Shown here: positions 1 through 64,000 of the stretch, piece after piece
How positions within the stretch are numbered: position 1 is the first letter of the stretch
Layout: the number at the start of each line of letters is the position of its first letter
NCBI GenBank assembly: GCA_963754305.1
Contig: CAVWFR010000034.1
Coordinates: forward strand, 5,452-69,451
DNA length: 64,000 bases
Direction of reading: 5' to 3'
Source of the DNA: an uncultured beta proteobacterium
GTDB taxonomy: Bacteria; Pseudomonadota; Gammaproteobacteria; Burkholderiales; SG8-39
The notes under the pieces: model-generated
Databases searched by the model: none
Seen by the model: only the letters and a program-made list of their open reading frames with translations
Told to the model about the DNA's origin: nothing
Translations under genes and position numbers: made by a program

Positions 1-281
1 GGCCGGGACAAATGACCGGCGACTCCACCGCCGAGCAGGGCGCCGCCGGGTTGAGCGCGCTCTCGCGCGAGGACTCGCAGCGCATCGCCGCGCTCAACCG
101 CGCCTACGGCGAGAAGTTCGGGTTCCCGTTCATCATCGCAGTGCGCGAGCACTCGAAGGAAAGCATCCTCCGCGAGTTCGAGCGCCGGCTCCGCAACGAC
201 CCGGACGCCGAGCTCGCGGCCGGGCTGGAGCAGGTGTTCGTCATCACGCGCCTGCGTCTCGACGGGCTCCTCGGCACCTGA
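1..281 (+). CDS. uraD: OHCU decarboxylase (2-oxo-4-hydroxy-4-carboxy-5-ureidoimidazoline decarboxylase), C-terminal part; 5' end outside window
   Basis: The frame of ORF 12..281 stays open to the window edge. The translation FPFIIAVREHSKESILREFERRLRNDPDAEL is typical of the C-terminal half of UraD-type enzymes. A HIU hydrolase gene follows 13 bp later. Confidence 0.8.
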   Translation, partial: PGQMTGDSTAEQGAAGLSALSREDSQRIAALNRAYGEKFGFPFIIAVREHSKESILREFERRLRNDPDAELAAGLEQVFVITRLRLDGLLGT

Positions 282-294
282 AAGGCGCGAGGCC

Positions 295-648
295 ATGGGC
301 CGGCTTTCCACCCACGTTCTCGACACCGTGACCGGCAAGCCGGCCGTCGGCATGCGCATCGATTTCTCCGTCCTCGAGGGCGGGGAATGGAAGCTCGTGA
401 AGACGCTGCGCACCAACGCCGACGGACGGACGGACGAGCCGGTGATGGCCGCCGACGCGATGCGCACCGGCGAGTTCCGCCTGCTGTTCTACGTCGCGGA
501 CCACTTCCGCGCCCAGGGGGTCGCGCTGGCCGAACCGCCGTTCCTGGATCGCGTGCCGCTCAGCTTCGGGATCGCGGATCGGGACGCGCACTATCACGTC
601 CCGCTCCTGTGCACCCCGTGGAGCTACAGCACCTACCGGGGAAGTTGA
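295..648 (+). CDS. uraH: 5-hydroxyisourate hydrolase (transthyretin-like protein)
   Basis: 117 aa. It has the N-terminal LSTHVLD motif, the HYHVPLL motif and the canonical C-terminal YRGS signature. Confidence 0.9.
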   Translation: MGRLSTHVLDTVTGKPAVGMRIDFSVLEGGEWKLVKTLRTNADGRTDEPVMAADAMRTGEFRLLFYVADHFRAQGVALAEPPFLDRVPLSFGIADRDAHYHVPLLCTPWSYSTYRGS

Positions 649-661
649 TGGGGGCCGGCGG

Positions 662-1675
662 TTGAGCCGCGCACCGCCGCGCCGACGCCTGCTCCTCGCC
701 GGCGCATCCGCCGGCGCGCTCGCCGCCTGCGGCCGATGGACCTCGCCCGCGCCCGAGCACGGGCCGATCGTCGCGATGTTCCCGGGGCGCATCGACGATC
801 GGGGCTTCATCGAGGCCGGCTATCGCGGCCTGATGCGCGTGACCGAGGCGCTCAGGATTCCGGTGCGCTACGTCGACAACGTCGCCCCCGAGGAGGACGC
901 GATGAAAACCGCACTGCGCGGTCTTGCCGAGTCCGACGCGAAGATGGTGATCGCGTACGGCGGCCAGACGAGCGCGGCGGCGCAGCGCGTGGCGTGGGAG
1001 TTTCCCGAGCAGCGCTTCACGGTGATCCAGGGCTTTCACACGCGCCCGAACCTCGCCGTCTACGAGGTGCTGCAGGAACAGTCGGCATGGCTCGCCGGCG
1101 CGGCCGCGGGCCTGCTCACGAAGTCGAACGTCGTGGGCCACATGTCGGGGCTGCGCGTGCGGCCCGGCCTCAAGTCGCGCGCGGCTTTCGCCGCCGGGCT
1201 CGCGTCGACGAACTCGCGCGCGCGGCTGCTCACCAACTTCTCCGGCTCGCAGGACGATCCGGCGCTCGCGAAGCGCGTCGCGCTCGCCCAGATCGACGCG
1301 GGCGCCGACATCATCTTCACGATGCTCAACGCCGGGCGCGCCGGCGCCATCGACGCGTGCCGCGAACGCGGGGTGAAGCAGATCGGGAACGTGTTCGACT
1401 GGGTCGAGATCATGCCCGAAGTGTTCGTCGCCAGCGCGGTCGCCGACGGGGGCGTGGCGGTGTTCGAATCCGCGCGCGACCTCCGCGACGCCGTCTGGAA
1501 GGGCGAACTGGTGCGGCGCATCGGTATGCGCAATCCGGCCGCAGTGCGCCTCGCGCTCGCCTCGACCGTGCCCGACCCGGTGCAGGCGCGGATCGCCGTC
1601 CTCACCCAGGAGATGACGGCGGGGACCATCAAGATTCCCGAGGAGTACGCGGGACCCGAATTTGTCACGGCGTGA
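662..1675 (+). CDS. BMP-family (PnrA-like) substrate-binding lipoprotein
   Basis: 337 aa. The N-terminus RRRLLLAGASAGALAACG looks like a Tat/Sec signal with a lipobox. The body resembles Bmp/Med-type periplasmic binding proteins. The start is non-ATG according to the ORF track. Confidence 0.7.
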   Translation: MSRAPPRRRLLLAGASAGALAACGRWTSPAPEHGPIVAMFPGRIDDRGFIEAGYRGLMRVTEALRIPVRYVDNVAPEEDAMKTALRGLAESDAKMVIAYGGQTSAAAQRVAWEFPEQRFTVIQGFHTRPNLAVYEVLQEQSAWLAGAAAGLLTKSNVVGHMSGLRVRPGLKSRAAFAAGLASTNSRARLLTNFSGSQDDPALAKRVALAQIDAGADIIFTMLNAGRAGAIDACRERGVKQIGNVFDWVEIMPEVFVASAVADGGVAVFESARDLRDAVWKGELVRRIGMRNPAAVRLALASTVPDPVQARIAVLTQEMTAGTIKIPEEYAGPEFVTA

Positions 1676-1688
1676 GGGAGGCCGGCAG

Positions 1689-2042
1689 ATGAGCGGAGGA
1701 GTCTCGATCCACGTCGTCGACGTGTCGCGCGGCGTCGTCGCCGCCTGGATGAGAGTCGAGCTGTATGCGCTCGACCCGGTGCGCAAGCTCGTGGCGAGCG
1801 GCATCGTGAGCGCCAAGGGGCTGGTGGAGGAGGCGCCGCTCGCGCAGCGGTTCGCGCCGGGCCCGTACGAAGCGGTGTTCCACGTCGCCGCGTTCTATCG
1901 GGCCGTCGGGCTGCCGCTGCCCAAGGTGCCGTTCCTGGACGTGGTGACGTTCCGGTTCGGCATCGACGATCCCGAGAGCCACTACCACCTCCCGATGAAG
2001 GTGACGCCGTGGGGCTACTCGTGCTTCCGCGGCGGCGCGTAG
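1689..2042 (+). CDS. 5-hydroxyisourate hydrolase paralogue (divergent C-terminus)
   Basis: In-frame ATG at 1689 gives MSGGVSIHVVDVSRG. The HYHLPMKVTPWGYS motif is present, but the protein ends CFRGGA instead of YRGS. Confidence 0.8.
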   Translation: MSGGVSIHVVDVSRGVVAAWMRVELYALDPVRKLVASGIVSAKGLVEEAPLAQRFAPGPYEAVFHVAAFYRAVGLPLPKVPFLDVVTFRFGIDDPESHYHLPMKVTPWGYSCFRGGA

Positions 2043-2129
2043 CTTGCGATCCCGGCTGACCGGAGGCCGGACAGGGAGGGGCTCGAAATAAGGGCCGCCC
2101 TCCTCGCCTCGGCGGCGCTCAACGCCGTC

Positions 2130-3257
2130 ATGGTGCTCATGATGGCGGCGGTGCTGGCGGTGCCGGTGATGGCGCCCGCGATCGCGGCCGACACCGGCCT
2201 CCGGCCATCGCTGCTCGGCGTCTACTCGTTCCTGATGTGGGGCGCCGCGATCCTCGCGTCGACCGGTGTCGGCGGCCTGATCGGACGACTGGGGGCGGTG
2301 CGCGTCGTACAGACGGCGCTCGGTCTCTCCGCGTTCGCCCTCGCGCTCGGTGCAGGCGGCTGGACACCGGCCCTCCTCGCCGTCCCGCTCCTGATCGGCA
2401 TCGCCTGCGCGATCGAGACGCCGGCGAGCTCCGAGATCCTCGCGCGGGTGACGCCGGCGACCCATCGGACCTTCATCTTTTCGCTCAAGCAGACCGGCGT
2501 GCAAATCGGAGGAATGCTCGCCGGCATCGCGTATCCCGCGGCGCTCCCGGCGCTCGGCTGGCGCGGCGCGATGGTCGCGCTCGCGGCGCTGATGGTCGCC
2601 GGCGCCTGCGCGCTCGAGCCGATGCGTCGCGCCTTGCACGATCACCCGTCGCCGCGGGCGACCGGCAGCGGGCCGATCGGGTTCGCGTTCGTCTGGCGGC
2701 ACCGGGGCTTGCGCGATCTCGCCAGCGCGTCGTTCGTCTTCCACGCGATGCAGGTCTGCCTCAACACCTTCCTCGTCGCCTACCTGGTCGGCGAGCACGG
2801 CTACTCGCTCGCCGCGGCCGGCCTGTTGCTCGCCATCGCCCAGTTCGGCGGGTTCGTCGGCCGGCTCGGCTTCGGTTTCCTGATCGGACCACGCCTGCCG
2901 GTGATGCGGCTGCTCGCCGCCATCGGCTTCGGCATGACCGCCGCGGCGCTCGTGATCGGGCTCGCCGCGGGAGCGCTGCATCCTGGCGCGCTCGCGGTCC
3001 TCTGCTTCTGCTTCGGGCTGACCGCGGCGGGCTGGAACGGCGTGTTCCTCGCCGAGGTCGCGCGGCACGCGCCCGCGGGCGAGATCGCGCGCGTGACGGG
3101 CGGCGTGATGATCACCGCCTATGCCGGCCTCATCCTCGGACCGGTCGCATTCAGCGCCGCGGCGGCCGCCGCCGGGCTGGGCGCCGGCTACGTCTTCCTC
3201 GCCGCCGGGACCTTCATCGGGACGCTCGCGCTGCGGGGCGCACGCCGCGTCCTATAA
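2130..3257 (+). CDS. MFS transporter
   Basis: 375 aa, highly hydrophobic, with a multi-helix MFS-like pattern. There is no ATG/GTG/TTG between the upstream stop (2040..2042) and 2130, although the upstream in-frame residues look like part of TM1. The start is therefore uncertain. Confidence 0.75.
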
Positions 3258-3291
3258 TCGCTGCCGTTTCGCGCCTCGTCGGGAGCCCGCC

Positions 3292-3777
3292 GTGCCGTCG
3301 TTCGACATCACTTCGGAAGTCAACAAGATGGAGCTCCGGAACGCCGTCGAGCAGGCGAACAAGGAGATCCAGAACCGGTTCGACTTCAAGGGCTCGGACG
3401 CGCGCATCGAGCTCGGCGAGCTCGAGCTCGTCGTCTACGCCGACGACGACTTCAAGCTGAAGCAGGTCATGGACGTTCTCGCCGGCAAGTGCGCCAAGCG
3501 CGGCGTCGATACTCGCTCGCTCGCGCCGCTTGCGATCGAGAAGATCGGCGGGAACAAGGTCAAGCAGGCGGTCGAGGTCAAGAACGGGATCGACCAGGAG
3601 AAGGCAAAGCAGATCGTCAAGCTCATGAAGGAGGCCAAGCTCAAGGTGCAGGCCTCCATCCAGGGTGCGGCGGTGAGAGTCACCGGGGCGAAAAAGGACG
3701 ACCTGCAGGCGGCGATCCAGCTCGTGAAGAAGTCGGTGGCGGACGTCCCGCTGCAGTTCGGGAATTTCAGGGACTAG
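3292..3777 (+). CDS. yajQ: YajQ-family nucleotide/cyclic-di-GMP-binding protein
   Basis: A GTG at 3292 gives (M)[40 protein letters not shown], 161 aa. This is the typical YajQ N-terminus and length. Confidence 0.9.
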
Positions 3778-3906
3778 GCAAAGGCCTCGCGGGCCGACGG
3801 GGGCGCACCATCCGCTTCCCGTCCTGGCCGTTCGGGCTCGACTCTGAGGGATGCAGCTCGGGGTCGAGCAATTCCCGCGCGCCGGGTGCAGCCGTCCGAC
3901 CCGAGC

Positions 3907-4062
3907 TCAGCCGGCGCGGGCGCGGATGAACCGGTAGGCCAGCACCGCCGCGAGCGCACCCGGAACGACGGCGATCACTACGACGCCCGCGGCCCACGCG
4001 GCGAGCTCCACCAGCTCGCGGCCTTGGACCCACTTCGTGATCTCGTGCTTGATGCGTTCCAT
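3907..4062 (-). CDS. small hypothetical membrane protein (51 aa), absent from the ORF track
   Basis: Hand translation gives MERIKHEITKWVQGRELVELAAWAAGVVVIAVVPGALAAVLAYRFIRARAG. It has one clear TM helix and a strong G/C third-position bias. The Shine-Dalgarno sequence is weak. Confidence 0.4.
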   Translation of the reverse strand: MERIKHEITKWVQGRELVELAAWAAGVVVIAVVPGALAAVLAYRFIRARAG

Positions 4063-4174
4063 GTCGGTCTCTACGTGAGCGGCATTGGTCTGGATTCGTC
4101 GCCGATGTTACCGACCGACTTACGGCGTGCGAATACGCCCCTGGGATTAAGCCCCCGTTCGGCTTGGGCTTAAG

Positions 4175-4879
4175 TCACGCGCCGAGACCCTCGATCCACC
4201 GGTCGTAGAGCCGCGCGGCGACCGCGTTCAGATCGCCGACCCGTTGCTCGAGACTTTCTTCCGCCTGCTCCGCGGTCTGAACCGAAGGCCCGGCGTGCGG
4301 GCGGACTTCCTCGCCCGCGTCGGCGTACCAACCGCGAATCAGCTCCGGGGTCATCTCGACGTGGCATTGCATGCCGAGATGCCCGTCCAGCACGAACGCC
4401 TGGTTGGGGCAATACGGGCTCGCCAGAATCCGCGTCGCGCCCGCCGGGATGGTGAAGGTCTCGCCGTGCCAGTGGAAGGACAGGAATTCGCGCAGGTCGC
4501 CGAGCCACTCGCGCGCTTCCGGCCCCTCGACCGCCTGCACCGGCCCCCAGCCGATCTCCTTGACCGTGTTACGGGTGACGACGCCGCCCAGTGCTTTCGC
4601 CATGAGCTGGCCGCCAAGGCAGTGGCCGAGGCACGGCACCCCGGTGTCGACGGCGCGCCGAATCAGCTCGAGTTCAGGGTCGATCCAAGGCAGATGGTCG
4701 TTCACGCTCATCGGCCCGCCCATGAACACCAGGCCGGAGTAGGTGCCGGGGTCGGCCGGCACCGCCTCCCCGGCATCGACGCGCACGACCTGCCAGGGGA
4801 GGTCTTTACGGTGGAGGTAAGCGGCAAAATACCCTGGACCCTCGGTGGGGCTGTGACGGAAGATCGCGATTGGTTTCAC
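4175..4879 (-). CDS. class I glutamine amidotransferase-like protein
   Basis: A GTG at 4879 gives (M)KPIAIFRHSPTEGPGYF. The GHCLGGQ nucleophile elbow and a downstream HVE triad-like motif are present. The N-terminal 53 codons of ORF 4175..5038 look non-coding. Confidence 0.8.
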   Translation of the reverse strand: MKPIAIFRHSPTEGPGYFAAYLHRKDLPWQVVRVDAGEAVPADPGTYSGLVFMGGPMSVNDHLPWIDPELELIRRAVDTGVPCLGHCLGGQLMAKALGGVVTRNTVKEIGWGPVQAVEGPEAREWLGDLREFLSFHWHGETFTIPAGATRILASPYCPNQAFVLDGHLGMQCHVEMTPELIRGWYADAGEEVRPHAGPSVQTAEQAEESLEQRVGDLNAVAARLYDRWIEGLGA

Positions 4880-4901
4880 TTTTCCCTGTCCGACCAAGAA
4901 G

Positions 4902-5546
4902 ATGAAGCTCCAGCATTCTATTTCAGCGGGGGTCGTGGTCCTAGCGTTCGCGACCCCGGGCGCCGCAACCGACGTCAACGTCGTGGGCCTCTCCAGCACC
5001 AAAGCGGTGATCTCGATCAACGGAGGCCAGCCGCGCACGCTCGCCGCAGGTCAGCGCTCGCCCGAGGGGGTGGTGCTGGTCGCGGTCGATCGCGAGACGG
5101 CGACTTTCGAGGTCGACGGCAAGCGCCGCGCGCTCAAGATGGGCCAGGCTTACGCCTCCGCGGGTAACGGCGGCGGCGGGGGCTCGGTGACCCTCAAGGC
5201 CGACGGTCGCGGGCATTTCAGCGCCGACGCGCAGGTCAACGGTGGGGTCGTGCGGTTCATGGTCGACACCGGTGCGACCATGGTCGCGCTCCCGGCGGCC
5301 GACGCCAAGCGGCTCGGCATCAGCTATCTCAACGGCGAGCGCGGCTTGGTACAGACGGCGAACGGCGCAGCGCCGGCCTACAAGGTCAAGCTCGACACCG
5401 TCCGCGTCGGCGACATCTCGATGAACAACATCGACGCGATGGTGCTCGAAGGCGGGCTGACGACGCCGCTCCTGGGGATGACGTTCCTGAACCGTACCGA
5501 GATGCGGCGCGACGGCGAGACGATGGTGCTCACCAAGCGCTTCTGA
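4902..5546 (+). CDS. secreted retropepsin-like (clan AA, TIGR02281-type) aspartic protease
   Basis: 214 aa with a signal peptide. It carries the VDTGAT catalytic motif (FMVDTGATMVALP) and the C-terminal LLGMTFLNR block. Confidence 0.8.
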   Translation: MKLQHSISAGVVVLAFATPGAATDVNVVGLSSTKAVISINGGQPRTLAAGQRSPEGVVLVAVDRETATFEVDGKRRALKMGQAYASAGNGGGGGSVTLKADGRGHFSADAQVNGGVVRFMVDTGATMVALPAADAKRLGISYLNGERGLVQTANGAAPAYKVKLDTVRVGDISMNNIDAMVLEGGLTTPLLGMTFLNRTEMRRDGETMVLTKRF

Positions 5547-5547
5547 T

Positions 5548-5591
5548 CTTCACGCTGCGAGGGCGCATACCCTCGTAATCCCTCGCTCCCC
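5548..5591. repeat. REP-like intergenic element, copy 1
   Basis: cttcacgctgcgagggcgcataccctcgtaatccctcgctcccc. The gcgaggg/ccctcgc arms can form a hairpin. Related copies lie at 13999..14035 and 14051..14093. Confidence 0.55.
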
Positions 5592-5827
5592 GGTGCCGAA
5601 TCCAGGCGCGTTGAAGCGCGCCGGGACCCGCCGATGGTGAACCCGTAACCGACGTCCTCCGGGCCGACCAAGGCGATCTTCGTGCCGGGTTGGTCGCCCG
5701 GTCCCGCGCTCGCAAGAAGGGTCCGGGCGAAAGCGCGTCCACCGGCAGAAAGCGCGTCGCCGCCGGCCGTGCCGGAGGCCCGTGCTACGATCGGCCGCGC
5801 CGCGGGGGACCGAAGGAGGAGCGTTCG

Positions 5828-6967
5828 ATGAAGGTGACCGACGTCGTCTGCCATCTCCTGCAAAGCAAGGTGGACAAGCCGTTCACCTCGGCGCGCGGCT
5901 GGACGTACGCGACCCGGTCGTCGTGCGTGGTCGAGATCCGCACCGACGATGGCGTCACCGGCTGGGGCGAGTGCTACGGCCCGGCCGCCGTCGCCAAAGC
6001 GGCGATCGACACGCAGCTCGCCTCGCGCGTCAAGGGCCGCGACCCGTTCGATGTCGAGGTGATCTGGGACGATCTGTACAACCGCGTGAAGGACTACGGC
6101 CTCACCGGGATCACGATCGCCGCGATCTCCGGCATCGACATCGCGCTCTGGGACATCATGGGCCGCGCGACCGGCAAACCGGTTCACAAGCTGATCGGCG
6201 GCGCCTGTCGCGACCGGCTCGTCCCGTACGCGACCGGTCTCTACTTCATCGACATGGCACGGCTCACCGAGGAGGCCGTCGAGGAAGCGCAGGGGTATGT
6301 CGCGCAGGGATTTCGCGCGATCAAGATGAAGATCGGCCTGGGCGACCTGAAGAAGGACCTCGAGCGCGTGGCGGCGGTGCGCCGGGCGATCGGCCCGGAC
6401 ATCCGCCTCGCCGTCGACGCGAACCACTGCTTCTCGGTCCCCAATGCCATCCGGCTCGGCCGGATGCTGGAGGAGCACGACATCCTCTGGTTCGAGGAGC
6501 CGATCAGCCCCGAGGACCACGACGGCTACGTGGAAGTGACGCGCGCGCTCGACATGGCCGTCGCCGGCGGCGAGAACGATTTCACCCGCTGGGGCTTTCG
6601 CGACCTCATCGCGCGCAAGGCGATGGACATCGTGCAGCCGGACCTGTGCGCGGCCGGCGGCTTCTCCGAATGCCGCAAGATCGCGGCGCTCGCCTCCGCC
6701 TTCGGCGTCGAGTGCGTGCCCCATGCCTGGGGCTCGGCGATCGGACTGGCGGCGACCATCCAGTTCCTGGCGGCGCTGCCCGATCAGCCGCCCGCGTTCC
6801 GGCCGATGCCGCCGATGCTCGAGTTCGAGCAGACGCCCAATCCCCTGCGCGACCAGCTCGCGCGCGAGCCGATCGTCCAGCGGGAGGGGGTGGTCGCGGT
6901 GCCGCGCGGGCCGGGGCTCGGCATCGAGATCGACCGCGCGGTGCTCGAGCGCTACAAGGTCGGATAG
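5828..6967 (+). CDS. enolase-superfamily enzyme, mandelate racemase/muconate lactonizing family (probable acid-sugar dehydratase)
   Basis: Starts MKVTDVVCHLL. Motifs seen: GWGECYG, IKMKIG (KxK), VDAN, WFEEP, GGEN, QPD and PHAW. Confidence 0.85.
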   Translation: MKVTDVVCHLLQSKVDKPFTSARGWTYATRSSCVVEIRTDDGVTGWGECYGPAAVAKAAIDTQLASRVKGRDPFDVEVIWDDLYNRVKDYGLTGITIAAISGIDIALWDIMGRATGKPVHKLIGGACRDRLVPYATGLYFIDMARLTEEAVEEAQGYVAQGFRAIKMKIGLGDLKKDLERVAAVRRAIGPDIRLAVDANHCFSVPNAIRLGRMLEEHDILWFEEPISPEDHDGYVEVTRALDMAVAGGENDFTRWGFRDLIARKAMDIVQPDLCAAGGFSECRKIAALASAFGVECVPHAWGSAIGLAATIQFLAALPDQPPAFRPMPPMLEFEQTPNPLRDQLAREPIVQREGVVAVPRGPGLGIEIDRAVLERYKVG

Positions 6968-6968
6968 C

Positions 6969-7982
6969 GTGCGCCGCCCTACTGTCGCGCTGACCAGCGC
7001 CATCCATCCGGTCGGCGAGCGGATCCTGCGCGAGGGTGGTTGCGAGCTTCGCGTCGCGCCGGACCTCGCGCCGGAGACGCTGCTCGCGACTTGCGCCGAC
7101 GCCGACGCGGTCATCGTGCGCGCGCTGCTGCCGCCCGACCTGATCGACCGCAGCCCGCGGCTGCTCGCGGCCGTGCGTCACGGCGCCGGCGTCGACCTCA
7201 TCCCGGTCGATCGCGCGACCGCCCTCGGCGTGTGCGTCGGCTTCGTCCCCGGCGTCAACGGCAACGCCGTCGCGGAGTTCGTGGTGGCACAGATGCTCGC
7301 CGCCGCGCGCAACGTCCAGCGCATGGACCAGGTGCTGCACGCCGACGGCTGGAGCCGCGCCCGCGCGCTCGCCGACGGCGCGTCCGAGCTCGGCGGCAAG
7401 ACGCTCGGCGTCGTGGGCGTAGGGTCGATCGGGACGCGGCTCGCCGAGATCGCGCATCACGGCTTCCGCATGCGGGTGCTCGGGTTTCGCCGCGACCGGA
7501 CGAAGCTGCCGCCGTTCGTCGCTCACGCCGAGCCGGACCGACTCTTCGCCGACAGCGACTACATCGTGCTCGCGTGCCCGCTCACGCCGGACACGCGGGG
7601 CCTCGCGTCCGCGCGGCTCCTCGCGCGCATGCGGCCAACCGCGTGGCTGCTGAACGTCTCGCGCGGGGCCGTGGTCGACGAGCCCGCGCTCGTCGAGGCA
7701 CTGGCTGCGCGGCGCATCGCGGGCGCAGTGCTCGACGTGTTCGCGGCGCAGCCGCTGGCGGAGGATCACCGGCTCCGCGCGCTCCCGAACGCGATTCTCA
7801 CCCCGCACACCGCCGGCCTCTCGGCGGAGTCGGTGCGCGCGATGAGCGAAAGCGCGGCGACCGACACCCTGCGCATCCTGCGGGGCGAGCGTCCGCAGCA
7901 TCTCTTCAACGCCGATGTCTGGCCGCGGTTTCTCGAGCGTCGCCGCGCGCTCGGCTGGCCCGCGGAAGGAGCGACCCATTGA
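6969..7982 (+). CDS. D-isomer-specific 2-hydroxyacid dehydrogenase family protein
   Basis: GTG start 2 bp after the upstream stop. Motifs seen: the NAD fold GVVGVGSIGTRLA, SRGAVVDEPALVEAL and the C-terminal TPHTAG. Confidence 0.85.
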   Translation: MRRPTVALTSAIHPVGERILREGGCELRVAPDLAPETLLATCADADAVIVRALLPPDLIDRSPRLLAAVRHGAGVDLIPVDRATALGVCVGFVPGVNGNAVAEFVVAQMLAAARNVQRMDQVLHADGWSRARALADGASELGGKTLGVVGVGSIGTRLAEIAHHGFRMRVLGFRRDRTKLPPFVAHAEPDRLFADSDYIVLACPLTPDTRGLASARLLARMRPTAWLLNVSRGAVVDEPALVEALAARRIAGAVLDVFAAQPLAEDHRLRALPNAILTPHTAGLSAESVRAMSESAATDTLRILRGERPQHLFNADVWPRFLERRRALGWPAEGATH

Positions 7983-9145
7983 AGATCTCGAAGGTGAACG
8001 CGACCTGGGTGCACGTGCCGATTCCTCCCGAGCGGCAGCACACGAGCGATTTCGGGCGGACCGCCTCGTTCGATTCCGTGATCGTGAAGATCGTGACCGA
8101 CGACGGCATCACGGGCTGGGGCGAGGCGAAGGCCGGCGTCGGGAGCGCCGCGGAATGCGCAGGGCTCGCCGCGATCGTCAACCAGGACTTCGCCCCGCAT
8201 CTCGTCGGCCAGCCGGCGGGCGACATTTCCCGCCTGTGGGATGTCCTCTACAACCGCCTGCGCGAAGGCTACGCGATCGCACGCGGCCACGGTTTGCCGC
8301 AGCTCGGCCGGCGCGGCCTCACGATCTGCGCGATCGCCGCGGTCGATATCGCGCTGTGGGACATCCTCGGCAAATCGCTAGGCGCGCCCGTCTGGCAGCT
8401 GCTCGGAGGGCGGCGGGCGGAGCGGATGCCCGCGTACGCGTCGGGCGGCTGGGCCGACGTCAACGGGATCGGCGCGCAGCTCGCGGGCTACGTCGAGAAG
8501 AGCGGCTTCCGCGCGGTGAAGATGCGAGTCGGCGTCATGGATGGGACCGTCGCCCGCTCGGCGGCGCGCGTGAAAGCCGCGCGCCAGGCGCTCGGCGGCG
8601 ACGTCGGCCTCGCGTGCGACGCGCACGGCACCTGGACGGTCGCCGAAGCGAAGGCATTCGCCCGCATGGTTGAGGACTGCGATCTCATGTGGTTCGAGGA
8701 GCCGGTCTCCGCCGACGACAAGGCGGGCATGGCGGAAGTGCGGCGCAGCTCCGCGGTGCCGATCAGCGCGGGCGAGAGCGAGTTCACACGCCACGACTTT
8801 CGCGACCTGGCGGAGCTGCGTGCCGCGGACATCCTGCAACCCGATCTCGCGATCGCCGGCGGCGTGACCGAGGCGATGCGCATCGCGGCGATCGCGTCGG
8901 CCTTCAACCTGCGCCTCGCGCCGCATCTCTGGTCGGGCGCGCCGGCGTTCGCGGCCGGGCTCGCCGTCGCTGCCGCCGCCTCCTCCGGCTTCATCCTCGA
9001 ATACTCGCTCGGGCACAATCCGATGCTGCACGAGCTCGTCGAAGAGAACTTCCCGGTGGTCGACGGGCAGGTCGAGATTCCGGATCGGCCGGGGCTCGGG
9101 ATCACGGTGAACGAGGAATTCATCCGTCGCCACGCACGCGGGTGA
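7979..9145 (+). CDS. second enolase-superfamily (mandelate racemase-like) enzyme
   Basis: A TTG start overlaps the upstream stop by 4 nt. Motifs seen: GWGEAKAG, VKMRVG (KxR instead of KxK), CDAH, WFEEP, AGESE, QPD and PHLW. Confidence 0.8.
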   Translation: MKISKVNATWVHVPIPPERQHTSDFGRTASFDSVIVKIVTDDGITGWGEAKAGVGSAAECAGLAAIVNQDFAPHLVGQPAGDISRLWDVLYNRLREGYAIARGHGLPQLGRRGLTICAIAAVDIALWDILGKSLGAPVWQLLGGRRAERMPAYASGGWADVNGIGAQLAGYVEKSGFRAVKMRVGVMDGTVARSAARVKAARQALGGDVGLACDAHGTWTVAEAKAFARMVEDCDLMWFEEPVSADDKAGMAEVRRSSAVPISAGESEFTRHDFRDLAELRAADILQPDLAIAGGVTEAMRIAAIASAFNLRLAPHLWSGAPAFAAGLAVAAAASSGFILEYSLGHNPMLHELVEENFPVVDGQVEIPDRPGLGITVNEEFIRRHARG

Positions 9146-9168
9146 CCGATAGCGGAGGAGAGAGAGCA

Positions 9169-10146
9169 ATGACTCGATACGTGACTTCAGTCGCTGCGGC
9201 GCTGGCCGGAGCCCTCGCGCTCGCGGCCGCGACCTTGGCGCACGCACAGGGCTTTCCGGCGAAGGACGTCCGCTTCGTGAACGCGTTCCCGCCCGGCGGC
9301 ACCTCGGACATGATCGGCCGCTTCCTCGGCGAGCAGTTCTCGAAGCAGATCGGGCGGCAGGTGGTCGTCGAGAACCGCACCGGCGCGAACGGCGCGATCG
9401 CCGCGGCGGAGGTCGCCAAGTCCACACCAGACGGCCATACCCTCCTGCTCGCGTCGATGAGCATGATGACGGTCACGCCGCAGATGGTGCAGCTCGCCTA
9501 CGACGTGGAGCGCGATCTCACGCCGATCGGCAACGTCGCGAGCGTGTACAACCTGCTGGTGGTGAAGAGCGACTCGCCGTTCAGGACGTGGCAGGACGTC
9601 GCCGAGGCCGCGCGCAACAATCCCGGCAAGCACACCTGCGCGACAGTCGGCTCCGGGTCGAGCCAGCAGCTCTCCTGCGCGCTCTTCATGTCGCTCACCG
9701 GCGCGCGGCTCACGCAGGTGCCGTATCGGGGCGGCGCGCCGGCGATCATCGACATCGTCGGCGGGCGGGTGGAGATGATGTTCGGCAACATGCCCGAGTT
9801 CATGGGCCAGATCCGCGGCGGCAACCTGCGCGCGGTGGCCTTCGGCGCGTCCGAGGCTTCGCCGCTGCTGGCCGACGTGCCGGTTATCTCGAAGACGGGC
9901 CTCACGGATTTCGTCATCCACAACTGGTTCGGGCTGGTGGGGCCGGGCGGCATGTCGCCGGACCTGCAGCGGCGCTGGAACGAGGAACTGAACAGGGCGC
10001 TCGCCGCACCCGACCTCGTTCAGCGGTTCAGGGACAACGGCCTGCAGATCCTCGGCGGCACGACGGGGCAGTTCGTCGATCAGATGAAGTCCGACCGGGT
10101 GAAATGGGGCCAGGTCATCCGCGACTTCAACATCAAGCCGGAGTGA
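9169..10146 (+). CDS. Bug-family (TctC-like) tripartite tricarboxylate transporter substrate-binding protein
   Basis: Starts MTRYVTSVAAALAGALALAAATLAHAQ (signal peptide). Followed by FPPGGTSD and VENRTGANG, motifs typical of Bug proteins. Confidence 0.9.
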   Translation: MTRYVTSVAAALAGALALAAATLAHAQGFPAKDVRFVNAFPPGGTSDMIGRFLGEQFSKQIGRQVVVENRTGANGAIAAAEVAKSTPDGHTLLLASMSMMTVTPQMVQLAYDVERDLTPIGNVASVYNLLVVKSDSPFRTWQDVAEAARNNPGKHTCATVGSGSSQQLSCALFMSLTGARLTQVPYRGGAPAIIDIVGGRVEMMFGNMPEFMGQIRGGNLRAVAFGASEASPLLADVPVISKTGLTDFVIHNWFGLVGPGGMSPDLQRRWNEELNRALAAPDLVQRFRDNGLQILGGTTGQFVDQMKSDRVKWGQVIRDFNIKPE

Positions 10147-10194
10147 CGACCGAGCTGGATCGGCAAGCGCGAGTCACGCTCGCCCGCCCGGCGC

Positions 10195-10851
10195 TCAGAA
10201 ATTCCGGCGGGTGAGGGTCAGCGTGTCGCCGATCCGCCGCATCTCCACGCCGTTCAGGAAGCTCATCCCGATCAGCGTGATCGAGAGCTGCTCCTTCCCG
10301 CCCTCCATCACCACCCCGTCGACGTTGTGCAGCGTGATGTCGCCGACGCGCACGGTCGCCAGGTTGATCCGGTAGGCGGTCTTGGTACCGGCGGCGGTGG
10401 CGATCTTGATCTGCGGCGCCCCGGCGTAGGCGATAGACATCCGCCGGGCCTCGTCCCCGGACAACGCGACCGCCGTCGCACCGGTGTCGATCACCGCCTG
10501 GGTTGCGACGCCGTTGACGTGGGCGGTGGTGATGAAGTGCCCGGCCCGGTCGGCCTTCAGCTCGGCGCTCGCGATCGTCGACTGGCCGAGCCCCAGGCTC
10601 AGCACCCGGCCCTCGATCTCGATGACCGCCTTGTCGCGGTCGGCGCTCACCAGGCGCACGCCCTCCGGGGAGCTCTGGCCGGCACGCAAGGCCCGCACGG
10701 CGGTGCCGTTGACGAGGAGTTGCGCGCGGTCGCGCTCGAGCGACATGACGAGCACGGTCGTCGCGGACGCGCTGCTCGCCCAGAGGACGGCGGCGAGCGA
10801 TACGGCAGCGCCGATGCCGCGGCGGCCGGTGATTCCGGGCGTGCATTCCAT
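10195..10851 (-). CDS. secreted retropepsin-like (TIGR02281-type) aspartic protease, paralogue of 4902..5546
   Basis: Starts MECTPGITGRRGIGAAVSLAAVLWASSASA (signal peptide). It has VIDTGATAVALS and LIGMSFLNG blocks. An alternative start lies 18 nt upstream. The rest of ORF 10195..11499 is an artefact. Confidence 0.8.
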   Translation of the reverse strand: MECTPGITGRRGIGAAVSLAAVLWASSASATTVLVMSLERDRAQLLVNGTAVRALRAGQSSPEGVRLVSADRDKAVIEIEGRVLSLGLGQSTIASAELKADRAGHFITTAHVNGVATQAVIDTGATAVALSGDEARRMSIAYAGAPQIKIATAAGTKTAYRINLATVRVGDITLHNVDGVVMEGGKEQLSITLIGMSFLNGVEMRRIGDTLTLTRRNF

Positions 10852-11153
10852 CCTGGTTCCCTCCGTCATCGGGTTGGGATCAACGTCAGCCGGTTGCCCC
10901 TGTCGCTCGAGCTCGATTGGTGGCGGCCCCGGCATCGACGACAACCGCGAGCGCCAACGCCGCCAGCGCGGCGCGCGGCCGCGCCGCGAGAGCGCCAAAG
11001 GCGAAGGCCGCGCAGATGGCCGCAGGAGACGAGCGGGGAGACATCCCCGCATGGTGTCAAAAGGCCGGTGCGTCAGGAAGCCCCGCGTGCAGCGCGGCGT
11101 GACGTGTTCGTCGCCCCGGAAGCGCTCGGGCGCACGCCCCGCGCGGAGGCCGG

Positions 11154-11963
11154 TCAGACGTCCCGGGTCTTGTCGCGCTCGATCAGCGCGTAGGCGGAGT
11201 GATTGTGGATCGACTCGAAGTTCTCGGACTCGACCCGATACCAGTCGATGCGGGCGTCGGCGTTCAGCCGCGCGGCGACATCGCGCACCATGTCCTCGAC
11301 GAACTTCGGGTTGTCGTAGGCGCGCTCCGTGACGTGCTTCTCGTCCGGGCGCTTGAGCAGACCGTAGAGCTCGGACGAGGCCTCGGCTTCGGCGCAGGCG
11401 ACGAGATCCTCGATCCAGACGAAGCTCTTCGTGCGGGCGGTAACCGTCACGTGCGAGCGCTGGTTGTGCGCGCCGTAGTCGGAGATCCCCTTGGAGCACG
11501 GGCAGAGGCTCGTCACCGGCACGACGACCTTCATGGTGAAGCTCTGGCGGCCGCTCTCGATCGCGCCGACGAACGAGACGTCGTAGTCCATGAGGCTCTG
11601 GACGCCGGAGATCGGCGCGGCCTTGTTGACGAAGTACGGGAAGTTCATCTCGACGTGCCCCGAGTCGGCTTCGAGCCGCCCGACCATCTCGAGGAGCATC
11701 GCCTTGAAGCTCTCGACCGAGATCTCGCGCTCGTGCGCATTCAGGATCTCGACGAAGCGCGACATATGGGTGCCCTTGAAGTGGTGGGGCAGCCCGACAT
11801 ACATGTTGAACGTCGCGATGGTGTGCTGCACGCCGCCGCCCTTCACCGCGACCTGGATCGGATGCCGGATCGCCTTGATCCCGACCTTGTCGATTGCGAG
11901 TCGGCGGCTGTCCGCGCTGGCCTGGACGTCGGGGATGGGTGCGAGCGGGTCGCGCGTGTTCAT
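11154..11963 (-). CDS. folE2: GTP cyclohydrolase FolE2 (type IB)
   Basis: 269 aa. Motifs seen: [18 protein letters not shown] and SLCPCSK, characteristic of FolE2/MptA. Confidence 0.9.
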
Positions 11964-12072
11964 GCGGAGGATCTTCTTCGTCGTGTGCAGGGCGGAGTAC
12001 GGCGCAGGGGTGTACGACGACTTGCTTGCATCGAATGCGGCGAGTTTAGCACGGCGGTCCGCCGCGACCGGC

Positions 12073-13953
12073 TCAGGCGGCGCGGATCGACGGCCCGGGC
12101 GCGGCCTCCGCGAGACGCTTGCGAATCGCGGCGAGGATGCCGTCCTTATTGAGGCCGGCGGCCGCCAGCAGCTGGTTTTGATCGCCGTGATCGATGAAGC
12201 GATCGGGGAGCCCGAGATGCAGCATCGGGGCCGCGATGCCCTGCGCGGCGAGGCTCTCGGCCACCGCGCTTCCCGCCCCGCCCATGACCACGTTGTCCTC
12301 CACGGTCACGACGAGCGCATGGGAGCGCGCCAGCTCGACCACGAGCTCGTCGTCGAGCGGCTTCACGAACCGCATGTTGACGACGGTCGCGTCGAGCTCC
12401 TCGCCCGCCTCGAGCGCGGGCTTGAGCACGGTGCCGAACGCGAGGATCGCGACCCGCCGGCCCTCGCGGCGCAGCTCGCCCTTGCCGACCGGGAGCGCCC
12501 GCATGTCTTTCTCGACCGCCACGCCCGGTCCACCACCGCGTGGGTAGCGCACCGCCGCCGGCGTATCGAGGAGATACCCGGTGTAGAGCATCTGCCGGCA
12601 CTCGTTCTCGTCCGCGGGCGCCATCACCGTGATCCCCGGGATACAGCGCAGGTACGAGAGATCGTACGCGCCGTGATGGGTCTGGCCGTCGGCACCGACG
12701 AGTCCCGCCCGGTCGAGCGCGAAGAGCACCGGGAGGCTCTGGATCTCCACGTCGTGGATGAACTGGTCGTAGGCGCGCTGCAGGAACGTGGAGTAGATCG
12801 CGACCACCGGCTTCATGCCCTCGCAGGCGATCCCGGCGGCAAAGGTGACGGCGTGCTGTTCGGCGATGCCGACGTCGAAGTACCGGTCCGGAAAGCGCTC
12901 GGCGAAAGCGACGAGCCCGGATCCCTCGCGCATCGCCGGCGTGATGCCGATCACCCGCGGATCGCGCTCGGCCATGTCGCACAGCCAGTCGCCGAAGACC
13001 TGAGTGAAGGACGGCTTCCCGCCCGACTTCCCGCCGGTGATGCCGGCATCGGGCTCGAATTTCGAGACGCCGTGGTAGAGGACCGGATCGGCCTCGGCGA
13101 GCTTGTAGCCCTGGCCCTTGGTCGTGACGATGTGCAGGAACTGCGGGCCCTTCAGCTCCTTGATGTTCTTCAGCGTCGGGATCAGCGAGTCGAGGTCGTG
13201 GCCGTCGATGGGGCCGATGTAGTTGAAGCCGAACTCCTCGAACATGGTCGAGGGGACGACCATGCCCTTGGCGTGCTCCTCGACCCGTTTCGCGAGCTCC
13301 CACAGCGGCGGCATCGGCGAGAGCATCCGCTCCGCGGCCTTGCGCGCCGCGGCGTAGAACCGGCCCGACACCAGCCGCGCGAGGTAGCGGTTCATCCCGC
13401 CGAGCGACGGCGAGATCGACATGTCGTTGTCGTTCAGGATCACCAGGAAATCGGCGTCCGCGCCGCCGGCGTTGTTCATCGCCTCGAAGGCCATTCCGGC
13501 CGACATCGCGCCGTCGCCGATCACCGCGATCGCGCGGCGGCTCTCGCCCTTGCGCCGCGCGGCGACCGCCATGCCGAGCGCGGCACTGATCGAGGTGCTG
13601 GAGTGCGCGGTGCCGAAGGTGTCGTACACGGATTCGCTGCGCCGGGGGAAGCCCGAGATGCCGCCGAGCATCCGCAGTCGCGACATCGCTTCGCGCCGGC
13701 CGGTGAGGATCTTGTGCGGATAGGTCTGGTGGCCCACGTCCCACACGATCCGGTCTTCCGGCGTGTTGAACACGTAGTGCAGCGCAATCGTCAGCTCGAC
13801 GGTGCCGAGATTCGACGACAGGTGTCCGCCGGTCTTGCTCACCGACTCGAGCACGAAGGCGCGCAGCTCGACGGCGAGGTCGCGCAGCGCTTTGCGATCG
13901 AGCTTGCGCAGGTCGGCCGGCTCGTTGATCGTCTGGAGAAGCTCGTAGGCCAC
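12073..13953 (-). CDS. dxs: 1-deoxy-D-xylulose-5-phosphate synthase
   Basis: 626 aa. It has the [24 protein letters not shown] and [16 protein letters not shown]-binding motifs, collinear with Dxs over the full length. Confidence 0.97.
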
Positions 13954-13998
13954 GGGCTGAGAAACCGGAAGCTAGTCTGGGCGGATTGTAACGCCAGG

Positions 13999-14093
13999 CT
14001 TCATGCTGCGAGGGCGCACACCCTCTCGCTCCCCGAGAATCTCTCGCAAGTCATCGCAACGCGAGGGGGCAGACACCTTCGGGCTCCCCGAGG
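13999..14093. repeat. REP-like intergenic elements, copies 2 and 3 (direct)
   Basis: cttcatgctgcgagggcgcacaccctctcgctccccgag and tcatcgcaacgcgagggggcagacaccttcgggctccccgagg, lying between dxs and ispA. Confidence 0.55.
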
Positions 14094-14115
14094 CCAGAGA
14101 AAAGGCGCTTTCTCG

Positions 14116-15018
14116 CTAGAACTCCCGGGTCACGATGAAGTCGACGAGATCGCCGAGGCGCGCCGCGCGCGACCCGAACGCCTCCAGCGCGGCATGCGCG
14201 TCGCGGCGGAGCGTCTGCGCGAGATCGCGGGCACGCGCGAGCCCGAGGAGCGTTACGTACGTCGGCTTGCCCTGCGCTGCATCCTTGCCGGCGGTCTTGC
14301 CGAGCGTCGCCGTCGGCGCCGCCGCGTCGAGTACGTCGTCGACGACCTGAAATGCGAGCCCCACGCACTTCGCGTAGCGATCGAGCGCCGCCGCTGCCGC
14401 GGGCTCCAACGGCGTTCCGCACCGCGCCCCGAGCACGACGGAGGCGCGGATCAGCGCGCCGGTCTTGAGGATGTGCATGAACTCGAGCTCCGGCAAGGTC
14501 AGCGGCTTCCCTACCGCCGCGAGATCGATCGCCTGGCCGCCCGCCATGCCGCGCGTCCCGCTCGCAACCGCGAGCAGGTGGAGCATCTCGAGCTGCGCCG
14601 CCGGCTCGTCCGCGAGCCGGGTGGCGGCCAGCAGCTCGAAGGCGAGCGACTGCAGGCCGTCCCCGACCAGCAGTGCGGTGGCCTCGTCGAATTCGAGGTG
14701 CACGGTAGGTTTCCCACGGCGCAAGACATCGTCGTCCATGCAGGGCAGATCGTCGTGGACGAGCGAGTACGCGTGGATCAGCTCGAGCGAGCACGCGACC
14801 GCGTCGAGCCGCTCCGGCGCGGCACCTGCCAGCTCGCCGGCGGCGAACGCGAGCATCGGCCGCACCCGCTTGCCGCGCCCGAGGACGGCATAGCGCATCG
14901 CCTCGTGCAGTCGCTGCGGAACGTGGTCGCCGCCGGGGAGCACGCGCTCGAGCGCGCGCTCGACGCGCGACTGGATGTGCACCATCCAGTCGCGGAGGTC
15001 AACCTTCGGCGTCGTCAC
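14116..15018 (-). CDS. ispA: (2E,6E)-farnesyl diphosphate synthase / geranyltranstransferase
   Basis: 300 aa. FARM (LVHDDLPCMDDD) and SARM (FQVVDDVLD) motifs are present. GTG start, overlapping the 3' end of xseB. Confidence 0.92.
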   Translation of the reverse strand: MTTPKVDLRDWMVHIQSRVERALERVLPGGDHVPQRLHEAMRYAVLGRGKRVRPMLAFAAGELAGAAPERLDAVACSLELIHAYSLVHDDLPCMDDDVLRRGKPTVHLEFDEATALLVGDGLQSLAFELLAATRLADEPAAQLEMLHLLAVASGTRGMAGGQAIDLAAVGKPLTLPELEFMHILKTGALIRASVVLGARCGTPLEPAAAAALDRYAKCVGLAFQVVDDVLDAAAPTATLGKTAGKDAAQGKPTYVTLLGLARARDLAQTLRRDAHAALEAFGSRAARLGDLVDFIVTREF

Positions 15019-15253
15019 CGGGCAGGGCCTTCAGCGCCTCGTCCTCGAGTATCCGCACTTGCGCTTGCGCCTGTGCGAGCCGTCCCTGGCAGTATTTCGC
15101 CAGCTCGATCCCGCGCTGGTGCGCAGCGAGCGACTGCTCGAGCGGGAGCGTACCGGCCTCCATCGATTGCACGATCTTCTCCAGCTCGGCGAGCGCCGCC
15201 TCGAAGCTCTTGGGCGCGTCGTCGGCGGGGGCATCGGCAGTGGTCTTTGCCAT
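14999..15253 (-). CDS. xseB: exodeoxyribonuclease VII small subunit
   Basis: 84 aa, MAKTTADAPADDAPKSFEAALAELEKIVQSMEAGTLPLEQSL. The conserved xseB-ispA-dxs gene order supports the call. Confidence 0.9.
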   Translation of the reverse strand: MAKTTADAPADDAPKSFEAALAELEKIVQSMEAGTLPLEQSLAAHQRGIELAKYCQGRLAQAQAQVRILEDEALKALPGDDAEG

Positions 15254-15261
15254 CGGGTGCC

Positions 15262-16533
15262 TCAAGTCGCGTCGACTACGCCGGCGCGCGCGAGCATCGC
15301 CTGTGCGAGCACGTTGCAGCCGGCGGCGAGGTCGGAAGGGGTCGCATCCTCGATCTCGTTGTGACTGATGCCGCCCGCACAGGGGACGAAGATCATCGCG
15401 GCCGGGGCGACGCGCGCGACGTAGACCGCGTCGTGGCCGGCGCCGCTCACGATGTCGAGGTGCCGGAAGCCAAGGCGGCGCGTCGCGCCCCGCACGGCGG
15501 CAACGCAAGCGGCATCGAAGTGGCATGGTGGGAAGTACACCACCTGCTCGACCGCGATGGCGACGTTCGTCTCACCGGCCACCCGCTCGCAGGCGGTGCG
15601 CAGCGCCGCGTCCATCCCGAGCAGCCCGTCGTCGGTCGCATGGCGGAAATCGACCGAGAATTTCACTTCGCCGGGAACGACGTTCCGCGAGTTGGGGCCG
15701 ACCTGCATGAAGCCTACGGTGCCGCGCCCGTCGGGCGCGAACGCCAGCGCAATTCGGTTCACCTCACCGACCAGCCGCGCGGCTGCCAGCAACGCATCCT
15801 TCCGCAACCGCATCGGTGTTGGGCCGGCGTGCGCGTTCATGCCCGTCACCGTCACGTCGTACCAGCGCTGACCCAGCGCGCCGGTGACGACCCCAATCGT
15901 GTTGCCGCTGTCTTCGAGCACCGGGCCCTGCTCGATGTGCGCTTCGAAATAGGCGCCGACCGGCGTGCCCGCGGGCGCAGTGCCGGCATAGCCGATCCGC
16001 GCGAGCTCGTCCCCGACCGAGCGGCCCTCCAGGTCGGTGCGCCGCAGAACCTCGGCAAGCGGGAAGACGCCGGCGAACACGCCCGAGCCCATCATCACCG
16101 GCGTGAATCGCGTGCCCTCCTCGTTCGTCCACACCGCCACTTCCATCGGCGCCGCGGTCCGCAGCCCGCGATCGTTCAGCGTGCGCACGACCTCGAGCCC
16201 GGCGAGCACGCCGTAGGTGCCGTCGAACTTGCCGCCGGAGGGCTGCGTGTCGATGTGGCTGCCGGCGACGACCGGCGGCCGTGCCGGATCGCACCCGGCG
16301 CGGCGCCCGAAGATGTTGCCGATCGGGTCGACGCACACCGCCAGCCCGGCGTCTCGGAACCATTCGACGACCCGGTCGCGGCCGGCGCGGTCGAGATCGG
16401 TGAGCGCGATGCGCCGCACGCCCCCGAGCGGCGTCGCGCCGATCTTCGCCAGGTCCAGCAGCGACCGCCACAGCCGATCGGCGTCGATCCGGAGCTCGGC
16501 GATCCGCGAATCGCTGCTCGCGACTTCGCTCAT
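15262..16533 (-). CDS. Zn-dependent M20-family amidohydrolase (N-carbamoyl-amino-acid / beta-ureidopropionase / allantoate amidohydrolase type)
   Basis: Starts MSEVASSDSRIAELRIDADRLW. The GSHIDTQPSGGKFDG motif is present. Only the C-terminal 423 codons of ORF 15262..17709 are used. Confidence 0.85.
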   Translation of the reverse strand: MSEVASSDSRIAELRIDADRLWRSLLDLAKIGATPLGGVRRIALTDLDRAGRDRVVEWFRDAGLAVCVDPIGNIFGRRAGCDPARPPVVAGSHIDTQPSGGKFDGTYGVLAGLEVVRTLNDRGLRTAAPMEVAVWTNEEGTRFTPVMMGSGVFAGVFPLAEVLRRTDLEGRSVGDELARIGYAGTAPAGTPVGAYFEAHIEQGPVLEDSGNTIGVVTGALGQRWYDVTVTGMNAHAGPTPMRLRKDALLAAARLVGEVNRIALAFAPDGRGTVGFMQVGPNSRNVVPGEVKFSVDFRHATDDGLLGMDAALRTACERVAGETNVAIAVEQVVYFPPCHFDAACVAAVRGATRRLGFRHLDIVSGAGHDAVYVARVAPAAMIFVPCAGGISHNEIEDATPSDLAAGCNVLAQAMLARAGVVDAT

Positions 16534-16541
16534 CCGCAAGC

Positions 16542-17939
16542 CTACCGCGCGGCCCGGATCGCGGCGCGGATCCCGTCCACCATCCGCGCGAGCTCCTGCT
16601 CGGTCGAGATGAACGGCGGGCCGACGGCGATAGTGTCGCCGGTGAAGCGGAGGCACTGCCCCTCGCGCAGGCCCTGCTCGAACACCTTGAGCGCACGCAG
16701 ACCCGGCTGGCCGGGGATCGGCTCGAGATCGACCGCGGCCGCAAGCCCGAGGTTGCGGATGTCGAGGACGCCCGGCTCGCCCGCGAGCGAGTGGATCGCG
16801 TCCTGCAGCACGCGTTCGAGCACGCGTACGCGCGCGAACGTGCCCTCTTCCTCGAGGATGTCGAGCGTCGCGTGTCCTGCGGCCACCGCCATCGGATGCC
16901 CGGAGTACGTGTACCCGTGGAAGAACTCGACCAGGTGCTCCGGGCCGGTCATGAAAGCGTCGTAGATCTCCTTGCGGACGATCACCCCGCCGAGCGGGAC
17001 CGCGGCGTTGTTCACCCCCTTGGCGAAGACGATCATGTCCGGCACCACGCCGAAGCGCTCGGCGGCGAACGCCGCGCCCATGCGGCCGAAGCCGGTGATC
17101 ACCTCGTCGAAGATCAGGAGGATCCCGTGCTGTGTGCACAGTTCGCGCAGCCGCTCGAGATAGCCGACCGGGGGCACGATCACCCCCGCCGACCCCTGCA
17201 TCGGCTCGACGATCACGGCCGCGATCGTGGACGCATCGTGCAGCGCGACGATCCGCGACAGCTCGTCGGCGAGATGCGCGCCCCACTTCGGCTGGCCGCG
17301 CGAGAACGCCATCTCGGCGAGATTGTGCGTATGCGGCAGATGATCGACGCCGGGCAGCTGCGCGGACGGAAAGGTCTTGCGGTTCGCGGCCATCCCGCCG
17401 ACGGAGATCCCGCCGAAGCCGACGCCGTGATAGCCGCGCTCGCGGCCGATGAAGCGCATCCGCGCCGCCTCGCCGCGCACGCGATGGTAGGCGAGCGCGA
17501 TCTTGAGCGAGGTATCGACCGCCTCCGAGCCGGAGTTGACGAAGAAGACGTGCTCGAGCCCGGCCGGGGCCAGCGCCGCGACCCGCGCGGCGAGACGGAA
17601 CGTCTCGGGGTAGCCCATCTGGAACGCCGGGCTGTAGTCCATCGTCTCGAACTGCACCTTGAGCGCTTGCGCGATGCGCGGATGACCGTGGCCGAGCCCG
17701 ACGCACCACAGGCCCGAGAGGCAGTCGAAGAGCCGATCGCCCTCGACGGTGGTGTAGTAGGCGCCTTTCGCGGAGGCGAGCAGCCTGCGCTCGTGATGCC
17801 GCTTGAAGTAGCGGTTGTGCGAGAACGGCATCCAGTAAGCGTCGAGGTCGACGGCGAGGTCCTCGACACGAGGGGCAAGAGCAGGGGCAAGAGCAGGGGC
17901 AAGAGCGGCTGGCACCTTCGGCGGCACGATCTCGTTCAT
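16542..17939 (-). CDS. class III PLP aminotransferase (omega-amino acid / beta-alanine--pyruvate type)
   Basis: Starts MNEIVPPKV. Motifs seen: FVNSGSEAVD, DEVITGFGR and AKG, an acetylornithine/omega-aminotransferase-like pattern. Confidence 0.88.
   Translation of the reverse strand: MNEIVPPKVPAALAPALAPALAPRVEDLAVDLDAYWMPFSHNRYFKRHHERRLLASAKGAYYTTVEGDRLFDCLSGLWCVGLGHGHPRIAQALKVQFETMDYSPAFQMGYPETFRLAARVAALAPAGLEHVFFVNSGSEAVDTSLKIALAYHRVRGEAARMRFIGRERGYHGVGFGGISVGGMAANRKTFPSAQLPGVDHLPHTHNLAEMAFSRGQPKWGAHLADELSRIVALHDASTIAAVIVEPMQGSAGVIVPPVGYLERLRELCTQHGILLIFDEVITGFGRMGAAFAAERFGVVPDMIVFAKGVNNAAVPLGGVIVRKEIYDAFMTGPEHLVEFFHGYTYSGHPMAVAAGHATLDILEEEGTFARVRVLERVLQDAIHSLAGEPGVLDIRNLGLAAAVDLEPIPGQPGLRALKVFEQGLREGQCLRFTGDTIAVGPPFISTEQELARMVDGIRAAIRAAR
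17871..17906 (-). repeat. perfect 12-bp x 3 tandem repeat inside the aminotransferase 5' end
   Basis: aggggcaagagc repeated three times on the plus strand. It encodes ALAPALAPALAP near the N-terminus. Confidence 0.9.
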
Positions 17940-18068
17940 CGGTACGGTCCTTCGTACGAGGGAGGAAACAAGGGCGCGCGAACCCCCTTGCAGACCTCCC
18001 GATTTCAGACTTGGCTCGCTCTCGGCGAGGGTCGGATTATCGCCCGGTCCTGCTATAGTCGGCAGGCG

Positions 18069-18914
18069 ATGTTCACGACGCTCGTCAGCACCGAAACGCT
18101 GGCCGCTCACGTCGACGATCCGCGCTGGATCGTCTTCGACTGCCGCCACGACCTCGCACAGCCCGGACTGGGCCGGACCGAGTATCTGCAGTCGCACATC
18201 CCCGGCGCCCGGTTCATGCATATGGACGAGGACCTCGCGGGCCCGGTCACCGGGACGAACGGCCGGCATCCGCTGCCGGACCCCGTTCGATTCGCAGCGC
18301 GACTCGGCGCCGCCGGTGTCGGCGCGGACACGCAAGTCGTCGCGTATGACGCGCAAGGGGGCGTGAACGCGGCGCGCCTGTGGTGGATGCTCCGCTGGCT
18401 GGGGCACGATGCGGCCGCCGTGCTCGACGGCGGATTCATCAAGTGGCAGCGCGAGGAGCATCCCGTAACCGCCGCGTTGCCGCCGGTCGTGCCCGCGCGG
18501 TTCGAGGCGCGCTTGCGACCGCTCGCCGTCGATGCCGCTTTCGTGCTTGCGCATCTCCAGGACCGGGGCGTGACGCTCGTCGACGCGCGCTCGGGCGAGC
18601 GCTACCGCGGGGAGTCCGAGCCGATCGATCCGGTCGCCGGCCACATCCCCGGGTCGCTCAACCGCTTCGTCCGCGACAATCTGGACGGCGGCGTGTTCAA
18701 GCCGGCGGAGCGCCTGCGCGCCGAGTGGCAGACCCTGCTCGACGGGCTCCCGCCGGAGGCGACGGTGCACTCGTGCGGTTCGGGCGTGGCCGCCTGCCAC
18801 AACCTGCTCGCGATGGAGGTCGCCGGGCTCGCGGGGAGCAGGCTGTACCCCGGGTCTTGGAGCGAATGGATCGCCGACCCGGCGCGCCCCCGGGCCACGG
18901 GCGGGCAGCCGTGA
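18069..18914 (+). CDS. sseA: 3-mercaptopyruvate/thiosulfate sulfurtransferase (tandem rhodanese)
   Basis: Starts MFTTLVSTETLAAHV. Two rhodanese halves are present, with the active-site loop SCGSGVAAC. Confidence 0.85.
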   Translation: MFTTLVSTETLAAHVDDPRWIVFDCRHDLAQPGLGRTEYLQSHIPGARFMHMDEDLAGPVTGTNGRHPLPDPVRFAARLGAAGVGADTQVVAYDAQGGVNAARLWWMLRWLGHDAAAVLDGGFIKWQREEHPVTAALPPVVPARFEARLRPLAVDAAFVLAHLQDRGVTLVDARSGERYRGESEPIDPVAGHIPGSLNRFVRDNLDGGVFKPAERLRAEWQTLLDGLPPEATVHSCGSGVAACHNLLAMEVAGLAGSRLYPGSWSEWIADPARPRATGGQP

Positions 18915-18955
18915 CGCGCTTCGGGTCGGCCACCGCCGCGTCGTAGCGCCCGTCG

Positions 18956-19339
18956 GTGCTCGCCGACTTCGTCCTCATCGTCCACTTAGCGTTTGTCCTG
19001 TTCGTCGTCGGCGGCTTTGCGCTCGTGCTCGCAGGCGGCGCCCTCGGCTGGCGCTGGATCCGCAACCGCGCCTTCCGGTACGCGCACCTCGCCGCGATCG
19101 CGTTCGTCGCGCTCGAGGCGCTCGCCGGGGTCGCCTGCCCGCTCACGCTCTGGGAGGATGCGCTGCGGCGCACAGGCCCCGTCGCGCCGAGCTTCGTCGG
19201 GCGTTGGGCGCGGCGGCTGCTCTACTACGACTTCCCCGAGTGGGTGTTCACAGTCGCGTACGTCCTCTTCGCGATTGCGGTAGCCGTCACATTCCGGCTC
19301 ATCCCGCCCCGTGAATCGGGCCCCCGTAAGGGGCTATGA
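18956..19339 (+). CDS. DUF2784-like integral membrane protein
   Basis: 127 aa with 3-4 TM helices. The CPLTLWE motif is typical of DUF2784. Confidence 0.65.
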   Translation: MLADFVLIVHLAFVLFVVGGFALVLAGGALGWRWIRNRAFRYAHLAAIAFVALEALAGVACPLTLWEDALRRTGPVAPSFVGRWARRLLYYDFPEWVFTVAYVLFAIAVAVTFRLIPPRESGPRKGL

Positions 19340-19499
19340 TCGCGCGAGACACCGAAAAACACGGGCTGTTGAAACGCGTCGTGAGCATGATCTCGTTGCC
19401 CCTGTCGAACAGCGCTTCCTCTCAACAGCCTCTGACTTGGGGGATCTGAAACGGGGCCTGCCCCCTTTTTCGACCCCTGCCAACGCCCCGGTCAATTGG

Positions 19500-20741
19500 A
19501 TGCGCGTCCTCGTCATCGACGACTCTCCCGAGTTCCGCAGCCGCGTCGCGCAGTATCTCGCCGCGGCGATGCCCGATGCCGAGCTCACGCTGTGGGATCC
19601 CGCGGCGCAGGGAAAACCCGGCGTCGGGTTCGACTGGCGCCGTTACGACGCGATGCTCCTCGACGACTCGCCCGGCCCGGGGCAGGACGGCCTCGCCTGG
19701 CTGGAGGCGTTTCGCGCCGAGGCGCGGGTCCCGCCGACCCTGATGCTGTCCGACACCGGCGGCGAGGACATGGCGGTCAAGGCGATCAAGGCCGGGGCCG
19801 CTGACTACCTCAAGAAGCCCGACCTGACGCCGATCCGGCTGGCGATGGCGATCAAGGAAGCGATGATCGAGGCGGTCGAGATCTCACGCGACGTCGACAC
19901 GTTGCGCATGACCCAGAGCCTCGAGATCGGCGCGATCGGCCAGCCGGCGGCGGCCGACCAGGCCGGGGTCTCCGGCTACCGCGTGCTGCGCAAGATCGGC
20001 GAAGGCGGGATGTCGCGCGTCTACCTCGCCGAGCGCGAATCCGACGGGCTGCAGCTCGTCCTGAAGATGCTCGACACGCGGCTCGCCCGCGATCCCCAGT
20101 CGCAGGCGCGCTTCGTGCGCGAGTACAAGATCATCCAGCGCATCCAGAACGCGCACGTGGTGATGATCTTCGACCACGGCTTCACCGCCGAGAACCCGTG
20201 GCTCGCGATGGAATATTTCCCGGGCGGGGATCTCAGCGAGCGCATCCAGAAGGGCATCAGCTCGATGGGCGCGCTCAAGATCCTGGTGCAGATGGCCGAG
20301 GCGCTCGACGCGGTGCACACCGCGGGCGTCGTCCACCGCGACCTCAAGCCGCAGAACATCATGTTCCGCGCCAACCACCGGCTCGCGATCCTCGACTTCG
20401 GCCTCGCGCGCGAGCTCGACGCAACGACGACGCTGACGCAGAAGGGGATGGTGATGGCCACCCCGCTCTACATGAGCCCCGAGCAGTGCCTCGGCCATCC
20501 GCACGACGAGCGCGGCGATCTCTACTCGACCGGCGTGATCCTGTACGAGATGCTCACCGGAACGCAGCCGTTCGAGGGCGAGAACGCCTCCGCGCTCGCC
20601 TATCAGCACGTCCACGGCGAGGCCCCGCGCCTGCCCCGGCGGTTGTCGGGGTATCAGCCGATCGTCGACCGGCTGCTCGCCAAGCGTCCCGACGAGCGGT
20701 TCCAGTCGGCGCGCGAGCTGTTCAACTTCATCGCGCACTAG
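19500..20741 (+). CDS. response-regulator receiver domain fused to a Hanks-type Ser/Thr protein kinase
   Basis: Starts [12 protein letters not shown]. The receiver has DAMLLDD and a YLKKP lysine. The kinase has [26 protein letters not shown] and SPEQ motifs. Confidence 0.8.
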
Positions 20742-20754
20742 GGCCGCGAGGGTC

Positions 20755-21555
20755 ATGTCCGAGACCGCGTATCTGGACCTGATGAAGCACGTCCTCGACC
20801 GCGGCAGCCGCAAGGCCGACCGCACCGGCACCGGCACGCTGTCGGTGTTCGGCGCTCAGATGCGGTTCGATCTCACCGAGCGCTTCCCGCTGCTCACGAC
20901 CAAGAAGCTGCATTTCAAGTCGATCGTCTACGAGCTGCTCTGGTTCCTGCGCGGCGACACCAACGTCCGCTGGCTGCAGGAGCGTGGCGTGACGATCTGG
21001 GACGAGTGGGCGGATGCAACGGGGGAACTCGGCCCGGTGTACGGCTACCAGTGGCGCAAGTGGCCCGACCGCACGGGGGGCACCATCGACCAGATCGCAG
21101 GCGTGGTCGATTCGATACGCGCCAGACCCGAATCGCGCCGCCATATCGTCACCGCGTGGAACCCCGCGGACGTGGACCGGATGGCGCTCCCGCCGTGTCA
21201 CGCGCTGTTCCAGTTCTACGTCGCGGACGGCCGCCTCTCGTGCCAGCTCTATCAGCGCAGCGCCGACATCTTCCTCGGCGTGCCGTTCAACATCGCATCG
21301 TACGCGCTGCTCACGCTCATGATGGCGCAGGTGACGGGCCTCGCGCCCGGCGAGTTCGTGCTGACGCTCGGCGATGCACACCTCTACCTGAACCACCTCG
21401 ACCAGGCGCGCGAGCAGCTCTCCCGCACACCGCGCCCCTTCCCGCGTATGAAGCTCGACCCGCGCGTCGCCGACATCTTCGGGTTCGCCTACCAAGACTT
21501 CTCGCTCGAAGGCTACGAGCCCCACCCCGCAATCAAAGCCCCGATCGCCGTCTGA
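20755..21555 (+). CDS. thyA: thymidylate synthase
   Basis: 266 aa. The LPPCH active site and the DRTGTGT and QRSAD motifs are present. Confidence 0.97.
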
Positions 21556-21612
21556 CTCGGCGGCACGCCCCGGGTTACCCCCCTTGTTCATACGAGTGTG
21601 CCCGCCCGGACC

Positions 21613-21652
21613 TTCTTTTTCGCGGCGCGCTACGCGCGCCCGAAAAAAGAAG
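21613..21652. repeat. 40-nt near-perfect palindrome (long stem-loop) between convergent genes
   Basis: cttctttttcgcggcgcg ctac gcgcgcccgaaaaaagaag. The T-run lies 5' and the A-run 3' of the GC stem, so this is not a canonical intrinsic terminator in either direction. A second inverted repeat, ggagagctc..gagctctcc, lies at 21682..21721. Confidence 0.5.
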
Positions 21653-21763
21653 GCCCGCGGGGAGGGGAGCGGGCCTGAAGCGGAGAGCTCACTGATGCGA
21701 TCTTGCTCGGACGAGCTCTCCCGGGGAGGACGTGGTGAAGTTGTTGTTGTCGCTGCGCCTGAA

Positions 21764-22159
21764 CTATTCCTTCTCCTGCCGCGACGGCCGGCTCACGACC
21801 GCACCGTCGACGACTCTCACCTTCTCGCCGACCGCAACCGCGGGCGGAGCGGCCTGGGACAGCGTCCGGTACAACCCGTCGTCCATCCGCACGGTGATCC
21901 GGTAGACCACGCGCCTGCCGCTGTCCCGCCCGGCGTCCGCGCCCTCGGGCACGACCACAGTCCGGATCGCTTCCACCGCACCGCAGTTCGCGCAGGACAC
22001 CGCCCCCGCCGGGGCGACCGGCACCCGCGCCGCGATCGGCTCGCTCGTGTCGGCTCGCAACGGCGGCGTGCGACCGCTCATGGCGGAGAGGGCGACGAGG
22101 CCAACCACCGTCGCCGATGCGGCAGCGCCTAGAGCGACGAGTTGCGGCCGGGTGGGCAT
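21764..22159 (-). CDS. hypothetical single-pass membrane protein with CxxC motif (131 aa)
   Basis: The ATG at 22159 is preceded by ggataagg. The 18 codons upstream, up to the GTG at 22213, use AT-ending rare codons. One N-terminal TM helix (QLVALGAAASATVVGLVALSA) is followed by SCANCGAVEAIR and YRITVRMDDG. Confidence 0.6.
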   Translation of the reverse strand: MPTRPQLVALGAAASATVVGLVALSAMSGRTPPLRADTSEPIAARVPVAPAGAVSCANCGAVEAIRTVVVPEGADAGRDSGRRVVYRITVRMDDGLYRTLSQAAPPAVAVGEKVRVVDGAVVSRPSRQEKE

Positions 22160-22252
22160 TGCCTTATCCAGGTCGGTGGCTCCCTGTAACGGGTATTGCG
22201 GTCTGAAGAGCACACGATGATGCGCTGCGTCGAAGACGCTTTAGTGATCCTT

Positions 22253-22268
22253 TGCAACCGCCGTGCCA
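22253..22268 (-). promoter_or_regulatory. sigma54 (-24/-12) promoter
   Basis: The minus strand reads TTGGCACGGCGGTTGCAA. This matches the YTGGCACGR-N3-TTGCW consensus at every specified position. It lies about 95 nt upstream of the ATG at 22159. Confidence 0.75.
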
Positions 22269-22287
22269 ACACAAAAATTACCCGCTC

Positions 22288-22300
22288 AATCAATAGTTTG
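22288..22300. promoter_or_regulatory. IHF-like site (WATCAANNNNTTR)
   Basis: AATCAATAGTTTG sits in the AT-richest part of the intergenic region, between the sigma54 promoter and the upstream palindromes. Confidence 0.35.
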
Positions 22301-22322
22301 TTGGAACGACGAGAGGAAACGC

Positions 22323-22340
22323 TGTCGGTGCTGCCCGACA
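22323..22340. promoter_or_regulatory. GlrR/QseF-type enhancer box 1 (TGTC-N10-GACA)
   Basis: TGTCggtgctgcccGACA, about 55-70 bp upstream of the -24 element. Confidence 0.55.
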
Positions 22341-22380
22341 CGGATGAAGCGAGCCGGTTTGATCGCGCAATAAGGATTGC

Positions 22381-22398
22381 TGTCGCCGCGGGACGACA
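22381..22398. promoter_or_regulatory. GlrR/QseF-type enhancer box 2 (TGTC-N10-GACA)
   Basis: TGTCgccgcgggacGACA, 58 bp (centre to centre) from box 1. Confidence 0.55.
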
Positions 22399-22402
22399 AG
22401 GA

Positions 22403-22672
22403 CTACTTCTTCGGCTGGCAGTAGTCGAAGCCGTCCTGCCATCCAGCGACGTATTGCGCTTCACCCTTGGGACGCAGCGCGTTTTGACCCGTGCGCGCCA
22501 CCGCGCAGCCGTCCCCAAACCCGCGGCGAAACTCGGGCGGGTAGCCGGAGAGATTGATCGAGCGCGTCACAGTGCCCGGGTTCTGTGCCCCGGGCCGCAG
22601 GCTCTCGTCGCTCGCACAACCGGCGACGCCGATGAGCACGATCAAGGCGTATCCGGCGAGGCGGCGGTGCAT
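22403..22672 (-). CDS. small lipoprotein (89 aa)
   Basis: Starts MHRRLAGYALIVLIGVAGC (lipobox). It lies 46 bp downstream of the glrR-like gene on the same strand. Confidence 0.6.
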   Translation of the reverse strand: MHRRLAGYALIVLIGVAGCASDESLRPGAQNPGTVTRSINLSGYPPEFRRGFGDGCAVARTGQNALRPKGEAQYVAGWQDGFDYCQPKK

Positions 22673-22718
22673 CGCTTGCACCGGGCGGTGGTGAACCTGC
22701 GACGCGCGCCTGGGTGCG

Positions 22719-24086
22719 TCAGCGGCCCGCGGTCTGCGCACCGCGCTCGACTTTGAACATCCCCGGCTGGAGCCGGTGGCGCTCGAGCAGCTTGTAGAAC
22801 TCCGTGCGGTTGCGCTGCGCGAGACGCGCCGCGCGCGACACGTTGCCGCGGGTGAGCCGCAGGATCCGAACGAGATAGTCGCGCTCGAAGGCGCGTTTCG
22901 CCTCGTCGAGCGGCGTGAGGCCGGCAGGCTCGCTCTTGAGCGCCGCCGCGACGAGCGCCGCCGGCACGATGGGCGAGGTTGCGAGCGCGACCGCCTGCTC
23001 GACGACATTCGCGAGCTGCCGGACGTTTCCGGGCCACGGCGCACCGATCAGCAGCTCGAGCGCCTCGGGCGCGAACGCCCGCACGTCCTTGCCGTAGCGC
23101 CCGGCGGTCGCCCCCAGAAAGTGGGTAGCGAGCGGCACGATGTCCTCGCGCCGCTCGGCGAGGGCGGGAACCGCGAACGACACCACGTTCAGGCGATAGT
23201 AGAGATCCTCCCGGAACTCGCCGGACGCGACCCGCCCCTCGAGATCGCGATGCGTCGCCGACATGATGCGGACGTCGATCGGCATCGACTGCGTCGCGCC
23301 GACCGGCCGCACCTCGCGCTCCTGGAGCGCGCGCAGGAGCTTGACCTGCAGCGCGATCGGCATGTCGCCGATCTCGTCGAGGAACACGGTCCCACCCTCG
23401 GCGGACTGGAACAGGCCCTTGTGGTCGTAAGCCGCGCCGGTGAAGGCGCCCTTGCGATGGCCGAAGAGCTCGCTCTCGAGCAGCGCCTCCGGGATCGCCG
23501 CGCAGTTCACCGCGACGAACGGCGAGCCGGAGCGCTTGCCGGCCCGATGGATCGCACGGGCGAGCAGCTCCTTGCCCGTGCCGCTCGCGCCGGCGATGAG
23601 CACGCTCGCATCCGACTGCGCCACGAGCCGAGCCCGGCGCAGGAGATCTTCGATCTGCGGGCTCGCCGAGACGATCCCGGCCCGCCAATCCTCGCCTTCG
23701 GCCGGCGCGCGGGCCGAGGAGGACAGCTTCAACGCCTGGGCGACCTGGGCGAGCAAGTCCCGCGCCTCGAACGGCTTCGGCAGAAAGCCGAACACGCCGC
23801 GCTTGGTGGCGTCGACCGCCTCCGGAATGGTGCCGTGCGCGGTGAGGATGATGACCGGCAGCGTCGGCGCGGTGCGGCGGATGGCCTCGAACAGCGCGAG
23901 GCCGTCCATTCCGTCCATCCGCAGGTCCGTCACGACCACGTCGGGTCGCGAGACGGCGATCGCCGCGAGCGCGCGCGCGCCGCTTTCCGCGGTTTGTGCG
24001 GCGTGCCCTGCGGCGCCCAGGCGGAGCGCAAGGAGCTTCAGAATGTCGGGATCGTCGTCGACGACCAGGATCGTGGATTGGGTCAT
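22719..24086 (-). CDS. glrR: sigma54-dependent two-component response regulator, GlrR/QseF-like
   Basis: 455 aa. The receiver reads ILVVDDDPDILKLLALRL..TDLRMDGMDGLALF..PVIILTAHG. It has an AAA+ domain with the GAFTGA loop and a C-terminal HTH. It aligns closely by eye with recalled E. coli GlrR. Confidence 0.88.
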   Translation of the reverse strand: MTQSTILVVDDDPDILKLLALRLGAAGHAAQTAESGARALAAIAVSRPDVVVTDLRMDGMDGLALFEAIRRTAPTLPVIILTAHGTIPEAVDATKRGVFGFLPKPFEARDLLAQVAQALKLSSSARAPAEGEDWRAGIVSASPQIEDLLRRARLVAQSDASVLIAGASGTGKELLARAIHRAGKRSGSPFVAVNCAAIPEALLESELFGHRKGAFTGAAYDHKGLFQSAEGGTVFLDEIGDMPIALQVKLLRALQEREVRPVGATQSMPIDVRIMSATHRDLEGRVASGEFREDLYYRLNVVSFAVPALAERREDIVPLATHFLGATAGRYGKDVRAFAPEALELLIGAPWPGNVRQLANVVEQAVALATSPIVPAALVAAALKSEPAGLTPLDEAKRAFERDYLVRILRLTRGNVSRAARLAQRNRTEFYKLLERHRLQPGMFKVERGAQTAGR

Positions 24087-24790
24087 GGCTTCCTAGGGGG
24101 CGGGGACTGCTGCCCCCGCTCGATGAGTTGCTTGTCGATTGCGCGCAGCTGCTCGACCTGCTCCTTCAGTTGGTCGGCGCGCTTCTGGGTCTTCAGCCGC
24201 TCGGCGAGCTGCGCATGCACCAGGCTCGCGAGCTGGCGGAGCGCGCCGCTGCCGGAAGCGACCGGCTCGAGGAGCTGGATCGCGCGCGCGTCGTCCTGGA
24301 ACGCGGTGCCCGGCAACGCATACAGCAGTGCTAGCCGCACTCGGCTCGCTCCCGACCGTTCGCGATTGAAGCTCTGCGTCGCGGCCGCGAGCTCGCGCTT
24401 CTGCTCGTCCGGACCGAGGCCTGCGACGCGCTGAGTGTAACCCAGGAGGTCGATTACTTGACGCGCCTCTTCCGCTTCCGCCGACGGCTGCACTAGAGGC
24501 GGCTGCACTGCGGGCGCGGGCGGCTCCACCACCGCGGGCGCGGGCGGCTCCACCACCGGCTGGGGCGGCTCCACCACCGCGGGCGCGCGCGGCTCCACCA
24601 CCGGCGCGGGCGGCTGCATCGGGACGCAGCCGGCGAGCGCGAGCGCGACGAGCGTTGACGCGAGCGAACGCGCCAGGAAGCGAATCGACGCCGTGGCGCG
24701 GCGATTCTCCTCAGACCGGGAAGCACGCGAGACCCCGTCCCCTGGTGTCGTGGAAACTCGGTAGTACACCGCGTGCGGCCCGCGCTTCAC
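24083..24790 (-). CDS. QseG/YfhG-like lipoprotein (start uncertain)
   Basis: It sits between the kinase and regulator genes, as qseG does. It has a lipobox (LVALALAGC), a proline-rich VVEPPAPA repeat and a coiled-coil-like C-terminus, LKEQVEQLRAIDKQLIERG. The GTG at 24790 overlaps the kinase stop (GTGA), and its own stop overlaps the glrR ATG (ATGA). An alternative ATG at about 24617 lies after the lipobox. Confidence 0.55.
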   Translation of the reverse strand: MKRGPHAVYYRVSTTPGDGVSRASRSEENRRATASIRFLARSLASTLVALALAGCVPMQPPAPVVEPRAPAVVEPPQPVVEPPAPAVVEPPAPAVQPPLVQPSAEAEEARQVIDLLGYTQRVAGLGPDEQKRELAAATQSFNRERSGASRVRLALLYALPGTAFQDDARAIQLLEPVASGSGALRQLASLVHAQLAERLKTQKRADQLKEQVEQLRAIDKQLIERGQQSPPPRKP

Positions 24791-26238
24791 GCCACCTCCC
24801 GCCGCGAAGCGACCTGGGGCAGCGTCAGCCGGAACCGGCCGCCGGGTCCCTCGAGCGCCTCGATCCTGCCCCCGTGCGCGACCGCGAACTCGCGCGCGAT
24901 CGCGAGCCCGAGTCCGCTGCCCTTGACGCGCGCACCGGATGGCCGCTCGCCGTGAAAGAACCAGTCGAACACCTTCTCGCGATCGGCGTCCGGCACGCCG
25001 GGACCCTCGTCGGCGATCTCCAGGCACACGTCGCGCTCGCCCGGCACGACGGTGACGCGGACGGTGCCGCCCTCGGGCGAATACTTCACCGCGTTCGACA
25101 CCAGGTTGTCGGCGACCACCCGCAGCTTCTCCGCGTCGCCAAGCAGCGGGGAGGGTTTCGCATCGAGCGCGAATGCGACCGCGCGGCCGGCCGCGTTGAG
25201 CTTGTGCCCGTCGATCGCGGCATTGGCGACCGCGGCGAGATCGACCTTCGCGAGCTTCAGCTGCTCCACGCCTGCTACCGCGCTCTGGTAGTGCAAGAGG
25301 TCCTCGATCAGGCGCTGGAGCTGCACGCTGTTCGACTGCAGGATTGCGACGATTTCGCGCTGCTGCGGCGTCACCGGCCCGCAAGCGCCGTCGGCGAGGA
25401 GCTCCGAGCCCTCGCGGAGCGCGGTGAGCGGCGTCTTCAGCTCGTGCGAGACGTGCCGCAGAAACCGCGCCTTCTGCTCCTCGAGCGCCCCCAGCCGCAG
25501 GCGGAGCCAGTCGAGACGCTCGCCGAGAAACTCGAGATCGGCCGGCCCCTGCACGTCCACCGCCGCGCCGAACTCGGCGGCGCCGAGCCGGCGGATCGCG
25601 CGGTCGAGCTGGCGGATCGGCCGCGCGATGAGGAACGCGAACAGCACCGCGATCGCGAGCCCGAGCGGGAACGCGGCGGCGAGCTGGACGAAGAGCGCAG
25701 ACTGCGTCGCCGATGCGATCTCGCGCATGCGCTCGACCTCGCGGTCGATCAGCAGGCTCGACTCGTTCAGCACGCTCCGCGCGAGCCCAGAAAGCTCGAC
25801 GTAACCTTCGATCAGCTTGCGCCGCTCGGGCGCCGGCGTGGGCTCGACGACCAGCTCGTCGTAGAGCGCCTGCTCCTTGTCGATCGTGCGGTTCAGCTCC
25901 GAGAGCTGCAGCTCGTCGAGCGGCAGCAGCGACAGCTCGCTCGTGGTGCGCTTGAAGTTGGCGCGGATCTTGGAATAGTCTTCGAGGAGCCCCGGATCGT
26001 CGAGGATCACGTACTGGCGCACGACTCTTTCCATCGACTGGGCCTGCTCCATCAGGAGCCGCGAGCCGCGCGCCGCCTGCACCGCCTGGTCTACCGCGCT
26101 CTCGCTCATGCTCGCGAGCCGCTGCATCGAGAGCGCGGCGTTCACCAGCGCGACGACGAGCGGCGCCGCGACGACGACGAAGCCGATCAGAAGCAGCTTC
26201 AGGAACGACTTCGGGTAGTAGAAATTTGCGAGCTTCAA
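24787..26238 (-). CDS. glrK: sensor histidine kinase, GlrK/QseE-like
   Basis: 483 aa with two TM segments. The periplasmic block ERVVRQYVILDDPGLLEDY is present. H-box FLRHVSHELKTPLTALREGSELLADG..GPVTPQQREIV. The HATPase domain has GSGLGLAIA. Confidence 0.88.
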   Translation of the reverse strand: MKLANFYYPKSFLKLLLIGFVVVAAPLVVALVNAALSMQRLASMSESAVDQAVQAARGSRLLMEQAQSMERVVRQYVILDDPGLLEDYSKIRANFKRTTSELSLLPLDELQLSELNRTIDKEQALYDELVVEPTPAPERRKLIEGYVELSGLARSVLNESSLLIDREVERMREIASATQSALFVQLAAAFPLGLAIAVLFAFLIARPIRQLDRAIRRLGAAEFGAAVDVQGPADLEFLGERLDWLRLRLGALEEQKARFLRHVSHELKTPLTALREGSELLADGACGPVTPQQREIVAILQSNSVQLQRLIEDLLHYQSAVAGVEQLKLAKVDLAAVANAAIDGHKLNAAGRAVAFALDAKPSPLLGDAEKLRVVADNLVSNAVKYSPEGGTVRVTVVPGERDVCLEIADEGPGVPDADREKVFDWFFHGERPSGARVKGSGLGLAIAREFAVAHGGRIEALEGPGGRFRLTLPQVASRREVA

Positions 26239-26350
26239 TGCGGGTCGCGGCCGAACCTATAATCGGAGCGCCCCATGATACAGGCGCGGCCGCGGTGCCG
26301 CGCGTTCCGCGCTGCTGACAACGCCGGGTGACAACGCTGCCGCCAACAGA

Positions 26351-26905
26351 ATGCCGATCATATCGCTCGTTGCCGCGCTGGCGCGCAACCGCGTGATCGG
26401 CGCGGCGAACCGCCTGCCGTGGCATCTGCCAGAGGATCTGCGGCGGTTCAAGCGGCTGACGCTGGGTGCGCCGATCATCATGGGAAGAAGGACCCATGAA
26501 TCGATCGGCAAGCCGCTCCCGGGCCGGCGGAACATCATCGTCACGCGCGCGCCCGGCGCGAGCTGGGACGGCTGCGAAGTCGCCCGCTCGCTCGACGACG
26601 CGGTGCGGCTCGCCCGGCCGGCGCCCGAGGTGTTCGTGATCGGCGGGGGAGAGCTGTACGGGCACGCCCTCGCGCGCGCCGATCGCCTCTACCTCACCCT
26701 GATCGATGCCGAGTACGCGGGCGACGCCTGGTTTCCGGCGTTCGATGCGGACGATTGGCGCGAGGTCGCGCGGGAGCCTGGTGTGGCCGCGAACGGCCTG
26801 CGGTTCGCGTTCGTTACCTTCGAACGCGTGCGATCAGGCGCATCGGCGCCCGGCGGCCAAAGCTCGCGCGGAGGCGCGACTCGAAGCCCGAATCAGCCGC
26901 TCTGA
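26351..26905 (+). CDS. folA: dihydrofolate reductase
   Basis: Starts MPIISLVAALARNRVIGAANRLPWHLPEDLRRFKRLTLG, with IMGRRTHESIG. It has a C-terminal extension of about 20 aa relative to typical FolA. Confidence 0.92.
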   Translation: MPIISLVAALARNRVIGAANRLPWHLPEDLRRFKRLTLGAPIIMGRRTHESIGKPLPGRRNIIVTRAPGASWDGCEVARSLDDAVRLARPAPEVFVIGGGELYGHALARADRLYLTLIDAEYAGDAWFPAFDADDWREVAREPGVAANGLRFAFVTFERVRSGASAPGGQSSRGGATRSPNQPL

Positions 26906-26945
26906 AGGTCGCCGCCGCGCAGGCGCCGCGACGCGCGGCGGCGCG

Positions 26946-28145
26946 CTACCGGATCCTGACCTCGGGGAGCGGAAATCCGTTGAAGCACGACGCGTATGCA
27001 GTGGTGTACGCGCCCGCGTTGCGGATGTAGATGAAGTCGCCGTCCTGCAGGTCGACGGGCAGCTCCTCGTCGCGCATGATGACGTCGACCGAGTCGCAGG
27101 TGGGACCGGCGATCGTCCACTTCACGTCGTGGCCGGCGCGGTCGGTGCGGATCTTGTACTTCAGACCCTCCGCGGTCTCGATGATCCCGCCAAAGAGCCC
27201 GGCATCCCAGTACATCCAGCGGGTGCCGTTGCGCGTGGCGGTACCGACGACCCGGCACACGAAGTAGCCGGCGTCGGAGACGAGATAGCGGCCCGGCTCG
27301 GCGATCACCCGCACCTCGGGCGGGAAGGCCTCGAGCGCCCGGTTGACCACCTCGCCGATCACCTCGATCGAGGGAATCGGCTTCACGTGCCGCACCGGAT
27401 AGCCGCCGCCGATGTTGAGCAGCCGCGGCTGCAAGCCCGCGGCGATCATCTGGTCGAACACCGCGCGCGCCTTCTCGATACCGACGCGCCAGTTCTCGGG
27501 GTTGCGGCACTGCGACCCGACGTGGAAGGTGACGCCTGCGAGATCCGCGCTCAGCGCGGCCGCGGCCGCGACCATCTCGGGGACCTCGGCGGTATGCGCC
27601 CCGAACTTGCCCGCGAGCGGCCAGTCGGCGCCGATGTTCGGCGTGTCGATGCGGAGGTAGAGCTTCGCGTGCGGCGCGACGGCGTGGACCTTCCGGAGCT
27701 CCTCGACCGCGTCGACCACGAACCACTCGACGCCCTTACCGGCGGCGTACGCGATCCACTCGCGCGCTTTCATGGGGTTGGAATAGAAAACCTGGGCCGG
27801 CGGCACGCCCAACCCGACGAGAAGATCGAGCTCGGCGACCGAAGCGATCTCGAACCCGGCCCCCTCCTCGATCAGCACGCGCAAGACCCGCGGATCGGGA
27901 TTCGCCTTCACCGCGTAGTGCGGCCGCACCCGCGGCATCGCGTCGAGGAATCGTCGCGTCTTCTCGCGGACGATGTCGTTGTCGACGAGGAGAAACGGCC
28001 GCGTGTACCCGTTCCTGGCGGCGGCCCGAACCGCCTCGAAGTCAAGGCTCGTCTCGGGGTGGGTGTCGAAGTACTGTTCGGGCCGTTGTGGCGGGTGGGC
28101 GCGGGCGGCAGCGGTCTTCGTGGGTGAGGCAACAGGGACAGGCAT
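26946..28145 (-). CDS. alanine-racemase-fold (group IV) PLP decarboxylase, ornithine/lysine decarboxylase type
   Basis: 399 aa. It has HYAVKANP (PLP lysine), NIGGGYP and EPGRY motifs, and a C-terminal GAYT. Confidence 0.85.
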   Translation of the reverse strand: MPVPVASPTKTAAARAHPPQRPEQYFDTHPETSLDFEAVRAAARNGYTRPFLLVDNDIVREKTRRFLDAMPRVRPHYAVKANPDPRVLRVLIEEGAGFEIASVAELDLLVGLGVPPAQVFYSNPMKAREWIAYAAGKGVEWFVVDAVEELRKVHAVAPHAKLYLRIDTPNIGADWPLAGKFGAHTAEVPEMVAAAAALSADLAGVTFHVGSQCRNPENWRVGIEKARAVFDQMIAAGLQPRLLNIGGGYPVRHVKPIPSIEVIGEVVNRALEAFPPEVRVIAEPGRYLVSDAGYFVCRVVGTATRNGTRWMYWDAGLFGGIIETAEGLKYKIRTDRAGHDVKWTIAGPTCDSVDVIMRDEELPVDLQDGDFIYIRNAGAYTTAYASCFNGFPLPEVRIR

Positions 28146-28270
28146 GCAACTCTCTCCGGGGGGCAGGGCCTCGACTAGCGCTTGATCACAATGCGACGCG
28201 ACGCTCTAGCGGTTCCTCTCGCCTGTCATGATGACCTCCTGCCCCAGTGCCCGCGTCGAACGCGTGCCGC

Positions 28271-28296
28271 AAAAAGAAAAAAGGCCAAGCGGCCTC
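28271..28296 (-). terminator. rho-independent terminator
   Basis: The minus strand reads AGGCCgcttGGCCT followed by TTTTTCTTTTT. It lies 209 nt downstream of the apbC stop. Confidence 0.5.
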
Positions 28297-28504
28297 CTTC
28301 GAAAAAGCCGTTCGGCCCAACGATTCGCGCGCGACTATACCCCCCACCCACGGAGGGGTCAACACCGTTTGGCAACGCACCTGCGAGCGCGTTACGCCAC
28401 CCCGACGCGTGCGGGGCAAGGTGTCATGGGAGGCAGGGTCGAACGGCGGCGCGGGACGCCGACCGCTCCGTCCAATCCGGAGGCGGCCGGCCAGTCAATC
28501 GGTT

Positions 28505-29593
28505 CTAAGTGTTCTGAACGACGATGTTCGGGAACTTCCCGGTCATGTCCTTCTGCAGCTCGCCGATCTTCACCGCCACCCGCCGCGCAATCGCGCGGTA
28601 GATCTCCGCGGTCCGCCCGTCCGGGTCGGCGACCACCGTCGGTGTGCCCGAGTCGGCTTGCTCGCGGATACGGATGTCGAGCGGAAGCGCGCCGAGGAGC
28701 TCGACGCCGTAATCCCTGCTCATCGCCGCGGCGCCGCCAGAGCCGAAGATGTGCTCCTCGTGGCCGCAATTCGAACAGACGTGTAGCGACATGTTCTCCA
28801 CGATGCCGAGGATCGGAATCCCCACCTTCTCGAACATCTTGAGGCCCTTGCGCGCGTCGATGAGCGCGATGTCCTGCGGCGTCGTCACGATCACCGCGCC
28901 GGTCACCGGCACCTTCTGCGCGAGCGTGAGCTGGATGTCGCCGGTGCCCGGCGGCAGGTCGACGACGAGGTAGTCGACGTCGCGCCAGCGGGTGTCCTTG
29001 AGGAGCTGCTCGAGCGCCTGCGTCACCATCGGGCCACGCCACACCATCGGCGTATCGACGTCGATCAGGAAACCGATCGAGATCGCCTGCAGGCCGTGGC
29101 CGTTCATCGGCTCGAGCGACTTGCCGTCCTTCGACTCGGGCCGGCCGGTGATGCCGAGCATCGTCGGTTGCGAGGGGCCGTAGATGTCCGCGTCGAGCAC
29201 GCCCACAGTTGCGCCTTCGGCCGCGAGCCCGAGCGCGAGATTGACCGCGGTGGTCGACTTGCCCACGCCGCCCTTGCCGGAGGCCACGGCGATGATGTTC
29301 TTCACCCCCGGGACGAGCTTCACGCCGCGCTGGACGACGTGGGCGGCGATGCGGGTGGTGACGTTCACGTTGACCGCGCCGACGTCCGCGAGCGAGCGCA
29401 GCTTCTGCAGCACGAGCTTGCGCATCGGCTCGACCTGCGTTTTCGCCGGGTAGGCGAGCTCCACCTCGACCGTGACGTCCTGGCCGGCGAGCCTGATGCT
29501 CTTCACCGAGCGCGTCGCGACGAGATCCTTGGCGGTATTAGGGTCGACGATCGTCTGTAGCGCGGACTGGACGTCCTGTTCTGTGAGGGGCAT
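28505..29593 (-). CDS. apbC: Fe-S cluster carrier ATPase ApbC/Mrp
   Basis: 362 aa. It has an N-terminal DUF59-like region, the deviant Walker A SGKGGVGKST, and the CxxC motif (CSNCGHE). Confidence 0.93.
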   Translation of the reverse strand: MPLTEQDVQSALQTIVDPNTAKDLVATRSVKSIRLAGQDVTVEVELAYPAKTQVEPMRKLVLQKLRSLADVGAVNVNVTTRIAAHVVQRGVKLVPGVKNIIAVASGKGGVGKSTTAVNLALGLAAEGATVGVLDADIYGPSQPTMLGITGRPESKDGKSLEPMNGHGLQAISIGFLIDVDTPMVWRGPMVTQALEQLLKDTRWRDVDYLVVDLPPGTGDIQLTLAQKVPVTGAVIVTTPQDIALIDARKGLKMFEKVGIPILGIVENMSLHVCSNCGHEEHIFGSGGAAAMSRDYGVELLGALPLDIRIREQADSGTPTVVADPDGRTAEIYRAIARRVAVKIGELQKDMTGKFPNIVVQNT

Positions 29594-29686
29594 GTTGCGA
29601 CTCCTGAGGGTGAAAGCAGTCTAGCAGAGTCGATTTGGTGGGTTATCCACGCTAAACTCAGGGGTTAACTGCCGACGCCGCGCCCG

Positions 29687-31771
29687 ATGTCCCGCCTCCC
29701 GTCCCGCCGCCTGTTCGTCACCACCGCCCTGCCGTACGCGAACGGCTCGTTCCACATCGGCCATATCATGGAGTACATCCAGGCCGACATCTGGGTGCGA
29801 TTCCAGCGCATGCGGGGCCACGCGGTGCACTTCGTGGGCGCGGACGACGCGCACGGCGCGCCGATCATGCTGAAGGCCGAGGCCGAGGGGATTTCGCCGC
29901 AGGCGCTCGTCGCGCGGATCGCCGCCGAGCGCCCGCGCTACCTCGAGGGCTTTCACATCTCCTTCGACAACTGGCACTCGACGGACTCGCCCGAGAACGT
30001 TGCGCTGTCGCAGGACATCTACCGCCGGCTCCAGCAGGCCGGCTTGGTGTACACGCGCACGATCGAGCAGCTCTATGACCCGGTGAAAGGGATGTTCCTC
30101 GCCGACCGCTACATCAAGGGGGAGTGTCCCGTCTGCGGCACCAAGGATCAATACGGCGACGCCTGCGAGAACTGCAGCAGCGTTTACGCGCCGACCGACT
30201 TGAAGAACCCGTACTCGACGCTCTCCGGCGCGACGCCGGTGCTGAAGTCGTCCGAGCATTACTTCTTCCGCCTGTCCGATCCGAAGTGCGTCGCTTTCCT
30301 GAAGGCGTGGACGCAAGACGGGCGGCTGCAATCGCAGGTCGCGAACAAGGCCCGGGAGTGGCTCGAGGGCGAAGGCGACAAGGCGCTCGCCGACTGGGAC
30401 ATCTCGCGCGATGCGCCGTACTTCGGGATTCCGATCCCCGATGCGCCGGGCAAGTACTTCTATGTCTGGCTCGACGCGCCGATCGGCTATCTCGCGTCGC
30501 TCAAGAACTACTTCGAGTCCGGCAAGGCGGCCGCCAACGGCGAACGCCGGAGCTTCGAGGAATTCCTCTCCGCCCCGGACACCGAGCAGATCCATTTCAT
30601 CGGCAAGGACATCATCTACTTCCACACGCTCTTCTGGCCGGCCATGCTGAAGTTCGCGGGCGCGCCCTATCGCGTGCCGGACAACGTCTACGTGCACGGC
30701 TTCATCACGTTCACGGGCGAGAAGATGTCGAAATCCCGCGGCACGGGCGTCAGCCCGCTCCGGTACCTCGAGCTCGGGATGAACCCGGAGTGGCTGCGCT
30801 ACTACATCGGCGCCAAGCTGAGCGCCAACGTCGAGGACGTGGATTTCAATCCGGACGACTTCGTGGCGCGTGTGAACTCGGATCTCGTCGGCAAGTACGT
30901 GAACATCGCCAGTCGGTGCGCCGCGTTCATCGTGAAGCGCTTCGACGGCGCGCTGGCGCGGCCCGACTTCACGCCGGACCTCGAAGCCGCATTCGCGTCG
31001 GCGGCGGATGGCATCCGAGACGACTACGAAGCACGCGAGTTCGGCAAGGCGCTGCGGAAGATCATGCAGCTCGCCGATCTCGCCAACCAGTACGTCGATC
31101 AGCGCAAGCCGTGGGAGCTCGCCAGACAGCCGGGCGAGGCCGCGGCGCTGCACTCGGTCTGCTCGACGGCGCTCGCCCTCTTCCGCGATTTGACGCTCTA
31201 CCTCAAGCCGGTGATGCCGAGCGTGGCGGCGACCGTGGAGCAGTTCCTGAACATCCCCCCGCTGCGGTGGCAGGATGCGTGGAAGCATCTGCCCGCGGGC
31301 CACCGTATCAACGCGTATCAGCACCTCATGACCCGGATCGATCCCAAGCAGGTACAGGCGCTGGTCGGACTGAGCGGGGAGCCGACGGTCGCGGCGCCGC
31401 CCCCCGCCTCCCCGCCCGGCGCGGCACCCGCGAAGGTCGACGGAAGCGAGATCTCGATCGACGATTTCGCGAAGATCGACCTGCGCGTGGCGAAGGTCGT
31501 CGCCGCCGACCACGTCGACGGTGCGGACAAGCTCGTGAAGCTGACGGTCGACCTCGGCGGCGAGATGCGGACGCTCTTCGCCGGCATCAAGTCCGCCTAC
31601 CAGCCGTCGCAGCTCGTCGGCCGGCTCACCGTCGTCGTCGCGAACCTCGCGCCGCGCAAGATGCGCTTCGGCACCTCCGAGGGAATGGTGCTTGCCGCCG
31701 CCGGCGAAGGTCCCGGCATTTTCCTGCTCGCGCCCGATTCGGGCGCCCAGCCCGGCATGCGCGTGAAGTAG
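29687..31771 (+). CDS. metG: methionine--tRNA ligase
   Basis: 694 aa. HIGH (SFHIGH) and KMSKS motifs and Zn-knuckle cysteines are present. The C-terminus is a tRNA-binding (EMAP/Trbp111-like) domain. Confidence 0.97.
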
Positions 31772-31791
31772 CGCGGGCCGACGGTCCAGCG

Positions 31792-32802
31792 ATGTCTGAC
31801 GCGAACGGGAGCGCCGCCTACGCGAGCCTGGTGTTCTTGGGCGTCGCCGATTTCGCGCGGAAGCCGGTCGCCGAACAGGCCGGGCTGCGGGAGCGCCTCG
31901 ATGCGGCGGTCGTGCGCGCGCTCGCGGCCCTCGCCCCCGCCGACCGCATCGTGGCCGATGCGTCCGACGGCGTCGCGGTCGCCGTTCTCGGCGTACCGGC
32001 CGACGCCCTTCTCCTTGCGCGGCGGATGCGGCGCCTCGCGCGCGGCGAGGGCGGCGAGCCTTTCCCGATCAGGATCGGCGTCAACCACGGCCCGATCCGG
32101 CTCGGCGCCGACGATCACGGGGAGCCCTGCCTCGTCGGCGACGGTGTGGTCGCGGGCGCCGCGGTCGCGGGATTCTCCGCGCCCGATCGCATTCTCGTCT
32201 CGCGGTCGTTCCGCGATGCGCTCGAGCCGGCGGATCCCGAGCGCGCTGCGCGCCTGCGGGCTGCCGGCACGCAGACCGACGCGAGCTTGCGGTCCTACGA
32301 GCTTTACTCGTTCGAGACTACGGGCAGCGACCCGGGCGCGGCCACCACGGGAACAAGCGCATTCGCGCAGGCAGAGAGTGCCGCGCCGCCGGCGCCTCGC
32401 CGCCGCTTGCTGCTCGTCGGGGGAGCGAGCGTCGCCGGCATTCTAGCCGCCGGCATCGTCGCGCGCGTCGCGCGGCGCGCCGTGCAGGAGGCAAAGCGCC
32501 CGGCCGTGGTCGAGCTGGCGATCCTGCCGTGGGGCGAGGTCATGATCGATGGGGTCTCCAAAGGGAGGACCCCACCGCTGAAGCGGCTCGAGGTTCCGCC
32601 CGGCAAGCACACGATCGAGATTCGTCATCCCGCCCATCCGCCGGTTGCGCTCAAGGTGGCGCTCGACGCGGGCGAGGAGCTGAACGTGCGGCACACCTTC
32701 GCGCCGGTCGCCGCGCCGCCCGCGCAGTCGCAACCCCGCGAGCCGCAGCCCTCCCGCGCGCGCCGGATGTGGAACGACTTCCGCAAGCAGGCCGGGTTCT
32801 AG
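31792..32802 (+). CDS. membrane protein with degenerate class III nucleotidyl-cyclase-like domain, one TM helix and a C-terminal PEGA domain
   Basis: Starts MSDANGSAAYASLVFLGVADFARK. A cyclase-like core is visible (IRIGVNHGPIRLG, LVGDGV). The TM helix is LLLVGGASVAGILAAGIVA. The PEGA-like block is ILPWGEVMIDGVSKGRTPP..VPPGKHTIEIRH. Confidence 0.6.
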   Translation: MSDANGSAAYASLVFLGVADFARKPVAEQAGLRERLDAAVVRALAALAPADRIVADASDGVAVAVLGVPADALLLARRMRRLARGEGGEPFPIRIGVNHGPIRLGADDHGEPCLVGDGVVAGAAVAGFSAPDRILVSRSFRDALEPADPERAARLRAAGTQTDASLRSYELYSFETTGSDPGAATTGTSAFAQAESAAPPAPRRRLLLVGGASVAGILAAGIVARVARRAVQEAKRPAVVELAILPWGEVMIDGVSKGRTPPLKRLEVPPGKHTIEIRHPAHPPVALKVALDAGEELNVRHTFAPVAAPPAQSQPREPQPSRARRMWNDFRKQAGF

Positions 32803-32890
32803 TCGAACGCGAGAACCGATGTCGAAGGCAGCGCCTTTCCCGACTTCGGGGAGCACCAGGGGATGTGGCCCCTCGTGTCGTGACTAAGCC

Positions 32891-34207
32891 GTGAGCGAGC
32901 CCGAGCGCCTCGGCCGGTACACGCTGCAGGGCGAGCTCGGGCGCGGCGCGATGGGCATCGTCTACCGCGCCTCGGATGCGATGCTGAACCGCACGGTGGC
33001 GATCAAGACGATCAACGTCGCGGCCGATCCCGCCGAGCGCGAAGAGTACGAGAAGCGCTTCTACCAGGAGGCGAGGGCGGCCGGCGGCCTCAGCCATCCG
33101 AACATCGTCACCATCTACGACATCGGCAACGCCGGGGACGTCGTCTACATGGCGATGGAGTTCGTCCAGGGGAGCGAGCTGACGAGCCTGCTCGACGGCC
33201 GCGTCGTCGACCCCGCGCAGGCGCTCGACATCGGCGCGCAGATCGCCGATGGCCTCGCGTATGCCCACGAGCGCGGCGTCGTGCATCGCGACGTGAAGCC
33301 GGCCAACATCATGGTCGAGCGCGGCGGCCGGGCGAAGATCATGGACTTCGGCATCGCGCGGATGCGTTCGTCGGACGTGAAGACGCAGACCGGGATCCTG
33401 CTCGGCTCGCCGAAGTACATGGCGCCGGAGCAACTGCTCGGCCGCGGTGTCGATCATCGGTGCGACATCTTCGCGCTCGGCGTGGTGCTCTACGAGATGG
33501 CGGCGGGCGTCCCGCCCTTCTCCGGCGACGACATCACGCAGATCATGTACCGGATCGTCCACTCGAACCCGCCGGCGCCGAGCGCGGTCAACGCGCGGCT
33601 GCCCGCGATCCTCGACCTCGTCCTCGCGCGCGCGTTGGCGAAAGATCCGGACGCGCGCTACCAGAGCGCCGCCGAGCTCGCCGCGGATCTGCGCGCCGCC
33701 CGCGTGCAGCTCCTCGCGGCCATGCCGCCGCGCGGGCAAGAGGACAAGACGGACGAAGAGGACGACGCGAGCCAGACCCTCCCGATCGGCTCGCTCTCGC
33801 TGCCGCCACGCGAAGAGAAGACCCCGGCCCGAGCGCTGGCCCCTGAGCAGATCCCTGCGCGGCCCGATCCTCAGCCCAAACCGCAGACCGGGCCGCCGCC
33901 CAAGCCGGAGCGGGCCGAGCCGGGCGCCCGGCTCCGCATCTCGCGACGCTTCGACTCGACCGAGGCGATGCGGCGGCTTGCCGCAAGCTCCGGCGACGCG
34001 TTCGAGCGCACGGTGAAGCTGGACTTCGCGGCGCTCGGTGCGTCGAGCGAGCCGCCGGCGCTCGGGGGGCCGCAGCCGGCCGCGCCGCTGTCCGGATCAT
34101 CCGCGGCGCCGCCCGCAACGCAGGAGCGCGGCGGGCGCGAGCGGTTTGGCCTATGGGCGAGTGTTACCATCGCGGCGCTCGTCGCGCTCGTCATCGCGCT
34201 CGGCTGA
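32891..34207 (+). CDS. Hanks-type Ser/Thr protein kinase with C-terminal membrane anchor
   Basis: 438 aa. Motifs seen: GRGAMGIVY, VAIK, HRDVKPAN, DFGIA and APEQ. A Pro-rich linker leads to the terminal TM helix WASVTIAALVALVIALG. Confidence 0.85.
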   Translation: MSEPERLGRYTLQGELGRGAMGIVYRASDAMLNRTVAIKTINVAADPAEREEYEKRFYQEARAAGGLSHPNIVTIYDIGNAGDVVYMAMEFVQGSELTSLLDGRVVDPAQALDIGAQIADGLAYAHERGVVHRDVKPANIMVERGGRAKIMDFGIARMRSSDVKTQTGILLGSPKYMAPEQLLGRGVDHRCDIFALGVVLYEMAAGVPPFSGDDITQIMYRIVHSNPPAPSAVNARLPAILDLVLARALAKDPDARYQSAAELAADLRAARVQLLAAMPPRGQEDKTDEEDDASQTLPIGSLSLPPREEKTPARALAPEQIPARPDPQPKPQTGPPPKPERAEPGARLRISRRFDSTEAMRRLAASSGDAFERTVKLDFAALGASSEPPALGGPQPAAPLSGSSAAPPATQERGGRERFGLWASVTIAALVALVIALG

Positions 34208-34343
34208 GGACGCCAGAACAAAACAAGATGGCCACAGCGGACACAGCGATCCCGGAGCAGGAAGCTCGAACGTCGATCGCTCCGATCCTCGCTCCGGTCC
34301 CCGCTCTGATCCCCGTTGTCCGCCGCGGGCGCGCTCCCCTGAC

Positions 34344-36347
34344 GTGATCACCTCGCCCCTCGGCCTCACGCTCGCGATCGCGCTCGCCTGGCTCGCAGTC
34401 GCCGCGCTCGGCCTGGCGGCGCCGCGCGCCTTGCGCTACGTCGCCCGCGTGCTGTTCCCGCTCGGCGCCGTGCTCGGGCTCGCGCTCGCCGGCGTGGCGC
34501 TCGCGGGGATCACCGCGCCGCCGCACATCTACGTCGCGCCCCTGGGGCTGCCCGACCTGCCGTTCCACTTCCGGATGGACGCGCTGTCGGCGTTCTTCCT
34601 CTTCCTCCTCGGCGCGGTCGCCGCCGGGGTGTCGGTGTTCGCGGCCGGCTACATGCGCGCGGGCGAGGGCACCGCGCCGGGCCTCCAGTGCCTCTGGTAC
34701 CACCTCTTTCTTGCCAGCATGGCGTTGGTGCTGGTCGCCGACGATGCCTACGGCTTCATGGTCGCGTGGGAGTCGATGGCGGTGTCGTCGTTCTTCCTCG
34801 TGACGAGCGACCACCGCCAGGCGGAGATCCGCCGCGCGGGCTATCTCTACCTCCTGATCGCGCACGTCGGTGCGATCGCGATCCTGCTCTGTTTCGGCGT
34901 GCTCCAGGGCGGAACCCACGACTACACGTTCGGCGCGATGCGCGCCGTCCAGCTCGCGCCCTTCTGGGCGACGGTCGCGTTCCTGCTCGCGCTCTTCGGT
35001 TTCGGCGCCAAAGCCGGCATCCTGCCGCTGCACGTCTGGCTGCCCGAGGCCCACCCGGCCGCGCCCTCCCCGGTGTCGGCGCTGATGAGCGCGGTGATGC
35101 TCAAGACCGCGATCTACGGGCTGCTGCGCGTCACCTTCGACCTCCTCCACACCCAGGTCTGGTGGTGGGGCGTCCTCGCGCTTGCGATCGGGCTCGCGAC
35201 TGCGATCTTCGGCGTGGTGTTCAGCGCCGTGCAGAGCGACATGAAGCGCCTGCTCGCCTATTCGTCGATCGAGAACATCGGCTTCGTCGTCGTCGGGTTC
35301 GGTCTCACCGTCACCTTCGCTGCCTACGGCATGGGCTCGCTCGCCGCGCTCGCGCTGACCGCGACGCTCTACCACTGCTTGAACCACGCCTACTTCAAGA
35401 GCCTCCTCTTTCTCGCGACCGGATCGGTGCTGCACGCGACGCGCGAGCGCGCGCTCGGCCGGCTCGGCGGGCTCATCCATCGCATGCCCTGGGTCGCCTG
35501 GCTCGCGCTCGTGGGCGCGCTCGCCACCGCCGGGCTGCCGCCGCTCAACGGCTTCGTCTCGGAATGGCTGCTGCTGCAGGCGTTCCTCTTCACGCCGGGG
35601 CTGCCCGACAGCTATCTCAACATGCTGGTCCCGCTCGCAGCCGCGGCGGTCGTGCTCGCCGCCGCGCTCTCCGCGTACGTCATGGTGAAGTTCTTCGGCA
35701 TCGTGTTCCTCGGCCAGCCGCGCGAGGCGAAGCTCGCCGAGGCACACGACGCCGGCATCTGGCAGCGGATCGGCCTCACCTGGCTCGCGGCCGGCTGCGT
35801 CGGTCTCGGCATCTTCCCGGTCCAGGTCATCGGCCTGATCGACTTCGTCACCGGCCCGCTGACCGGAACGACGCTCTCCGCGGCGACCGCCCGCAGCCAC
35901 TGGATCTTCCTCGCGCCGATGGATCCCCAGCGCGCGAGCTACTCGCCGCTGCTCTTCGTGGTCGGCCTCGCGGTGGTGACGCTCGCCGCCTGGCTCGCGG
36001 TGCGCCGCTTCTACCACGGCCGCGTGCGGCGGGCGCCGCCCTGGGACTGCGGGTTCCCGCTGCTGAACGCCCGGATGCAGGACACCGCCGAAGGCTTCGG
36101 CCAGCCGGTGCGGGTGGTGTTCGAGCCGTTCTTCCGCACGGAGCGCGAGCTGCCCGCCCCTGCGGACGCCGCGCCGCGTTACCGGGTCGTGGTGGAAGAC
36201 CCGCTCTGGTACTGGGTGTACGTGCCGGTCGTGCGCATCGTCGAGCGCATCACACGCTTCGTCACCGTGCTCCAGCGCGGCCGGATCTCGGTCTACCTCA
36301 TGTACAGCTTCGCCACGCTCCTGGTGCTGCTGTTCCTCGTGCGGTGA
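34344..36347 (+). CDS. module 1: HyfB/NuoL-like antiporter-type membrane subunit
   Basis: A GTG at 34344 gives (M)ITSPLGLTLAIALAWL, 667 aa (E. coli HyfB is about 670 aa). It has a Mrp/NuoL-type proton-pumping-subunit pattern, for example WLPEAHPAAPSPVSALMSAV. Confidence 0.85.
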   Translation: MITSPLGLTLAIALAWLAVAALGLAAPRALRYVARVLFPLGAVLGLALAGVALAGITAPPHIYVAPLGLPDLPFHFRMDALSAFFLFLLGAVAAGVSVFAAGYMRAGEGTAPGLQCLWYHLFLASMALVLVADDAYGFMVAWESMAVSSFFLVTSDHRQAEIRRAGYLYLLIAHVGAIAILLCFGVLQGGTHDYTFGAMRAVQLAPFWATVAFLLALFGFGAKAGILPLHVWLPEAHPAAPSPVSALMSAVMLKTAIYGLLRVTFDLLHTQVWWWGVLALAIGLATAIFGVVFSAVQSDMKRLLAYSSIENIGFVVVGFGLTVTFAAYGMGSLAALALTATLYHCLNHAYFKSLLFLATGSVLHATRERALGRLGGLIHRMPWVAWLALVGALATAGLPPLNGFVSEWLLLQAFLFTPGLPDSYLNMLVPLAAAAVVLAAALSAYVMVKFFGIVFLGQPREAKLAEAHDAGIWQRIGLTWLAAGCVGLGIFPVQVIGLIDFVTGPLTGTTLSAATARSHWIFLAPMDPQRASYSPLLFVVGLAVVTLAAWLAVRRFYHGRVRRAPPWDCGFPLLNARMQDTAEGFGQPVRVVFEPFFRTERELPAPADAAPRYRVVVEDPLWYWVYVPVVRIVERITRFVTVLQRGRISVYLMYSFATLLVLLFLVR

Positions 36348-36354
36348 GGCGCGT

Positions 36355-37311
36355 ATGAGTTTCTCATGGTCCGGCGCCGCCGCACAGCTCACCGAGCTGG
36401 TGCTCGCGATACTCCTCGCGCCGCTCCTCCTCGGGTGGGTGAACCAGTGCCGCGCCTGGCTGCAGAACAAGAGCGGACCCGGAGTGCTGCGGCCGTACCT
36501 CGTGCTGCGCAAGCTCGTCGCCAAGGACGCGATCGTCGCGCACGGCGCATCCCCGCTCTTTCGTGTCGTGCCGTACGTGCTCTTCGGTGCGATGTGCATG
36601 GCGGCGGCGATCGTGCCGACGCTCGGCACCGACCTCCCCTACGCGCCGGCGGCGGACGCGATCGCGCTGGTCGGCATCCTCGCGCTCGCGCGGGTCGCGC
36701 TCGCGCTCGCCGCGATGGACATCGGCACCGCGTTCGGCTCGCTCGGCGCGCGGCGCGAGATGATGGTCGGCTTCCTCGCCGAGCCGGCGCTGCTGATTGT
36801 GCTCTTCACCGCCTCCCTCATCAGCCAGACGACCTCGCTCGCGACCACGGTCGAGACGCTCTCGCACCGCGAGCTCGCGATCTACCCGAGCCTCGCCTTC
36901 GCCGGCGTCGCGTTCACCATGGTGTCGCTCGCCGAGAACGCGCGCATCCCGGTCGACAACCCGGCGACGCACCTCGAGCTGACGATGATCCACGAGGCGA
37001 TGATCCTCGAGTACTCCGGGCGCCATCTCGCGCTCGTCGAGTGGGCCGCGAGCCTCAAGCTCTTCGTCTACTCCTGCATCGGCATCGCGCTCTTCTTCCC
37101 GTTCGGCATCGCCGAGGGCGGCGATGCTACGGGGATGCTGCTCGCGCTGCCCGCGCTCGTCCTCAAGCTCGCCATCGGCGGATTCCTGCTGGCGCTGATC
37201 GAAACGCTGTCGGCGAAGATGCGCATCTTCCGTGCCCCGGAGTTCCTCGGCACCGCGTTCATGCTCGCGGTGCTCGCGCTGCTGCTGCACACTTTTCTGG
37301 AGACCTCGTGA
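36355..37311 (+). CDS. module 1: HyfC/HycD/NuoH-like membrane subunit
   Basis: 318 aa. It has the hallmark ENARIPVDNPATHLELTMIHEAMILEYSGR. Confidence 0.85.
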   Translation: MSFSWSGAAAQLTELVLAILLAPLLLGWVNQCRAWLQNKSGPGVLRPYLVLRKLVAKDAIVAHGASPLFRVVPYVLFGAMCMAAAIVPTLGTDLPYAPAADAIALVGILALARVALALAAMDIGTAFGSLGARREMMVGFLAEPALLIVLFTASLISQTTSLATTVETLSHRELAIYPSLAFAGVAFTMVSLAENARIPVDNPATHLELTMIHEAMILEYSGRHLALVEWAASLKLFVYSCIGIALFFPFGIAEGGDATGMLLALPALVLKLAIGGFLLALIETLSAKMRIFRAPEFLGTAFMLAVLALLLHTFLETS

Positions 37312-37982
37312 CCGAGCTCCCCACGCCGGCCCTCATCGGTCAGATCATCAACGTCTTTGCGGCAGCGCTGCTGCTCGTCTCGTTCGCGATGCTCGGCCAG
37401 CGCCGGATCCTCTCGCTGATCGACCTCTTCGCCGCGCAGGGGGTCGTGCTGTGCCTCTCGACCGCGTTCGTCGCCTGGGCGACCGGGCAGACGCACCTGT
37501 ACTGGTCGGCCGGGCTGACGCTCGTCCTCAAGGTGCTCCTGCTGCCGTGGATCCTGCACCGGCTCATCCGCCGGCTCAACGTCAAGTGGGACGTCGAGAC
37601 GCTGATCAATATTCCGACCACCATGCTCGTCGGCCTCGTGCTCGTGATCCTCGCGTTCAACCTCGCGCAGCCGGTGTCCGAGCTCGCCGGCACGGTGACG
37701 CGGGGCACGCTGGGGATAGCGCTCGCGACGGTGCTGCTCGCGTTCCTGATGATGATCACCCGCTCGAAGGCGGTGCCGCAGGTGATCGGGTTCCTCGCGA
37801 TGGAGAACAGCCTCTTCTTCGCCGCCACCGCGGCCACCTACGGCATGCCGATGGTGGTCGAGCTGGGGATCGCGCTCGACGTGCTGGTCGGGGTCATCAT
37901 CCTCGGTGTGTTCTTCTTCCAGATCCGGGAGCGGTTCGACTCGCTCGACATCCACCATCTCGAGAAACTGAAAGAGGAATGA
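37308..37982 (+). CDS. module 1: HyfE-like small membrane subunit
   Basis: GTG start with a GTGA overlap onto the upstream stop. 224 aa. The C-terminal block VIGFLAMENSLFF..ELGIALDVLVGVIILGVFFFQI parallels E. coli HyfE. Confidence 0.8.
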   Translation: MTELPTPALIGQIINVFAAALLLVSFAMLGQRRILSLIDLFAAQGVVLCLSTAFVAWATGQTHLYWSAGLTLVLKVLLLPWILHRLIRRLNVKWDVETLINIPTTMLVGLVLVILAFNLAQPVSELAGTVTRGTLGIALATVLLAFLMMITRSKAVPQVIGFLAMENSLFFAATAATYGMPMVVELGIALDVLVGVIILGVFFFQIRERFDSLDIHHLEKLKEE

Positions 37983-38034
37983 AGCCCTCATGTAACCATC
38001 GGGGCGCGGGGTCTGCGCCTCGAGCTCTTGAGCC

Positions 38035-39501
38035 ATGAACCTCGAGATCCTCTTCGTCCTCGGCATCCCGCTCGCGGGCGCGGGCCTGCTCGCGCTCGTC
38101 GGCCACATGCGCTGGGCGGCGGAGGTGAACGTGGCGCTCTCCACGGCGACGTTCGCCGGAGCGACGGGCCTCACCGCCAGCGTCGTCCGCGCCGGCCCGA
38201 TCCTCGCTTTCCAGGAACAGTTCTTCGTCGACTCGCTGAACGTGTTCCTGGTTGCGCTCACCGCGTTCGTCGCGATGACGACCGCGATGTTCTCGCGGCC
38301 GTACATGCGCATCGAGGAGGACCACGGGCGCCTCAGCGCCGCACGGCTGCGCCTCTACCACAGCATGTACCAGCTGTTCATCTTCACGATGCTGCTCGCG
38401 CTCCTCACGAACAACATGGGCATCGTGTGGGTTGCGCTGGAGGCGGCCACGCTGGCGACGGTGCTGCTCGTCAGCCTCTACCGCACGCCGGCGAGCCTGG
38501 AGGCGGCATGGAAGTACTTCATCCTGTGCGGCGTCGGCATCGCGCAGGCGCTCTTCGGCACGATCCTGCTCTACATGGCCTCGCAGAGGATCCTCGGCAG
38601 CGGCATCGAGGCGCTGCTCTGGACGCATCTCGCGGGCGTCCGCTCGCAACTCGAGCCGACGGTGCTGTCGATCGCGTTCGTGTTCCTGCTCGTCGGCTAC
38701 GGCACGAAGGTCGGGCTGGTGCCGCTGCATAACTGGCTGCCCGACGCGCACGCCGAAGGCCCGACGCCGGTGTCGGCGGTGCTCTCGGGGTTGCTCCTCA
38801 ACGTCGCGCTCTACGCGCTCGTCCGCTGCAAGGTGCTCGCCGACGGCGCGCTCGGCACGCCGTACGCCGGTCAGCTGATGATGGGCTTCGGCATCGCCTC
38901 AGTCCTGGTCGCGGCGTTCTTCCTCTCGCGCCAGCGCGACATCAAGCGTCTCTTCGCCTACTCCTCGATCGAGCACATGGGCCTCGTCACCTTCGCGTTC
39001 GGCATGGGCGGCCCGGTCGCGAGCTTCGCGGGGCTCCTGCACATGACGGTGCACTCGCTCACCAAGAGCGCGATCTTCTTCGCCGTCGGCCACGCGGTGC
39101 AGAAGTCGGGCACCCAGGTCATCGAGGACATCCGCGGCCTGATACGGGTGAGCCCGACCATCGGCTGGGGGCTGATGATCGGCACGCTCGCGATCCTCGG
39201 GCTGCCGCCGTTCGGCGTGTTCGCGAGCGAGTTCCTGATCCTCACCACCGCGATGCGCCAGCAGCCGTGGGCCACGCCCTGCCTGCTGCTCGCCCTCGGC
39301 GTCGCGTTCGCCGCGGTGTTCAGGAAGATCCAGCCGATGGTGTTCGGCGACCCCGGCGAGAAGTTCGCCCCGATCAGCCTCCCGTACCCGCCGGCGCTGC
39401 TGCCGGTGTTCACGCACTACGCGCTGGTGCTGGTGCTCGGGGTCTATGTGCCGCCTTACCTCGCCGACTGGTATCGCGAGGCGGCAAAGCTGATCGGGTG
39501 A
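38035..39501 (+). CDS. module 1: HyfF/NuoN(M)-like antiporter-type membrane subunit
   Basis: 488 aa. It has the WLPDAHAEGPTPVSAVLSGLLLNV motif and the FAYSSIEHMG block. Confidence 0.85.
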   Translation: MNLEILFVLGIPLAGAGLLALVGHMRWAAEVNVALSTATFAGATGLTASVVRAGPILAFQEQFFVDSLNVFLVALTAFVAMTTAMFSRPYMRIEEDHGRLSAARLRLYHSMYQLFIFTMLLALLTNNMGIVWVALEAATLATVLLVSLYRTPASLEAAWKYFILCGVGIAQALFGTILLYMASQRILGSGIEALLWTHLAGVRSQLEPTVLSIAFVFLLVGYGTKVGLVPLHNWLPDAHAEGPTPVSAVLSGLLLNVALYALVRCKVLADGALGTPYAGQLMMGFGIASVLVAAFFLSRQRDIKRLFAYSSIEHMGLVTFAFGMGGPVASFAGLLHMTVHSLTKSAIFFAVGHAVQKSGTQVIEDIRGLIRVSPTIGWGLMIGTLAILGLPPFGVFASEFLILTTAMRQQPWATPCLLLALGVAFAAVFRKIQPMVFGDPGEKFAPISLPYPPALLPVFTHYALVLVLGVYVPPYLADWYREAAKLIG

Positions 39502-39514
39502 CCGACGATGAGTC

Positions 39515-41086
39515 TTGAGTGACGGGAAAAGCATGAGTCCCCCGAGCGCGTTCGAGTCGCTCCACCTCCAGGCCACGCCGCTCCGCGCGGCGATGCCGGC
39601 CTGGTACGCGCGCGCGGGCGTCCAGCGGTTGCGCGAGATCGCGATCGGCGTCGCCGCAAAAGCCGGGCGGCTCGCCGCGCTGTGGGGCGCGGACGAACGC
39701 GACCGCGGCGAGGGGTTCGCGCTGCACCTCGCCCTGGTGGTGGACGACGCGACGCTCTGGCTCGCCGTGCCGCTGCCCGCCGAGCGGCCGGAGTACCCGG
39801 ACCTGGGCGACGTCTTCGCCGGCGCGAGCCGCATGCAGCGCGCCGTGTACGACCTCCTCGGCCTCCGCTCGACCGCGGCCGACCAGCGTCCCTGGCTGCG
39901 CCATGCCGCCTGGCCCGCGGACGTCTACCCGCTGCGGCGCGACTTCGGGCTCGAGAACTGGTTCGGCAACGACGTCGAGCAGTACCCCTTCGTGCCGGTC
40001 GCCGGCGCGGGGGTGCACGAGATTCCGGTCGGGCCGGTGCACGCGGGGACGATCGAGCCGGGGCACTTCCGGTTCTCGGTCGTCGGCGAGAAAGTGCTGC
40101 GGCTCGAGGAGCGCCTCGGCTACGCTCACAAAGCGGTCGACAAGCTGTTCGAGCGTCGCGATCTCGTCGGGGGCAGCACGCTCGCGGGGCGCATCTCCGG
40201 CGACAGCACGGTCGCGTACACCTGGGCGTACGCGATGGCCGTCGAGGGGCTCGCCGGCGTCGCGCCGCCGCCGCGCGCGCTGTGGCTGCGCGCGCTCGCG
40301 CTCGAGCGCGAGCGCGTCGCCAACCACCTCGGCGACCTCGGCTATCTCGGCAACGACGGCGGGCTCGCGTTCGGCCTCGCCCAGTTCATGCGCCTCAAGG
40401 AAGAGTGGCTGCGGCTGAACGCCGCGCTCTTCGGCCACCGCTATCTCATGGATTTCGTGGTCCCGGGCGGCGTCGAGCGCAACATCGGCCGGCACGGCTG
40501 CGACGAGGTCGCCGCGCAGTGCGTCGGACTCGCGCTCGAAGTGCAGACGCTGCGCGACATCTACGACGACCACGCCGGGCTGCAGGACCGCTTCCTCACC
40601 TGCGGCCGCCTCGCCCCGGAGCTCGCGCGGCAGCTCGGCGTGGTCGGCCTCGCGGCACGCGCGAGCGGCCTCGCTCTCGACGCGCGCGTCGCGCCCGGGT
40701 TCGAGCCATACGACCGCCTCGAGGTCGCTATGAAGACGCACGGCGCGGGCGACGTGGCCGCGCGCGTCGCGGTGCGGTTCGACGAGATCTTCGAGTCGCT
40801 GCGGCTCCTGCAGGCGATCGTCGAGGGCATGCCGCTCGGCGAGATCAGCACCCCCTTCACCAGCGTCGGCGCTCGCGGGCGCGGCCTGGGCCGGGCCGAG
40901 GGCTGGCGCGGGGAGGTAGTGATCGCGCTCGAGGCAGAAGACGGCACGATCCGTCGCTGTCACGCGCACGACCCGTCGTGGCAGAACTGGCCGGCCCTCG
41001 AGCACGCGGTGATCGGGAACATCGTCCCCGACTTCCCGCTGATCAACAAGTCGTTCAACCTGTCGTACAGCGGACACGATCTCTGA
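39515..41086 (+). CDS. module 1: NuoC-NuoD fusion / HyfG-HycE-like large subunit lacking NiFe-ligand cysteines
   Basis: 523 aa, TTG start (alternative ATG at 39533). It contains VGPVHAGTIEPGHFRF. The position of the RxCGxCxxxH motif reads RISGDSTVAY. The C-terminus reads NLSYSGHDL where HycE has DPCxxCxxR. Confidence 0.85.
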   Translation: MSDGKSMSPPSAFESLHLQATPLRAAMPAWYARAGVQRLREIAIGVAAKAGRLAALWGADERDRGEGFALHLALVVDDATLWLAVPLPAERPEYPDLGDVFAGASRMQRAVYDLLGLRSTAADQRPWLRHAAWPADVYPLRRDFGLENWFGNDVEQYPFVPVAGAGVHEIPVGPVHAGTIEPGHFRFSVVGEKVLRLEERLGYAHKAVDKLFERRDLVGGSTLAGRISGDSTVAYTWAYAMAVEGLAGVAPPPRALWLRALALERERVANHLGDLGYLGNDGGLAFGLAQFMRLKEEWLRLNAALFGHRYLMDFVVPGGVERNIGRHGCDEVAAQCVGLALEVQTLRDIYDDHAGLQDRFLTCGRLAPELARQLGVVGLAARASGLALDARVAPGFEPYDRLEVAMKTHGAGDVAARVAVRFDEIFESLRLLQAIVEGMPLGEISTPFTSVGARGRGLGRAEGWRGEVVIALEAEDGTIRRCHAHDPSWQNWPALEHAVIGNIVPDFPLINKSFNLSYSGHDL

Positions 41087-41087
41087 C

Positions 41088-41606
41088 ATGCTGAAGCTCC
41101 TCAGGCAGATCGCGGTAACGGGCATCGTGACCGAGCCGGCGCCGCGGCCCGACCCCGCGCTGCGGCTCGTCGAGCAGCGGCTGAAGAGCGAGGTGCTCGA
41201 ACTCTTCGGCGGCGCGCTCGCGATCCGCCACGTCGACGCCGGCTCGTGCAACGGCTGCGAGCTCGAGATCCACATGCTGACGACGCCGCACTACAACCTT
41301 GAGGGGCTCGGCGTGCGGTTCGTCGCGAGCCCGCGCCACGCCGACATGCTGCTCGTGACCGGCCCAGTGTCGCGCAACATGGAGACGGCGCTCCGGCGCA
41401 CCTACGACGCGGTCCCCGACCCGAAGCTCGTCGTCGCGGTCGGCGACTGCGGGTGCTCGGGCGGCGTGTTCGGCGAAAGCTACGCGAGCTGCGGCCGGGT
41501 GTCGAACGTGATTCCGGTCGACATCACCGTCCCCGGCTGCCCGCCGACGCCCGCCGCGCTGATGCAGGGCATCTTCACCGCAATCACCGGCCGGGCACGC
41601 GGCTAG
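41088..41606 (+). CDS. module 1: NuoB/HycG/HyfI-like small subunit ([4Fe-4S] ligands retained)
   Basis: 172 aa. Motifs seen: DAGSCNGCELE, SPRHADMLLVTGP, GDCGCSGG and PGCPP. Confidence 0.88.
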   Translation: MLKLLRQIAVTGIVTEPAPRPDPALRLVEQRLKSEVLELFGGALAIRHVDAGSCNGCELEIHMLTTPHYNLEGLGVRFVASPRHADMLLVTGPVSRNMETALRRTYDAVPDPKLVVAVGDCGCSGGVFGESYASCGRVSNVIPVDITVPGCPPTPAALMQGIFTAITGRARG

Positions 41607-41627
41607 CGGGGAACGAGTAGGCACGCC

Positions 41628-43637
41628 ATGGCGCTGGAAGGGCTCTTGTGGTGCATCGCGACCCTGCTCGGCACGAGCGTGGCGGCGGTCGCGGTCGCAC
41701 GCCAGCGCGCGGCGACCGCGCTCGTCTACGGGATTGCCCTAGCCGTTACGGGGATCGCGCTGGTCATCGCGGTGTGGTCACTCCTGACCCCGGGGTCGCC
41801 TAGCGGGCTGAATCTTCCGGTCGGGCTGCCCTGGCTGGGCGCCCACTTCCGGCTCGACGCCCTGACCGCGTTTTTTCTCGTGGTCGTCAATCTGGGCGGC
41901 GCGACGGCAAGCCTGTACGGCCTCGGGTACGGCAAGCACGAAGAGACGCCGGCGCGCGTCCTGCCCTTCTTTCCGACATTCCTGGCGGGGATGAACCTCG
42001 TCGTACTCGCCGACGACGCCTTCACGTTCCTGTTCACGTGGGAGTTCATGTCCCTCGCCTCCTGGGCGCTGGTGATGGCGCACCATCGCCGGCCCGGCAA
42101 CGCCGCGGCAGGCTACATCTATCTGCTCATGGCGAGTCTGGGGACGCTCGCGCTGCTGCTCGCGTTCGGTCTGCTCGCCGGCTCGACCGGCGGCTATGCC
42201 TTCGCCGCCATTCGCACCGGGGCGCCGTCGCCCGGCGTGTCCGGGGTCGTGCTCGCGCTGGCGCTGATCGGCGCTGGCTCCAAAGCGGGCCTGGTGCCGC
42301 TGCACGTGTGGCTGCCGCTCGCCCATCCGGCCGCTCCGAGCCACGTTTCGGCCCTGATGAGCGGCGTCATGACGAAGGTGGCGGTCTACGGCTTCGTGCG
42401 CATCGTGTTCGACCTGCTCGGTCCGCCGAGCTGGTGGTGGGGCGCGCTGGTGCCGCTCCTGGGCGGCGTGACGGCGGTCATGGGGGTGCTCTATGCGCTC
42501 ATGGAGCACGATCTCAAGCGCCTGCTCGCGTATCACACGGTGGAGAACATCGGCATCATCTTCATCGGGCTCGGGCTCGCGCTCGCTTTCCAGGCGAGCG
42601 AGATGCACGCCGCAGCCGCACTCGCGCTCACCGCGGCGCTCTTCCACGTCTTCAATCACTCGGTGTTCAAGAGCCTGCTCTTCTACGGCGCGGGGGCGGT
42701 CCTCACGGCCACCGGCGAGCGCAACATGGAGCACCTCGGCGGGCTCGTCCACCGGATGCCGCTCACGGCCTTCGCCTTCCTCGTGGGCTCCGCGGCGATC
42801 TCCGCGCTGCCGCCGTTCAACGGCTTCGTGTCCGAGTGGCTCACTTTCCAGGCGATCCTCCTGAGCCCCGGGCTGCCGCAGTGGCTGCTCAAGTTCCTCG
42901 TCCCCGCGATCGGCGCGATGCTCGCGCTGTCGGCAGCGCTCGCGGCCGCCTGCTTCGTCAAGGCCTTCGGCATCACATTCCTCGGACGGCCGCGCTCGCA
43001 GGTCGCACGGGACGCAGCCGAAACCGATGCGCTGTCCCTGGCGGCGATGTTCGCGCTCGCCGGGCTGTGCCTGCTGGCGGGGATCCTGCCGGGCTACTTC
43101 ATTGACGCGCTGGCGCCCGTCACCCAGATGCTGGTGGGTGCGAATCTGCCGCGGCAGGAGGAGCTGAGCTGGCTCACGATCGTTCCCATCGCGGAGAGCC
43201 GCAGCTCCTATAACGGCCTGATCCTGTTCGCGTTCATCGCGATGTCGGCCTGGCTGGCGACCTATGTCATTCACCGCTGGGCATCGGCCGCGACGCGCCG
43301 ATCCGCGCCGTGGGATTGCGGGTTTCCCGATGCCAGCCCGGTCACCCAGTACACCGCCGGCAGCTTCACGCAGCCGATCCGCCGGGTGTTCGGGACCGTG
43401 CTGTTCCGCGCACGCGAAGAAGTCCATATCCCCCTTCCCGGAGACCTCCGCGCCGCACGGTTTCACGTGCAGCTGCGCGATGTGCTGTGGGATGTCTTCT
43501 ACACGCCGACGGCGAACCTAGTGAACTTCGCCGCCGACAATCTCAACAAGGTGCAGTTCCTGACGATTCGCGCGTACCTGACCCTGGTGTTCGGCGCGCT
43601 CGTCGTGCTGCTCACGATCCTCGCGGTATGGAACTGA
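41628..43637 (+). CDS. module 2: HyfB/NuoL-like antiporter-type membrane subunit
   Basis: 669 aa, collinear with 34344..36347 (WLPLAHPAAPSHVSALMSGV). It starts 21 bp after the module 1 small subunit. Confidence 0.85.
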   Translation: MALEGLLWCIATLLGTSVAAVAVARQRAATALVYGIALAVTGIALVIAVWSLLTPGSPSGLNLPVGLPWLGAHFRLDALTAFFLVVVNLGGATASLYGLGYGKHEETPARVLPFFPTFLAGMNLVVLADDAFTFLFTWEFMSLASWALVMAHHRRPGNAAAGYIYLLMASLGTLALLLAFGLLAGSTGGYAFAAIRTGAPSPGVSGVVLALALIGAGSKAGLVPLHVWLPLAHPAAPSHVSALMSGVMTKVAVYGFVRIVFDLLGPPSWWWGALVPLLGGVTAVMGVLYALMEHDLKRLLAYHTVENIGIIFIGLGLALAFQASEMHAAAALALTAALFHVFNHSVFKSLLFYGAGAVLTATGERNMEHLGGLVHRMPLTAFAFLVGSAAISALPPFNGFVSEWLTFQAILLSPGLPQWLLKFLVPAIGAMLALSAALAAACFVKAFGITFLGRPRSQVARDAAETDALSLAAMFALAGLCLLAGILPGYFIDALAPVTQMLVGANLPRQEELSWLTIVPIAESRSSYNGLILFAFIAMSAWLATYVIHRWASAATRRSAPWDCGFPDASPVTQYTAGSFTQPIRRVFGTVLFRAREEVHIPLPGDLRAARFHVQLRDVLWDVFYTPTANLVNFAADNLNKVQFLTIRAYLTLVFGALVVLLTILAVWN

Positions 43638-44584
43638 TCCTCGATCTCCTCGTTCAGCTCGGCGAGGTCGCGCTCGTGCTGGCGCTCGCGCCGCTCCTCG
43701 CCGGCTACGTACGCAAGGTCAAGGCCCGCCTGCTTCGCCGGCAGGGACCGCCCGTCGTCCAGCCGTACCGCGATCTCGCGCGACTGATCCGCAAGGAGGT
43801 CGTGCTGGCGGACAACGCCTCCTGGGTGTTCCGCGCCACGCCTTACCTCGTCTTCGCCACGACCTGGGTGGCCGCAGCACTGGTGCCGACCTTCGCGTCG
43901 GGGCTGGTGGTGAGTTACGCCGCCGACATGATCGCCATCGTGGCGCTGCTCGGCAGCGCGCGCTTCATGCTCGCGCTGGCGGGGCTCGACGTCGGCACGA
44001 GCTTCGGCGGGATCGGTTCGAGCCGCGAGATGATGATCGCCTCGCTCGCCGAGCCGGCGATGCTGATGGTCGTGTTCACGCTGTCGCTGCTGGCCGGCTC
44101 CACGCAGCTGTCGTCGATCGCGGCATTCATGCAGGGCCCGCAGGTCGGCCTGCGGGTGTCGCTCGCACTGGCGCTGGTCGGGCTCGTCATGGTCGCCATC
44201 GCCGAGAATGCGCGGATCCCGGTCGACAACCCGGCGACCCATCTCGAGCTGACGATGGTGCACGAAGCCATGATCCTCGAGTACTCCGGTCGCCACCTGG
44301 CGTTGATCGAAGCGGCCTCATTCCTGAAGCTGCTCCTTTACCTGTCCGTCGTCGCCTGCGTTTTCATTCCCTGGGGGGTCGCGGTGTCCGGGGAGGGTTT
44401 CGCCGCCTATCTCATCGGGATCGCGACATACGTCGCGAAACTCCTCGCCGCGGGGTTCCTGCTCGCCGTGTTCGAGACCGCGATCGCGAAGATGCGCGTC
44501 TTCCGCGTCCCCGAGTTCCTGGGGGCGGCATTGATGCTCGGCCTGCTCGCAGCGCTGCTCCTCTTCGTGTCACGGGTCACGTGA
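43628..44584 (+). CDS. module 2: HyfC/HycD/NuoH-like membrane subunit
   Basis: Starts MELILDLLVQLGEV. It has ENARIPVDNPATHLELTMVHEAMILEYSGR and overlaps the upstream gene by 10 nt. Confidence 0.85.
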   Translation: MELILDLLVQLGEVALVLALAPLLAGYVRKVKARLLRRQGPPVVQPYRDLARLIRKEVVLADNASWVFRATPYLVFATTWVAAALVPTFASGLVVSYAADMIAIVALLGSARFMLALAGLDVGTSFGGIGSSREMMIASLAEPAMLMVVFTLSLLAGSTQLSSIAAFMQGPQVGLRVSLALALVGLVMVAIAENARIPVDNPATHLELTMVHEAMILEYSGRHLALIEAASFLKLLLYLSVVACVFIPWGVAVSGEGFAAYLIGIATYVAKLLAAGFLLAVFETAIAKMRVFRVPEFLGAALMLGLLAALLLFVSRVT

Positions 44585-45246
44585 TGGATCGCCTCGCGCT
44601 GGACGTTGCACATCTCTTCGCCGGCGGGCTGGTCCTGGTGAGCTTCATGCTGCTCTACCAGGACCGCATGTTCTCGCTGCTGAACATATTCGCCCTGCAT
44701 GCGCTGGTCGTCTCGCTTTCGGTCGCGTGGCAGGCGTACATCCAGCAGGCGCCCCATCTCTACATCACCGCCGGGATCGCGCTCGTCGTCAAGGCGCTCG
44801 TGATCCCCGTGGTGCTCCATCGCATCATCGTGCGGCTCGGGATCCATCGAAGCATCGAGCAGGTGGTCGGCATCGGACAGACGATGCTCGCGGGGATCGG
44901 GCTGGTCGCGCTGTCCATCATGGTCATGCTGCCGATCACGGCCGAGGCCGGAACGCTCGCCCGGGAAGACCTGGCGTTCGCGCTGTCGGTCATCCTGCTC
45001 GGCCTGCTGATGATGGTCTCCCGGCGCAACGCCCTGAGCCAGGTGATCGGCTTCATGTCGATCGAGAACGGGCTGATCCTCGCCGCCACCGGCGCCAAGG
45101 GGATGCCGCTCGTCGTGGAGATCAGCGTCGCGTTCTCGATCCTCGTCGCCCTCATCGTGATCGGCATCTTCCTGTTCCGCATCCGCGAGCGGTTCGACAC
45201 CATCGACGTTCACGCCCTCGACCAGGTCCGCGGGGAGCGCCCGTGA
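44581..45246 (+). CDS. module 2: HyfE-like small membrane subunit
   Basis: 221 aa. It has the block VIGFMSIENGLILAATGAKGMPLVVEISVAFSILVALIVIGIFLFRI and a 4-nt overlap with the upstream stop. Confidence 0.8.
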   Translation: MMDRLALDVAHLFAGGLVLVSFMLLYQDRMFSLLNIFALHALVVSLSVAWQAYIQQAPHLYITAGIALVVKALVIPVVLHRIIVRLGIHRSIEQVVGIGQTMLAGIGLVALSIMVMLPITAEAGTLAREDLAFALSVILLGLLMMVSRRNALSQVIGFMSIENGLILAATGAKGMPLVVEISVAFSILVALIVIGIFLFRIRERFDTIDVHALDQVRGERP

Positions 45247-46691
45247 CCGAGCCGGGCACGGTTCTCGTCGGCGCCATCCTGACCATCCCCGCACTGAGCG
45301 CGGTGCTGCTCGCCGTGCTGCCCGATGACCGGACGGCCGGACGCCTCAACGTCCTGGCGACGTCGCTGACCCTTCTCTCGGCGGCCGGGCTCTTCATCGA
45401 GCGTCCGTCTCCGGGGCCGTTCCTGATCGTGGACGACCTCAACGTCGTGTTCATCGTGCTGAACACCTTCGTCGGGTTCACGACCAGCGTGTTCAGCGCC
45501 AGTTACATCGCGCACGAGCTCGAGACGGGGCGGCTTTCCCCGGCTTATCTGCGCTTCTACCACGCGATGTACCAGACGCTCATGTTCGCAATGAACCTGG
45601 CGCTGCTGTCCAACAACGTGGGGCTGATGTGGGTCGCGGTCGAGCTCGCGACGCTGACGACGGTGCTGATGGTCGGGATCTACCGCACGCCGGCGGCGCT
45701 CGAGGCGGCGTGGAAGTACTTCCTGCTCGGCAGCGTCGGCATCGCGCTCGCCCTGTTCGGAACAATCCTGGTCTACCTCGCGGCGCGCTCGGTGGTCGGC
45801 GAAGGGCTGGATGCGATGGCCTGGAACGTGCTCGTGGAGCGGGCCCCCGCGTTCGATCCGGCGATTCTCAACCTCGCGTTCGTGTTCCTCCTGCTCGGCT
45901 ACGGGACAAAGGTCGGGCTCGTGCCGCTGCACGCGTGGCTGCCCGATGCGCACGCGGAGGGGCCGACGCCGATCTCGGCCGTGCTGTCGGGCCTGCTGCT
46001 GAACGTCGCGCTCTTCGCGGTGCTGCGCTTCAAGACCATCATGTCGGCGAACCCCGGCGCGCTGGCGCCCGGGCCGCTGATGGTATCGCTCGGATTGCTC
46101 TCGGTGGTGTTTGCGTCGTTCATGCTGTACCGCCGCCACGACATCAAGCGCATGTTCGCGTACTCGTCGATCGAGCACATGGGGATCATCACGTTCGCGT
46201 TCGGCATGGGCGGTCCGCTGGCGAACTTCGCCGGCCTGCTGCACATGACCCTGCACAGCCTCACCAAATCGGCCATCTTCTTCTGCGTGGGCCACATCTC
46301 GCAGATCAAGGGAACGCAGCAGATGTCCGAGATCCGCGGGCTCACGGTGTCCCACCCCGTGCTCGGCTGGGGCCTCGCGCTCGGCGTTGTCGCCATCGTC
46401 GGTCTTCCGCCCATGGGGATCTTCATGAGCGAGTTCCTGATCGTGACTTCCACTTTCGCGCGCGCGCCGGTGCTCGCCGTGGTGCTGGGCTTGAGCCTGC
46501 TCGTGGCGCTGGGCGCGCTCCTCGCGCGCCTGAACGGACTCGCGTTCGGCGCTCCGCACGGGACCGACGCGCCGTCGCAGGCTTCGTTCGTGCCGGTGTT
46601 CGCCCACCTCGCCCTCGTTCTCGCGGCCGGCATATGGCTTCCGCCCGCGGTCGTGGCGTGGTTCCAGCACGTCGCGAGCATGTTGAGCTGA
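45243..46691 (+). CDS. module 2: HyfF/NuoN(M)-like antiporter-type membrane subunit
   Basis: GTG start overlapping the upstream stop. 482 aa. It has WLPDAHAEGPTPISAVLSGLLLNV and FAYSSIEHMG. Confidence 0.85.
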   Translation: MTEPGTVLVGAILTIPALSAVLLAVLPDDRTAGRLNVLATSLTLLSAAGLFIERPSPGPFLIVDDLNVVFIVLNTFVGFTTSVFSASYIAHELETGRLSPAYLRFYHAMYQTLMFAMNLALLSNNVGLMWVAVELATLTTVLMVGIYRTPAALEAAWKYFLLGSVGIALALFGTILVYLAARSVVGEGLDAMAWNVLVERAPAFDPAILNLAFVFLLLGYGTKVGLVPLHAWLPDAHAEGPTPISAVLSGLLLNVALFAVLRFKTIMSANPGALAPGPLMVSLGLLSVVFASFMLYRRHDIKRMFAYSSIEHMGIITFAFGMGGPLANFAGLLHMTLHSLTKSAIFFCVGHISQIKGTQQMSEIRGLTVSHPVLGWGLALGVVAIVGLPPMGIFMSEFLIVTSTFARAPVLAVVLGLSLLVALGALLARLNGLAFGAPHGTDAPSQASFVPVFAHLALVLAAGIWLPPAVVAWFQHVASMLS

Positions 46692-46696
46692 CCGGA

Positions 46697-48214
46697 ATGA
46701 GAACGCTCGGCGAAACCATTCGTGCCGGTCAGCTGGTCGAGGAACATCGGCCTTGGCCGCGCGTGGTCCTGAGCCGCGAGCGCTGGCAGGAGGCGGCGCA
46801 TCGCCTGCAGTCCGGCGAATGGGCGTTGCTCGGGCTCTGGGGCGAGCGCGAGCTCGTGCACATGGCCGTGATCGAGGGCGAGACGACCGAGTGCGGCGTT
46901 CTCAGCCTGGCGTGCGAGGGAAATCGGTTCCCGTCGGTCGGCCGGTCGCATCCGCCGGCCATTCGCCCGGAGCGGGCCCTGCGCGACCTCGTGGGGTTGG
47001 AGCCCGAGGGTCTCCCGGACACGCGAACGTGGCTCGACCACGGCAAGTGGAACCTCCGACATCCGCTCGGCGCTCGCGACGCTGCCGCCGCGCCGGAAGC
47101 CTATCGGTTCCTGCCGGCGGAAGGCGAGAGCCTGCACCAGATCCCGGTCGGTCCGGTGCACGCCGGGATCATCGAGCCCGGCCACTTCCGCTTCGCGGCG
47201 AGCGGCGAGACCATCGTGCGCCTCGAGGAGCGGCTCGGGTACGTGCACAAGGGAATCGAATCGCTCATGGCCGGTGCTTCCATCGCGCGGGCGGCAGTGC
47301 TGGCCGGGCGCGTCTCCGGCGACAGCACGGTCGCCGGCAGCCTGGCCTTCGCCCGGGCGGTCGAGACGGCGATCGGGGTGGAGGTTCCGCCACGGGCGGC
47401 ATGGCTGCGCGCGCTGATGGCCGAGCTCGAGCGGCTCGCGAATCACTTCGGCGACATCGGCGCCATCTGCAACGACGCGGCGTTCGCGATGATGCATGCG
47501 CAGTGCGGGCTCCTCCGCGAGCACGTGCTGCGGACGGCGGCCGCCTGTTTCGGCCACCGGCTCATGATGGACTGCGTGATTCCCGGCGGGATCCGGTCCG
47601 ACCTGCCGGGCGACGGCGAGCGACGGGTGCTCGCGCTCGTCGCGCTCGTGCGCGGGAGTTTTCCGGAGCTCGTCGAGCTGTACGACAATACCGCGTCGCT
47701 CCAGGACCGCACCGTCGGCACGGGAATCCTCGCGCCGGCGCTCGCCAGGCAGTTTGCGGCTGGCGGCTACGTCGGCCGCGCGTCGGGGCGCGACTTCGAT
47801 GCGCGACGCACGCCGGGCTATGCGCCGTACCACGAGCTGCGGTTCGACGTGCCGGTCCTCGAAGAGGGCGACGTGAATGCGCGCGTCTGGATCCGCATCC
47901 GCGAGGTCGAGCAGAGCCTGGCGCTGCTCGGCGAGATCCTCCGCCGGCTCCCGTCGGGATCGATTTTCGCCCCGCCGCCGACGCCTGCAGCCGCCGGCGC
48001 CCGCGAGGGCGTGGCGCTGGTCGAGGGTTTTCGCGGCGACGTCCTCGCGTGGGTGCGGATCGGCGGCGACGGCAACGTCGAGCGTTGCCACATCCGCGAC
48101 CCGTCGTGGTTCCAGTGGCCGCTGCTCGAGGCGGCGGTCGAAGGCAACATCGTCGCCGATTTCCCGCTCTGCAATAAGTCCTTCAACTGCTCGTATGCGG
48201 GCCACGACCTCTAG
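46697..48214 (+). CDS. module 2: NuoC-NuoD fusion / HyfG-HycE-like large subunit lacking NiFe-ligand cysteines
   Basis: Starts MRTLGETIRAG, 505 aa. It contains VGPVHAGIIEPGHFRF. The N-terminal motif position reads RVSGDSTVAG and the C-terminus reads NCSYAGHDL. Confidence 0.85.
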   Translation: MRTLGETIRAGQLVEEHRPWPRVVLSRERWQEAAHRLQSGEWALLGLWGERELVHMAVIEGETTECGVLSLACEGNRFPSVGRSHPPAIRPERALRDLVGLEPEGLPDTRTWLDHGKWNLRHPLGARDAAAAPEAYRFLPAEGESLHQIPVGPVHAGIIEPGHFRFAASGETIVRLEERLGYVHKGIESLMAGASIARAAVLAGRVSGDSTVAGSLAFARAVETAIGVEVPPRAAWLRALMAELERLANHFGDIGAICNDAAFAMMHAQCGLLREHVLRTAAACFGHRLMMDCVIPGGIRSDLPGDGERRVLALVALVRGSFPELVELYDNTASLQDRTVGTGILAPALARQFAAGGYVGRASGRDFDARRTPGYAPYHELRFDVPVLEEGDVNARVWIRIREVEQSLALLGEILRRLPSGSIFAPPPTPAAAGAREGVALVEGFRGDVLAWVRIGGDGNVERCHIRDPSWFQWPLLEAAVEGNIVADFPLCNKSFNCSYAGHDL

Positions 48215-48225
48215 GGTGAGCGACG

Positions 48226-48771
48226 ATGCGTAGATTGCTGTTGAAGAGTCTTGTGCACGGGCCGCTGACGGAGGCCGCGCCCGCCAGCGACGAGGCCGCA
48301 GTCGCGGAGCTGGCGGCGCGCGTGAATCAGGTCTCGCGCAAGCGGCTGGGGCGCACGCTAGCCATCCGCGAGGTCGACGCGGGATCCTGCAACGGCTGCG
48401 AGCTCGAGATCCATGCGCTCAACAACGTCCTCTATGACCTGGAGCGATTCGGTCTGCGCTTCGTGGCTTCTCCGCGCCATGCCGACGTGTTGCTGGTGAC
48501 CGGTCCGGTCACGACGAACATGCGCGAAGCGCTCGAACGCACCTACCGGGCGACGCCCGGTCCGAAGTGGGTGGTGGCAGTGGGAGACTGTGCGCGCGAC
48601 GGCGGGGTATTCGCCGGTAGCTATGCCTGCGTCGGCGGCGTCTCGGACGTCATCCCGGTCGACCTCCACGTCCGCGGGTGTCCCCCGTCCCCGATCGTCC
48701 TGCTCAGGGGACTGCTCGCGCTGCTCGAGAGCGTAGCGGCCGATGTGCCACCGAGCGGCAACGAAGTCTGA
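48226..48771 (+). CDS. module 2: NuoB/HycG/HyfI-like small subunit ([4Fe-4S] ligands retained)
   Basis: 181 aa. Motifs seen: DAGSCNGCELE, SPRHADVLLVTGP, GDCARDGG and RGCPP. Confidence 0.88.
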   Translation: MRRLLLKSLVHGPLTEAAPASDEAAVAELAARVNQVSRKRLGRTLAIREVDAGSCNGCELEIHALNNVLYDLERFGLRFVASPRHADVLLVTGPVTTNMREALERTYRATPGPKWVVAVGDCARDGGVFAGSYACVGGVSDVIPVDLHVRGCPPSPIVLLRGLLALLESVAADVPPSGNEV

Positions 48772-48785
48772 CCGCTGGAGAACGC

Positions 48786-49229
48786 ATGGCCCTGGAGCTC
48801 CCGCTGCCGTTCATCGGCTGGTTCTTCACAATGGGGAGCGTACTCGCGCTCGCGGTCGGCGCGATGCTGATCATCGCGCTGCACCGAGGCGACGAGCGCT
48901 CGCGCGGCGTCCTGGCACGGACGGCGTGGAACGACATGGCGCTCTTCGGGATCTGGTTCCTCGGCCTCGCCGGCGGCATCGGCGTGCTGCAGCTCCGGCC
49001 GTGGGGGCGGCATCTGCTCGAGTTCTTCTGCTGGACGCTGATGGCGCTCGTGTTGCTGTCCGCGGCGACACGGCTCCAGGCGTACAAGCGGCTGCCGGCG
49101 GAGGAGCGCGTGAGCTGGATCGGCGCGATCTCGGGCGTCGCGCTGGTGCTGATCCCGGTGCTGGCGATCTGCGGCGCGACCATCGTCACCTTGCGGAGCG
49201 AAGGGACGCGTGCGGCGTTTGGCGGCTAG
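48786..49229 (+). CDS. hypothetical 4-TM membrane protein, last gene of the apparent operon
   Basis: Starts MALELPLPFIGWFFTMGSVLALAVGAMLIIAL. 147 aa with four hydrophobic helices. It begins 14 bp after the module 2 small subunit. No family was recognised. Confidence 0.55.
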   Translation: MALELPLPFIGWFFTMGSVLALAVGAMLIIALHRGDERSRGVLARTAWNDMALFGIWFLGLAGGIGVLQLRPWGRHLLEFFCWTLMALVLLSAATRLQAYKRLPAEERVSWIGAISGVALVLIPVLAICGATIVTLRSEGTRAAFGG

Positions 49230-49243
49230 CCGGGCCCGTTCGG

Positions 49244-49660
49244 CTACGGCTTGATGTACGCGTAGCCCTCTTTCTGCTGGAGCTGCGCGATCCGGGCCAC
49301 CCCTGAGGGCACATACTGCACCTCGGGGATGAACTGGTTCTCCTCGAGCTTGCGGTTGCGCAACGTGATGCGGCAGACCTCGAAGCTCACGCCTTGAGCC
49401 TTCAGGTCCTCGACGATCACGCTGTACGGGTTCTTGTTGGGATCTTGCGCGCCGTTCATCAGGAAATCCACGCCTTCGGCGTGGGCGACGACGACGATCT
49501 TTGCCTTCGGATCCACCTCGAGGTGGTTACGGACGTTGCGCAGGCCCTTGGTCGCCTGCGCAAGGCCGGCGTCGAAGTGGTAGATCACCTTGTCCTGCGC
49601 GGCGGCGACGCCGACAACCGCGAGCGCGGCAACGGCGGCGAGCATCTCGAGCATTCTCAT
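49244..49660 (-). CDS. DsrE/DsrF-like family protein with signal peptide
   Basis: Starts MRMLEMLAAVAALAVVGVAAAQ. The core VIYHF..IVVVAHAEGVDFL..FEVCRITL is typical of COG1416/DsrE-like proteins. Confidence 0.65.
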   Translation of the reverse strand: MRMLEMLAAVAALAVVGVAAAQDKVIYHFDAGLAQATKGLRNVRNHLEVDPKAKIVVVAHAEGVDFLMNGAQDPNKNPYSVIVEDLKAQGVSFEVCRITLRNRKLEENQFIPEVQYVPSGVARIAQLQQKEGYAYIKP

Positions 49661-49708
49661 GGTCGGGCTCCGATTGACAATTCTGCGCGGCGGCGTCCAA
49701 ATCCGCGG

Positions 49709-49978
49709 GTGGCAAAGCATCTCATCATCTCGGGGCGAGTGCAGGGCGTCGGCTACCGCGCGTCGATGGTCGACGAGGCGCGACGCCTCGGCGTCGGCGG
49801 CTGGGTGCGCAACCGCCGCGACGGCTCCGTCGAAGCAGTGGTGGACGGCGATGCCGCGGCGGTCGCGGCGATCGTCGAGTGGGCGCGGCGCGGGCCGTCG
49901 GGAGCCGGTGTGATGAATGTCGCAGCAGCGGACACCGACGGGACCTTCGACGGCTTCGACTGGCTTCCGACGGCTTGA
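49709..49978 (+). CDS. acyP: acylphosphatase
   Basis: GTG start, 89 aa. It has the ISGRVQGVGYR and GWVRNRRDGSVEAVV signatures. Confidence 0.85.
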   Translation: MAKHLIISGRVQGVGYRASMVDEARRLGVGGWVRNRRDGSVEAVVDGDAAAVAAIVEWARRGPSGAGVMNVAAADTDGTFDGFDWLPTA

Positions 49979-50048
49979 GGGCGCCCCGAGGCGTTTCTCG
50001 TGTAGCCTTCGACTCGATTCGCGTTGAGCCGGTCGTCCGCGCCGGTCA

Positions 50049-50636
50049 CTACCGCCGTAGCCGCGGAATCATCCGTCCGAGCACGTTGTCCTTCCGGACG
50101 AAGTAGTGGAACAGCGCCGCGGCCACGTGCACCACAATGAGCAGCACGAGCAGTCGCGCCAGCAGGCCGTGCACGAAGAAGGCGGTCTTGGCGGCCTCCT
50201 TGTCCGGCGCAACGACGCCCGGCAGCGAGAACAACCCGAAGATGTCGAGCGCCGGAAAGAGCGAGATACCCACGTAGCCAGCGACCGGCACGCAGATCAG
50301 CAGGACGTACATGCCCCAATGGTTCAGGCGGCTCGCGAGCCGCTGCCAGGGCGCGATGGTCGGCTCGTCGGCCGGCGCGCCGCGGGTCAGCCGGTAGGCG
50401 AGCCGCCAGAGGACGACGAGCAGGATCGTCACGCCGACGACCTTGTGGCCGTTGTAGAGCGCACCGGTCAGCTTGTCAAACACGTTCAACGTGTTGCCCC
50501 GATACGTCATGTACAGCCCGACCGGGAGCTGAACGGCGACCAACGCCACAGTGAGCCAGTGAAGGAGGCGCGCCGTGCGCCTGTAGATCTCGACCGGTGC
50601 CCGACCTGCCGGCGTTTCTTCCATTCCGACCTCCAC
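50049..50636 (-). CDS. cytochrome b561 family protein (CybB-like)
   Basis: 195 aa with four TM helices. Conserved His positions are seen in RLLHWLTVALV, YNGHKVVG and FFVHGLLA..HVAAALFH. Confidence 0.8.
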   Translation of the reverse strand: MEVGMEETPAGRAPVEIYRRTARLLHWLTVALVAVQLPVGLYMTYRGNTLNVFDKLTGALYNGHKVVGVTILLVVLWRLAYRLTRGAPADEPTIAPWQRLASRLNHWGMYVLLICVPVAGYVGISLFPALDIFGLFSLPGVVAPDKEAAKTAFFVHGLLARLLVLLIVVHVAAALFHYFVRKDNVLGRMIPRLRR

Positions 50637-50770
50637 TCGATGAGATGCTTGCGCCAGCGACAGCGCTCGACCGCCGGTTTGGGCTGCGAGGTCGCCGGCG
50701 ACGCCGATCGGCGCTATGTTAGCGCCACACCGCGCCGTCAGAGTCTTCCCGGCCAGTCAGGCGCGCCCCC

Positions 50771-52036
50771 ATGCCCAGACGAGCGCTTGTCATCATCGGC
50801 ACTATGCATAGCGCCTGGCGCCTTGCCTGCTTCGCGTTGCTGCTCGCTGCGCCATGGGCATGCAGCGCTGAGGTCGCGATCCGTGGTGAAGCCATATTGG
50901 TCGAAGGCCGCCCGTTCCGCATTCAAGGTGCATCGGGCCGAACGCAGCTCGATATGCTGAAGGCGCTCGGTGCGAACACCGTTCGCACCTACGGCGACGA
51001 GACCGAGCAGGTGCTGCGCGAGGCCGCGCGGCTCGACCTGAAGGTGATCGCCGGCTTGTGGCTCGAGCCGCCGCGGCGCGGTTTCGACTATCGGAATCGC
51101 ATCGCGGTCGAAGCGCAGCTCAAAGCGATCGCCGCGCTCGTCGAGCGTCACAGGAGTCATCCGGCCCTGCTCATGTGGGGCATCGGAAACGAAGTCGAAG
51201 CCGAGCTGACCGACGATGCGCTCGTCTGGCCTGCGATCGGGGAAGCGGCGCGTCTGGTGAAATCGCTCGACCGGGCGCATCCGACGATGGCGGTGTTGGC
51301 CGAGACCGGCGGCGACAAGGTGCGGAAGCTCAGGGAGCGGGCCCCGAGCATCGACGTGCTCGGTGTCAATGCCTACGGCGATGCGTTGCTCACCGTGCCC
51401 GACCGCGTGCGCGCACAAGGGTGGACCGGACCGATCGTGGTGAGCGAGCTGGGCGCGCTCGGCCAGTGGCAGGCGGGCAAGACGGCCTGGGGCGCGCTCC
51501 TGGAACCCTCCAGCACAGCGAAAGCCGCCGCGCTGCGCCGTTACTTTCCGGCGGTCGCGCCCAAGACAGCGGGACACTTGGTTTTCCTATGGGGTTACAA
51601 GCAGGAAGTGACGCCGACCTGGCACAGCTTGCTGCTGCCGAGCGGGGAATGGACCGAAGCCGCCGAGGCGATGGCGCAAGCGTGGAACGGGCAGACGCCG
51701 GGGGGCAATCGCGCGCCGCGCATCACGCGCATCGTCCTGGATCCTGCGGCGGCGTGGCGGCGATCCCAATCCGGGCGTGCAATCCTCGATGCGCATGATC
51801 CCGATGGCGATGCGATCGCGGTCGAGTGGACCGTGATGGCGGAGAGCACCGAGCTCAAGAAGGGCGGCGACGCAGAAGCGCGTCCCGCCGAGTTTCCGCG
51901 TGCAGTGCGGCGTGTCGATGCACAGCGCGTCGCCATCGGCGGTTTGGCGCCGGGAGACTATCGCGTGTTCGCCACGGTGCGCGACGGCAAGGGCGCCGCA
52001 GCGACGGCGAATCTGCCGTTCCGCGTCGGCGAGTGA
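50771..52036 (+). CDS. secreted TIM-barrel glycoside hydrolase-like protein (GH2/GH5-like clan A)
   Basis: It has a signal peptide (WRLACFALLLAAPWACSA). GANTVRTYG and the MWGIGNEVE (NE acid/base) motif are present, with a C-terminal Ig-like region. The start could instead be the ATG 33 nt downstream. Confidence 0.6.
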   Translation: MPRRALVIIGTMHSAWRLACFALLLAAPWACSAEVAIRGEAILVEGRPFRIQGASGRTQLDMLKALGANTVRTYGDETEQVLREAARLDLKVIAGLWLEPPRRGFDYRNRIAVEAQLKAIAALVERHRSHPALLMWGIGNEVEAELTDDALVWPAIGEAARLVKSLDRAHPTMAVLAETGGDKVRKLRERAPSIDVLGVNAYGDALLTVPDRVRAQGWTGPIVVSELGALGQWQAGKTAWGALLEPSSTAKAAALRRYFPAVAPKTAGHLVFLWGYKQEVTPTWHSLLLPSGEWTEAAEAMAQAWNGQTPGGNRAPRITRIVLDPAAAWRRSQSGRAILDAHDPDGDAIAVEWTVMAESTELKKGGDAEARPAEFPRAVRRVDAQRVAIGGLAPGDYRVFATVRDGKGAAATANLPFRVGE

Positions 52037-52081
52037 GGTTCTCAGCGCAGCGGCCCGTCGCGCGCGTGGCGACGGCGTTCG

Positions 52082-55525
<3,444 letters not shown>

Positions 55526-55695
55526 GGCAGAGCGCGAGGAAACCGCGCGTGGATTCTATCAACGCGCGATCGACGCAGAATCAGCGCGTTCAGAGCGCTG
55601 CCAACCCGGTCTCGCGAAATCGTGCGCGACAGTTGCCTCGCACTCGACCAGTAGTGTAGAAAGGGAACCGTATCAGCAACTTGCAGGTAACCACG

Positions 55696-56166
55696 ATGCG
55701 CATTTCGCTTGTTCTGGCGGCGCTGGTCGCAGCCCTTCCCGCGGCGGCCCAAACCGTCTATCGCTATGTGACGCCCGATGGCCGGGTGATCTTCTCCGAC
55801 TCGCCCGTCCCCGGGGCGAGGCTCGAGCGCACCATCGCGCCGCCGGCGCCCGTCTCGGCGCCACCGGCGCCGGCGCCGGTCGAGAGCCGCGAACCGGCGG
55901 CCGCCGACAAAGCCGCGCCGGATCGCTTCGCACGGTTACGCGCAGCCGACGCTGAGGTGAACGCCGCGACACAGGCGCTCGGTACGGCACAAGCGCAGCT
56001 CGCCAGCGGCAAAGAGCCGCTGCCGGGTGAGCGTACCGGCACCGTCGGCGGCGGCAGTCGCCTGAACGAATCGTACTGGGCGCGCCAGGCAGACAACGAG
56101 CAGGCCGTGGCGAGAGCCCAGGCCCGTCTCGATCGCGCGGTGCAGGAGCGGAACTCGGTCCGCTAG
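55696..56166 (+). CDS. DUF4124-like secreted protein
   Basis: Starts MRISLVLAALVAALPAAAQ, followed by TVYRYVTPDGRVIFSDSP (DUF4124 signature) and a coiled-coil C-terminus. Confidence 0.7.
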   Translation: MRISLVLAALVAALPAAAQTVYRYVTPDGRVIFSDSPVPGARLERTIAPPAPVSAPPAPAPVESREPAAADKAAPDRFARLRAADAEVNAATQALGTAQAQLASGKEPLPGERTGTVGGGSRLNESYWARQADNEQAVARAQARLDRAVQERNSVR

Positions 56167-56185
56167 CCGTTCGCGCTCGGCGGCG

Positions 56186-59100
56186 CTACCGCGATGGCGC
56201 GTCGCAGATCGGCGCGGTCAGCGGCCGAACGCGTCCGGCGCGATCAAGCGCGCGCTGTGCCGCCGCCAGCGGCCCCTCAGTCTCGGGCGCGGCGAGCCGG
56301 CACGCGTCCACGTTAGTGGTCGCGCCGGGCGTGGTCTCGCCAAGCGCACCGAGCGCGCTCCGCGCCGTCGCGCTGACGAGCGCCTGATCGGAGGACGGCG
56401 CGCCGCCTCCCACCACGAGCAGCCCGTCGACGAACGTGATCGCATAGTTCGTCGAGCTCACGCCGCCCGGCGCGATGGCGTAGATCCCCGGCGGCGAGGT
56501 CGTCGTCGCCGGCGTCGCGAACACCAGAGCGCCGCTCAGATCGTTCACGGTTTGGCCGAGCTTGAAGCCCGTCGCGGTCGCAGTGAACGGCGGATTCGGA
56601 GCACCGAAGGCGCGCGCCTTGTCGTCGGCGACGAGCCCGAGCGGGGCCGGCGTGATCACGAGCTGGCCGTTCACGGAGCTGATGATGTAGTTCGGATTGG
56701 CGCCGCTCGCCACGTTGATGACGAAGTTGCCGGTGTTCGATGCGCTCGTCGCCGGCGTGGTCAGCGCGACCCCGGGGATCGCCGCCGGCGAGTCGCCGTT
56801 CGCGAGCCCGGTGAACGTCGCGGTCAGGGCAGGGTTCGGATCGCCGTAGGACCGTGTCTTGTTGTCCGCGGCGATGGACAGCGCGGCGGGCGTGATCGCA
56901 AGGTTGGCGCCGGTATAGGCGATCGTGTAGTTCGCGTTGGGCGCGAGCGTGCCCTGGGCGATCGCGTACGGACTGCCCGGCACGGTTTCGCCGGGCGCGC
57001 GCGCGAGCGCGCCCGAGAGCACCGTGGCCGGCGTGTCGGCGAACTGAAAGCCGGTCGCGTTGTATGTCAGCGTCGGGTCGGGCGTGCCGTAGACCTTGGT
57101 CTGCGCGTTGGCGATCACGCTGAGGGCCGCCGGCGTGATGGCGAAGTTCGCCGGCACGAAAGTGATCGTGTAGTTCGCCGGGGCGGTCGTCGTCAGGGTG
57201 CCCTGGTTGAGCGCATACGCGGCGACGTTCTCGCCCGGGGCGCGGCCGAGCGCGCCGACGAGCATGTCACCGGCGACGATCGCCGGGCCGGTGGTGCCGG
57301 TGCCGCCGGCAACTGCGTAGCCGAACACCGGGTCGACGCTGCCGTACACCTTGTTCTGACCGGGCGTCGCGGCGATCGTGACCGGGCGTACAGTGATTCC
57401 GAAGTTGTCTGGGACGAAGGTCAGGGCGTAGTTTGGTCCCGCCGTCAGGGTCCCTTGCTGGATCGGGTACGCGCCCACGTTCTCCCCGGCCACGCGCGTC
57501 GTCGCGCCCGAGAAGCCGTCGGTGCCAACCAACGACCCGCTAGTGAGGGCGTAGGTGTAGGCGGCCGGGTTCGGCTCGCCGTAGATCTTCGTCTGATTCG
57601 GATCCGCGGTGACCTGGATCGCGCGCTGGCCGATCGTGAGCGTGCCCGGGTTGATCGCGGTGATGTTGTAGTTGCCGTTGACGCCGACGACCACGCCGGC
57701 GACGTTGTAGGCATTCGCGCCGGTCGAGTACGTTCCCACCGCGGTGTTGGCCACCGCACCGCTCGTGACGCTGAAGCCGAAGAGCGTCTGGGCGTTCTCG
57801 GCGTTCGCCATGCCGCCCCCACCGACGGTGTAGAGCGGCGCCGGCACCGGGTTGGCGTCGCCGTAGGCCCGCGCAGCGCTCCCGGCGGTGAGCGTGATCA
57901 GGCGCGGCGAGATCGTCAGCGCCGTCGCGTTGCCGGGCGCCTGCACGAACGCGTAGTTCGCGGCAGCGAGTCCGCCGCCGTCGATCGCATACGCCCCGAC
58001 CGGCGTCGTGCCGATCGCGGCCGTCGTGAACGCGAGCGCGCCCGTCGTCGCCGTCCCGATCGTCTCGCCGTTCTTGAAGCCGGTCACGGCACCGGACAGC
58101 ACCGGGTTCGGATCGCCGTACTCGCGCGCGGCGGCGTTGGCCACGTAGGTCAGCGTCGCCGGGGTGATGGCGAGCGCGCCCTGGACCGGCGTCACCAGGT
58201 AGTTCGCGTTGGTCGCGCCCGTGACGCTGTAGGCATTCGGCCCGGCCGCGTAGTTGCCGACCGGCGTGGTGCCGATTGCGCCGCTCGCGGCGCCCAGCGA
58301 CGGAAACGCCGCGGCGAGCGTCTCGTGGGGGGCGACGCCGGTTCCCGGGGCGGTCGGGTTCGCCGTTACGGCAACTGCCGGGTTCGGATCGCCGTACTCG
58401 CGCGCCGCACTGCCGGCGGTCAGCGTGATCGGTCGCTGCGTGACGATCAGGGCGGTGCCGTTGGTCCCGGCCTGGACGAAAGCGTAGTTGCCGTTGTTGG
58501 CGGTGAGGCCGCTGCCGTTGATCGCGTACGTGCCGACGTTCGAGGCGGGAACCGCGGGGGTCGCAAAGGCCAGGGCACCGGTCGTCGCGGTCGGGATCGA
58601 TTCGCCGTTCTTGAAGCCGGTGACGGTGCCGGTGAGCGCGGGGTTCGGATCGCCATAGATCCGCGACTGCGGGTCTGCAAGATAGGTGAGCGTCGACGCG
58701 TTGATCGTGAGCGCGGCGGCGTTGGCCGGGGCCTGCGCGAACGCGTAGCCGATATCGGAGGTAAGGCCCGAGCCGTTGATCGCGTAGCTGCCGACGTTCG
58801 AGGTGGCGATTGCCGGGGAAGTGAACGCGAGCGTGCCGGTGTACGCGTCGGCCGCCGTATCGCCGTTTACGAGGCCGTTCACCGTCCCCGTGAACGCCGG
58901 GTTCGCATCGCCATAGAGGCGGCTAGCCGGGTCGGCGGCGTAGGTCAGCGTCGGCTGGTAGCTGTAGATGCGATGGTTGCCGGTCGGCGGGATCGTCGCC
59001 CCGCAGGGCCCACCGAAGTTGCAGTTGTACAGGTTCGGCTTCGGGTTGCCGGGCACCGGGATCGCACCCGTGTCGTTGGCCGGATTCTGCGAGTAGACGA

Positions 59101-62100
59101 GCCATCGGCCGCCCGCCGACAGCGTGCTCGCCGCCGTAGTGGATGTCTTCACCGCTCGCGAGCGTGACGTCGCCGCCGGTCGAAGCGATGTTGCCGGTAA
59201 GCGTGAGGTCGGCGCCGGCGCCGGCGGCGGTCCGGATGGTGACGTTCCCGGCGGCGCTGACAGGGCCGACGCTGAGCGCGTTCGCATCGACGATCGAGAC
59301 CGCGTTCGCGCTCGCGACCGACACGGTTCCGAAGTTGTTGGCTGGATTGTTCAGGGTGATGTTGTTCGCGCCGGCGGCGAGGCTGGTGGTCCCCGCGGCG
59401 ACGTTCAGCGGCCCGGTCTGGGTGAGAGGTCCGCCGACGTTCAGGCCCAGGCTGCCGGTCAACGTCGTGGCGGGAAGCGCGATCGCGGCATTGTCGAACT
59501 GCAGCGTGAGGTTGCGCATCCCCGTCGGGAGCGTCGGCAGCGTCGCCGAGGCGAGCGTGTTGCGCAGCGCGAGGTCGCGCACGTTGCCGTTGTTGGTGAC
59601 AGTGACCGCGCCGGTCAGGGCATTCGCTGCCGAGGCGAGGAGGATGTCGCTCCCGGGGGCCGTGACGGTGTAGGTGCTCGGTCCGGCCGCGGTGATCGCG
59701 CCGGTCTGGGTGATCGCGCCGCCGGCGGTCACCGCCAGCGTCCCGCTGCCGACGTTGACCGTCCCCAGCGCGAGCGCATTGGTGTCGGTGATCGAAACGT
59801 TGTTGAGCCCGGTGTTGGTCAGGCTTACCGGCCCGGTGAAGTTGTTCGTCGCCGTGTTGAGCGTGATCGCGCCGGCACCGGTGGTGAAGCTCGCCGCACC
59901 CGCCCCCGCCGCCTGCACGATCGCGCCCGTCTGGGTGATCGAGTTCGCACCGCTCGCCGTCACCGCGAGCGTCCCGCTGCCCACGCTCGACGCGCCGAGA
60001 ACGATCGCGTTCGCGTCGGTCACCGCCACATTGTTCGCTCCGGTATTGGCAAGACTCACCGCGCCGACGAAGTTGTTCGCCGGATTGGTGAGCGTGATCG
60101 ACCCGGCCCCGGCGTTGAAGCTCGACAGCCCGGTCACGCTGAGCGCACCGGTCTGCCCGAGCGCGCCGTTCGACTGCGCGGTCAGTGTCCCGCCGAAGGC
60201 GCCCCCGGCAAGGGTCAGCGCATTGGCATCGCGCACCGACACCGCGTTCGCCCCGGTGTTGGTCAGCGACACCGGCCCGGTGAAGTCGTTCCCGGCATTG
60301 GCGAGCGTGATGGCCGCCCCGCCGGTCGTGAAGCTCGCCGCGCCCGCCGCGGCCGCCTGCACGATCGCCCCGGTCTGGGTGATCGCGTTCGCGCCGGTCG
60401 CATTCACCGTGAGCGTCCCGGTGCCTACGTTTGAAGTTCCCAGGATGATGGCGTTGGCGTCGGTCACCGCAACGTTGTTCGCCCCGGTGTTGTTCAAGCT
60501 CACCGCGCCCACGAAGTTGTTCGCCGGATTGGTGAGCGTGATCGCCCCCGCCCCCGCGTTCACCGTCACCGCCCCCGCCCCGGCCGCCTGCGTGAGCGCC
60601 CCGGTCTGCGTCAGCGCACCGTTCGACTGCAGCGCAAGGGTCCCGGTGCCGACCGTGACGGTCCCCAGCGCAAGCGCGTTCGCATCGCGCAGCGACACCG
60701 CGTTCGCCCCGGTGTTGGCAAGGCTCACCGCACCGACGAAGTCGTTCGCGACGTTGTTGAGCGTGATCGCCCCCGCCCCGGCGTTCACCGTCACCGCCCC
60801 CGCCCCCGCCGCCTGCGTGATCGCCCCGGTCTGCGTCAGCGCACCGTTCGACTGAATCGCGAGCGTCCCGCTGCCCACGTTCACCGTCCCGAGCGCCAGC
60901 GCATTGGTGTCGCGCAGCGACACGTTGTTCGCCCCGCTGTTGGTCAGGCTTACCGGCCCGATGAAGTTGTTCGTCGCCGTGTTGAGCGTGATCGCGCCCG
61001 CACCGGTGGTGAAGCTCGCCGCGCCCGCCCCCGCCGCCTGCACGATCGCGCCCGTCTGGGTGATCGTGTTCGCACCGGTCGCCGTCACCGCGAGCGTCCC
61101 GCTGCCCACGCTCGACGCGCCGAGAACGATCGCGTTCGCGTCGGTCACCGCCACATTGTTCGCACCGCTGTTGGTGAGCGCTCACCGCGCCGACGAAGTT
61201 GTTCGCGACGTTGTTGAGCGTGATCGCCCCCGCCCCGGCGTTCACCGTCACCGCCCCCGCCCCGGCCGCCTGCGTGATCGCCCCGGTCTGCGTCAGCGCA
61301 CCGTTCGACTGGATCGCAAGCGTCCCGCTGCCCACGTTGACCGTCCCCAGCGCAAGCGCATTCGTGTCGCGCAGCGACACGTTGTTCGCCCCGGTGTTGG
61401 TCGAGCGACACCGGCCCGGTGAAGTTGTTCGTCGCCGTGTTGAGCGTGATCGCGCCCGCACCGGTGGTGAAGCTCGCCGCGCCCGCCCCCGCCGCCTGCA
61501 CGATCGCGCCCGTCTGGGTGATCGAGTTCGCACCGCTCGCCGTCACCGCGAGCGTCCCGCTGCCCACGCTCGACGCGCCGAGAACGATCGCGTTCGCGTC
61601 GGTCACCGCCACATTGTTCGCTCCGCTGTTGGCAAGACTCACCGCACCGACGAAGTTGTTCGCCGCATTGGTGAGCGTGATCGACCCCGCCCCGGCGTTG
61701 AAGCTCGACAGCCCGGTCACGCTGAGCGCACCGGTCTGCCCGAGCGCGCCGTTCGACTGCGCGGTCAGTGTCCCGCCGAAGGCGCCCCCGGCAAGGGTCA
61801 GCGCATTGGCATCGCGCACCGACACGCGTTCGCCCCGGTGTTGGTCAGCGACACCGGCCCGGTGAAGTCGTTCCCGGCATTGGCGAGCGTGATGGCCGCC
61901 CCGCCGGTCGTGAAGCTCGCCGCGCCCGCCGCGGCCGCCTGCACGATCGCCCCGTCTGGGTGATCGCGTTCGCGCCGGTCGCATGTCACCGCGAGCGTCC
62001 CGGTGCCTACGTTCGAAGTTCCCAGGATGATGGCGTTGGCGTCGGTCACCGCAACGTTGTTCGCCCCGGTGTTGGTCAAGCTCACCGCGCCGACGAAGTT

Positions 62101-64000
62101 GTTCGCCGCGATTGGTGAGCGTGATCGCCCCCGCCCCGGCGTTCACCGTCACCGCCCCCGCCCCGGCCGCCTGCGTGAGCGCCCCGGTCTGCGTCAGCGC
62201 ACCGTTCGACTGCAGCGCAAGGGTCCCGGTGCCGACCGTGACGGTCCCCAGCGCAAGCGCGTTCGCATCGCGCAGCGACACCGCGTTCGCCCCGGTGTTG
62301 GCAAGGCTCACCGCACCGACGAAGTCGTTCGCGACGTTGTTGAGCGTGATCGCCCCCGCCCCGGCGTTCACCGTCACCGCCCCCGCCCCCGCCGCCTGCG
62401 TGATCGCCCCGGTCTGCGTCAGCGCACCGTTCGACTGGATCGCGAGCGTCCCGCTGCCCACGTTCACCGTCCCGAGCGCAAGCGCATTGGTGTCGCGCAG
62501 CGACACGTTGTTCGCCCCGCTGTTGGTCAGGCTTACCGGCCCGATGAAGTTGTTCGTCGCCGTGTTGAGCGTGATCGCGCCCGCACCGGTGGTGAAGCTC
62601 GCCGCACCCGCCCCCGCCGCCTGCACGATCGCCCCGGTCTGGGTGATCGAGTTCGCACCGCTCGCCGTCACCGCGAGCGTCCCGCTGCCCACGCTCGACG
62701 CGCCGAGAACGATCGCGTTCGCGTCGGTCACCGCAACATTGTTCGCACCGGTATTGGTGAGCCTCACCGCGCCGACGAAGTTGTTCGCCGCATTGGTCAG
62801 CGTGATCGACCCAGCGCCAGCGTTGAAGCTCGAGGTGCCCCCGATCGCGAGGCTCGTACCGGCGTTCTGAGTGACCGCGCCTACGCCGGTCACCGACAGC
62901 GCGCCCGCGCCGGTCGTGACGCTGCCGAGGGTCGTGATGCCGGTCGAGGCGATCGTCGCCGCGCCGCCGTTCGTCGTCACGCTACCGGCGGGGCCGAACA
63001 CCACGCCCCCCGCGCCACCCGTTAGATTCGTGGTCAGCGCGCCACCGGTGCTGGCTATCGCCGCGTTGACGTTGAGCGACCCGTTGGCGGTCAACGTCAG
63101 CGCCCTCGCCGGCGCCCCCGCGTAGCCGATCGCGGCCCCGACGGTGATGTTGTTGGTCGCCTGGAGCGTGAGCGAGGTGGTCCCGAGCAGCGTCTGGATG
63201 TCGGCCGCGCCGATGCTCTGGTTCCCCGGATCCTCCGCCGCCGCCCAGACATTGTTGCCGGTGCCGGTCGGATTGCTCGGCACCCAGGCTTGCAGGCTGG
63301 CCGGGCTGCCGGTATAGGCGTTGCCGGCGACGATGTTGATGTTCGTCGGATCGAGCAGGAGCGAGCCCGCCTGGCCCATCGGGGCGGAGGTGTCGACGCC
63401 GCCGCGGAAGGCGAGCGTCTCCTTGCCGGAGACTTCGACGAGCCCCCCGTTCCCGCCGAGCGCGCCGCCGCGCGCACTGATCGCGCCGTGGTAGCGGGTC
63501 GTGTCATCCGACCACACCACCACCTTGCCGCCATCGCCCGCCTGCACGGCGTCGGCGCGGATCGTCGCGCCGGACCCGACGAAGGTCGCCTGCGCGTTCT
63601 GCACCTCGGGATTCCTGCCCTGGTAGTCGCCGCCCGCGAGAACAGATCCCCCCGCCCTGCGCACCCGAGGCATCCACGCTCGCCGCGCCCACGAGCCCGA
63701 CCTGCGTGCCGAGCAGCTTGACCTCGCCCCCGGACGCCTGCGCGCCCTTCGCGTCGATCCTGCCGTCGGCGAGCAGGGTGCCGGCTTCGGCCTGCACGAT
63801 GACCGCGCCGCCCTGCGAACCGCTGGCGGTGACGGTGCTGGCAGCATCGAGCGTGACGTCCCTCGAGGCTTTCAGCACCACCGTCCCGGCCGCGGTCGTC
63901 TGCGCCCCGTCCGCACTCACGAGACCGCTATTGCGGACCGCTGCGCCGTAGAGGCCGACGCGCCCGCTCTCGGCGACGAGCCGGCCGACGTTCAGCGCTT
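56186..64000 (-). pseudogene. filamentous-hemagglutinin-family (TpsA-like) giant exoprotein with MBG-type repeats; frame broken at eight or more points as sequenced; 5' end outside window
   Basis: Four long overlapping minus-strand ORFs (63504..63920, 61145..63847, 58923..61154/59149..61533, 56186..59287) join into one collinear protein. The N-terminal part contains GGNGGLVEVSGKETLAFRGGVDTSAPMGQAGSLLLDPTNINI, an FHA-type region. Then come about 14 copies of a 75-77 aa repeat. Then comes RWLVYSQNP plus about 10 repeats containing YGDPNP (MBG domain). Confidence 0.75.
59700..62860 (-). repeat. near-identical tandem duplication (period about 1583 bp as sequenced, about 1581 bp after indel correction), built from 225-231-bp sub-repeats
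   Basis: The string ggtcaggcttaccggcccgatgaag occurs at 60942 and 62525. Long stretches such as 60950..61160 and 62530..62740 are almost base-for-base identical. Confidence 0.85.

Follow-up and report, generated by a model that had tools for sequence, protein, structure and literature searches.

A predicted GlrR-type sigma54 promoter and its SlyB-related target gene beside a GlrK/GlrR-like operon of a soil betaproteobacterium

Genes and regulatory features of the locus

The DNA considered here, called the window below, is a stretch of 64 kb with a G+C content of 69%. It comes from a soil betaproteobacterium which, like the organisms that carry the related target loci, is uncultured and known from metagenomes alone. 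On the minus strand of the window the genes of a sensor kinase, a lipoprotein and a response regulator are followed by a gene for a small lipoprotein and then by a gene for a 131-aa protein. The short interval between the last two genes carries a set of regulatory motifs. The features are given in order of position.

21643..21676, minus strand: terminator-like hairpin after the target gene, with an 8-bp G+C-rich stem and a 10-nt loop, followed by the U-tract UUCUUUUUU
21764..22159, minus strand: target gene of the predicted promoter, coding for a SlyB-related 131-aa protein with an N-terminal membrane anchor and then a CxxC beta-domain
22160..22242, minus strand: predicted 5' leader of about 83 nt (about 71 nt if CTG 22171 is the start codon)
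22253..22268, minus strand: sigma54 promoter with -24/-12 elements, TGGCACGGCGGTTGCA; TGGCAC-N5-TTGC spans 22268..22254
22288..22300, plus strand: IHF-consensus site AATCAATAGTTTG, at -58..-46 from the predicted start
22323..22340, no strand assigned: proximal GlrR-type box, read on the plus strand as TGTCGGTGCTGCCCGACA, centre at -89
22381..22398, no strand assigned: distal GlrR-type box, read on the plus strand as TGTCGCCGCGGGACGACA, centre at -147
22403..22672, minus strand: 89-aa lipoprotein gene (lipobox VAGC) between glrR and the promoter
22719..24086, minus strand: sigma54 activator like GlrR/QseF; its domains by Pfam and NCBIfam are receiver, AAA+ (including GAFTGA) and HTH
24083..24790 (or ..24733), minus strand: lipoprotein gene in the QseG position, start uncertain
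24787..26238, minus strand: GlrK/QseE-like sensor histidine kinase with HisKA and HATPase_c domains

The activator gene at 22719..24086 is the only one of its kind in the 64-kb window. Aligned end to end with E. coli GlrR, its product has 58% identity; it retains an intact GAFTGA motif, and its recognition helix, RNRTEFYKLL, does not differ between the two. The best NCBIfam model was GlrR with 608 bits, the next family being NtrC with 420 bits; the GlrR score lies below the NCBI equivalog cut-off of 763. The earlier description of the regulator as close to GlrR agrees with the identity and the recognition helix, and the protein is a candidate GlrR orthologue. The nearest genome match was the Burkholderiales MAG L001, whose GlrR is 84% identical.

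The kinase shares 35% identity with E. coli GlrK over 429 residues. Between the two genes lies the lipoprotein gene, which starts either at GTG 24790, overlapping the glrK stop codon, or at 24733, and which in locus L170 was called as a gene for 235 aa. Its product had been named QseG in a reading made from the sequence only. By BLASTP the similarity to E. coli QseG was not significant (E = 0.083), whereas a profile-profile comparison by hhalign with the gammaproteobacterial QseG group, made after removal of the signal peptides, gave 88% probability and E = 2.8e-6 over 106 columns. The protein has the position of QseG and is a remote homologue only, related to it at the profile level. A lipoprotein gene stands between glrK and glrR in nearly all GlrR loci examined among beta-, gamma- and deltaproteobacteria. 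The gene order of the window is that of qseE-qseG-qseF, and neighboring start and stop codons overlap.

The 89-aa lipoprotein belongs to no family in Pfam or NCBIfam and keeps its place in the clade of the window (L001, L081-L086, L089 and others). The promoter had been placed immediately downstream of the glrK-qseG-glrR operon; it does lie downstream of glrR, but this lipoprotein gene intervenes. Our interpretation assumes that this genome has rpoN and ihfA/B, none of which is encoded in the 64-kb window.

Sigma54 promoter, IHF site and GlrR-type boxes

The motifs and their geometry can be read directly from the DNA. The sigma54 promoter that the sequence-only reading had placed at 22268..22253 on the minus strand is found there, and TGGCAC-N5-TTGC at 22268..22254 is the one perfect copy in the whole window. 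The second match, at 49042, has one mismatch, and there were no others. The promoter agrees also with the extended form YTGGCACG-N4-TTGCW. It has GG at -24 and GC at -12 at the fixed spacing by which such promoters are recognized, and with these positions taken as reference the predicted start of transcription falls near 22242. A simple scan of 21500..22800 found no sigma70-like promoter. Between the upstream operon and the promoter no terminator was found, and so read-through could add to the expression of the target gene.

The IHF-consensus match at 22288..22300 had likewise been predicted and is present; it is the single match of the pattern WATCAANNNNTTR in the window, against 0.09 expected from shuffles. 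Both TGTC-N10-GACA palindromes, at 22323..22340 and 22381..22398, are there and perfect. Three copies of this box occur in the window against 0.56 expected from shuffles, and at the measured background rate we calculated p ~1.5e-6 for two boxes within one given 200-bp stretch. These figures, together with the conservation described below, agree with the earlier opinion that two boxes so near a sigma54 promoter are unlikely to be there by chance. Membership of the GlrR/QseF regulon calls for the box in at least two copies, and two perfect ones stand at this promoter. The third copy, at 56863, was considered as a second regulon site and rejected: a long ORF (>870 aa) encloses it, and no sigma54 promoter is close by.

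The layout is the one expected of an enhancer-dependent promoter, where activator sites 80-150 bp upstream are combined with a bending site before the promoter. Here the putative activator sites are centered at -147 and -89, and the predicted bending site occupies -58..-46. The distal box begins 5 bp past the stop codon of the 89-aa lipoprotein gene.

Conservation across related loci

If these motifs serve the 131-aa gene, then we can ask: do they stand also in front of its relatives? A metagenome scan with an alignment of the target protein gave 80 loci, 64 of them being non-redundant with an upstream sequence of 320 bp or more. The target relative is preceded by a perfect coding-strand sigma54 promoter in 54 of the 64 loci (the perfect match is missing in 10) and by at least one perfect box in 52/64, a comparison that the sequence-only reading had named beforehand as a check and that came out in its favor. 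Promoter and box are perfect together in 48. The remaining 227 kb of the same loci contain five perfect promoter matches and four perfect boxes. Such conservation in related loci argues that the motifs are not a product of chance.

Of the 40 loci whose upstream sequence exceeds 2 kb, 31 encode a GlrR homologue directly upstream of the target. Four different target homologues, among them a form of 184 aa that bears a glycine zipper, lie in the same gene order (folA, kinase, lipoprotein, GlrR, small lipoprotein, target ... thyA), and on each contig concerned the distal box, the proximal box and TGGCACG-N4-TTGC lie upstream of the target gene. At five loci (L121, L135, L152, L145 and L115) the ~1.6 to 2.5 kb of upstream sequence encodes no activator, and yet the target homologue is preceded by the boxes and by a sigma54 promoter that deviates from the consensus in one position at most. 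The presence of promoter and boxes at copies without an adjacent glrR indicates that the cassette travels with the target gene. Taken over dozens of loci, promoter and boxes precede orthologues of the 131-aa gene and its paralogues as well. Distal box and promoter are mostly 146-150 bp apart, and 129-130 bp in the clade of the window.

An alignment of 11 close relatives had a mean column identity of 59%, and what is invariant in it is essentially the two boxes, TGATT and the promoter. TGGCACG-N4-TTGC is unchanged in 11/11 relatives, as is the TGATT core of the IHF site; beyond this clade the IHF core is less kept, with TGATW in 25 of 65 loci. The distal box TGTCGT...CGACA is also invariant in all 11. 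In the proximal box the half-sites are kept and the spacer is variable, with the family consensus (C/T)GTCG-N8-CGACA; frequently this box is one mismatch off, having CGTC for TGTC. The family consensus of the distal box agrees with the E. coli glmY site ABS2, and the pooled consensus of the boxes in the relatives, the distal box included, TGTCG(C/T)C-N4-GGCGACA, agrees with the glmY site TGTCGCTTTCTGGCGACA that was defined by experiment in E. coli (PMC3045617).

These data bear on the identity of the activator. The sigma54 promoter could be real and yet be activated by another enhancer-binding protein, the palindromes then belonging to some other factor or to an RNA hairpin that ends the upstream operon. 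Palindromes of like form are recognized by several NtrC-family activators, but the extended consensus of the boxes fits the proven E. coli sites, and boxes are found together with GlrR orthologues in both beta- and gammaproteobacteria. The GlrR-model score of the regulator is under the equivalog cut-off, but its recognition helix does not differ from that of E. coli GlrR and the window is without any second activator gene. An RNA hairpin could be suspected from the position of the distal palindrome just 5 bp after the lipoprotein stop codon. Against it, the half-sites are invariant and the spacers vary, with no compensatory changes, which suggests a protein-binding site rather than an RNA stem; moreover, the stems are of 5 bp and no U-tract follows them. 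We consider this explanation unlikely and regard the adjacent GlrR as the probable activator.

The SlyB-related product of the target gene

The 131-aa protein had no match in Pfam or NCBIfam. Common to its homologues are a hydrophobic helix at the N-terminus, an invariant CxxCG and a beta-domain with the conserved pattern YR(I/V)TVRMDDGSYRT...PP..VGE.VR..DG; a PF05433 glycine-zipper insert is optional. By alignment, the two-helix hairpin of this zipper is absent from the window protein and present in relatives. The AlphaFold2 model contains a helix at residues 9-26 and a five-strand beta-domain at 56-125 (pLDDT >90). Its best fold match in the PDB was E. coli SlyB (7ojf_A), and this match is weak (E = 0.025, TM-score 0.40). 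The zipper-bearing homologue P0070, which carries PF05433, matches SlyB by sequence with E = 3.4e-8, and the match takes in the zipper as well as the beta-strand and the R-x-DDG motif. SlyB is a stress protein of the outer membrane (bioRxiv 10.64898/2026.06.08.730324). Judging from the model and these comparisons, the output of the promoter would be an envelope protein of the SlyB family without the zipper, apparently held by its membrane helix.

The in-frame codon CTG 22171 lies 8 nt past a conserved GGAG. In the alignment it falls at the initial Met of the homologues, so that translation may in fact begin there and not at ATG 22159. The hairpin at 21676..21643 behind the gene was missed by a simple terminator scan because the scan permits loops of up to 8 nt and the loop here has 10.

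Leader and the question of a regulatory RNA

The sequence-only reading had regarded GlmY and GlmZ as enterobacterial and had concluded that this promoter must have another output, either the 131-aa membrane protein gene or an RNA derived from the leader. Its first premise agrees with our Rfam searches. At gathering thresholds the whole window gave no family, hence neither GlmY (RF00128) nor GlmZ (RF00083), and at E <= 1 neither of the two was found outside Enterobacterales in loci L002, L005, L006, L007, L010, L011, L008, L009 and L016. In the positive controls from E. coli, Xenorhabdus and Arsenophonus, GlmY (RF00128) follows directly after the same boxes with 128-146 bits.

For the second premise the two candidates fare differently. 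That the promoter serves mainly to make a regulatory RNA (an sRNA from the leader or a functional analogue of GlmY), with the 131-aa ORF being secondary, could be proposed from the fairly long leader of about 83 nt with its small hairpins, and from the sRNAs driven by GlrR in Enterobacteriaceae (PMC3045617). There is also one locus, L005, in which the same cassette is followed by about 132 nt of structured RNA and a terminator, with no ORF. However, Rfam finds nothing in the window, and the leader, considered as a structured RNA, was rejected, its fold of -25.4 kcal/mol (z = -1.2) being not unusual. No terminator was found before the coding sequence. The distance from promoter to start codon ranges from ~45 to 110 nt among the loci, and such wide variation leaves a leader-derived RNA unsupported; in a relative with 84% protein identity the leader is 22 nt shorter by deletion. 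Over dozens of loci it is the protein that is kept behind the promoter. An RNA as main output is thus very improbable, and of the two candidates the membrane protein gene behind its conserved promoter stands.

Proposed mechanism

We consider it likely that this is a working enhancer-dependent sigma54 promoter and that the small envelope protein gene is the local output of the GlrK/QseG-like/GlrR system. That motifs so short individually came together by chance in intergenic DNA of a window with 69% G+C, giving a promoter without function, is scarcely credible, the conservation data (both motifs upstream of the target in 48 of 64 loci as against five and four in the other 227 kb, and the phylogenetic footprint of 11 relatives) effectively refuting it together with the shuffle expectations for the box (0.56) and the IHF pattern (0.09).

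By analogy with E. coli QseE/G/F, the kinase and its lipoprotein partner would sense an envelope signal and phosphorylate GlrR. The phosphorylated regulator would then occupy the two palindromes TGTCG-N8-CGACA centered at -147 and -89, and the DNA would be bent by IHF at about -52, so that the GAFTGA loop of the AAA+ domain of GlrR could remodel the sigma54-RNA polymerase at TGGCACG-N4-TTGCA. Binding by GlrR and dependence on RpoN are what we infer here from the motifs and the kinship of the regulator. Transcription from about 22242 should give a single-gene mRNA consisting of a leader of ~70-83 nt, 131 codons and the terminator at 21676..21643. The product would sit in the inner membrane by one N-terminal helix, and the SlyB-like beta-domain with its invariant CxxC would face the periplasm. 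The signal presumably comes from the envelope, and the protein may have a protective role there.

Comparison with known systems

The adjacent GlrK/GlrR-related system appears to switch on the SlyB-related gene through the promoter design of E. coli glmY. At glmY the binding of GlrR, the dependence on sigma54 and the requirement for IHF were shown experimentally (PMC3045617; PMC6075780). The E. coli promoter, TGGCACAGTTACTGC, has three boxes with centers at -221, -188 and -125 and an IHF-like site at -58..-46. With the glmY/glmZ promoters of E. coli, Salmonella and Yersinia (PMC3045617; PMC6075780) the window shares the activator family (58% identity) and the box TGTC-N10-GACA, extended as TGTCGC-N6-GCGACA. 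An IHF-like site at -58..-46 and canonical -24/-12 elements are likewise found in both E. coli and the window. The boxes are laid out about 60 bp apart, and the promoter adjoins the kinase-lipoprotein-regulator operon. The differences are four. The window has two boxes (-147, -89) in place of three, its promoter is downstream of glrR whereas that of E. coli is upstream of glrK, no overlapping sigma70 promoter was found within 21500..22800, and the predicted product is the mRNA of a membrane protein and not an sRNA.

Another parallel is E. coli rpoE, for which a QseF-dependent sigma54 promoter is cited in PMC6075780. There, as predicted for the window, a QseF/GlrR-dependent sigma54 promoter stands before a protein-coding gene with a role in envelope stress; the E. 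coli target, however, is a sigma factor encoded elsewhere on the chromosome, while that of the window would be an adjacent small protein facing the periplasm.

SlyB itself, an outer-membrane lipoprotein with a glycine zipper that belongs to the PhoPQ regulon (PDB 7ojf), is homologous to the target family through P0070, and in both cases the gene is induced, in the window by prediction, by an envelope-sensing two-component system. The N-terminus of the window protein is a membrane helix, in contrast to the lipobox of SlyB; the target family has the invariant CxxC, and the zipper hairpin is lost in the version of the window. The control also differs, GlrR with sigma54 being predicted here and PhoP with sigma70 acting on SlyB.

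In arrangement the locus may be compared with ZraSR-zraP, a two-component system of the sigma54 type in which the neighboring target gene codes for a small periplasmic protein that feeds back on the kinase. Both have a sigma54-dependent response regulator and a neighboring gene for a small extracytoplasmic protein. The families of regulator and target are unrelated, and for the window a feedback by the target is speculation.

The kind of switch described here is known; the SlyB-related gene as a predicted GlrR target is new. E. coli QseE/QseF reacts to signals that come from the envelope, LPS defects among them (PMC6075780), and a SlyB-family output would fit both these signals and the nature of SlyB as a membrane-stress protein.

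Cargo of the cassette in other lineages

The same cassette adjoins glrKR in other lineages, where it is accompanied by different cargo.

L004, Herbaspirillum: BON-domain protein (OsmY-like)
L003, Sulfuriferula, and L008, gammaproteobacterial MAG: periplasmic EF-hand proteins
L012, Rhizobacter: opgG-opgH
L010, Propionivibrio, and L011, gammaproteobacterial MAG: divergent bactofilin and a FeeM-like gene
L005, Burkholderiales MAG: structured, terminated RNA of ~132 nt, no ORF

The candidate sRNA of L005 had no relatives by blastn among all loci retrieved. The same cassette with different cargo suggests a local-output module in which the cargo can be swapped and is mostly envelope-related. A wider reading would be that the cassette stays beside glrKR across Proteobacteria while the cargo is exchanged lineage by lineage, QseE/G/F being ancestrally a sensor of envelope or osmotic stress that drives a local effector. 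We put this forward tentatively and hold it to be possible rather than probable. If it were true, glmY would be the cargo of one lineage; SlyB-like proteins, as in the window, and candidate sRNAs unrelated to GlmY are also among the cargo seen. In the clade of the window the system would be a dedicated controller of a SlyB-type membrane-stress protein, whose zipperless variant might feed back on the kinase in the periplasm.

To our knowledge, QseE/QseF (GlrK/GlrR) has been studied almost exclusively in Enterobacteriaceae, and the outputs there are glmY and rpoE. Surveys based on KEGG place QseE/QseF also in beta- and deltaproteobacteria (PMC8895600), and in the set of papers searched we found none that describes its target in these groups; a search for targets of GlrR or QseF in betaproteobacteria likewise gave nothing relevant. 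The locus thus offers a concrete and well-conserved predicted GlrR output in Burkholderiales. Because this output is an envelope protein related to SlyB, it would link the system with protection of the envelope without recourse to GlcN6P homeostasis. Although the source organism cannot be had in culture, the promoter could probably be tested in E. coli, since its GlrR has the same recognition helix.

Cargo of the GlrR cassette in different lineages

Comparison of five loci found through relatives of GlrR (L002, L003, L004, L008 and L012) indicates that the cassette of GlrR boxes and sigma54 promoter beside glrKR, the kinase-lipoprotein-regulator operon, carries cargo that varies by lineage. 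With domains of the protein cargo named from Pfam assignments, the genes are as follows:

L004, adjoining glrKR: BON-domain protein
L003, adjoining glrKR: EF-hand and EF-hand+BON proteins
L008, 5′ of glrK: EF-hand lipoprotein
L012, adjoining glrKR: opgG-opgH
L002, adjoining glrKR: 57-aa ORF

In two further loci the GlrR boxes lie 5′ of glrK (L010:1617-1774 and L011:1725-1882), and the sigma54 promoter TGGCACGGATATCGC is directed away from glrK toward a bactofilin gene, which is followed by a gene for a FeeM-like N-acyl amino acid synthase.

The cargo may also be an RNA, for which there are two candidate loci:

L005:5370-5682 (Burkholderiales MAG JANMNT010000125), 3′ of glrR: two perfect GlrR boxes and TGGCACGCCAATTGC
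L009:1160-1739 (Kushneria sp.), 5′ of glrK, that is, in the glmY position: three boxes of the GlrR type and a sigma54 promoter close to the consensus

No ORF was detected 3′ of the L005 cassette, which is followed by a strongly structured RNA of ~132 nt (MFE -56 kcal/mol) with an intrinsic terminator at its end. This RNA had no match in Rfam and no relatives by blastn among the fetched loci, and it is a candidate for a betaproteobacterial sRNA under GlrR control. The Kushneria locus has a terminator after ~340 nt 3′ of its promoter; the intervening region contains no convincing ORF, gave no GlmY match in Rfam, and may encode an sRNA of Halomonadaceae unrelated to GlmY.

SlyB-like genes with no activator gene close upstream

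Among loci found through relatives of the target protein, five (L121, L135, L152, L145 and L115) have no activator gene in the available ~1.6 to 2.5 kb 5′ of the SlyB-like gene. Nonetheless, a sigma54 promoter (≤1 mismatch) and GlrR-type boxes precede this gene in each of them, an arrangement which suggests that these SlyB-like genes are unlinked regulon members.

Components and surroundings of the module in the window

The following features of the window were distinguished:

22403..22672, minus strand: 89-aa lipoprotein gene between glrR and the promoter, lipobox VAGC
22183..22180, minus strand: conserved GGAG
22171 (region 22169..22184), minus strand: in-frame CTG, possible alternative start of the 131-aa target gene, 8 nt after GGAG
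56863..56880: third TGTC-N10-GACA, inside an ORF of >870 aa
19311..20741, plus strand: gene whose product joins a response-regulator receiver to a Ser/Thr protein kinase domain

The lipoprotein, which has two Cys besides the lipobox and belongs to no family in Pfam or NCBIfam, may add a fourth component to the signalling operon. Conservation of its gene at this place is confined to the window's clade, with lengths of 87-108 aa, and in some relatives the start of its counterpart overlaps the glrR stop codon.

CTG 22171, rather than ATG 22159, may be the true start of the target gene, because the homologues (MxxxM...) have their first Met at this place in the alignment.

The third box, with no sigma54 promoter nearby, is probably a chance match within the long ORF.

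The whole glrKR-target module is flanked by folA and thyA, and in every related contig the receiver-kinase gene keeps its syntenic place beside thyA and the genes for DUF2784 and rhodanese.

Follow-up and report, generated by a model that had tools for sequence, protein, structure and literature searches.

Two anciently diverged NiFe-less Ehr modules in tandem in a betaproteobacterium: a probable case of cassette insertion followed by loss of hyqR

Details of the locus are given in Table 1. Twelve co-directional genes on the plus strand span positions 34344-48771 of the window (the whole stretch of DNA analyzed, 64 kb in length) and form two modules in tandem, each with the order L-H-E-N-CD-B. 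This two-module, twelve-gene order, as originally predicted, is borne out by Pfam and NCBIfam profile searches, which recover the same six families in the same run, all on the plus strand, in both modules. M1_L and M1_N match the NCBIfam models NF005086 ('hydrogenase 4 subunit B', 899 bits, over cutoff) and NF005045 ('hydrogenase 4 subunit F', 865 bits); the C-terminal half of M1_E is NuoK-like and that of M2_E has a weak match to PF00420 (NuoK). The genes are closely packed: gaps are 7, -4, 52, 31 and 1 nt inside module 1 and -10, -4, -4, 5 and 11 nt inside module 2, such that the description of most junctions as overlapping or under 15 bp is true for 8 of the 10 internal junctions. The spacer between the modules is 21 nt. 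The host of the tandem is an uncultured soil betaproteobacterium.

Table 1. Genes and features in and around the tandem.
Feature	Position	Strand	Product	Profile match or remark
PEGA-domain gene	~31792-32802			5' of the Ser/Thr protein kinase gene
Ser/Thr protein kinase	32891..34207	+		Pfam Pkinase, E=3e-54
M1_L	34344..36347	+	HyfB/NuoL-like antiporter-like, 667 aa	PF00361/Proton_antipo_M, E=2.9e-51
M1_H	36355..37311	+	NuoH/HyfC-like, 318 aa	PF00146/NADHdh, E=2.2e-32
M1_E	37308..37982	+	HyfE-like membrane subunit, 224 aa	NF008556, E=2.8e-26
M1_N	38035..39501	+	HyfF/NuoN-M-like antiporter-like, 488 aa	PF00361, E=1e-54
M1_CD	39533..41086	+	Fused NuoC-NuoD/HyfG-like large subunit, 517 aa	PF00329 (Complex1_30kDa) + PF00346 (Complex1_49kDa)
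M1_B	41088..41606	+	NuoB/HyfI-like small subunit, 172 aa	PF01058/Oxidored_q6, E=6.7e-31
Inter-module junction	41607..41627	+	21 nt	
M2_L	41628..43637	+	HyqB-type antiporter-like, 669 aa	PF00361, E=1.7e-50
M2_H	43628..44584	+	HyqC/NuoH-like, 318 aa	PF00146, E=2.7e-37
M2_E	44581..45246	+	HyqE/HyfE-like, 221 aa	NF008556, E=1.7e-24
M2_N	45243..46691	+	HyqF antiporter-like, 482 aa	PF00361, E=1.1e-53
M2_CD	46697..48214	+	HyqG-type fused NuoC-NuoD large subunit, 505 aa	PF00346, E=6.7e-39
M2_B	48226..48771	+	HyqI/NuoB-like small subunit, 181 aa	PF01058, E=2.2e-33
TM147	48786..49229	+	147 aa, 4 predicted TM helices	13th gene of the apparent operon

The gene that we call TM147 starts 14 nt 3' of module 2, is co-directional with it, and has neither a Pfam match nor a PDB sequence match. 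On the other side, ~15 of 80 loci have a PEGA-kinase pair next to an M1-type module, in one of two orientations; the gap between kinase and M1_L is 136 nt in the window and 52-74 nt in relatives. Adjacency of the pair to module-1-type operons is conserved, and co-transcription with these operons is possible. Outside the tandem, Pfam scans of the window found no HyfA-, HyfH- or NuoI-like gene, and no HyfD, fdhF, hycI, hyp or nuo genes, in keeping with the predicted lack of electron-input and maturation genes; the window thus encodes no ferredoxin-like NuoI/HyfH subunit to feed electrons to the single cluster of each module. Nor are there nif genes within it.

A gene order that repeats identically, back to back, might reflect recent tandem duplication or an assembly artefact. 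However, protein identity between the modules is only 44-57% (L 44.9%, H 50.8%, E 44.5%, N 53.8%, CD 45.8%, B 56.6%), close to the 40-55% first estimated by eye, and each module is nearer to relatives in other orders and classes than to its neighbor. Moreover, a separately recorded ENA contig (L001) has the same arrangement with 8 differences in 14.9 kb (7 substitutions and 1 single-base deletion); the M2_N gene, intact in the window, has a 1-nt deletion at 45538 in this twin. The related contigs L003, L082, L089 and L156 also carry the tandem. The identities, the outside relatives and the agreeing contigs together refute duplication and artefact alike, leaving such an origin with virtually no probability, as the original prediction had anticipated.

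In neither large subunit is any of the four NiFe-ligand cysteines kept: the positions read Ser/Ser/Ser/Gly, as expected of the Ehr label proposed for these modules. For each the best match among solved structures is E. coli HycE (7z0s_E, E=3e-58 for M1_CD; E=2.4e-58 for M2_CD), and in the alignment of M1_CD with HycE the sequence RISGDS stands opposite RVCGIC, and NLSYSG opposite DPCYSC. Because the four ligand columns are S, S, S and G in 238 of 240 homologues, neither module is predicted to be a canonical hydrogenase. By alignment, the two canonical quinone ligands of complex I are missing as well (Nqo4 Tyr87 is replaced by Gly, His38 by Ile), and for this reason any quinone site is putative only. 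Where the two subunits differ is in a cysteine triad. HyqG has been reported to contain invariant Cys-258/491/497 (PMC3357923); M2_CD carries this triad as Cys258, Cys492 and Cys498, and it is kept in 120-121 of 121 M2-type homologues. The same columns are Gly/Ile/Leu in M1_CD and in 118-119 of 119 M1-type sequences.

The remaining subunits are strongly conserved at the positions expected to matter. Both small subunits have four cysteines for one [4Fe-4S] cluster; in M1_B those of SCNGCE, GDC and GCPP are at least 95% conserved (85 homologues), and those of M2_B are likewise conserved. At least 95% conservation also holds for the TM5 Glu, TM7 Lys and TM12 Lys of all four antiporter-like subunits (77 homologues for M1_L), for the NuoK-type Glu residues (two in M1_E) and for the NuoH motifs (ENARIPxD and NPxTHLELTMxHEA in M1_H). 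Judged by this conservation, cluster ligands, pump residues, NuoK-type Glu residues and NuoH motifs all appear to be under functional constraint.

M1 proteins are 56-73% identical to those of Cupriavidus metallidurans CH34 hyfBCEFGI (Rmet_4666-71; 55% for M1_CD) and to those of Variovorax. M2 proteins, in contrast, are 65-76% identical to the 'HTH + hyfB...NuoB' (hyq) cluster of Rhizobium johnstonii pRL11: 68% for M2_L (hyfB), 76% for each of M2_H, M2_E and M2_N, 65% for M2_CD and 72% for M2_B. In an NJ tree the module-1 and module-2 types form separate clades. Given the clades, the contrasting identities to CH34 and pRL11 and the split in the Cys triad, profile searches and tree placement resolve two distinct families: module 1 is assigned to a betaproteobacterial hyfBCEFGI-like type and module 2 to the Hyq type. 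The modules had been described as an old paralogous pair; the old divergence stands, but they are more than diverged copies, belonging to two separately described families. Both component families are thus already known, and the rare element is their fusion.

Gene order in relatives points to how the fusion arose. In synteny maps M1_B is followed by TM147 in L002, L004-6 and others, and directly so in 14 of 71 species-representative loci. L082 reads M1_B-hyqR-M2-TM147, and L089 and L156 read M1_B-hyqR-M2; in the window, as in L082, TM147 follows M2_B. By synteny, TM147 is ancestrally the gene after M1_B and appears to have been displaced to its present position 3' of M2_B. In L082, L089 and L156 the junction between modules is 402-426 nt and comprises an AT-rich region and a 93-aa HTH gene (hyqR); this sister-contig regulator, directly upstream of module 2, is 68% identical to that of pRL11. 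In the few stand-alone M2 modules examined closely (L083-L085 and R. johnstonii pRL11), hyqR also precedes the module and the genomic contexts are unrelated, and a further 37 metagenome contigs carry hyqR-M2 without an upstream M1 module.

The junction of L003 is the same 21-nt junction as in the window. The window's spacer (CGGGGAACGAGTAGGCACGCC) and the stretch that separates the hyqR stop codon from hyqB in L089 (CGGGGAACGGGGGAGCGCGCG) are homologous, and GCTAG is the end of both M1_B and hyqR. We read the 21-nt junction as a deletion scar. No site resembling a terminator was detected there (41607..41627). Taken together, the tandem appears to be a recent, lineage-specific rearrangement. 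An ancestral twelve-gene design was also considered; it is rejected on the synteny maps, the hyqR-bearing sister contigs and the shared spacer.

The following sequence of events is proposed. A hyqR-hyqBCEFGI cassette would have landed between M1_B and TM147 within a conserved chromosomal locus, MetRS-PEGA-kinase-(module 1)-TM147-DsrE-acylphosphatase-DnaE. In the immediate lineage of the window, a deletion of ~400 bp, which like the layout of the genes is shown by sequence comparison, then took hyqR together with the AT-rich upstream/promoter region, leaving the 21-nt spacer. With hyqR and its upstream region deleted, the most likely source of module 2 and TM147 transcripts is read-through from the module-1 promoter, although a promoter inside M1_B is possible.

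As to function, the conserved residues and the homology to E. coli formate hydrogenlyase, MBH and complex I suggest that each module assembles into its own membrane complex. The NuoB-like subunit would hold one [4Fe-4S] cluster; in the NuoC-D-like subunit the former NiFe pocket would carry the invariant R-[VI]-S-G-D-S-T motif; NuoH-like and HyfE-like subunits would serve as connector to two antiporter-like subunits with intact Glu/Lys relays. A redox reaction on the cytoplasmic side, at the B/CD/H interface, may be coupled to ion translocation in either direction. As to the chemistry, the sole experimental claim concerns the Hyq type, for which reversible transfer of electrons from H2/H+ to ubiquinone has been proposed. 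We regard modules 1 and 2 as independent isoenzymes under one promoter, and the reading as a whole (two anciently diverged NiFe-less Ehr modules, joined by cassette insertion and hyqR deletion and working as independent redox/ion-translocating isoenzymes) has in our estimate a probability of about 0.6.

The tandem occurs in 1 of 71 species-representative loci and in 3 of 61 metagenome contigs. It is therefore rare, and no published description of a tandem double module was found in the literature searched, which agrees with the original prediction; nevertheless, the arrangement is not confined to the window (L001, L003, L082, L089, L156). The parts are known and the arrangement is new and rare: the tandem is a curiosity of modest interest. 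That M1- and M2-type operons were brought together repeatedly and independently hints that pairing may not be a neutral accident. Beyond the window's clade, L151 has a tandem of independent origin, its M1 clustering with Cupriavidus/Variovorax in the NJ tree; in L110 operons of the two types are divergent; and further module pairs lie close together in Sulfuritalea (L079) and on Variovorax PBL-E5 plasmid 3. Such recurrence would suit a functional pair, either one supercomplex or a coupled redox loop (one module working forward, using reductant to build proton-motive force, the other in reverse), with the fusion selected for stoichiometric co-expression. Loss of hyqR, which puts both modules under one control, and the Ser/Thr kinase gene that adjoins both module types in some loci point the same way. 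Yet in the great majority of loci one module stands alone, without a second within 10 kb, the subunit set of each module is complete, and the geometry of the pairs varies (tandem, divergent, convergent, or 3.4 kb apart); we consider a functional pair distinctly improbable.

It is also conceivable, if unlikely, that one or both modules are genuine H2:quinone 'endo-hydrogenases' with a non-canonical metal site and maturation genes elsewhere in the genome. From deletion mutants the Hyq-type six-subunit complex has been claimed to be a reversible H2:ubiquinone 'endo-hydrogenase' (PMC2650096, PMC3357923, PMC2930871), a claim overlooked when the substrates of such modules were originally called unknown. 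In Azorhizobium caulinodans, deletion of hyq slows diazotrophic growth and, in a hupSL-deletion background, removes ~80% of microaerobic H2 evolution (PMC2650096, PMC3357923); module 2 is a close member of this family with the same three invariant cysteines, and the nearest solved relative of both large subunits is a hydrogenase subunit, HycE of E. coli hydrogenase-3. The claim, however, comes from whole-cell physiology in one laboratory, whose authors call the catalytic site speculative and a NiFe site 'uncertain, if not unlikely' (PMC3357923), and HydDB treats such sequences as non-hydrogenases (PMC7735108). The near-universal replacement of the NiFe ligands, the lack of hyp and hycI genes in the window and, for module 1, of even the Hyq triad weigh in the same direction. 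At the other extreme the modules might be redox-independent, Mrp-like cation/proton antiporters that keep a vestigial peripheral arm, given their paired antiporter-like subunits with intact relays, the missing electron-input subunit and the absent quinone ligands. This we find very hard to credit: the four [4Fe-4S] cysteines and the peripheral motifs R-x-S-G-D-S-T and K-S-F-N-x-S-Y are nearly invariant across sequences just 45-60% identical overall, which argues for a working active site.

The isoenzymes proposed here share their overall architecture with E. coli formate hydrogenlyase-1 and -2 (Hyc, PDB 7Z0S, and Hyf; E ~1e-58 to HycE), but lack HyfA/HycB, the ferredoxin-like HyfH/HycF, HyfD, FdhF, HycI and the NiFe ligands. 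With complex I (NDH-1) they have in common homologues of NuoB, C, D, H, K and L/M/N, an N2-type cluster and the conserved pump residues; unlike complex I they are without NuoA, I, J, E, F and G, and Nqo4 Tyr87/His38 are unconserved. Energy-converting (Ech)-hydrogenase-related complexes (Ehr; Coppi 2005, Marreiros et al. 2013), with examples in Geobacter sulfurreducens (GSU0739-45), Nitrospira and Margulisbacteria (PMC7894505, PMC10284858, PMC6349859), are likewise group-4-hydrogenase-like membrane complexes with NuoL-like, HyfE-like, large and small subunits, the large subunit being devoid of CxxC NiFe motifs. Ehr is, however, an umbrella term, and each module here belongs to its own specific proteobacterial subfamily; nothing in the window supports a partnership with formate dehydrogenase of the kind proposed for other Ehr complexes.

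In gene content and order, module 1 matches the six genes Rmet_4666-4671 of C. metallidurans CH34. The corresponding cluster of C. necator, H16_A2196-2201, has been described as an 'incomplete hyf' cluster (PMC2864759), and the same cluster type is reported from Acidithiobacillus ferrooxidans, where HydDB classes the large subunit of the gene-order-equivalent cluster as a non-hydrogenase (PMC7735108). In contrast to the Cupriavidus cluster, module 1 lies within the conserved MetRS...DnaE locus of the chromosome; a kinase gene stands upstream of it, and between it and the downstream small TM gene a Hyq module has been inserted. Module 2 in turn repeats the six genes and order of A. caulinodans hyqRBCEFGI (Ng et al. 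2009, PMC2650096; Sprecher et al. 2012, PMC3357923): HyqG and M2_CD are of nearly equal length (504 and 505 aa) and share the three invariant cysteines, and the HyqI-type cluster cysteines are present. H2 activity, indirectly supported in Azorhizobium, is putative here, and the host is a betaproteobacterial MAG with no nif genes in the window. Unlike the hyq clusters of A. caulinodans and R. johnstonii 3841 pRL11, module 2 of the window has shed hyqR and the promoter region and lies inside another operon.

Scans with Pfam and NCBIfam resolve the 12 co-directional genes at 34344-48771 into two successive modules of identical gene order, as the original prediction had proposed. Each encodes a NuoL/HyfB-like (L), a NuoH-like (H), a HyfE-like (E) and a NuoN-like/HyfF (N) protein, followed by a large (CD) and a small (B) subunit. 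Junctions within the first module (M1) measure 7, -4, 52, 31 and 1 nt, those within the second (M2) -10, -4, -4, 5 and 11 nt, and the spacer between the modules is 21 nt. A 13th gene, here called TM147, begins 14 nt 3′ of M2 and encodes a protein of 147 aa with four predicted transmembrane helices. Equivalent subunits of M1 and M2 are 44.5-56.6% identical, and a near-identical twin contig (L001), recorded separately in the ENA, has the same arrangement, with eight differences over 14.9 kb (seven substitutions and one single-base deletion); recent duplication and assembly artefact were rejected on these two grounds. The single-base deletion in L001, at window position 45538, splits the N gene of M2 into two called genes, the copy in the window being intact: it is probably a sequencing or assembly error, or else a strain-level pseudogene.

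Coordinates of the module genes and of other features in the window
Feature	Position	Strand	Basis	Location
M1_L	34344-36347	+	Pfam/NCBIfam	
M1_H	36355-37311	+	Pfam/NCBIfam	
M1_E	37308-37982	+	Pfam/NCBIfam	
M1_N	38035-39501	+	Pfam/NCBIfam	
M1_CD	39533-41086	+	Pfam/NCBIfam	
M1_B	41088-41606	+	Pfam/NCBIfam	
M2_L	41628-43637	+	Pfam/NCBIfam	
M2_H	43628-44584	+	Pfam/NCBIfam	
M2_E	44581-45246	+	Pfam/NCBIfam	
M2_N	45243-46691	+	Pfam/NCBIfam	
M2_CD	46697-48214	+	Pfam/NCBIfam	
M2_B	48226-48771	+	Pfam/NCBIfam	
TM147	48786-49229	+		3′ of M2
DsrE-like gene	49244-49660	-		downstream
Acylphosphatase gene	49739-49978	+		downstream
Cytochrome b561 gene	50049-50636	-		downstream
PEGA-domain and Ser/Thr kinase pair	31792-34207	+		upstream
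Receiver-domain Ser/Thr kinase	19311-20741	+		
Large repeat protein(s)	56186-63847	-		towards window end

Upstream of the modules lie genes for an Mrp/ApbC-type FeS ATPase (reverse strand), MetRS, a PEGA-domain protein and a Ser/Thr kinase; DnaE (reverse strand) is among the genes downstream. In many M1-type loci the DsrE-like, acylphosphatase and cytochrome b561 genes recur with DnaE as a conserved block on the downstream side; no evidence was found of a functional tie between these three genes and the modules. The remainder of the window carries housekeeping and transport genes, including another Ser/Thr kinase gene, whose product has a response-regulator receiver domain fused to its N-terminus, and ends in giant repeat-protein sequence. 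The latter comprises ORFs of 1033, 743 and 900 aa (the first two overlapping), in which 10 MBG_2 domains and numerous DUF5649 repeats occur, and is read as adhesin- or haemagglutinin-like. Pfam scans detected no hyp, hycI, fdh, nuo, NuoI/HyfH-like or HyfA-like gene within the 64 kb, nor any Fer4 or molybdopterin gene, which bears out the earlier statement that electron-input and maturation genes are missing from the window.

The two modules belong to different families. By tblastn against annotated plasmids and chromids, the M1 proteins are 56-73% identical to hyfBCEFGI of C. metallidurans CH34, a cluster described as an ‘incomplete hyf operon’ (PMC2864759). All six M2 proteins match a cluster on pRL11 of R. 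johnstonii 3841 at 65-76% identity; the M1 proteins match that cluster at only 42-56%. The pRL11 cluster consists of a helix-turn-helix regulator followed by hyfB through NuoB, and is the orthologue of the hyqRBCEFGI operon of Azorhizobium caulinodans. In a neighbor-joining tree of large subunits rooted on HycE, M2_CD groups with the pRL11 HyqG orthologue and the M1 and M2 clades are cleanly apart. HyqG of A. caulinodans lacks both CxxC motifs and has three invariant cysteines, Cys-258, -491 and -497 (Sprecher et al., PMC3357923). The corresponding residues of M2_CD (Cys258, Cys492 and Cys498) are kept in 120-121 of 121 M2-type homologues; M1-type sequences have Gly, Ile and Leu, respectively, in these columns (118-119 of 119). 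The modules had originally been described as an old paralogous pair: this is upheld, but they represent two described families, hyf-like and Hyq, and not copies of one.

Among solved structures, E. coli HycE (7z0s_E, E ∼1e-58) is the nearest to both large subunits, with MbhL second and Nqo4 third. Where HycE has the L1 motif RVCGIC, M1 has RISGDS and M2 RVSGDS; the L2 motif DPCYSC aligns with NLSYSG (M1) and NCSYAG (M2). The four NiFe-ligand columns thus read S, S, S, G, as they do in 238 of 240 homologues, so the modules are not canonical [NiFe]-hydrogenases, and the label Ehr (NiFe-less hydrogenase-related complexes) given to them originally holds for both. Across the 240 homologues the replacement motifs R-[VI]-S-G-D-S-T-V-A and K-S-F-N-[LC]-S-Y-[SA]-G are nearly invariant, which indicates that both modules keep a constrained pocket. 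Each large subunit stops three residues past the L2 position and hence has no cleavable C-terminal extension. A phmmer alignment to 2fug_4 shows that the quinone ligands of Nqo4 are absent: Tyr87 is replaced by Gly (in RVSGDS) and His38 by Ile, and M1 carries the same motif as M2 where Tyr87 aligns.

The remaining subunits were scored on 36-94 homologues each for pump residues and NuoH motifs, and on 85 M1-type and 36 M2-type homologues for the [4Fe-4S] cysteines of the B subunit (SCNGCE, GDC, GCPP). Conservation is at least 95% throughout: in the cluster cysteines, in Glu of TM5 and Lys of TM7 and TM12 in each of the four antiporter-like subunits (L and N), in both NuoK-type Glu residues of the HyfE-like proteins of either module type, and in the NuoH motifs. 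Each module therefore resembles a working FeS-containing, ion-translocating membrane complex.

How the tandem arose can be read from related loci. Because the window has a G+C content of ∼70%, raw ORF lists are noisy, and targeted tblastn synteny maps were used in place of neighbor clustering from raw ORFs, which suffers from spurious high-GC ORFs. With M1_CD as query, a scan of GTDB species representatives found 80 loci, almost exclusively from Betaproteobacteria (Casimicrobiaceae, Gallionella, Sulfuricella, Aromatoleum and others), and the six-gene M1-type module is present in every one (80/80). The survey of the doubled arrangement called for by the original prediction shows it to be rare. 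Among the 71 loci with enough downstream sequence, M1 runs on into M2_L in one, the nearest relative (L003); TM147 directly follows M1_B in 14, and M2_B in the window. Loci of the former kind (L002, L004-6 and others) read MetRS-PEGA-kinase-[M1]-TM147-DsrE-acylphosphatase-DnaE. Stand-alone M2-type modules, in the loci inspected in detail, have a small HTH gene upstream and occur in unrelated contexts. Upstream sequence was usable in 61 metagenome contigs; 37 of these show HTH-M2 without M1, and three show the tandem: two as M1-HTH-M2 (L089 and L156) and one, from a distant lineage (L151), as M1-118 nt-M2.

The sister contig L082 reads M1-HTH-M2-TM147 and then continues with the window's downstream synteny. 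Its HTH gene, hyqR, is present also in L089, in L156 and in 37 or more stand-alone loci. The 21-nt spacer of the window (CGGGGAACGAGTAGGCACGCC) is homologous to the stretch that separates the hyqR stop codon from hyqB in L089 (CGGGGAACGGGGGAGCGCGCG), and M1_B and hyqR share the 3′ end GCTAG. Upstream of hyqR lies an AT-rich stretch of ∼110-135 nt in a background of 70% GC (L082 4530-4637, with equivalents in L156 and L089; for example GGTGATATTTGAAGCGTCAGTAATTGAGCGCTAGGATTGAG). This stretch, which L082 and L156 share in conserved form and which is deleted in the window, probably represents the promoter/operator region of the hyq cassette. On the simplest history, the hyqR-hyq cassette would have inserted between M1_B and TM147, and in the lineage of the window and L003 a segment of some 400 bp, hyqR together with its AT-rich control region, would then have been deleted, a recent origin of the tandem that the original prediction missed. 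This deletion would leave M2 and TM147 dependent on upstream transcription. No terminator-like structure was found at the M1/M2 junction, terminator-like matches all falling inside genes. A promoter scan gave one promoter-like site against 0.9 expected in 70% GC sequence, nothing meaningful, and the alignment upstream of M1_L contained no shared motif. The tandem is best read as regulatory capture of M2 by the operon of M1.

A more ambitious reading is that M1 and M2 are functional partners, forming a supercomplex or a proton-motive redox loop that shares an intermediate (H2 or quinol), with their repeated independent juxtaposition, culminating here in one operon of 13 genes without the regulator, selected for co-expression. 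In its favor, M1- and M2-type modules have been brought together independently more than once: the M1 of L151 groups in the neighbor-joining tree with Cupriavidus/Variovorax and not with the window M1, and in L110 the two types are divergent. In Sulfuritalea (L079) and on plasmid 3 of Variovorax PBL-E5 an M1-type module has a third-type module nearby. Such repeated meeting suggests a functional linkage, albeit from small numbers with kinship ignored, and we consider the partnership improbable; were it true, it would provide the first functional context for the orphan Cupriavidus-type Ehr family. The modules of the Variovorax sp. PBL-E5 pair (L167/L168; NZ_LR594673.1, 525073-543216) have six genes each and are separated by 3.4 kb on the same strand: one is M1-type, the other a distant third type whose last gene encodes a 249-aa ‘4Fe-4S binding protein’. 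Being a cultured isolate, the strain might serve for experiments on double modules.

We know of no biochemically proven function for NiFe-less six-subunit complexes related to complex I and to group 4 hydrogenases. A literature search on H16_A2196-2201 and on hydrogenase-4 in rhizobia and Burkholderia returned nothing functional. The substrates had been called unknown in the original prediction, which overlooked work on Hyq, read by its authors as a reversible H2:ubiquinone oxidoreductase (PMC2650096, PMC3357923, PMC2930871). Deletion of hyq in A. caulinodans slows growth when nitrogen is being fixed, and in a hupSL-deletion background abolishes ∼80% of microaerobic H2 evolution (PMC2650096, PMC3357923); hyq-dependent H2 uptake and evolution are reported in whole cells of A. 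caulinodans only. The same authors treat the catalytic site as speculative and a NiFe center as unlikely (PMC3357923), and HydDB-based work places such large subunits among the non-hydrogenases (PMC7735108). Going by its conserved residues, each module is best viewed as a putative redox complex that works autonomously, has a single cluster and is coupled to the proton-motive force; for Hyq (M2) an H2/H+-quinone reaction is possible.

Several neighbors of the modules deserve mention. TM147 has no Pfam match, and a profile search of PDB sequences gave chance matches only. Its alignment (A1) shows invariant positions occupied by Gly, Trp and Cys, and the protein may be an accessory subunit of the M1 complex. 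In other betaproteobacterial M1-type loci the gene directly after M1_B (gap -4 to 13 nt) resembles, from its sequence, a UbiA-type 4-hydroxybenzoate polyprenyltransferase, which hints weakly at a connection with quinone; in Casimicrobiaceae-type loci the neighboring gene resembles an HSP20 small heat-shock protein instead. These observations come from L011, L021, L026 and L051, and also from L024, L025, L030, L046, L063, L064, L067 and L081. The PEGA-domain and kinase pair adjoins M1-type modules in ∼15 of the 80 loci, in two orientations (e.g., L009, L049 and L065), and a kinase homologue adjoins stand-alone M2-type modules in four metagenome contigs (L091, L092, L099 and L104); these neighbors may point to regulation by phosphorylation.

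Six-subunit NiFe-less modules are widespread in Proteobacteria of soil and groundwater and in Nitrospira, and annotations regularly mislabel them ‘hydrogenase 4’ or ‘NADH-quinone oxidoreductase subunit C’. Immediate impact is modest, as the chemistry is not revealed and the host is uncultured. The locus nonetheless displays two subfamilies side by side, told apart by a simple Cys triad by which annotation can keep Hyq-type and hyf-like modules separate. It also shows that genomes at times unite both, with M2 in one lineage apparently stripped of its regulator and captured by the M1 operon: a natural experiment on whether the families cooperate.

Comparison with known systems places the locus as follows. 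The L, N and E subunits of both modules carry the residues of the ion-translocating arm of complex I and Mrp-type antiporters; NuoI (2×[4Fe-4S]), NuoA, NuoJ and NuoEFG of respiratory complex I are encoded neither in the cluster nor in the window. Relative to group 4 [NiFe]-hydrogenases, both modules have the proximal [4Fe-4S] small subunit and lack the four Cys ligands (RxCGxC, DPCxxC). Of E. coli Hyf (formate hydrogenlyase-2) the window holds only the B, C, E, F, G and I equivalents, twice; HyfA, HyfH, HyfD and an associated formate dehydrogenase were not found within it. Partnership with a formate dehydrogenase, proposed for other Ehr complexes, was rejected: neither the window nor the flanking sequence of those related loci that were examined contains an fdh gene. 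M2 shares with Hyq the B-C-E-F-G-I order, the identity to pRL11 and the HyqG Cys triad, which M1 lacks; it differs in that hyqR, directly upstream of hyqB in Hyq, is missing from the window and L003, where the 21-nt junction stands. Both modules match the definition of Ehr complexes (PMC6349859, PMC10284858): a group-4-like set with antiporter- and NuoH-like subunits and a large subunit free of NiFe motifs. All the parts belong to known families; what is new, and rare, is their arrangement in a fused operon without the regulator.

Follow-up and report, generated by a model that had tools for sequence, protein, structure and literature searches.

Two adjacent six-gene clusters, very probably of the Ehr type, encode hydrogenase-like large subunits devoid of NiFe-ligating cysteines

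The 64-kb stretch of DNA analysed here (the window) contains two adjacent six-gene clusters between positions 34344 and 48771, each self-contained and arranged in a hyfB-C-E-F-G-I-like order (modules 1 and 2). Their genes and the motifs of interest are:

34344..36347, + strand, module 1 HyfB-like antiporter-type subunit, NuoL family (Pfam PF00361 and PF00662; gene call from locus L001)
36355..37311, + strand, module 1 HyfC/HycD/NuoH-like membrane anchor (Pfam PF00146)
37308..37982, + strand, module 1 HyfE-like small membrane subunit (NCBIfam 'hydrogenase 4 membrane subunit', E = 2.7e-26; L001 gene call)
38035..39501, + strand, module 1 HyfF-like antiporter-type subunit, NuoM/N family (Pfam PF00361; key Glu/Lys retained)
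39533..41086, + strand, module 1 large subunit, a NuoC-NuoD/HycE-like fusion of 517 aa without NiFe cysteines (Pfam PF00329 and PF00346; HycE match)
40190..40219, + strand, RISGDSTVAY replacing RxCGxCxxxH in module 1 (read directly and in alignments)
41057..41083 (41086 with the stop codon), + strand, NLSYSGHDL replacing DPCxxCxxR in module 1 (read directly and in alignments)
41088..41606, + strand, module 1 NuoB/HycG-like small subunit with four [4Fe-4S] cysteines (Pfam PF01058; alignment with NuoB, HycG and HyfI)
41628..43637, + strand, module 2 HyfB-like subunit (Pfam PF00361; key residues retained; loop 1 motif PWDCGF)
43628..44584, + strand, module 2 HyfC/NuoH-like membrane anchor (Pfam PF00146; L001 gene call; alignment)
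44581..45246, + strand, module 2 HyfE-like subunit (weak Pfam PF00420; synteny with HyfE-like genes in 80 loci)
45243..46691, + strand, module 2 HyfF-like antiporter-type subunit (Pfam PF00361; key residues retained)
46697..48214, + strand, module 2 large subunit of 505 aa without NiFe cysteines (about 44% identity to module 1; alignment)
47309..47338, + strand, RVSGDSTVAG replacing RxCGxCxxxH in module 2 (read directly and in alignment)
48185..48211 (48214 with the stop codon), + strand, NCSYAGHDL replacing DPCxxCxxR in module 2 (read directly and in alignment)
48226..48771, + strand, module 2 NuoB/HycG-like small subunit with four [4Fe-4S] cysteines (Pfam PF01058 on the corresponding L001 gene, 18693-19238)

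The reading frames are intact in all twelve genes, and the module 2 HyfB-like gene starts 21 nt past the stop codon of the module 1 small-subunit gene. The region apparently encodes two complete Ehr-type complexes, of two anciently diverged subtypes, in one transcription unit. The start codons of the large-subunit genes are at 39533 and 46697, which are not the starts of the long ORFs; position 48214 is the end of the module 2 stop codon, and the module 2 product matches protein P0128 (505 aa) at 100% identity. The module 1 HyfB-like and HyfF-like proteins score above the NCBIfam cut-offs for 'hydrogenase 4 subunit B' (897 bits) and 'hydrogenase 4 subunit F' (865 bits), respectively, and the module 2 small subunit matches an NCBIfam NuoB subfamily (129.8 bits). 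The C-terminus of the module 1 HyfB-like protein, alignable to HyfB, HycC and NuoA, carries a PWDCGF loop 1 motif within a two-helix extension. In the module 1 membrane anchor the loop between TM5 and TM6, ENARIPVDNPATHLELTMIHEAMILEYSG, is remodelled compared to HycD and NuoH. No formate dehydrogenase, hyp or hydrogenase-protease genes are present within the window, and a NuoI/HycF-type ferredoxin subunit is absent from either module. A DsrE-family gene lies downstream of the modules on the opposite strand.

The original prediction held that the two large subunits had lost the NiFe-ligating cysteines alike within well-conserved surroundings, and the four replacement peptides it had read were indeed located exactly as listed above. 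A phmmer alignment with E. coli HycE (7z0s_E; E = 3e-58), the best solved-structure match of the module 1 large subunit by sequence, placed RISGDS opposite RVCGIC and NLSYSG opposite DPCYSC, and MAFFT alignment with HycE, HyfG and NuoCD gave the identical register for both modules. These registers assign S, S, S and G to the four canonical cysteine positions of both proteins, the N-terminal pair being replaced by Ser/Ser and the C-terminal pair by Ser/Gly; module 2 has a cysteine one residue ahead of the lost C-terminal ligand. Judged from these alignments, neither protein would be able to ligate a NiFe centre via the canonical cysteines, in agreement with the prediction. The flanking blocks (VGPVHAG-IEPGHFRF, LEERLGY-HK and GNIV-DFPL-NKSF) are strongly conserved, the segments around the former active site being those of highest conservation, and the end of the module 1 large subunit coincides with that of mature HycE. 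HycE is also the best PDB match (TM 0.84) of an AF2 model of this protein (pTM 0.86), in which pLDDT falls below 50 precisely in the beta1-beta2 loop and the C-terminal motif, so that the model gives no pocket geometry. The large subunits derive from group 4 [NiFe]-hydrogenase catalytic subunits, and the cysteine-bearing proteins nearest to them resemble group 4f.

The same replacements recur among the homologues. Nearly all of 247 proteins with at least 63% identity carry R[IV]SGDSTVA[YF] and KSFN[LC]SY[SA]G-DL, and about 240 close homologues have no cysteine at any of the four ligand positions. When 107 motif-complete representatives of 50%-identity clusters were scored, none of these positions was cysteine in 81, one in 5, and three or four in 21, the commonest residues at the lost sites being R-x-S-G-D-[ST] and N-x-S-Y-x-G-x-D-L; such a recurrence far exceeds what chance would produce. 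A relative of the large subunit is encoded in at least 590 species genomes, and the same six-gene module was found in nearly all of those loci, among the 80 fetched, whose length suffices to show one. Conservation across these homologues indicates that both large subunits are under strong constraint, as had been proposed. No conserved redox partner was detected in the module flanks among the 80 loci. The hosts are mostly respiring aerobes, many of them acid-tolerant or acidophilic, and many oxidise sulfur or iron. In a third cysteine-less subtype (loci L028 and L029) the NuoB-like subunit is fused to a 2x[4Fe-4S] domain, which argues for electron handling in the wider group. An unusual F0F1 ATPase operon adjoins the module in two loci (L088 and L059).

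The loss had further been suggested to predate a duplication that gave rise to the two copies. Its age was borne out, since no three- or four-cysteine protein falls beneath the common ancestor of the module 1 and module 2 proteins in 100/100 bootstrap NJ trees: the replacement predates the split of both subtypes. A local duplication, in contrast, was not supported. Each large subunit clusters with its own orthologues in 100/100 bootstrap trees and the two are exclusive sisters in 0/100, while orthologues at 60-66% identity occur in other classes; examples are those of the module 1 protein in Gallionella and of the module 2 protein in Rhizobium johnstonii pRL11 and Azospirillum. Given these closer orthologues in other taxa and the mutual identity of only about 44%, the modules are best read from their sequences as ancient paralogous module types set side by side. 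Support for a single clade of all cysteine-less proteins is weak (25-41/100 bootstraps).

Although real, the cysteine loss belongs to an already published class, and its novelty had been overestimated. The lack of NiFe cysteines is exactly what defines Ehr (PMC6349859, PMC10284858, PMC10432482), an energy-converting hydrogenase-related class without an assigned function (PMC6349859, PMC10284858, PMC10432482, PMC8691401), and we are confident that both modules are NiFe-free, ancient and conserved complexes of this type. Ehr complexes, exemplified by Geobacter sulfurreducens GSU0739-0745 (EhrA-D, EhrL, EhrS) and reported from Nitrospira, Margulisbacteria and ammonia-oxidising archaea, contain the same kinds of subunits (NuoB-like small, NuoH-like anchor, HyfE-like and NuoL/M/N-like), whereas here two distinct subtypes stand in tandem in an uncultured Burkholderiales-like bacterium. 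The hyfBCEFGI cluster of Acidithiobacillus ferrooxidans (DN052_15040-15065) has the identical six-gene order, and its catalytic subunit was already classified as a non-hydrogenase by HydDB (PMC7735108); it differs in being a single module from another host, published without a residue-level description. The large subunit of an Acidithiobacillus locus (L052) is 52% identical to that of module 1. A Methylocystis cluster, ehfA-F, is induced at pH 5 (log2FC +4.2 to +4.5) without detectable H2 (10.1101/2025.08.29.672306). The motifs quoted for it (...ANGExVVRL...AARVS) fit the module 2 type, cf. ANGETVVRL and GRTSGDS in pRL11, and by these few motifs the cluster is a probable member of the family.

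Among canonical enzymes, E. coli Hyd-3/Hyd-4 match the six subunits one-to-one (HycE/HyfG, HycG/HyfI, HycC/HyfB, HycD/HyfC, HyfE and HyfF) and share the small-subunit CxxC and the antiporter residues, with HycE as the best structural match. Unlike them, the modules lack HycB, HycF/HyfH, FdhF and HycI/Hyp maturation, and their large subunits have neither the C-terminal extension nor the NiFe cysteines of HycE; their anchor has a remodelled TM5-6 loop. The nearest four-cysteine relatives, the group 4f [NiFe]-hydrogenases (putative 'Ehf'; R-x-C-G-x-C...S-H and KSF[EN]LCY-C-D), have in common with the modules the beta1-beta2 loop and a C-terminus without a cleavable extension. However, they retain the NiFe ligands and have Val/Ala at the position of Ehr Asp224, Ser at that of Asp480 and mostly Glu (15/21) at that of Asn509.

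In the small subunit, each of the four [4Fe-4S] cysteines is preserved in 73-74 of 74 loci, spaced as in the full-length, hydrogenase-type CxxC motif and unlike complex I with its tandem CC; the module 1 protein has two additional cysteines. The HyfB-like and HyfF-like subunits retain the Glu/Lys residues of proton translocation (TM5 Glu, TM7 Lys, TM8 Lys, TM12 Glu), and the membrane part appears to retain three coupling loops, of which loops 1 and 3 are present in the alignment. Retained features of the large subunit include the beta1-beta2 loop Glu of the proton relay, the E-x-x-R-G Arg and the terminal Asp; Glu175, Arg459, Glu456 and Asp516 are conserved in cysteine-less and four-cysteine relatives alike. 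The pocket residues are polar, and its charge has shifted: Glu509 is replaced by Asn, and Asp224 and Asp480 are gained beside the retained Arg459. Asp224, present in 70 of the 81 cysteine-less representatives, is a derived residue that replaces the hydrophobic residue at the gas-channel end of the CGxC motif, Val/Ala in most three- and four-cysteine proteins.

Taken together, we slightly favour the view that these Ehr-type complexes are not hydrogenases and yet remain redox-linked ion translocators. Each comprises a HyfB-like, a HyfF-like and a HyfE-like subunit, a NuoH/HycD-like anchor, a NuoC-NuoD-like large and a NuoB-like small subunit. To our knowledge, all characterised relatives use a NuoI/HycF-type subunit to supply the proximal cluster with electrons; here the single [4Fe-4S] cluster may exchange electrons with a partner encoded outside the operon, for example a soluble carrier of the ferredoxin or flavodoxin type or a membrane acceptor in the chamber between large subunit, small subunit and anchor. 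The polar Ser/Asp/Ser-Thr pocket, supplied by the retained Glu relay, would gain or lose protons beside the cluster, and its protonation might power, or be powered by, the passage of protons through HyfB and HyfF. This redox-coupled pump mechanism is put forward tentatively, at somewhat below even chances. The physiological role is most likely pH/ion homeostasis or redox balancing in aerobes. P. furiosus MBS and complex I are precedents in which the NiFe site was lost while the proximal cluster and ion pumping were kept (PMC7684303, PMC8165549).

The main competitor, unlikely but to be taken seriously, is that the complexes are redox-free Mrp-like cation/proton antiporters or uniporters for pH/ion homeostasis, in which the peripheral arm serves as a structural cap or as a regulator that senses redox state or O2, and the Ser/Asp pocket as a structural plug. 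The [4Fe-4S] cluster could be purely structural or regulatory, and the conserved Asp could merely form a salt bridge with the retained Arg, filling the space vacated by the cofactor, which would explain Asp conservation without new chemistry. The intact antiporter residues, the operon without an electron-input subunit, flanks without a conserved redox partner and the pocket charge moved near Arg459 agree with such a role, as do the F0F1 ATPase operon beside the module in L088 and L059, the numerous acid-tolerant or acidophilic hosts and the acid induction of the probable Methylocystis member without H2 (10.1101/2025.08.29.672306). However, known Mrp antiporters do not need a peripheral arm (PMC7684303), all four [4Fe-4S] cysteines persist in 73-74 of 74 loci, the relay Glu and the E-x-x-R-G Arg are as strictly conserved as in the four-cysteine relatives, and a related cysteine-less subtype carries the fused 2x[4Fe-4S] domain.

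Neither functional analogy of the original prediction found support. Minimal complex I-like quinone reductases, with a NuoD/Nqo4-like quinone-reduction site in the former NiFe pocket, are improbable: NuoD-family homology (Pfam PF00346; NCBIfam NuoD matches below the cut-offs), a NuoH-like anchor and mostly respiring aerobic hosts would suit them, but Gly is aligned with NuoCD Tyr273 (Nqo4 Tyr87), the beta1-beta2 loop is hydrogenase-type (IEPGHFRF) with a hydrophobic residue opposite the quinone His (Nqo4 His38), the pocket residues are polar instead of hydrophobic, the anchor TM5-6 loop is unlike that of NuoH, and both the tandem CC of the small subunit and a NuoI-like subunit are missing. Still less probable is a sulfane-sulfur (polysulfide) reductase of the archaeal MBS kind, in which the proximal [4Fe-4S] cluster would be the catalytic site. 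MBS likewise lost the NiFe site and retained the proximal cluster (PMC7684303), there is a downstream DsrE-family gene, and sulfur or iron oxidation occurs in many hosts; however, the MBS cluster has three cysteines because its motif is shortened (PMC7684303), whereas four cysteines in a full-length hydrogenase-type CxxC motif are found here. Furthermore, MbsL has no relay Glu but still two NiFe cysteines out of four, as opposed to none of four with the Glu present, the MBS chamber is hydrophobic rather than polar, MbsN/NuoI-like and extra Mrp-type subunits are absent, and the DsrE gene runs on the opposite strand, with DsrE matches next to the module seen in only a few related loci (L001, L007 and L086). 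Hydrogenases with an unconventional metal site, or alternatively decaying pseudo-enzymes, are hardly credible, even though the overall fold and second-sphere active-site residues are retained and a Cys and a His near the lost C-terminal ligands are conserved in module 2. Against a hydrogenase stand the complete lack of ligand cysteines in about 240 close homologues, the missing maturation genes in the window and the undetected H2 of the probable Methylocystis member (10.1101/2025.08.29.672306), while decay is excluded by strong conservation over at least 590 species and the intact frames of all twelve genes.

Twelve genes on the + strand (34344-48771) were assigned from gene calls and from Pfam and NCBIfam matches to two consecutive six-gene modules, each in the order HyfB-like, HyfC/NuoH-like, HyfE-like, HyfF-like, large subunit (a NuoC-NuoD/HycE-like fusion) and small subunit (NuoB/HycG-like). 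Module 2 (M2) starts 21 nt past the stop codon of the small subunit gene of module 1 (M1), and the two modules are therefore probably co-transcribed.

34344-41606, + strand, M1
36355-37311, + strand, M1 membrane anchor
39533-41086, + strand, M1 large subunit (517 aa)
41088-41606, + strand, M1 small subunit
41628-48771, + strand, M2
43628-44584, + strand, M2 membrane anchor
45243-46691, + strand, M2 HyfF-like subunit, one intact ORF
46697-48214, + strand, M2 large subunit (505 aa)

The module proteins are 100% identical to those on an independent ENA metagenome contig (L001), as are the corresponding JGI proteins, which rules out a sequencing or frameshift artefact. L001 (15711-17158) has two overlapping gene calls in place of the M2 HyfF-like gene, suggesting a frameshift in the ENA copy. 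The nearest named relatives are MAGs of Burkholderiales and other Betaproteobacteria.

The original prediction stated that both large subunits had lost the NiFe-binding cysteines. Its four peptides were found exactly where it had placed them, and the loss was confirmed by aligning them with phmmer to E. coli HycE (7z0s_E, E = 3e-58) and by MAFFT alignment with HycE, HyfG and NuoCD, which agreed on the register. The N-terminal motif RVCGIC(GFAH) of HycE aligns with RISGDS(TVAY) in M1 and RVSGDS(TVAG) in M2, and the C-terminal motif DPCYSCTDR aligns with NLSYSGHDL and NCSYAGHDL, respectively, so that the four ligand positions are Ser, Ser, Ser and Gly in both proteins. Both also stop at the last residue of mature HycE. 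Neither protein matches RxCGxCxxxH or DPCxxCxx[HR], the motifs for membership of the group 4 [NiFe] hydrogenases, as both metal-ligating cysteines of each are absent; the group 4 fold and second-sphere residues, such as the relay Glu175 and the Arg459 of E-x-x-R-G, are present and conserved (E = 3e-58, TM 0.84 versus 7z0s_E). The complexes are unable to ligate NiFe in the canonical way.

The motifs R[IV]SGDSTVA[YF] and KSFN[LC]SY[SA]G-DL occur in nearly all of 247 homologues with at least 63% identity, and the M2-type protein on Rhizobium johnstonii pRL11 reads RTSGDSTVAY and NKSFNCSYSGHDL. Among the top 150 hits of a profile search over 1.84 billion cluster representatives, 107 were motif-complete and were counted: 81 carry no cysteine at the four ligand positions, five carry the first only, and 21 carry three or four, the last reading R-x-C-G-x-C...S-H and KSF[EN]LCY-C-D. 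The signature is specific to this protein group.

Around the lost ligands, the β1-β2 loop VGPVHAG-IEPGHFRF is near-invariant, including the Glu equivalent to MbhL Glu21, and this Glu, the E-x-x-R-G Arg and the terminal Asp are conserved as strictly as in the cysteine-bearing relatives. Three other positions differ between the two groups.

Residues at three large-subunit positions in cysteine-less proteins and in three-/four-cysteine relatives
Position 224 (the x of CGxC): Asp in 70/81 cysteine-less proteins; mostly Val or Ala in the relatives
Position 480: Asp in cysteine-less proteins; Ser in the relatives
Position 509: Asn in cysteine-less proteins; mostly Glu (15/21) in the relatives

Position 224 is the gas-channel gate residue of standard [NiFe] hydrogenases (Val74 in D. 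fructosovorans). An AF2 model of the large subunit confirmed the fold (pTM 0.86), although pLDDT fell below 50 in precisely the two segments that matter here, the β1-β2 loop and the C-terminal motif. HycE is the PDB entry that the model matches best (TM 0.84, 28% identity); no closer solved structure emerged when a PDB copy covering releases up to April 2026 was searched by fold.

The four [4Fe-4S] cysteines of the small subunit are kept in 73-74 of 74 loci, with the full-length, hydrogenase-type C-x-x-C spacing (C-N-G-C). M1-type small subunits have two extra cysteines near these ligands, in GDCGCSGG (51/74 loci) and SYASCG (41/74), and that of M2 has a cysteine one residue earlier, in SYACVG. 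In the membrane part, the antiporter-like subunits keep the TM5 Glu, TM7 Lys, TM8 Lys and TM12 Glu, except that at TM8 the HyfF-like subunits have Asn, as does E. coli HyfF, and the PWDCGF loop is kept at the HyfB C-terminus. The TM5-6 loop of both anchors reads PVDNPATHLELTM-HEAMILEYSG; compared with PFD-AEAEQEL in HycD and NuoH, three residues are inserted and acidic ones are fewer.

The large subunits of M1 and M2 are approximately 44% identical to each other. M1 orthologues (50-62%) were found in Gallionella, Sideroxyarcus, Thiobacillus, Methylibium, Paraburkholderia, Burkholderia, Rhodanobacter, Thiomonas, Acidithiobacillus and Acidobacteriaceae; matches in Nitrospirota were more remote (46-48%). 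M2 orthologues (64-66%) lie on replicons of R. johnstonii 3841 (pRL11), Sinorhizobium fredii, Azospirillum brasilense, Methylovirgula and Bradyrhizobium, and Cupriavidus and Burkholderia replicons were also matched in the M2 search. In neighbour-joining trees rooted on HycE/HyfG (100 bootstrap replicates), each module clusters with its own orthologues in 100/100 replicates, and M1 and M2 are never exclusive sisters (0/100). In all 100 replicates, the clade descending from their common ancestor is free of proteins that have three or four cysteines, and the cysteine loss therefore predates the M1-M2 divergence, as the original prediction had held. Its wording of a duplication stands as an ancient split into two module types but not as a local event; a recent tandem duplication is contradicted by the low identity and the failure to pair as sisters. 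A single origin of all cysteine-less proteins received weak bootstrap values (25-41/100), and the closest cysteine-bearing relatives, putatively of group 4f, are basal in these trees.

Judged by sequence, the two modules match a published class of complexes named Ehr, for energy-converting hydrogenase-related, and are a new instance of it, not a new kind of system. PMC6349859, PMC10284858 and PMC10432482 describe Ehr as group 4-like complexes whose large subunit is devoid of NiFe-binding cysteines. Both modules encode such a large subunit alongside a NuoB-like small subunit, a NuoH-like anchor and Mrp/NuoL-type subunits (twelve genes, Pfam/NCBIfam), a list comparable to Geobacter EhrA-D/L/S (PMC8691401). 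The same six-gene hyfBCEFGI cluster of Acidithiobacillus ferrooxidans was reported to have a 'non-hydrogenase catalytic subunit' (PMC7735108), and the large subunit of an Acidithiobacillus locus is 52% identical to that of M1.

Of the functional analogies offered with the original prediction, neither was supported, although its account of a lost NiFe ligation older than the split was. Against a quinone site like that of complex I NuoD/Nqo4, the ligand Tyr87 (E. coli NuoCD Tyr273) aligns with Gly223, the place of the ligand His38 (NuoCD His224) is taken by Ile or Thr within a loop of the hydrogenase type, and the small subunit has C-N-G-C instead of the tandem Cys-Cys that holds cluster N2 in NuoB (PMC8165549); no homologue of NuoI, NuoE, NuoF or NuoG was found in the module cluster. 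A sulfane site like that of MBS fares no better. There, the proximal [4Fe-4S] cluster is held by three cysteines via a shortened motif, and MbsL keeps two of the four NiFe cysteines and has no relay Glu (PMC7684303), whereas the modules have a full-length CxxC with four cysteines, none of the four NiFe cysteines, the relay Glu and a polar pocket. MBS also comprises thirteen subunits, including the NuoI-like MbsN and a full Mrp set, compared to six genes and no ferredoxin-like subunit in each module.

The modules are self-contained and keep the Fe-S site, proton relay, coupling loops and pumping residues, with no ferredoxin-like input subunit. We tentatively favour the reading, possible though short of probable, that the complexes remain redox-linked ion translocators, in which electrons would pass between the single [4Fe-4S] cluster and a partner encoded outside the operon and the polar Ser/Asp pocket beside it would handle protons. 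A redox role is supported by the strictly conserved cluster ligands, by the conserved second-sphere residues and by a sister cysteine-less subtype, referred to here as the third subtype (L028 ~2189-2941; L029 ~3072-3752), in which the NuoB-like subunit carries a fused 2x[4Fe-4S] HyfH/NuoI-like domain at its N-terminus and the large subunit, reading EAIVGDSSIAY and NKSFDLSYCGNDL, likewise has none of the canonical cysteines. As the main alternative, the complexes may be redox-independent, Mrp-like devices for ion or pH homeostasis, with a structural or regulatory cluster and with Asp224 pairing with the retained Arg to fill the cofactor cavity, which we consider unlikely. It is quite unlikely, to our judgement, that the polar pocket itself (Ser222, the derived Asp224, Ser/Thr225 and Ser511 with the Glu175 relay and Arg459), which adjoins the intact four-cysteine proximal [4Fe-4S] cluster, is a new NiFe-free functional site for proton loading (redox-Bohr) or for another cation. 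If it were, Ehr would be acid-inducible redox-driven proton exporters, or generators of low-potential reductant driven by the proton-motive force, in aerobic bacteria, and would represent a third way, besides those of complex I and MBS, in which the catalytic pocket of hydrogenases has been put to new use; modules of different subtypes that recur in tandem might cooperate.

Physiological hints are weak. According to 10.1101/2025.08.29.672306, expression of a Methylocystis 'group 4f' ehfA-F cluster rose 16- to 23-fold at pH 5, and no H2 could be detected; the motifs quoted there match the M2 type. An A. caldus copy adjoins a β-carbonic anhydrase gene (PMC3826726). Many hosts are acid-tolerant. 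In two unrelated loci, the module lies beside an atypical F0F1 ATPase operon with the gene order beta, epsilon, AtpZ/I, subunit I, a, c, which resembles that of the N-type ATPase.

L088 (Methylovirgula pHY1), 1-3240, atypical F0F1 ATPase operon
L059, ~15300-20800, atypical F0F1 ATPase operon

Ehr complexes are widespread: relatives of the large subunit were matched in at least 590 species genomes, with hosts including Rhizobium, Azospirillum, Burkholderia, Cupriavidus, iron and sulfur oxidisers, Nitrospirota and Acidobacteriaceae. Public labels of the homologues are inconsistent and routinely wrong ('NADH-quinone oxidoreductase subunit C', 'nickel-dependent hydrogenase large subunit', 'Ni,Fe-hydrogenase III large subunit', 'hydrogenase 4' and even 'hydrogenase expression protein HypE'), and HydDB-based studies place some members of the family in group 4f of the hydrogenases and others among the non-hydrogenases. 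The function of Ehr, once known, would close a gap in the evolutionary line that leads from hydrogenase via MBS to complex I and would correct genome-based inferences of hydrogen metabolism. The window says nothing fundamentally new on that function; its practical pointers are the derived pocket defined by Asp224, Asp480 and Asn509, the intact Fe-S site and pumping residues, and close orthologues in genetically tractable hosts, e.g. R. johnstonii 3841 pRL11 (RL_RS31230-31255).

Most genomes have one module only. The M1-M2 tandem recurs in a related MAG (L086, 1-12082), with a small XRE-type regulator gene between the modules that is missing in the window (41606-41628), where M2 abuts M1. Counting L086, small XRE-type helix-turn-helix genes lie 5' of M2-type and basal modules in eight loci besides the window, among them those listed here.

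L085, 4596-4892, XRE-type gene
L086, 4638-4919, XRE-type gene
L087, 4611-4859, XRE-type gene
L088, 3611-3856, XRE-type gene

Tandem pairs of differing cysteine-less subtypes recur in unrelated lineages: the third subtype is paired with an M1-type module in Methylibium and Aquabacterium (L028 and L029, 1-11600), and an SGT-type module with an M1-like one in a Nitrospirota MAG (L062, 1-11500). The two subtypes of such pairs may work together or be co-regulated.

No hyp, formate dehydrogenase, carbonic anhydrase or ferredoxin gene was found in the 64-kb window, the remainder of which is housekeeping (dxs, ispA, folE2, thyA, metG, apbC and dnaE). A promoter and terminator scan of 33.5-50 kb gave no signal over shuffled background and was uninformative in this 70% G+C sequence. 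When ORFs lying up to 6 kb from the module were clustered across 80 loci, there was no widely shared neighbour from which a partner could be inferred, the commonest being a response regulator (8), a methyltransferase (8), metG (6) and an SthA-like gene (5). The stretch downstream of M2 (48786-52036) encodes a membrane protein of 147 aa that matches no Pfam family, a DsrE-family protein (- strand), a small acylphosphatase and a cytochrome b561, and dnaE comes next; the ORF at 50771-52036 likewise matches no Pfam family. The order DsrE, acylphosphatase, cytochrome b561, dnaE is also present in L086, several kb farther downstream of the module, and in part in another locus (L007). The window further encodes two Ser/Thr protein kinases (19311-20741 and 31729-34207), one fused to a response-regulator receiver domain and the other directly 5' of M1 beside a PEGA-domain protein; among the other loci, a kinase match adjoins the module in L070 only. 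A 743-aa protein encoded at 58923-61154 (- strand) consists of eight DUF5649 repeats.
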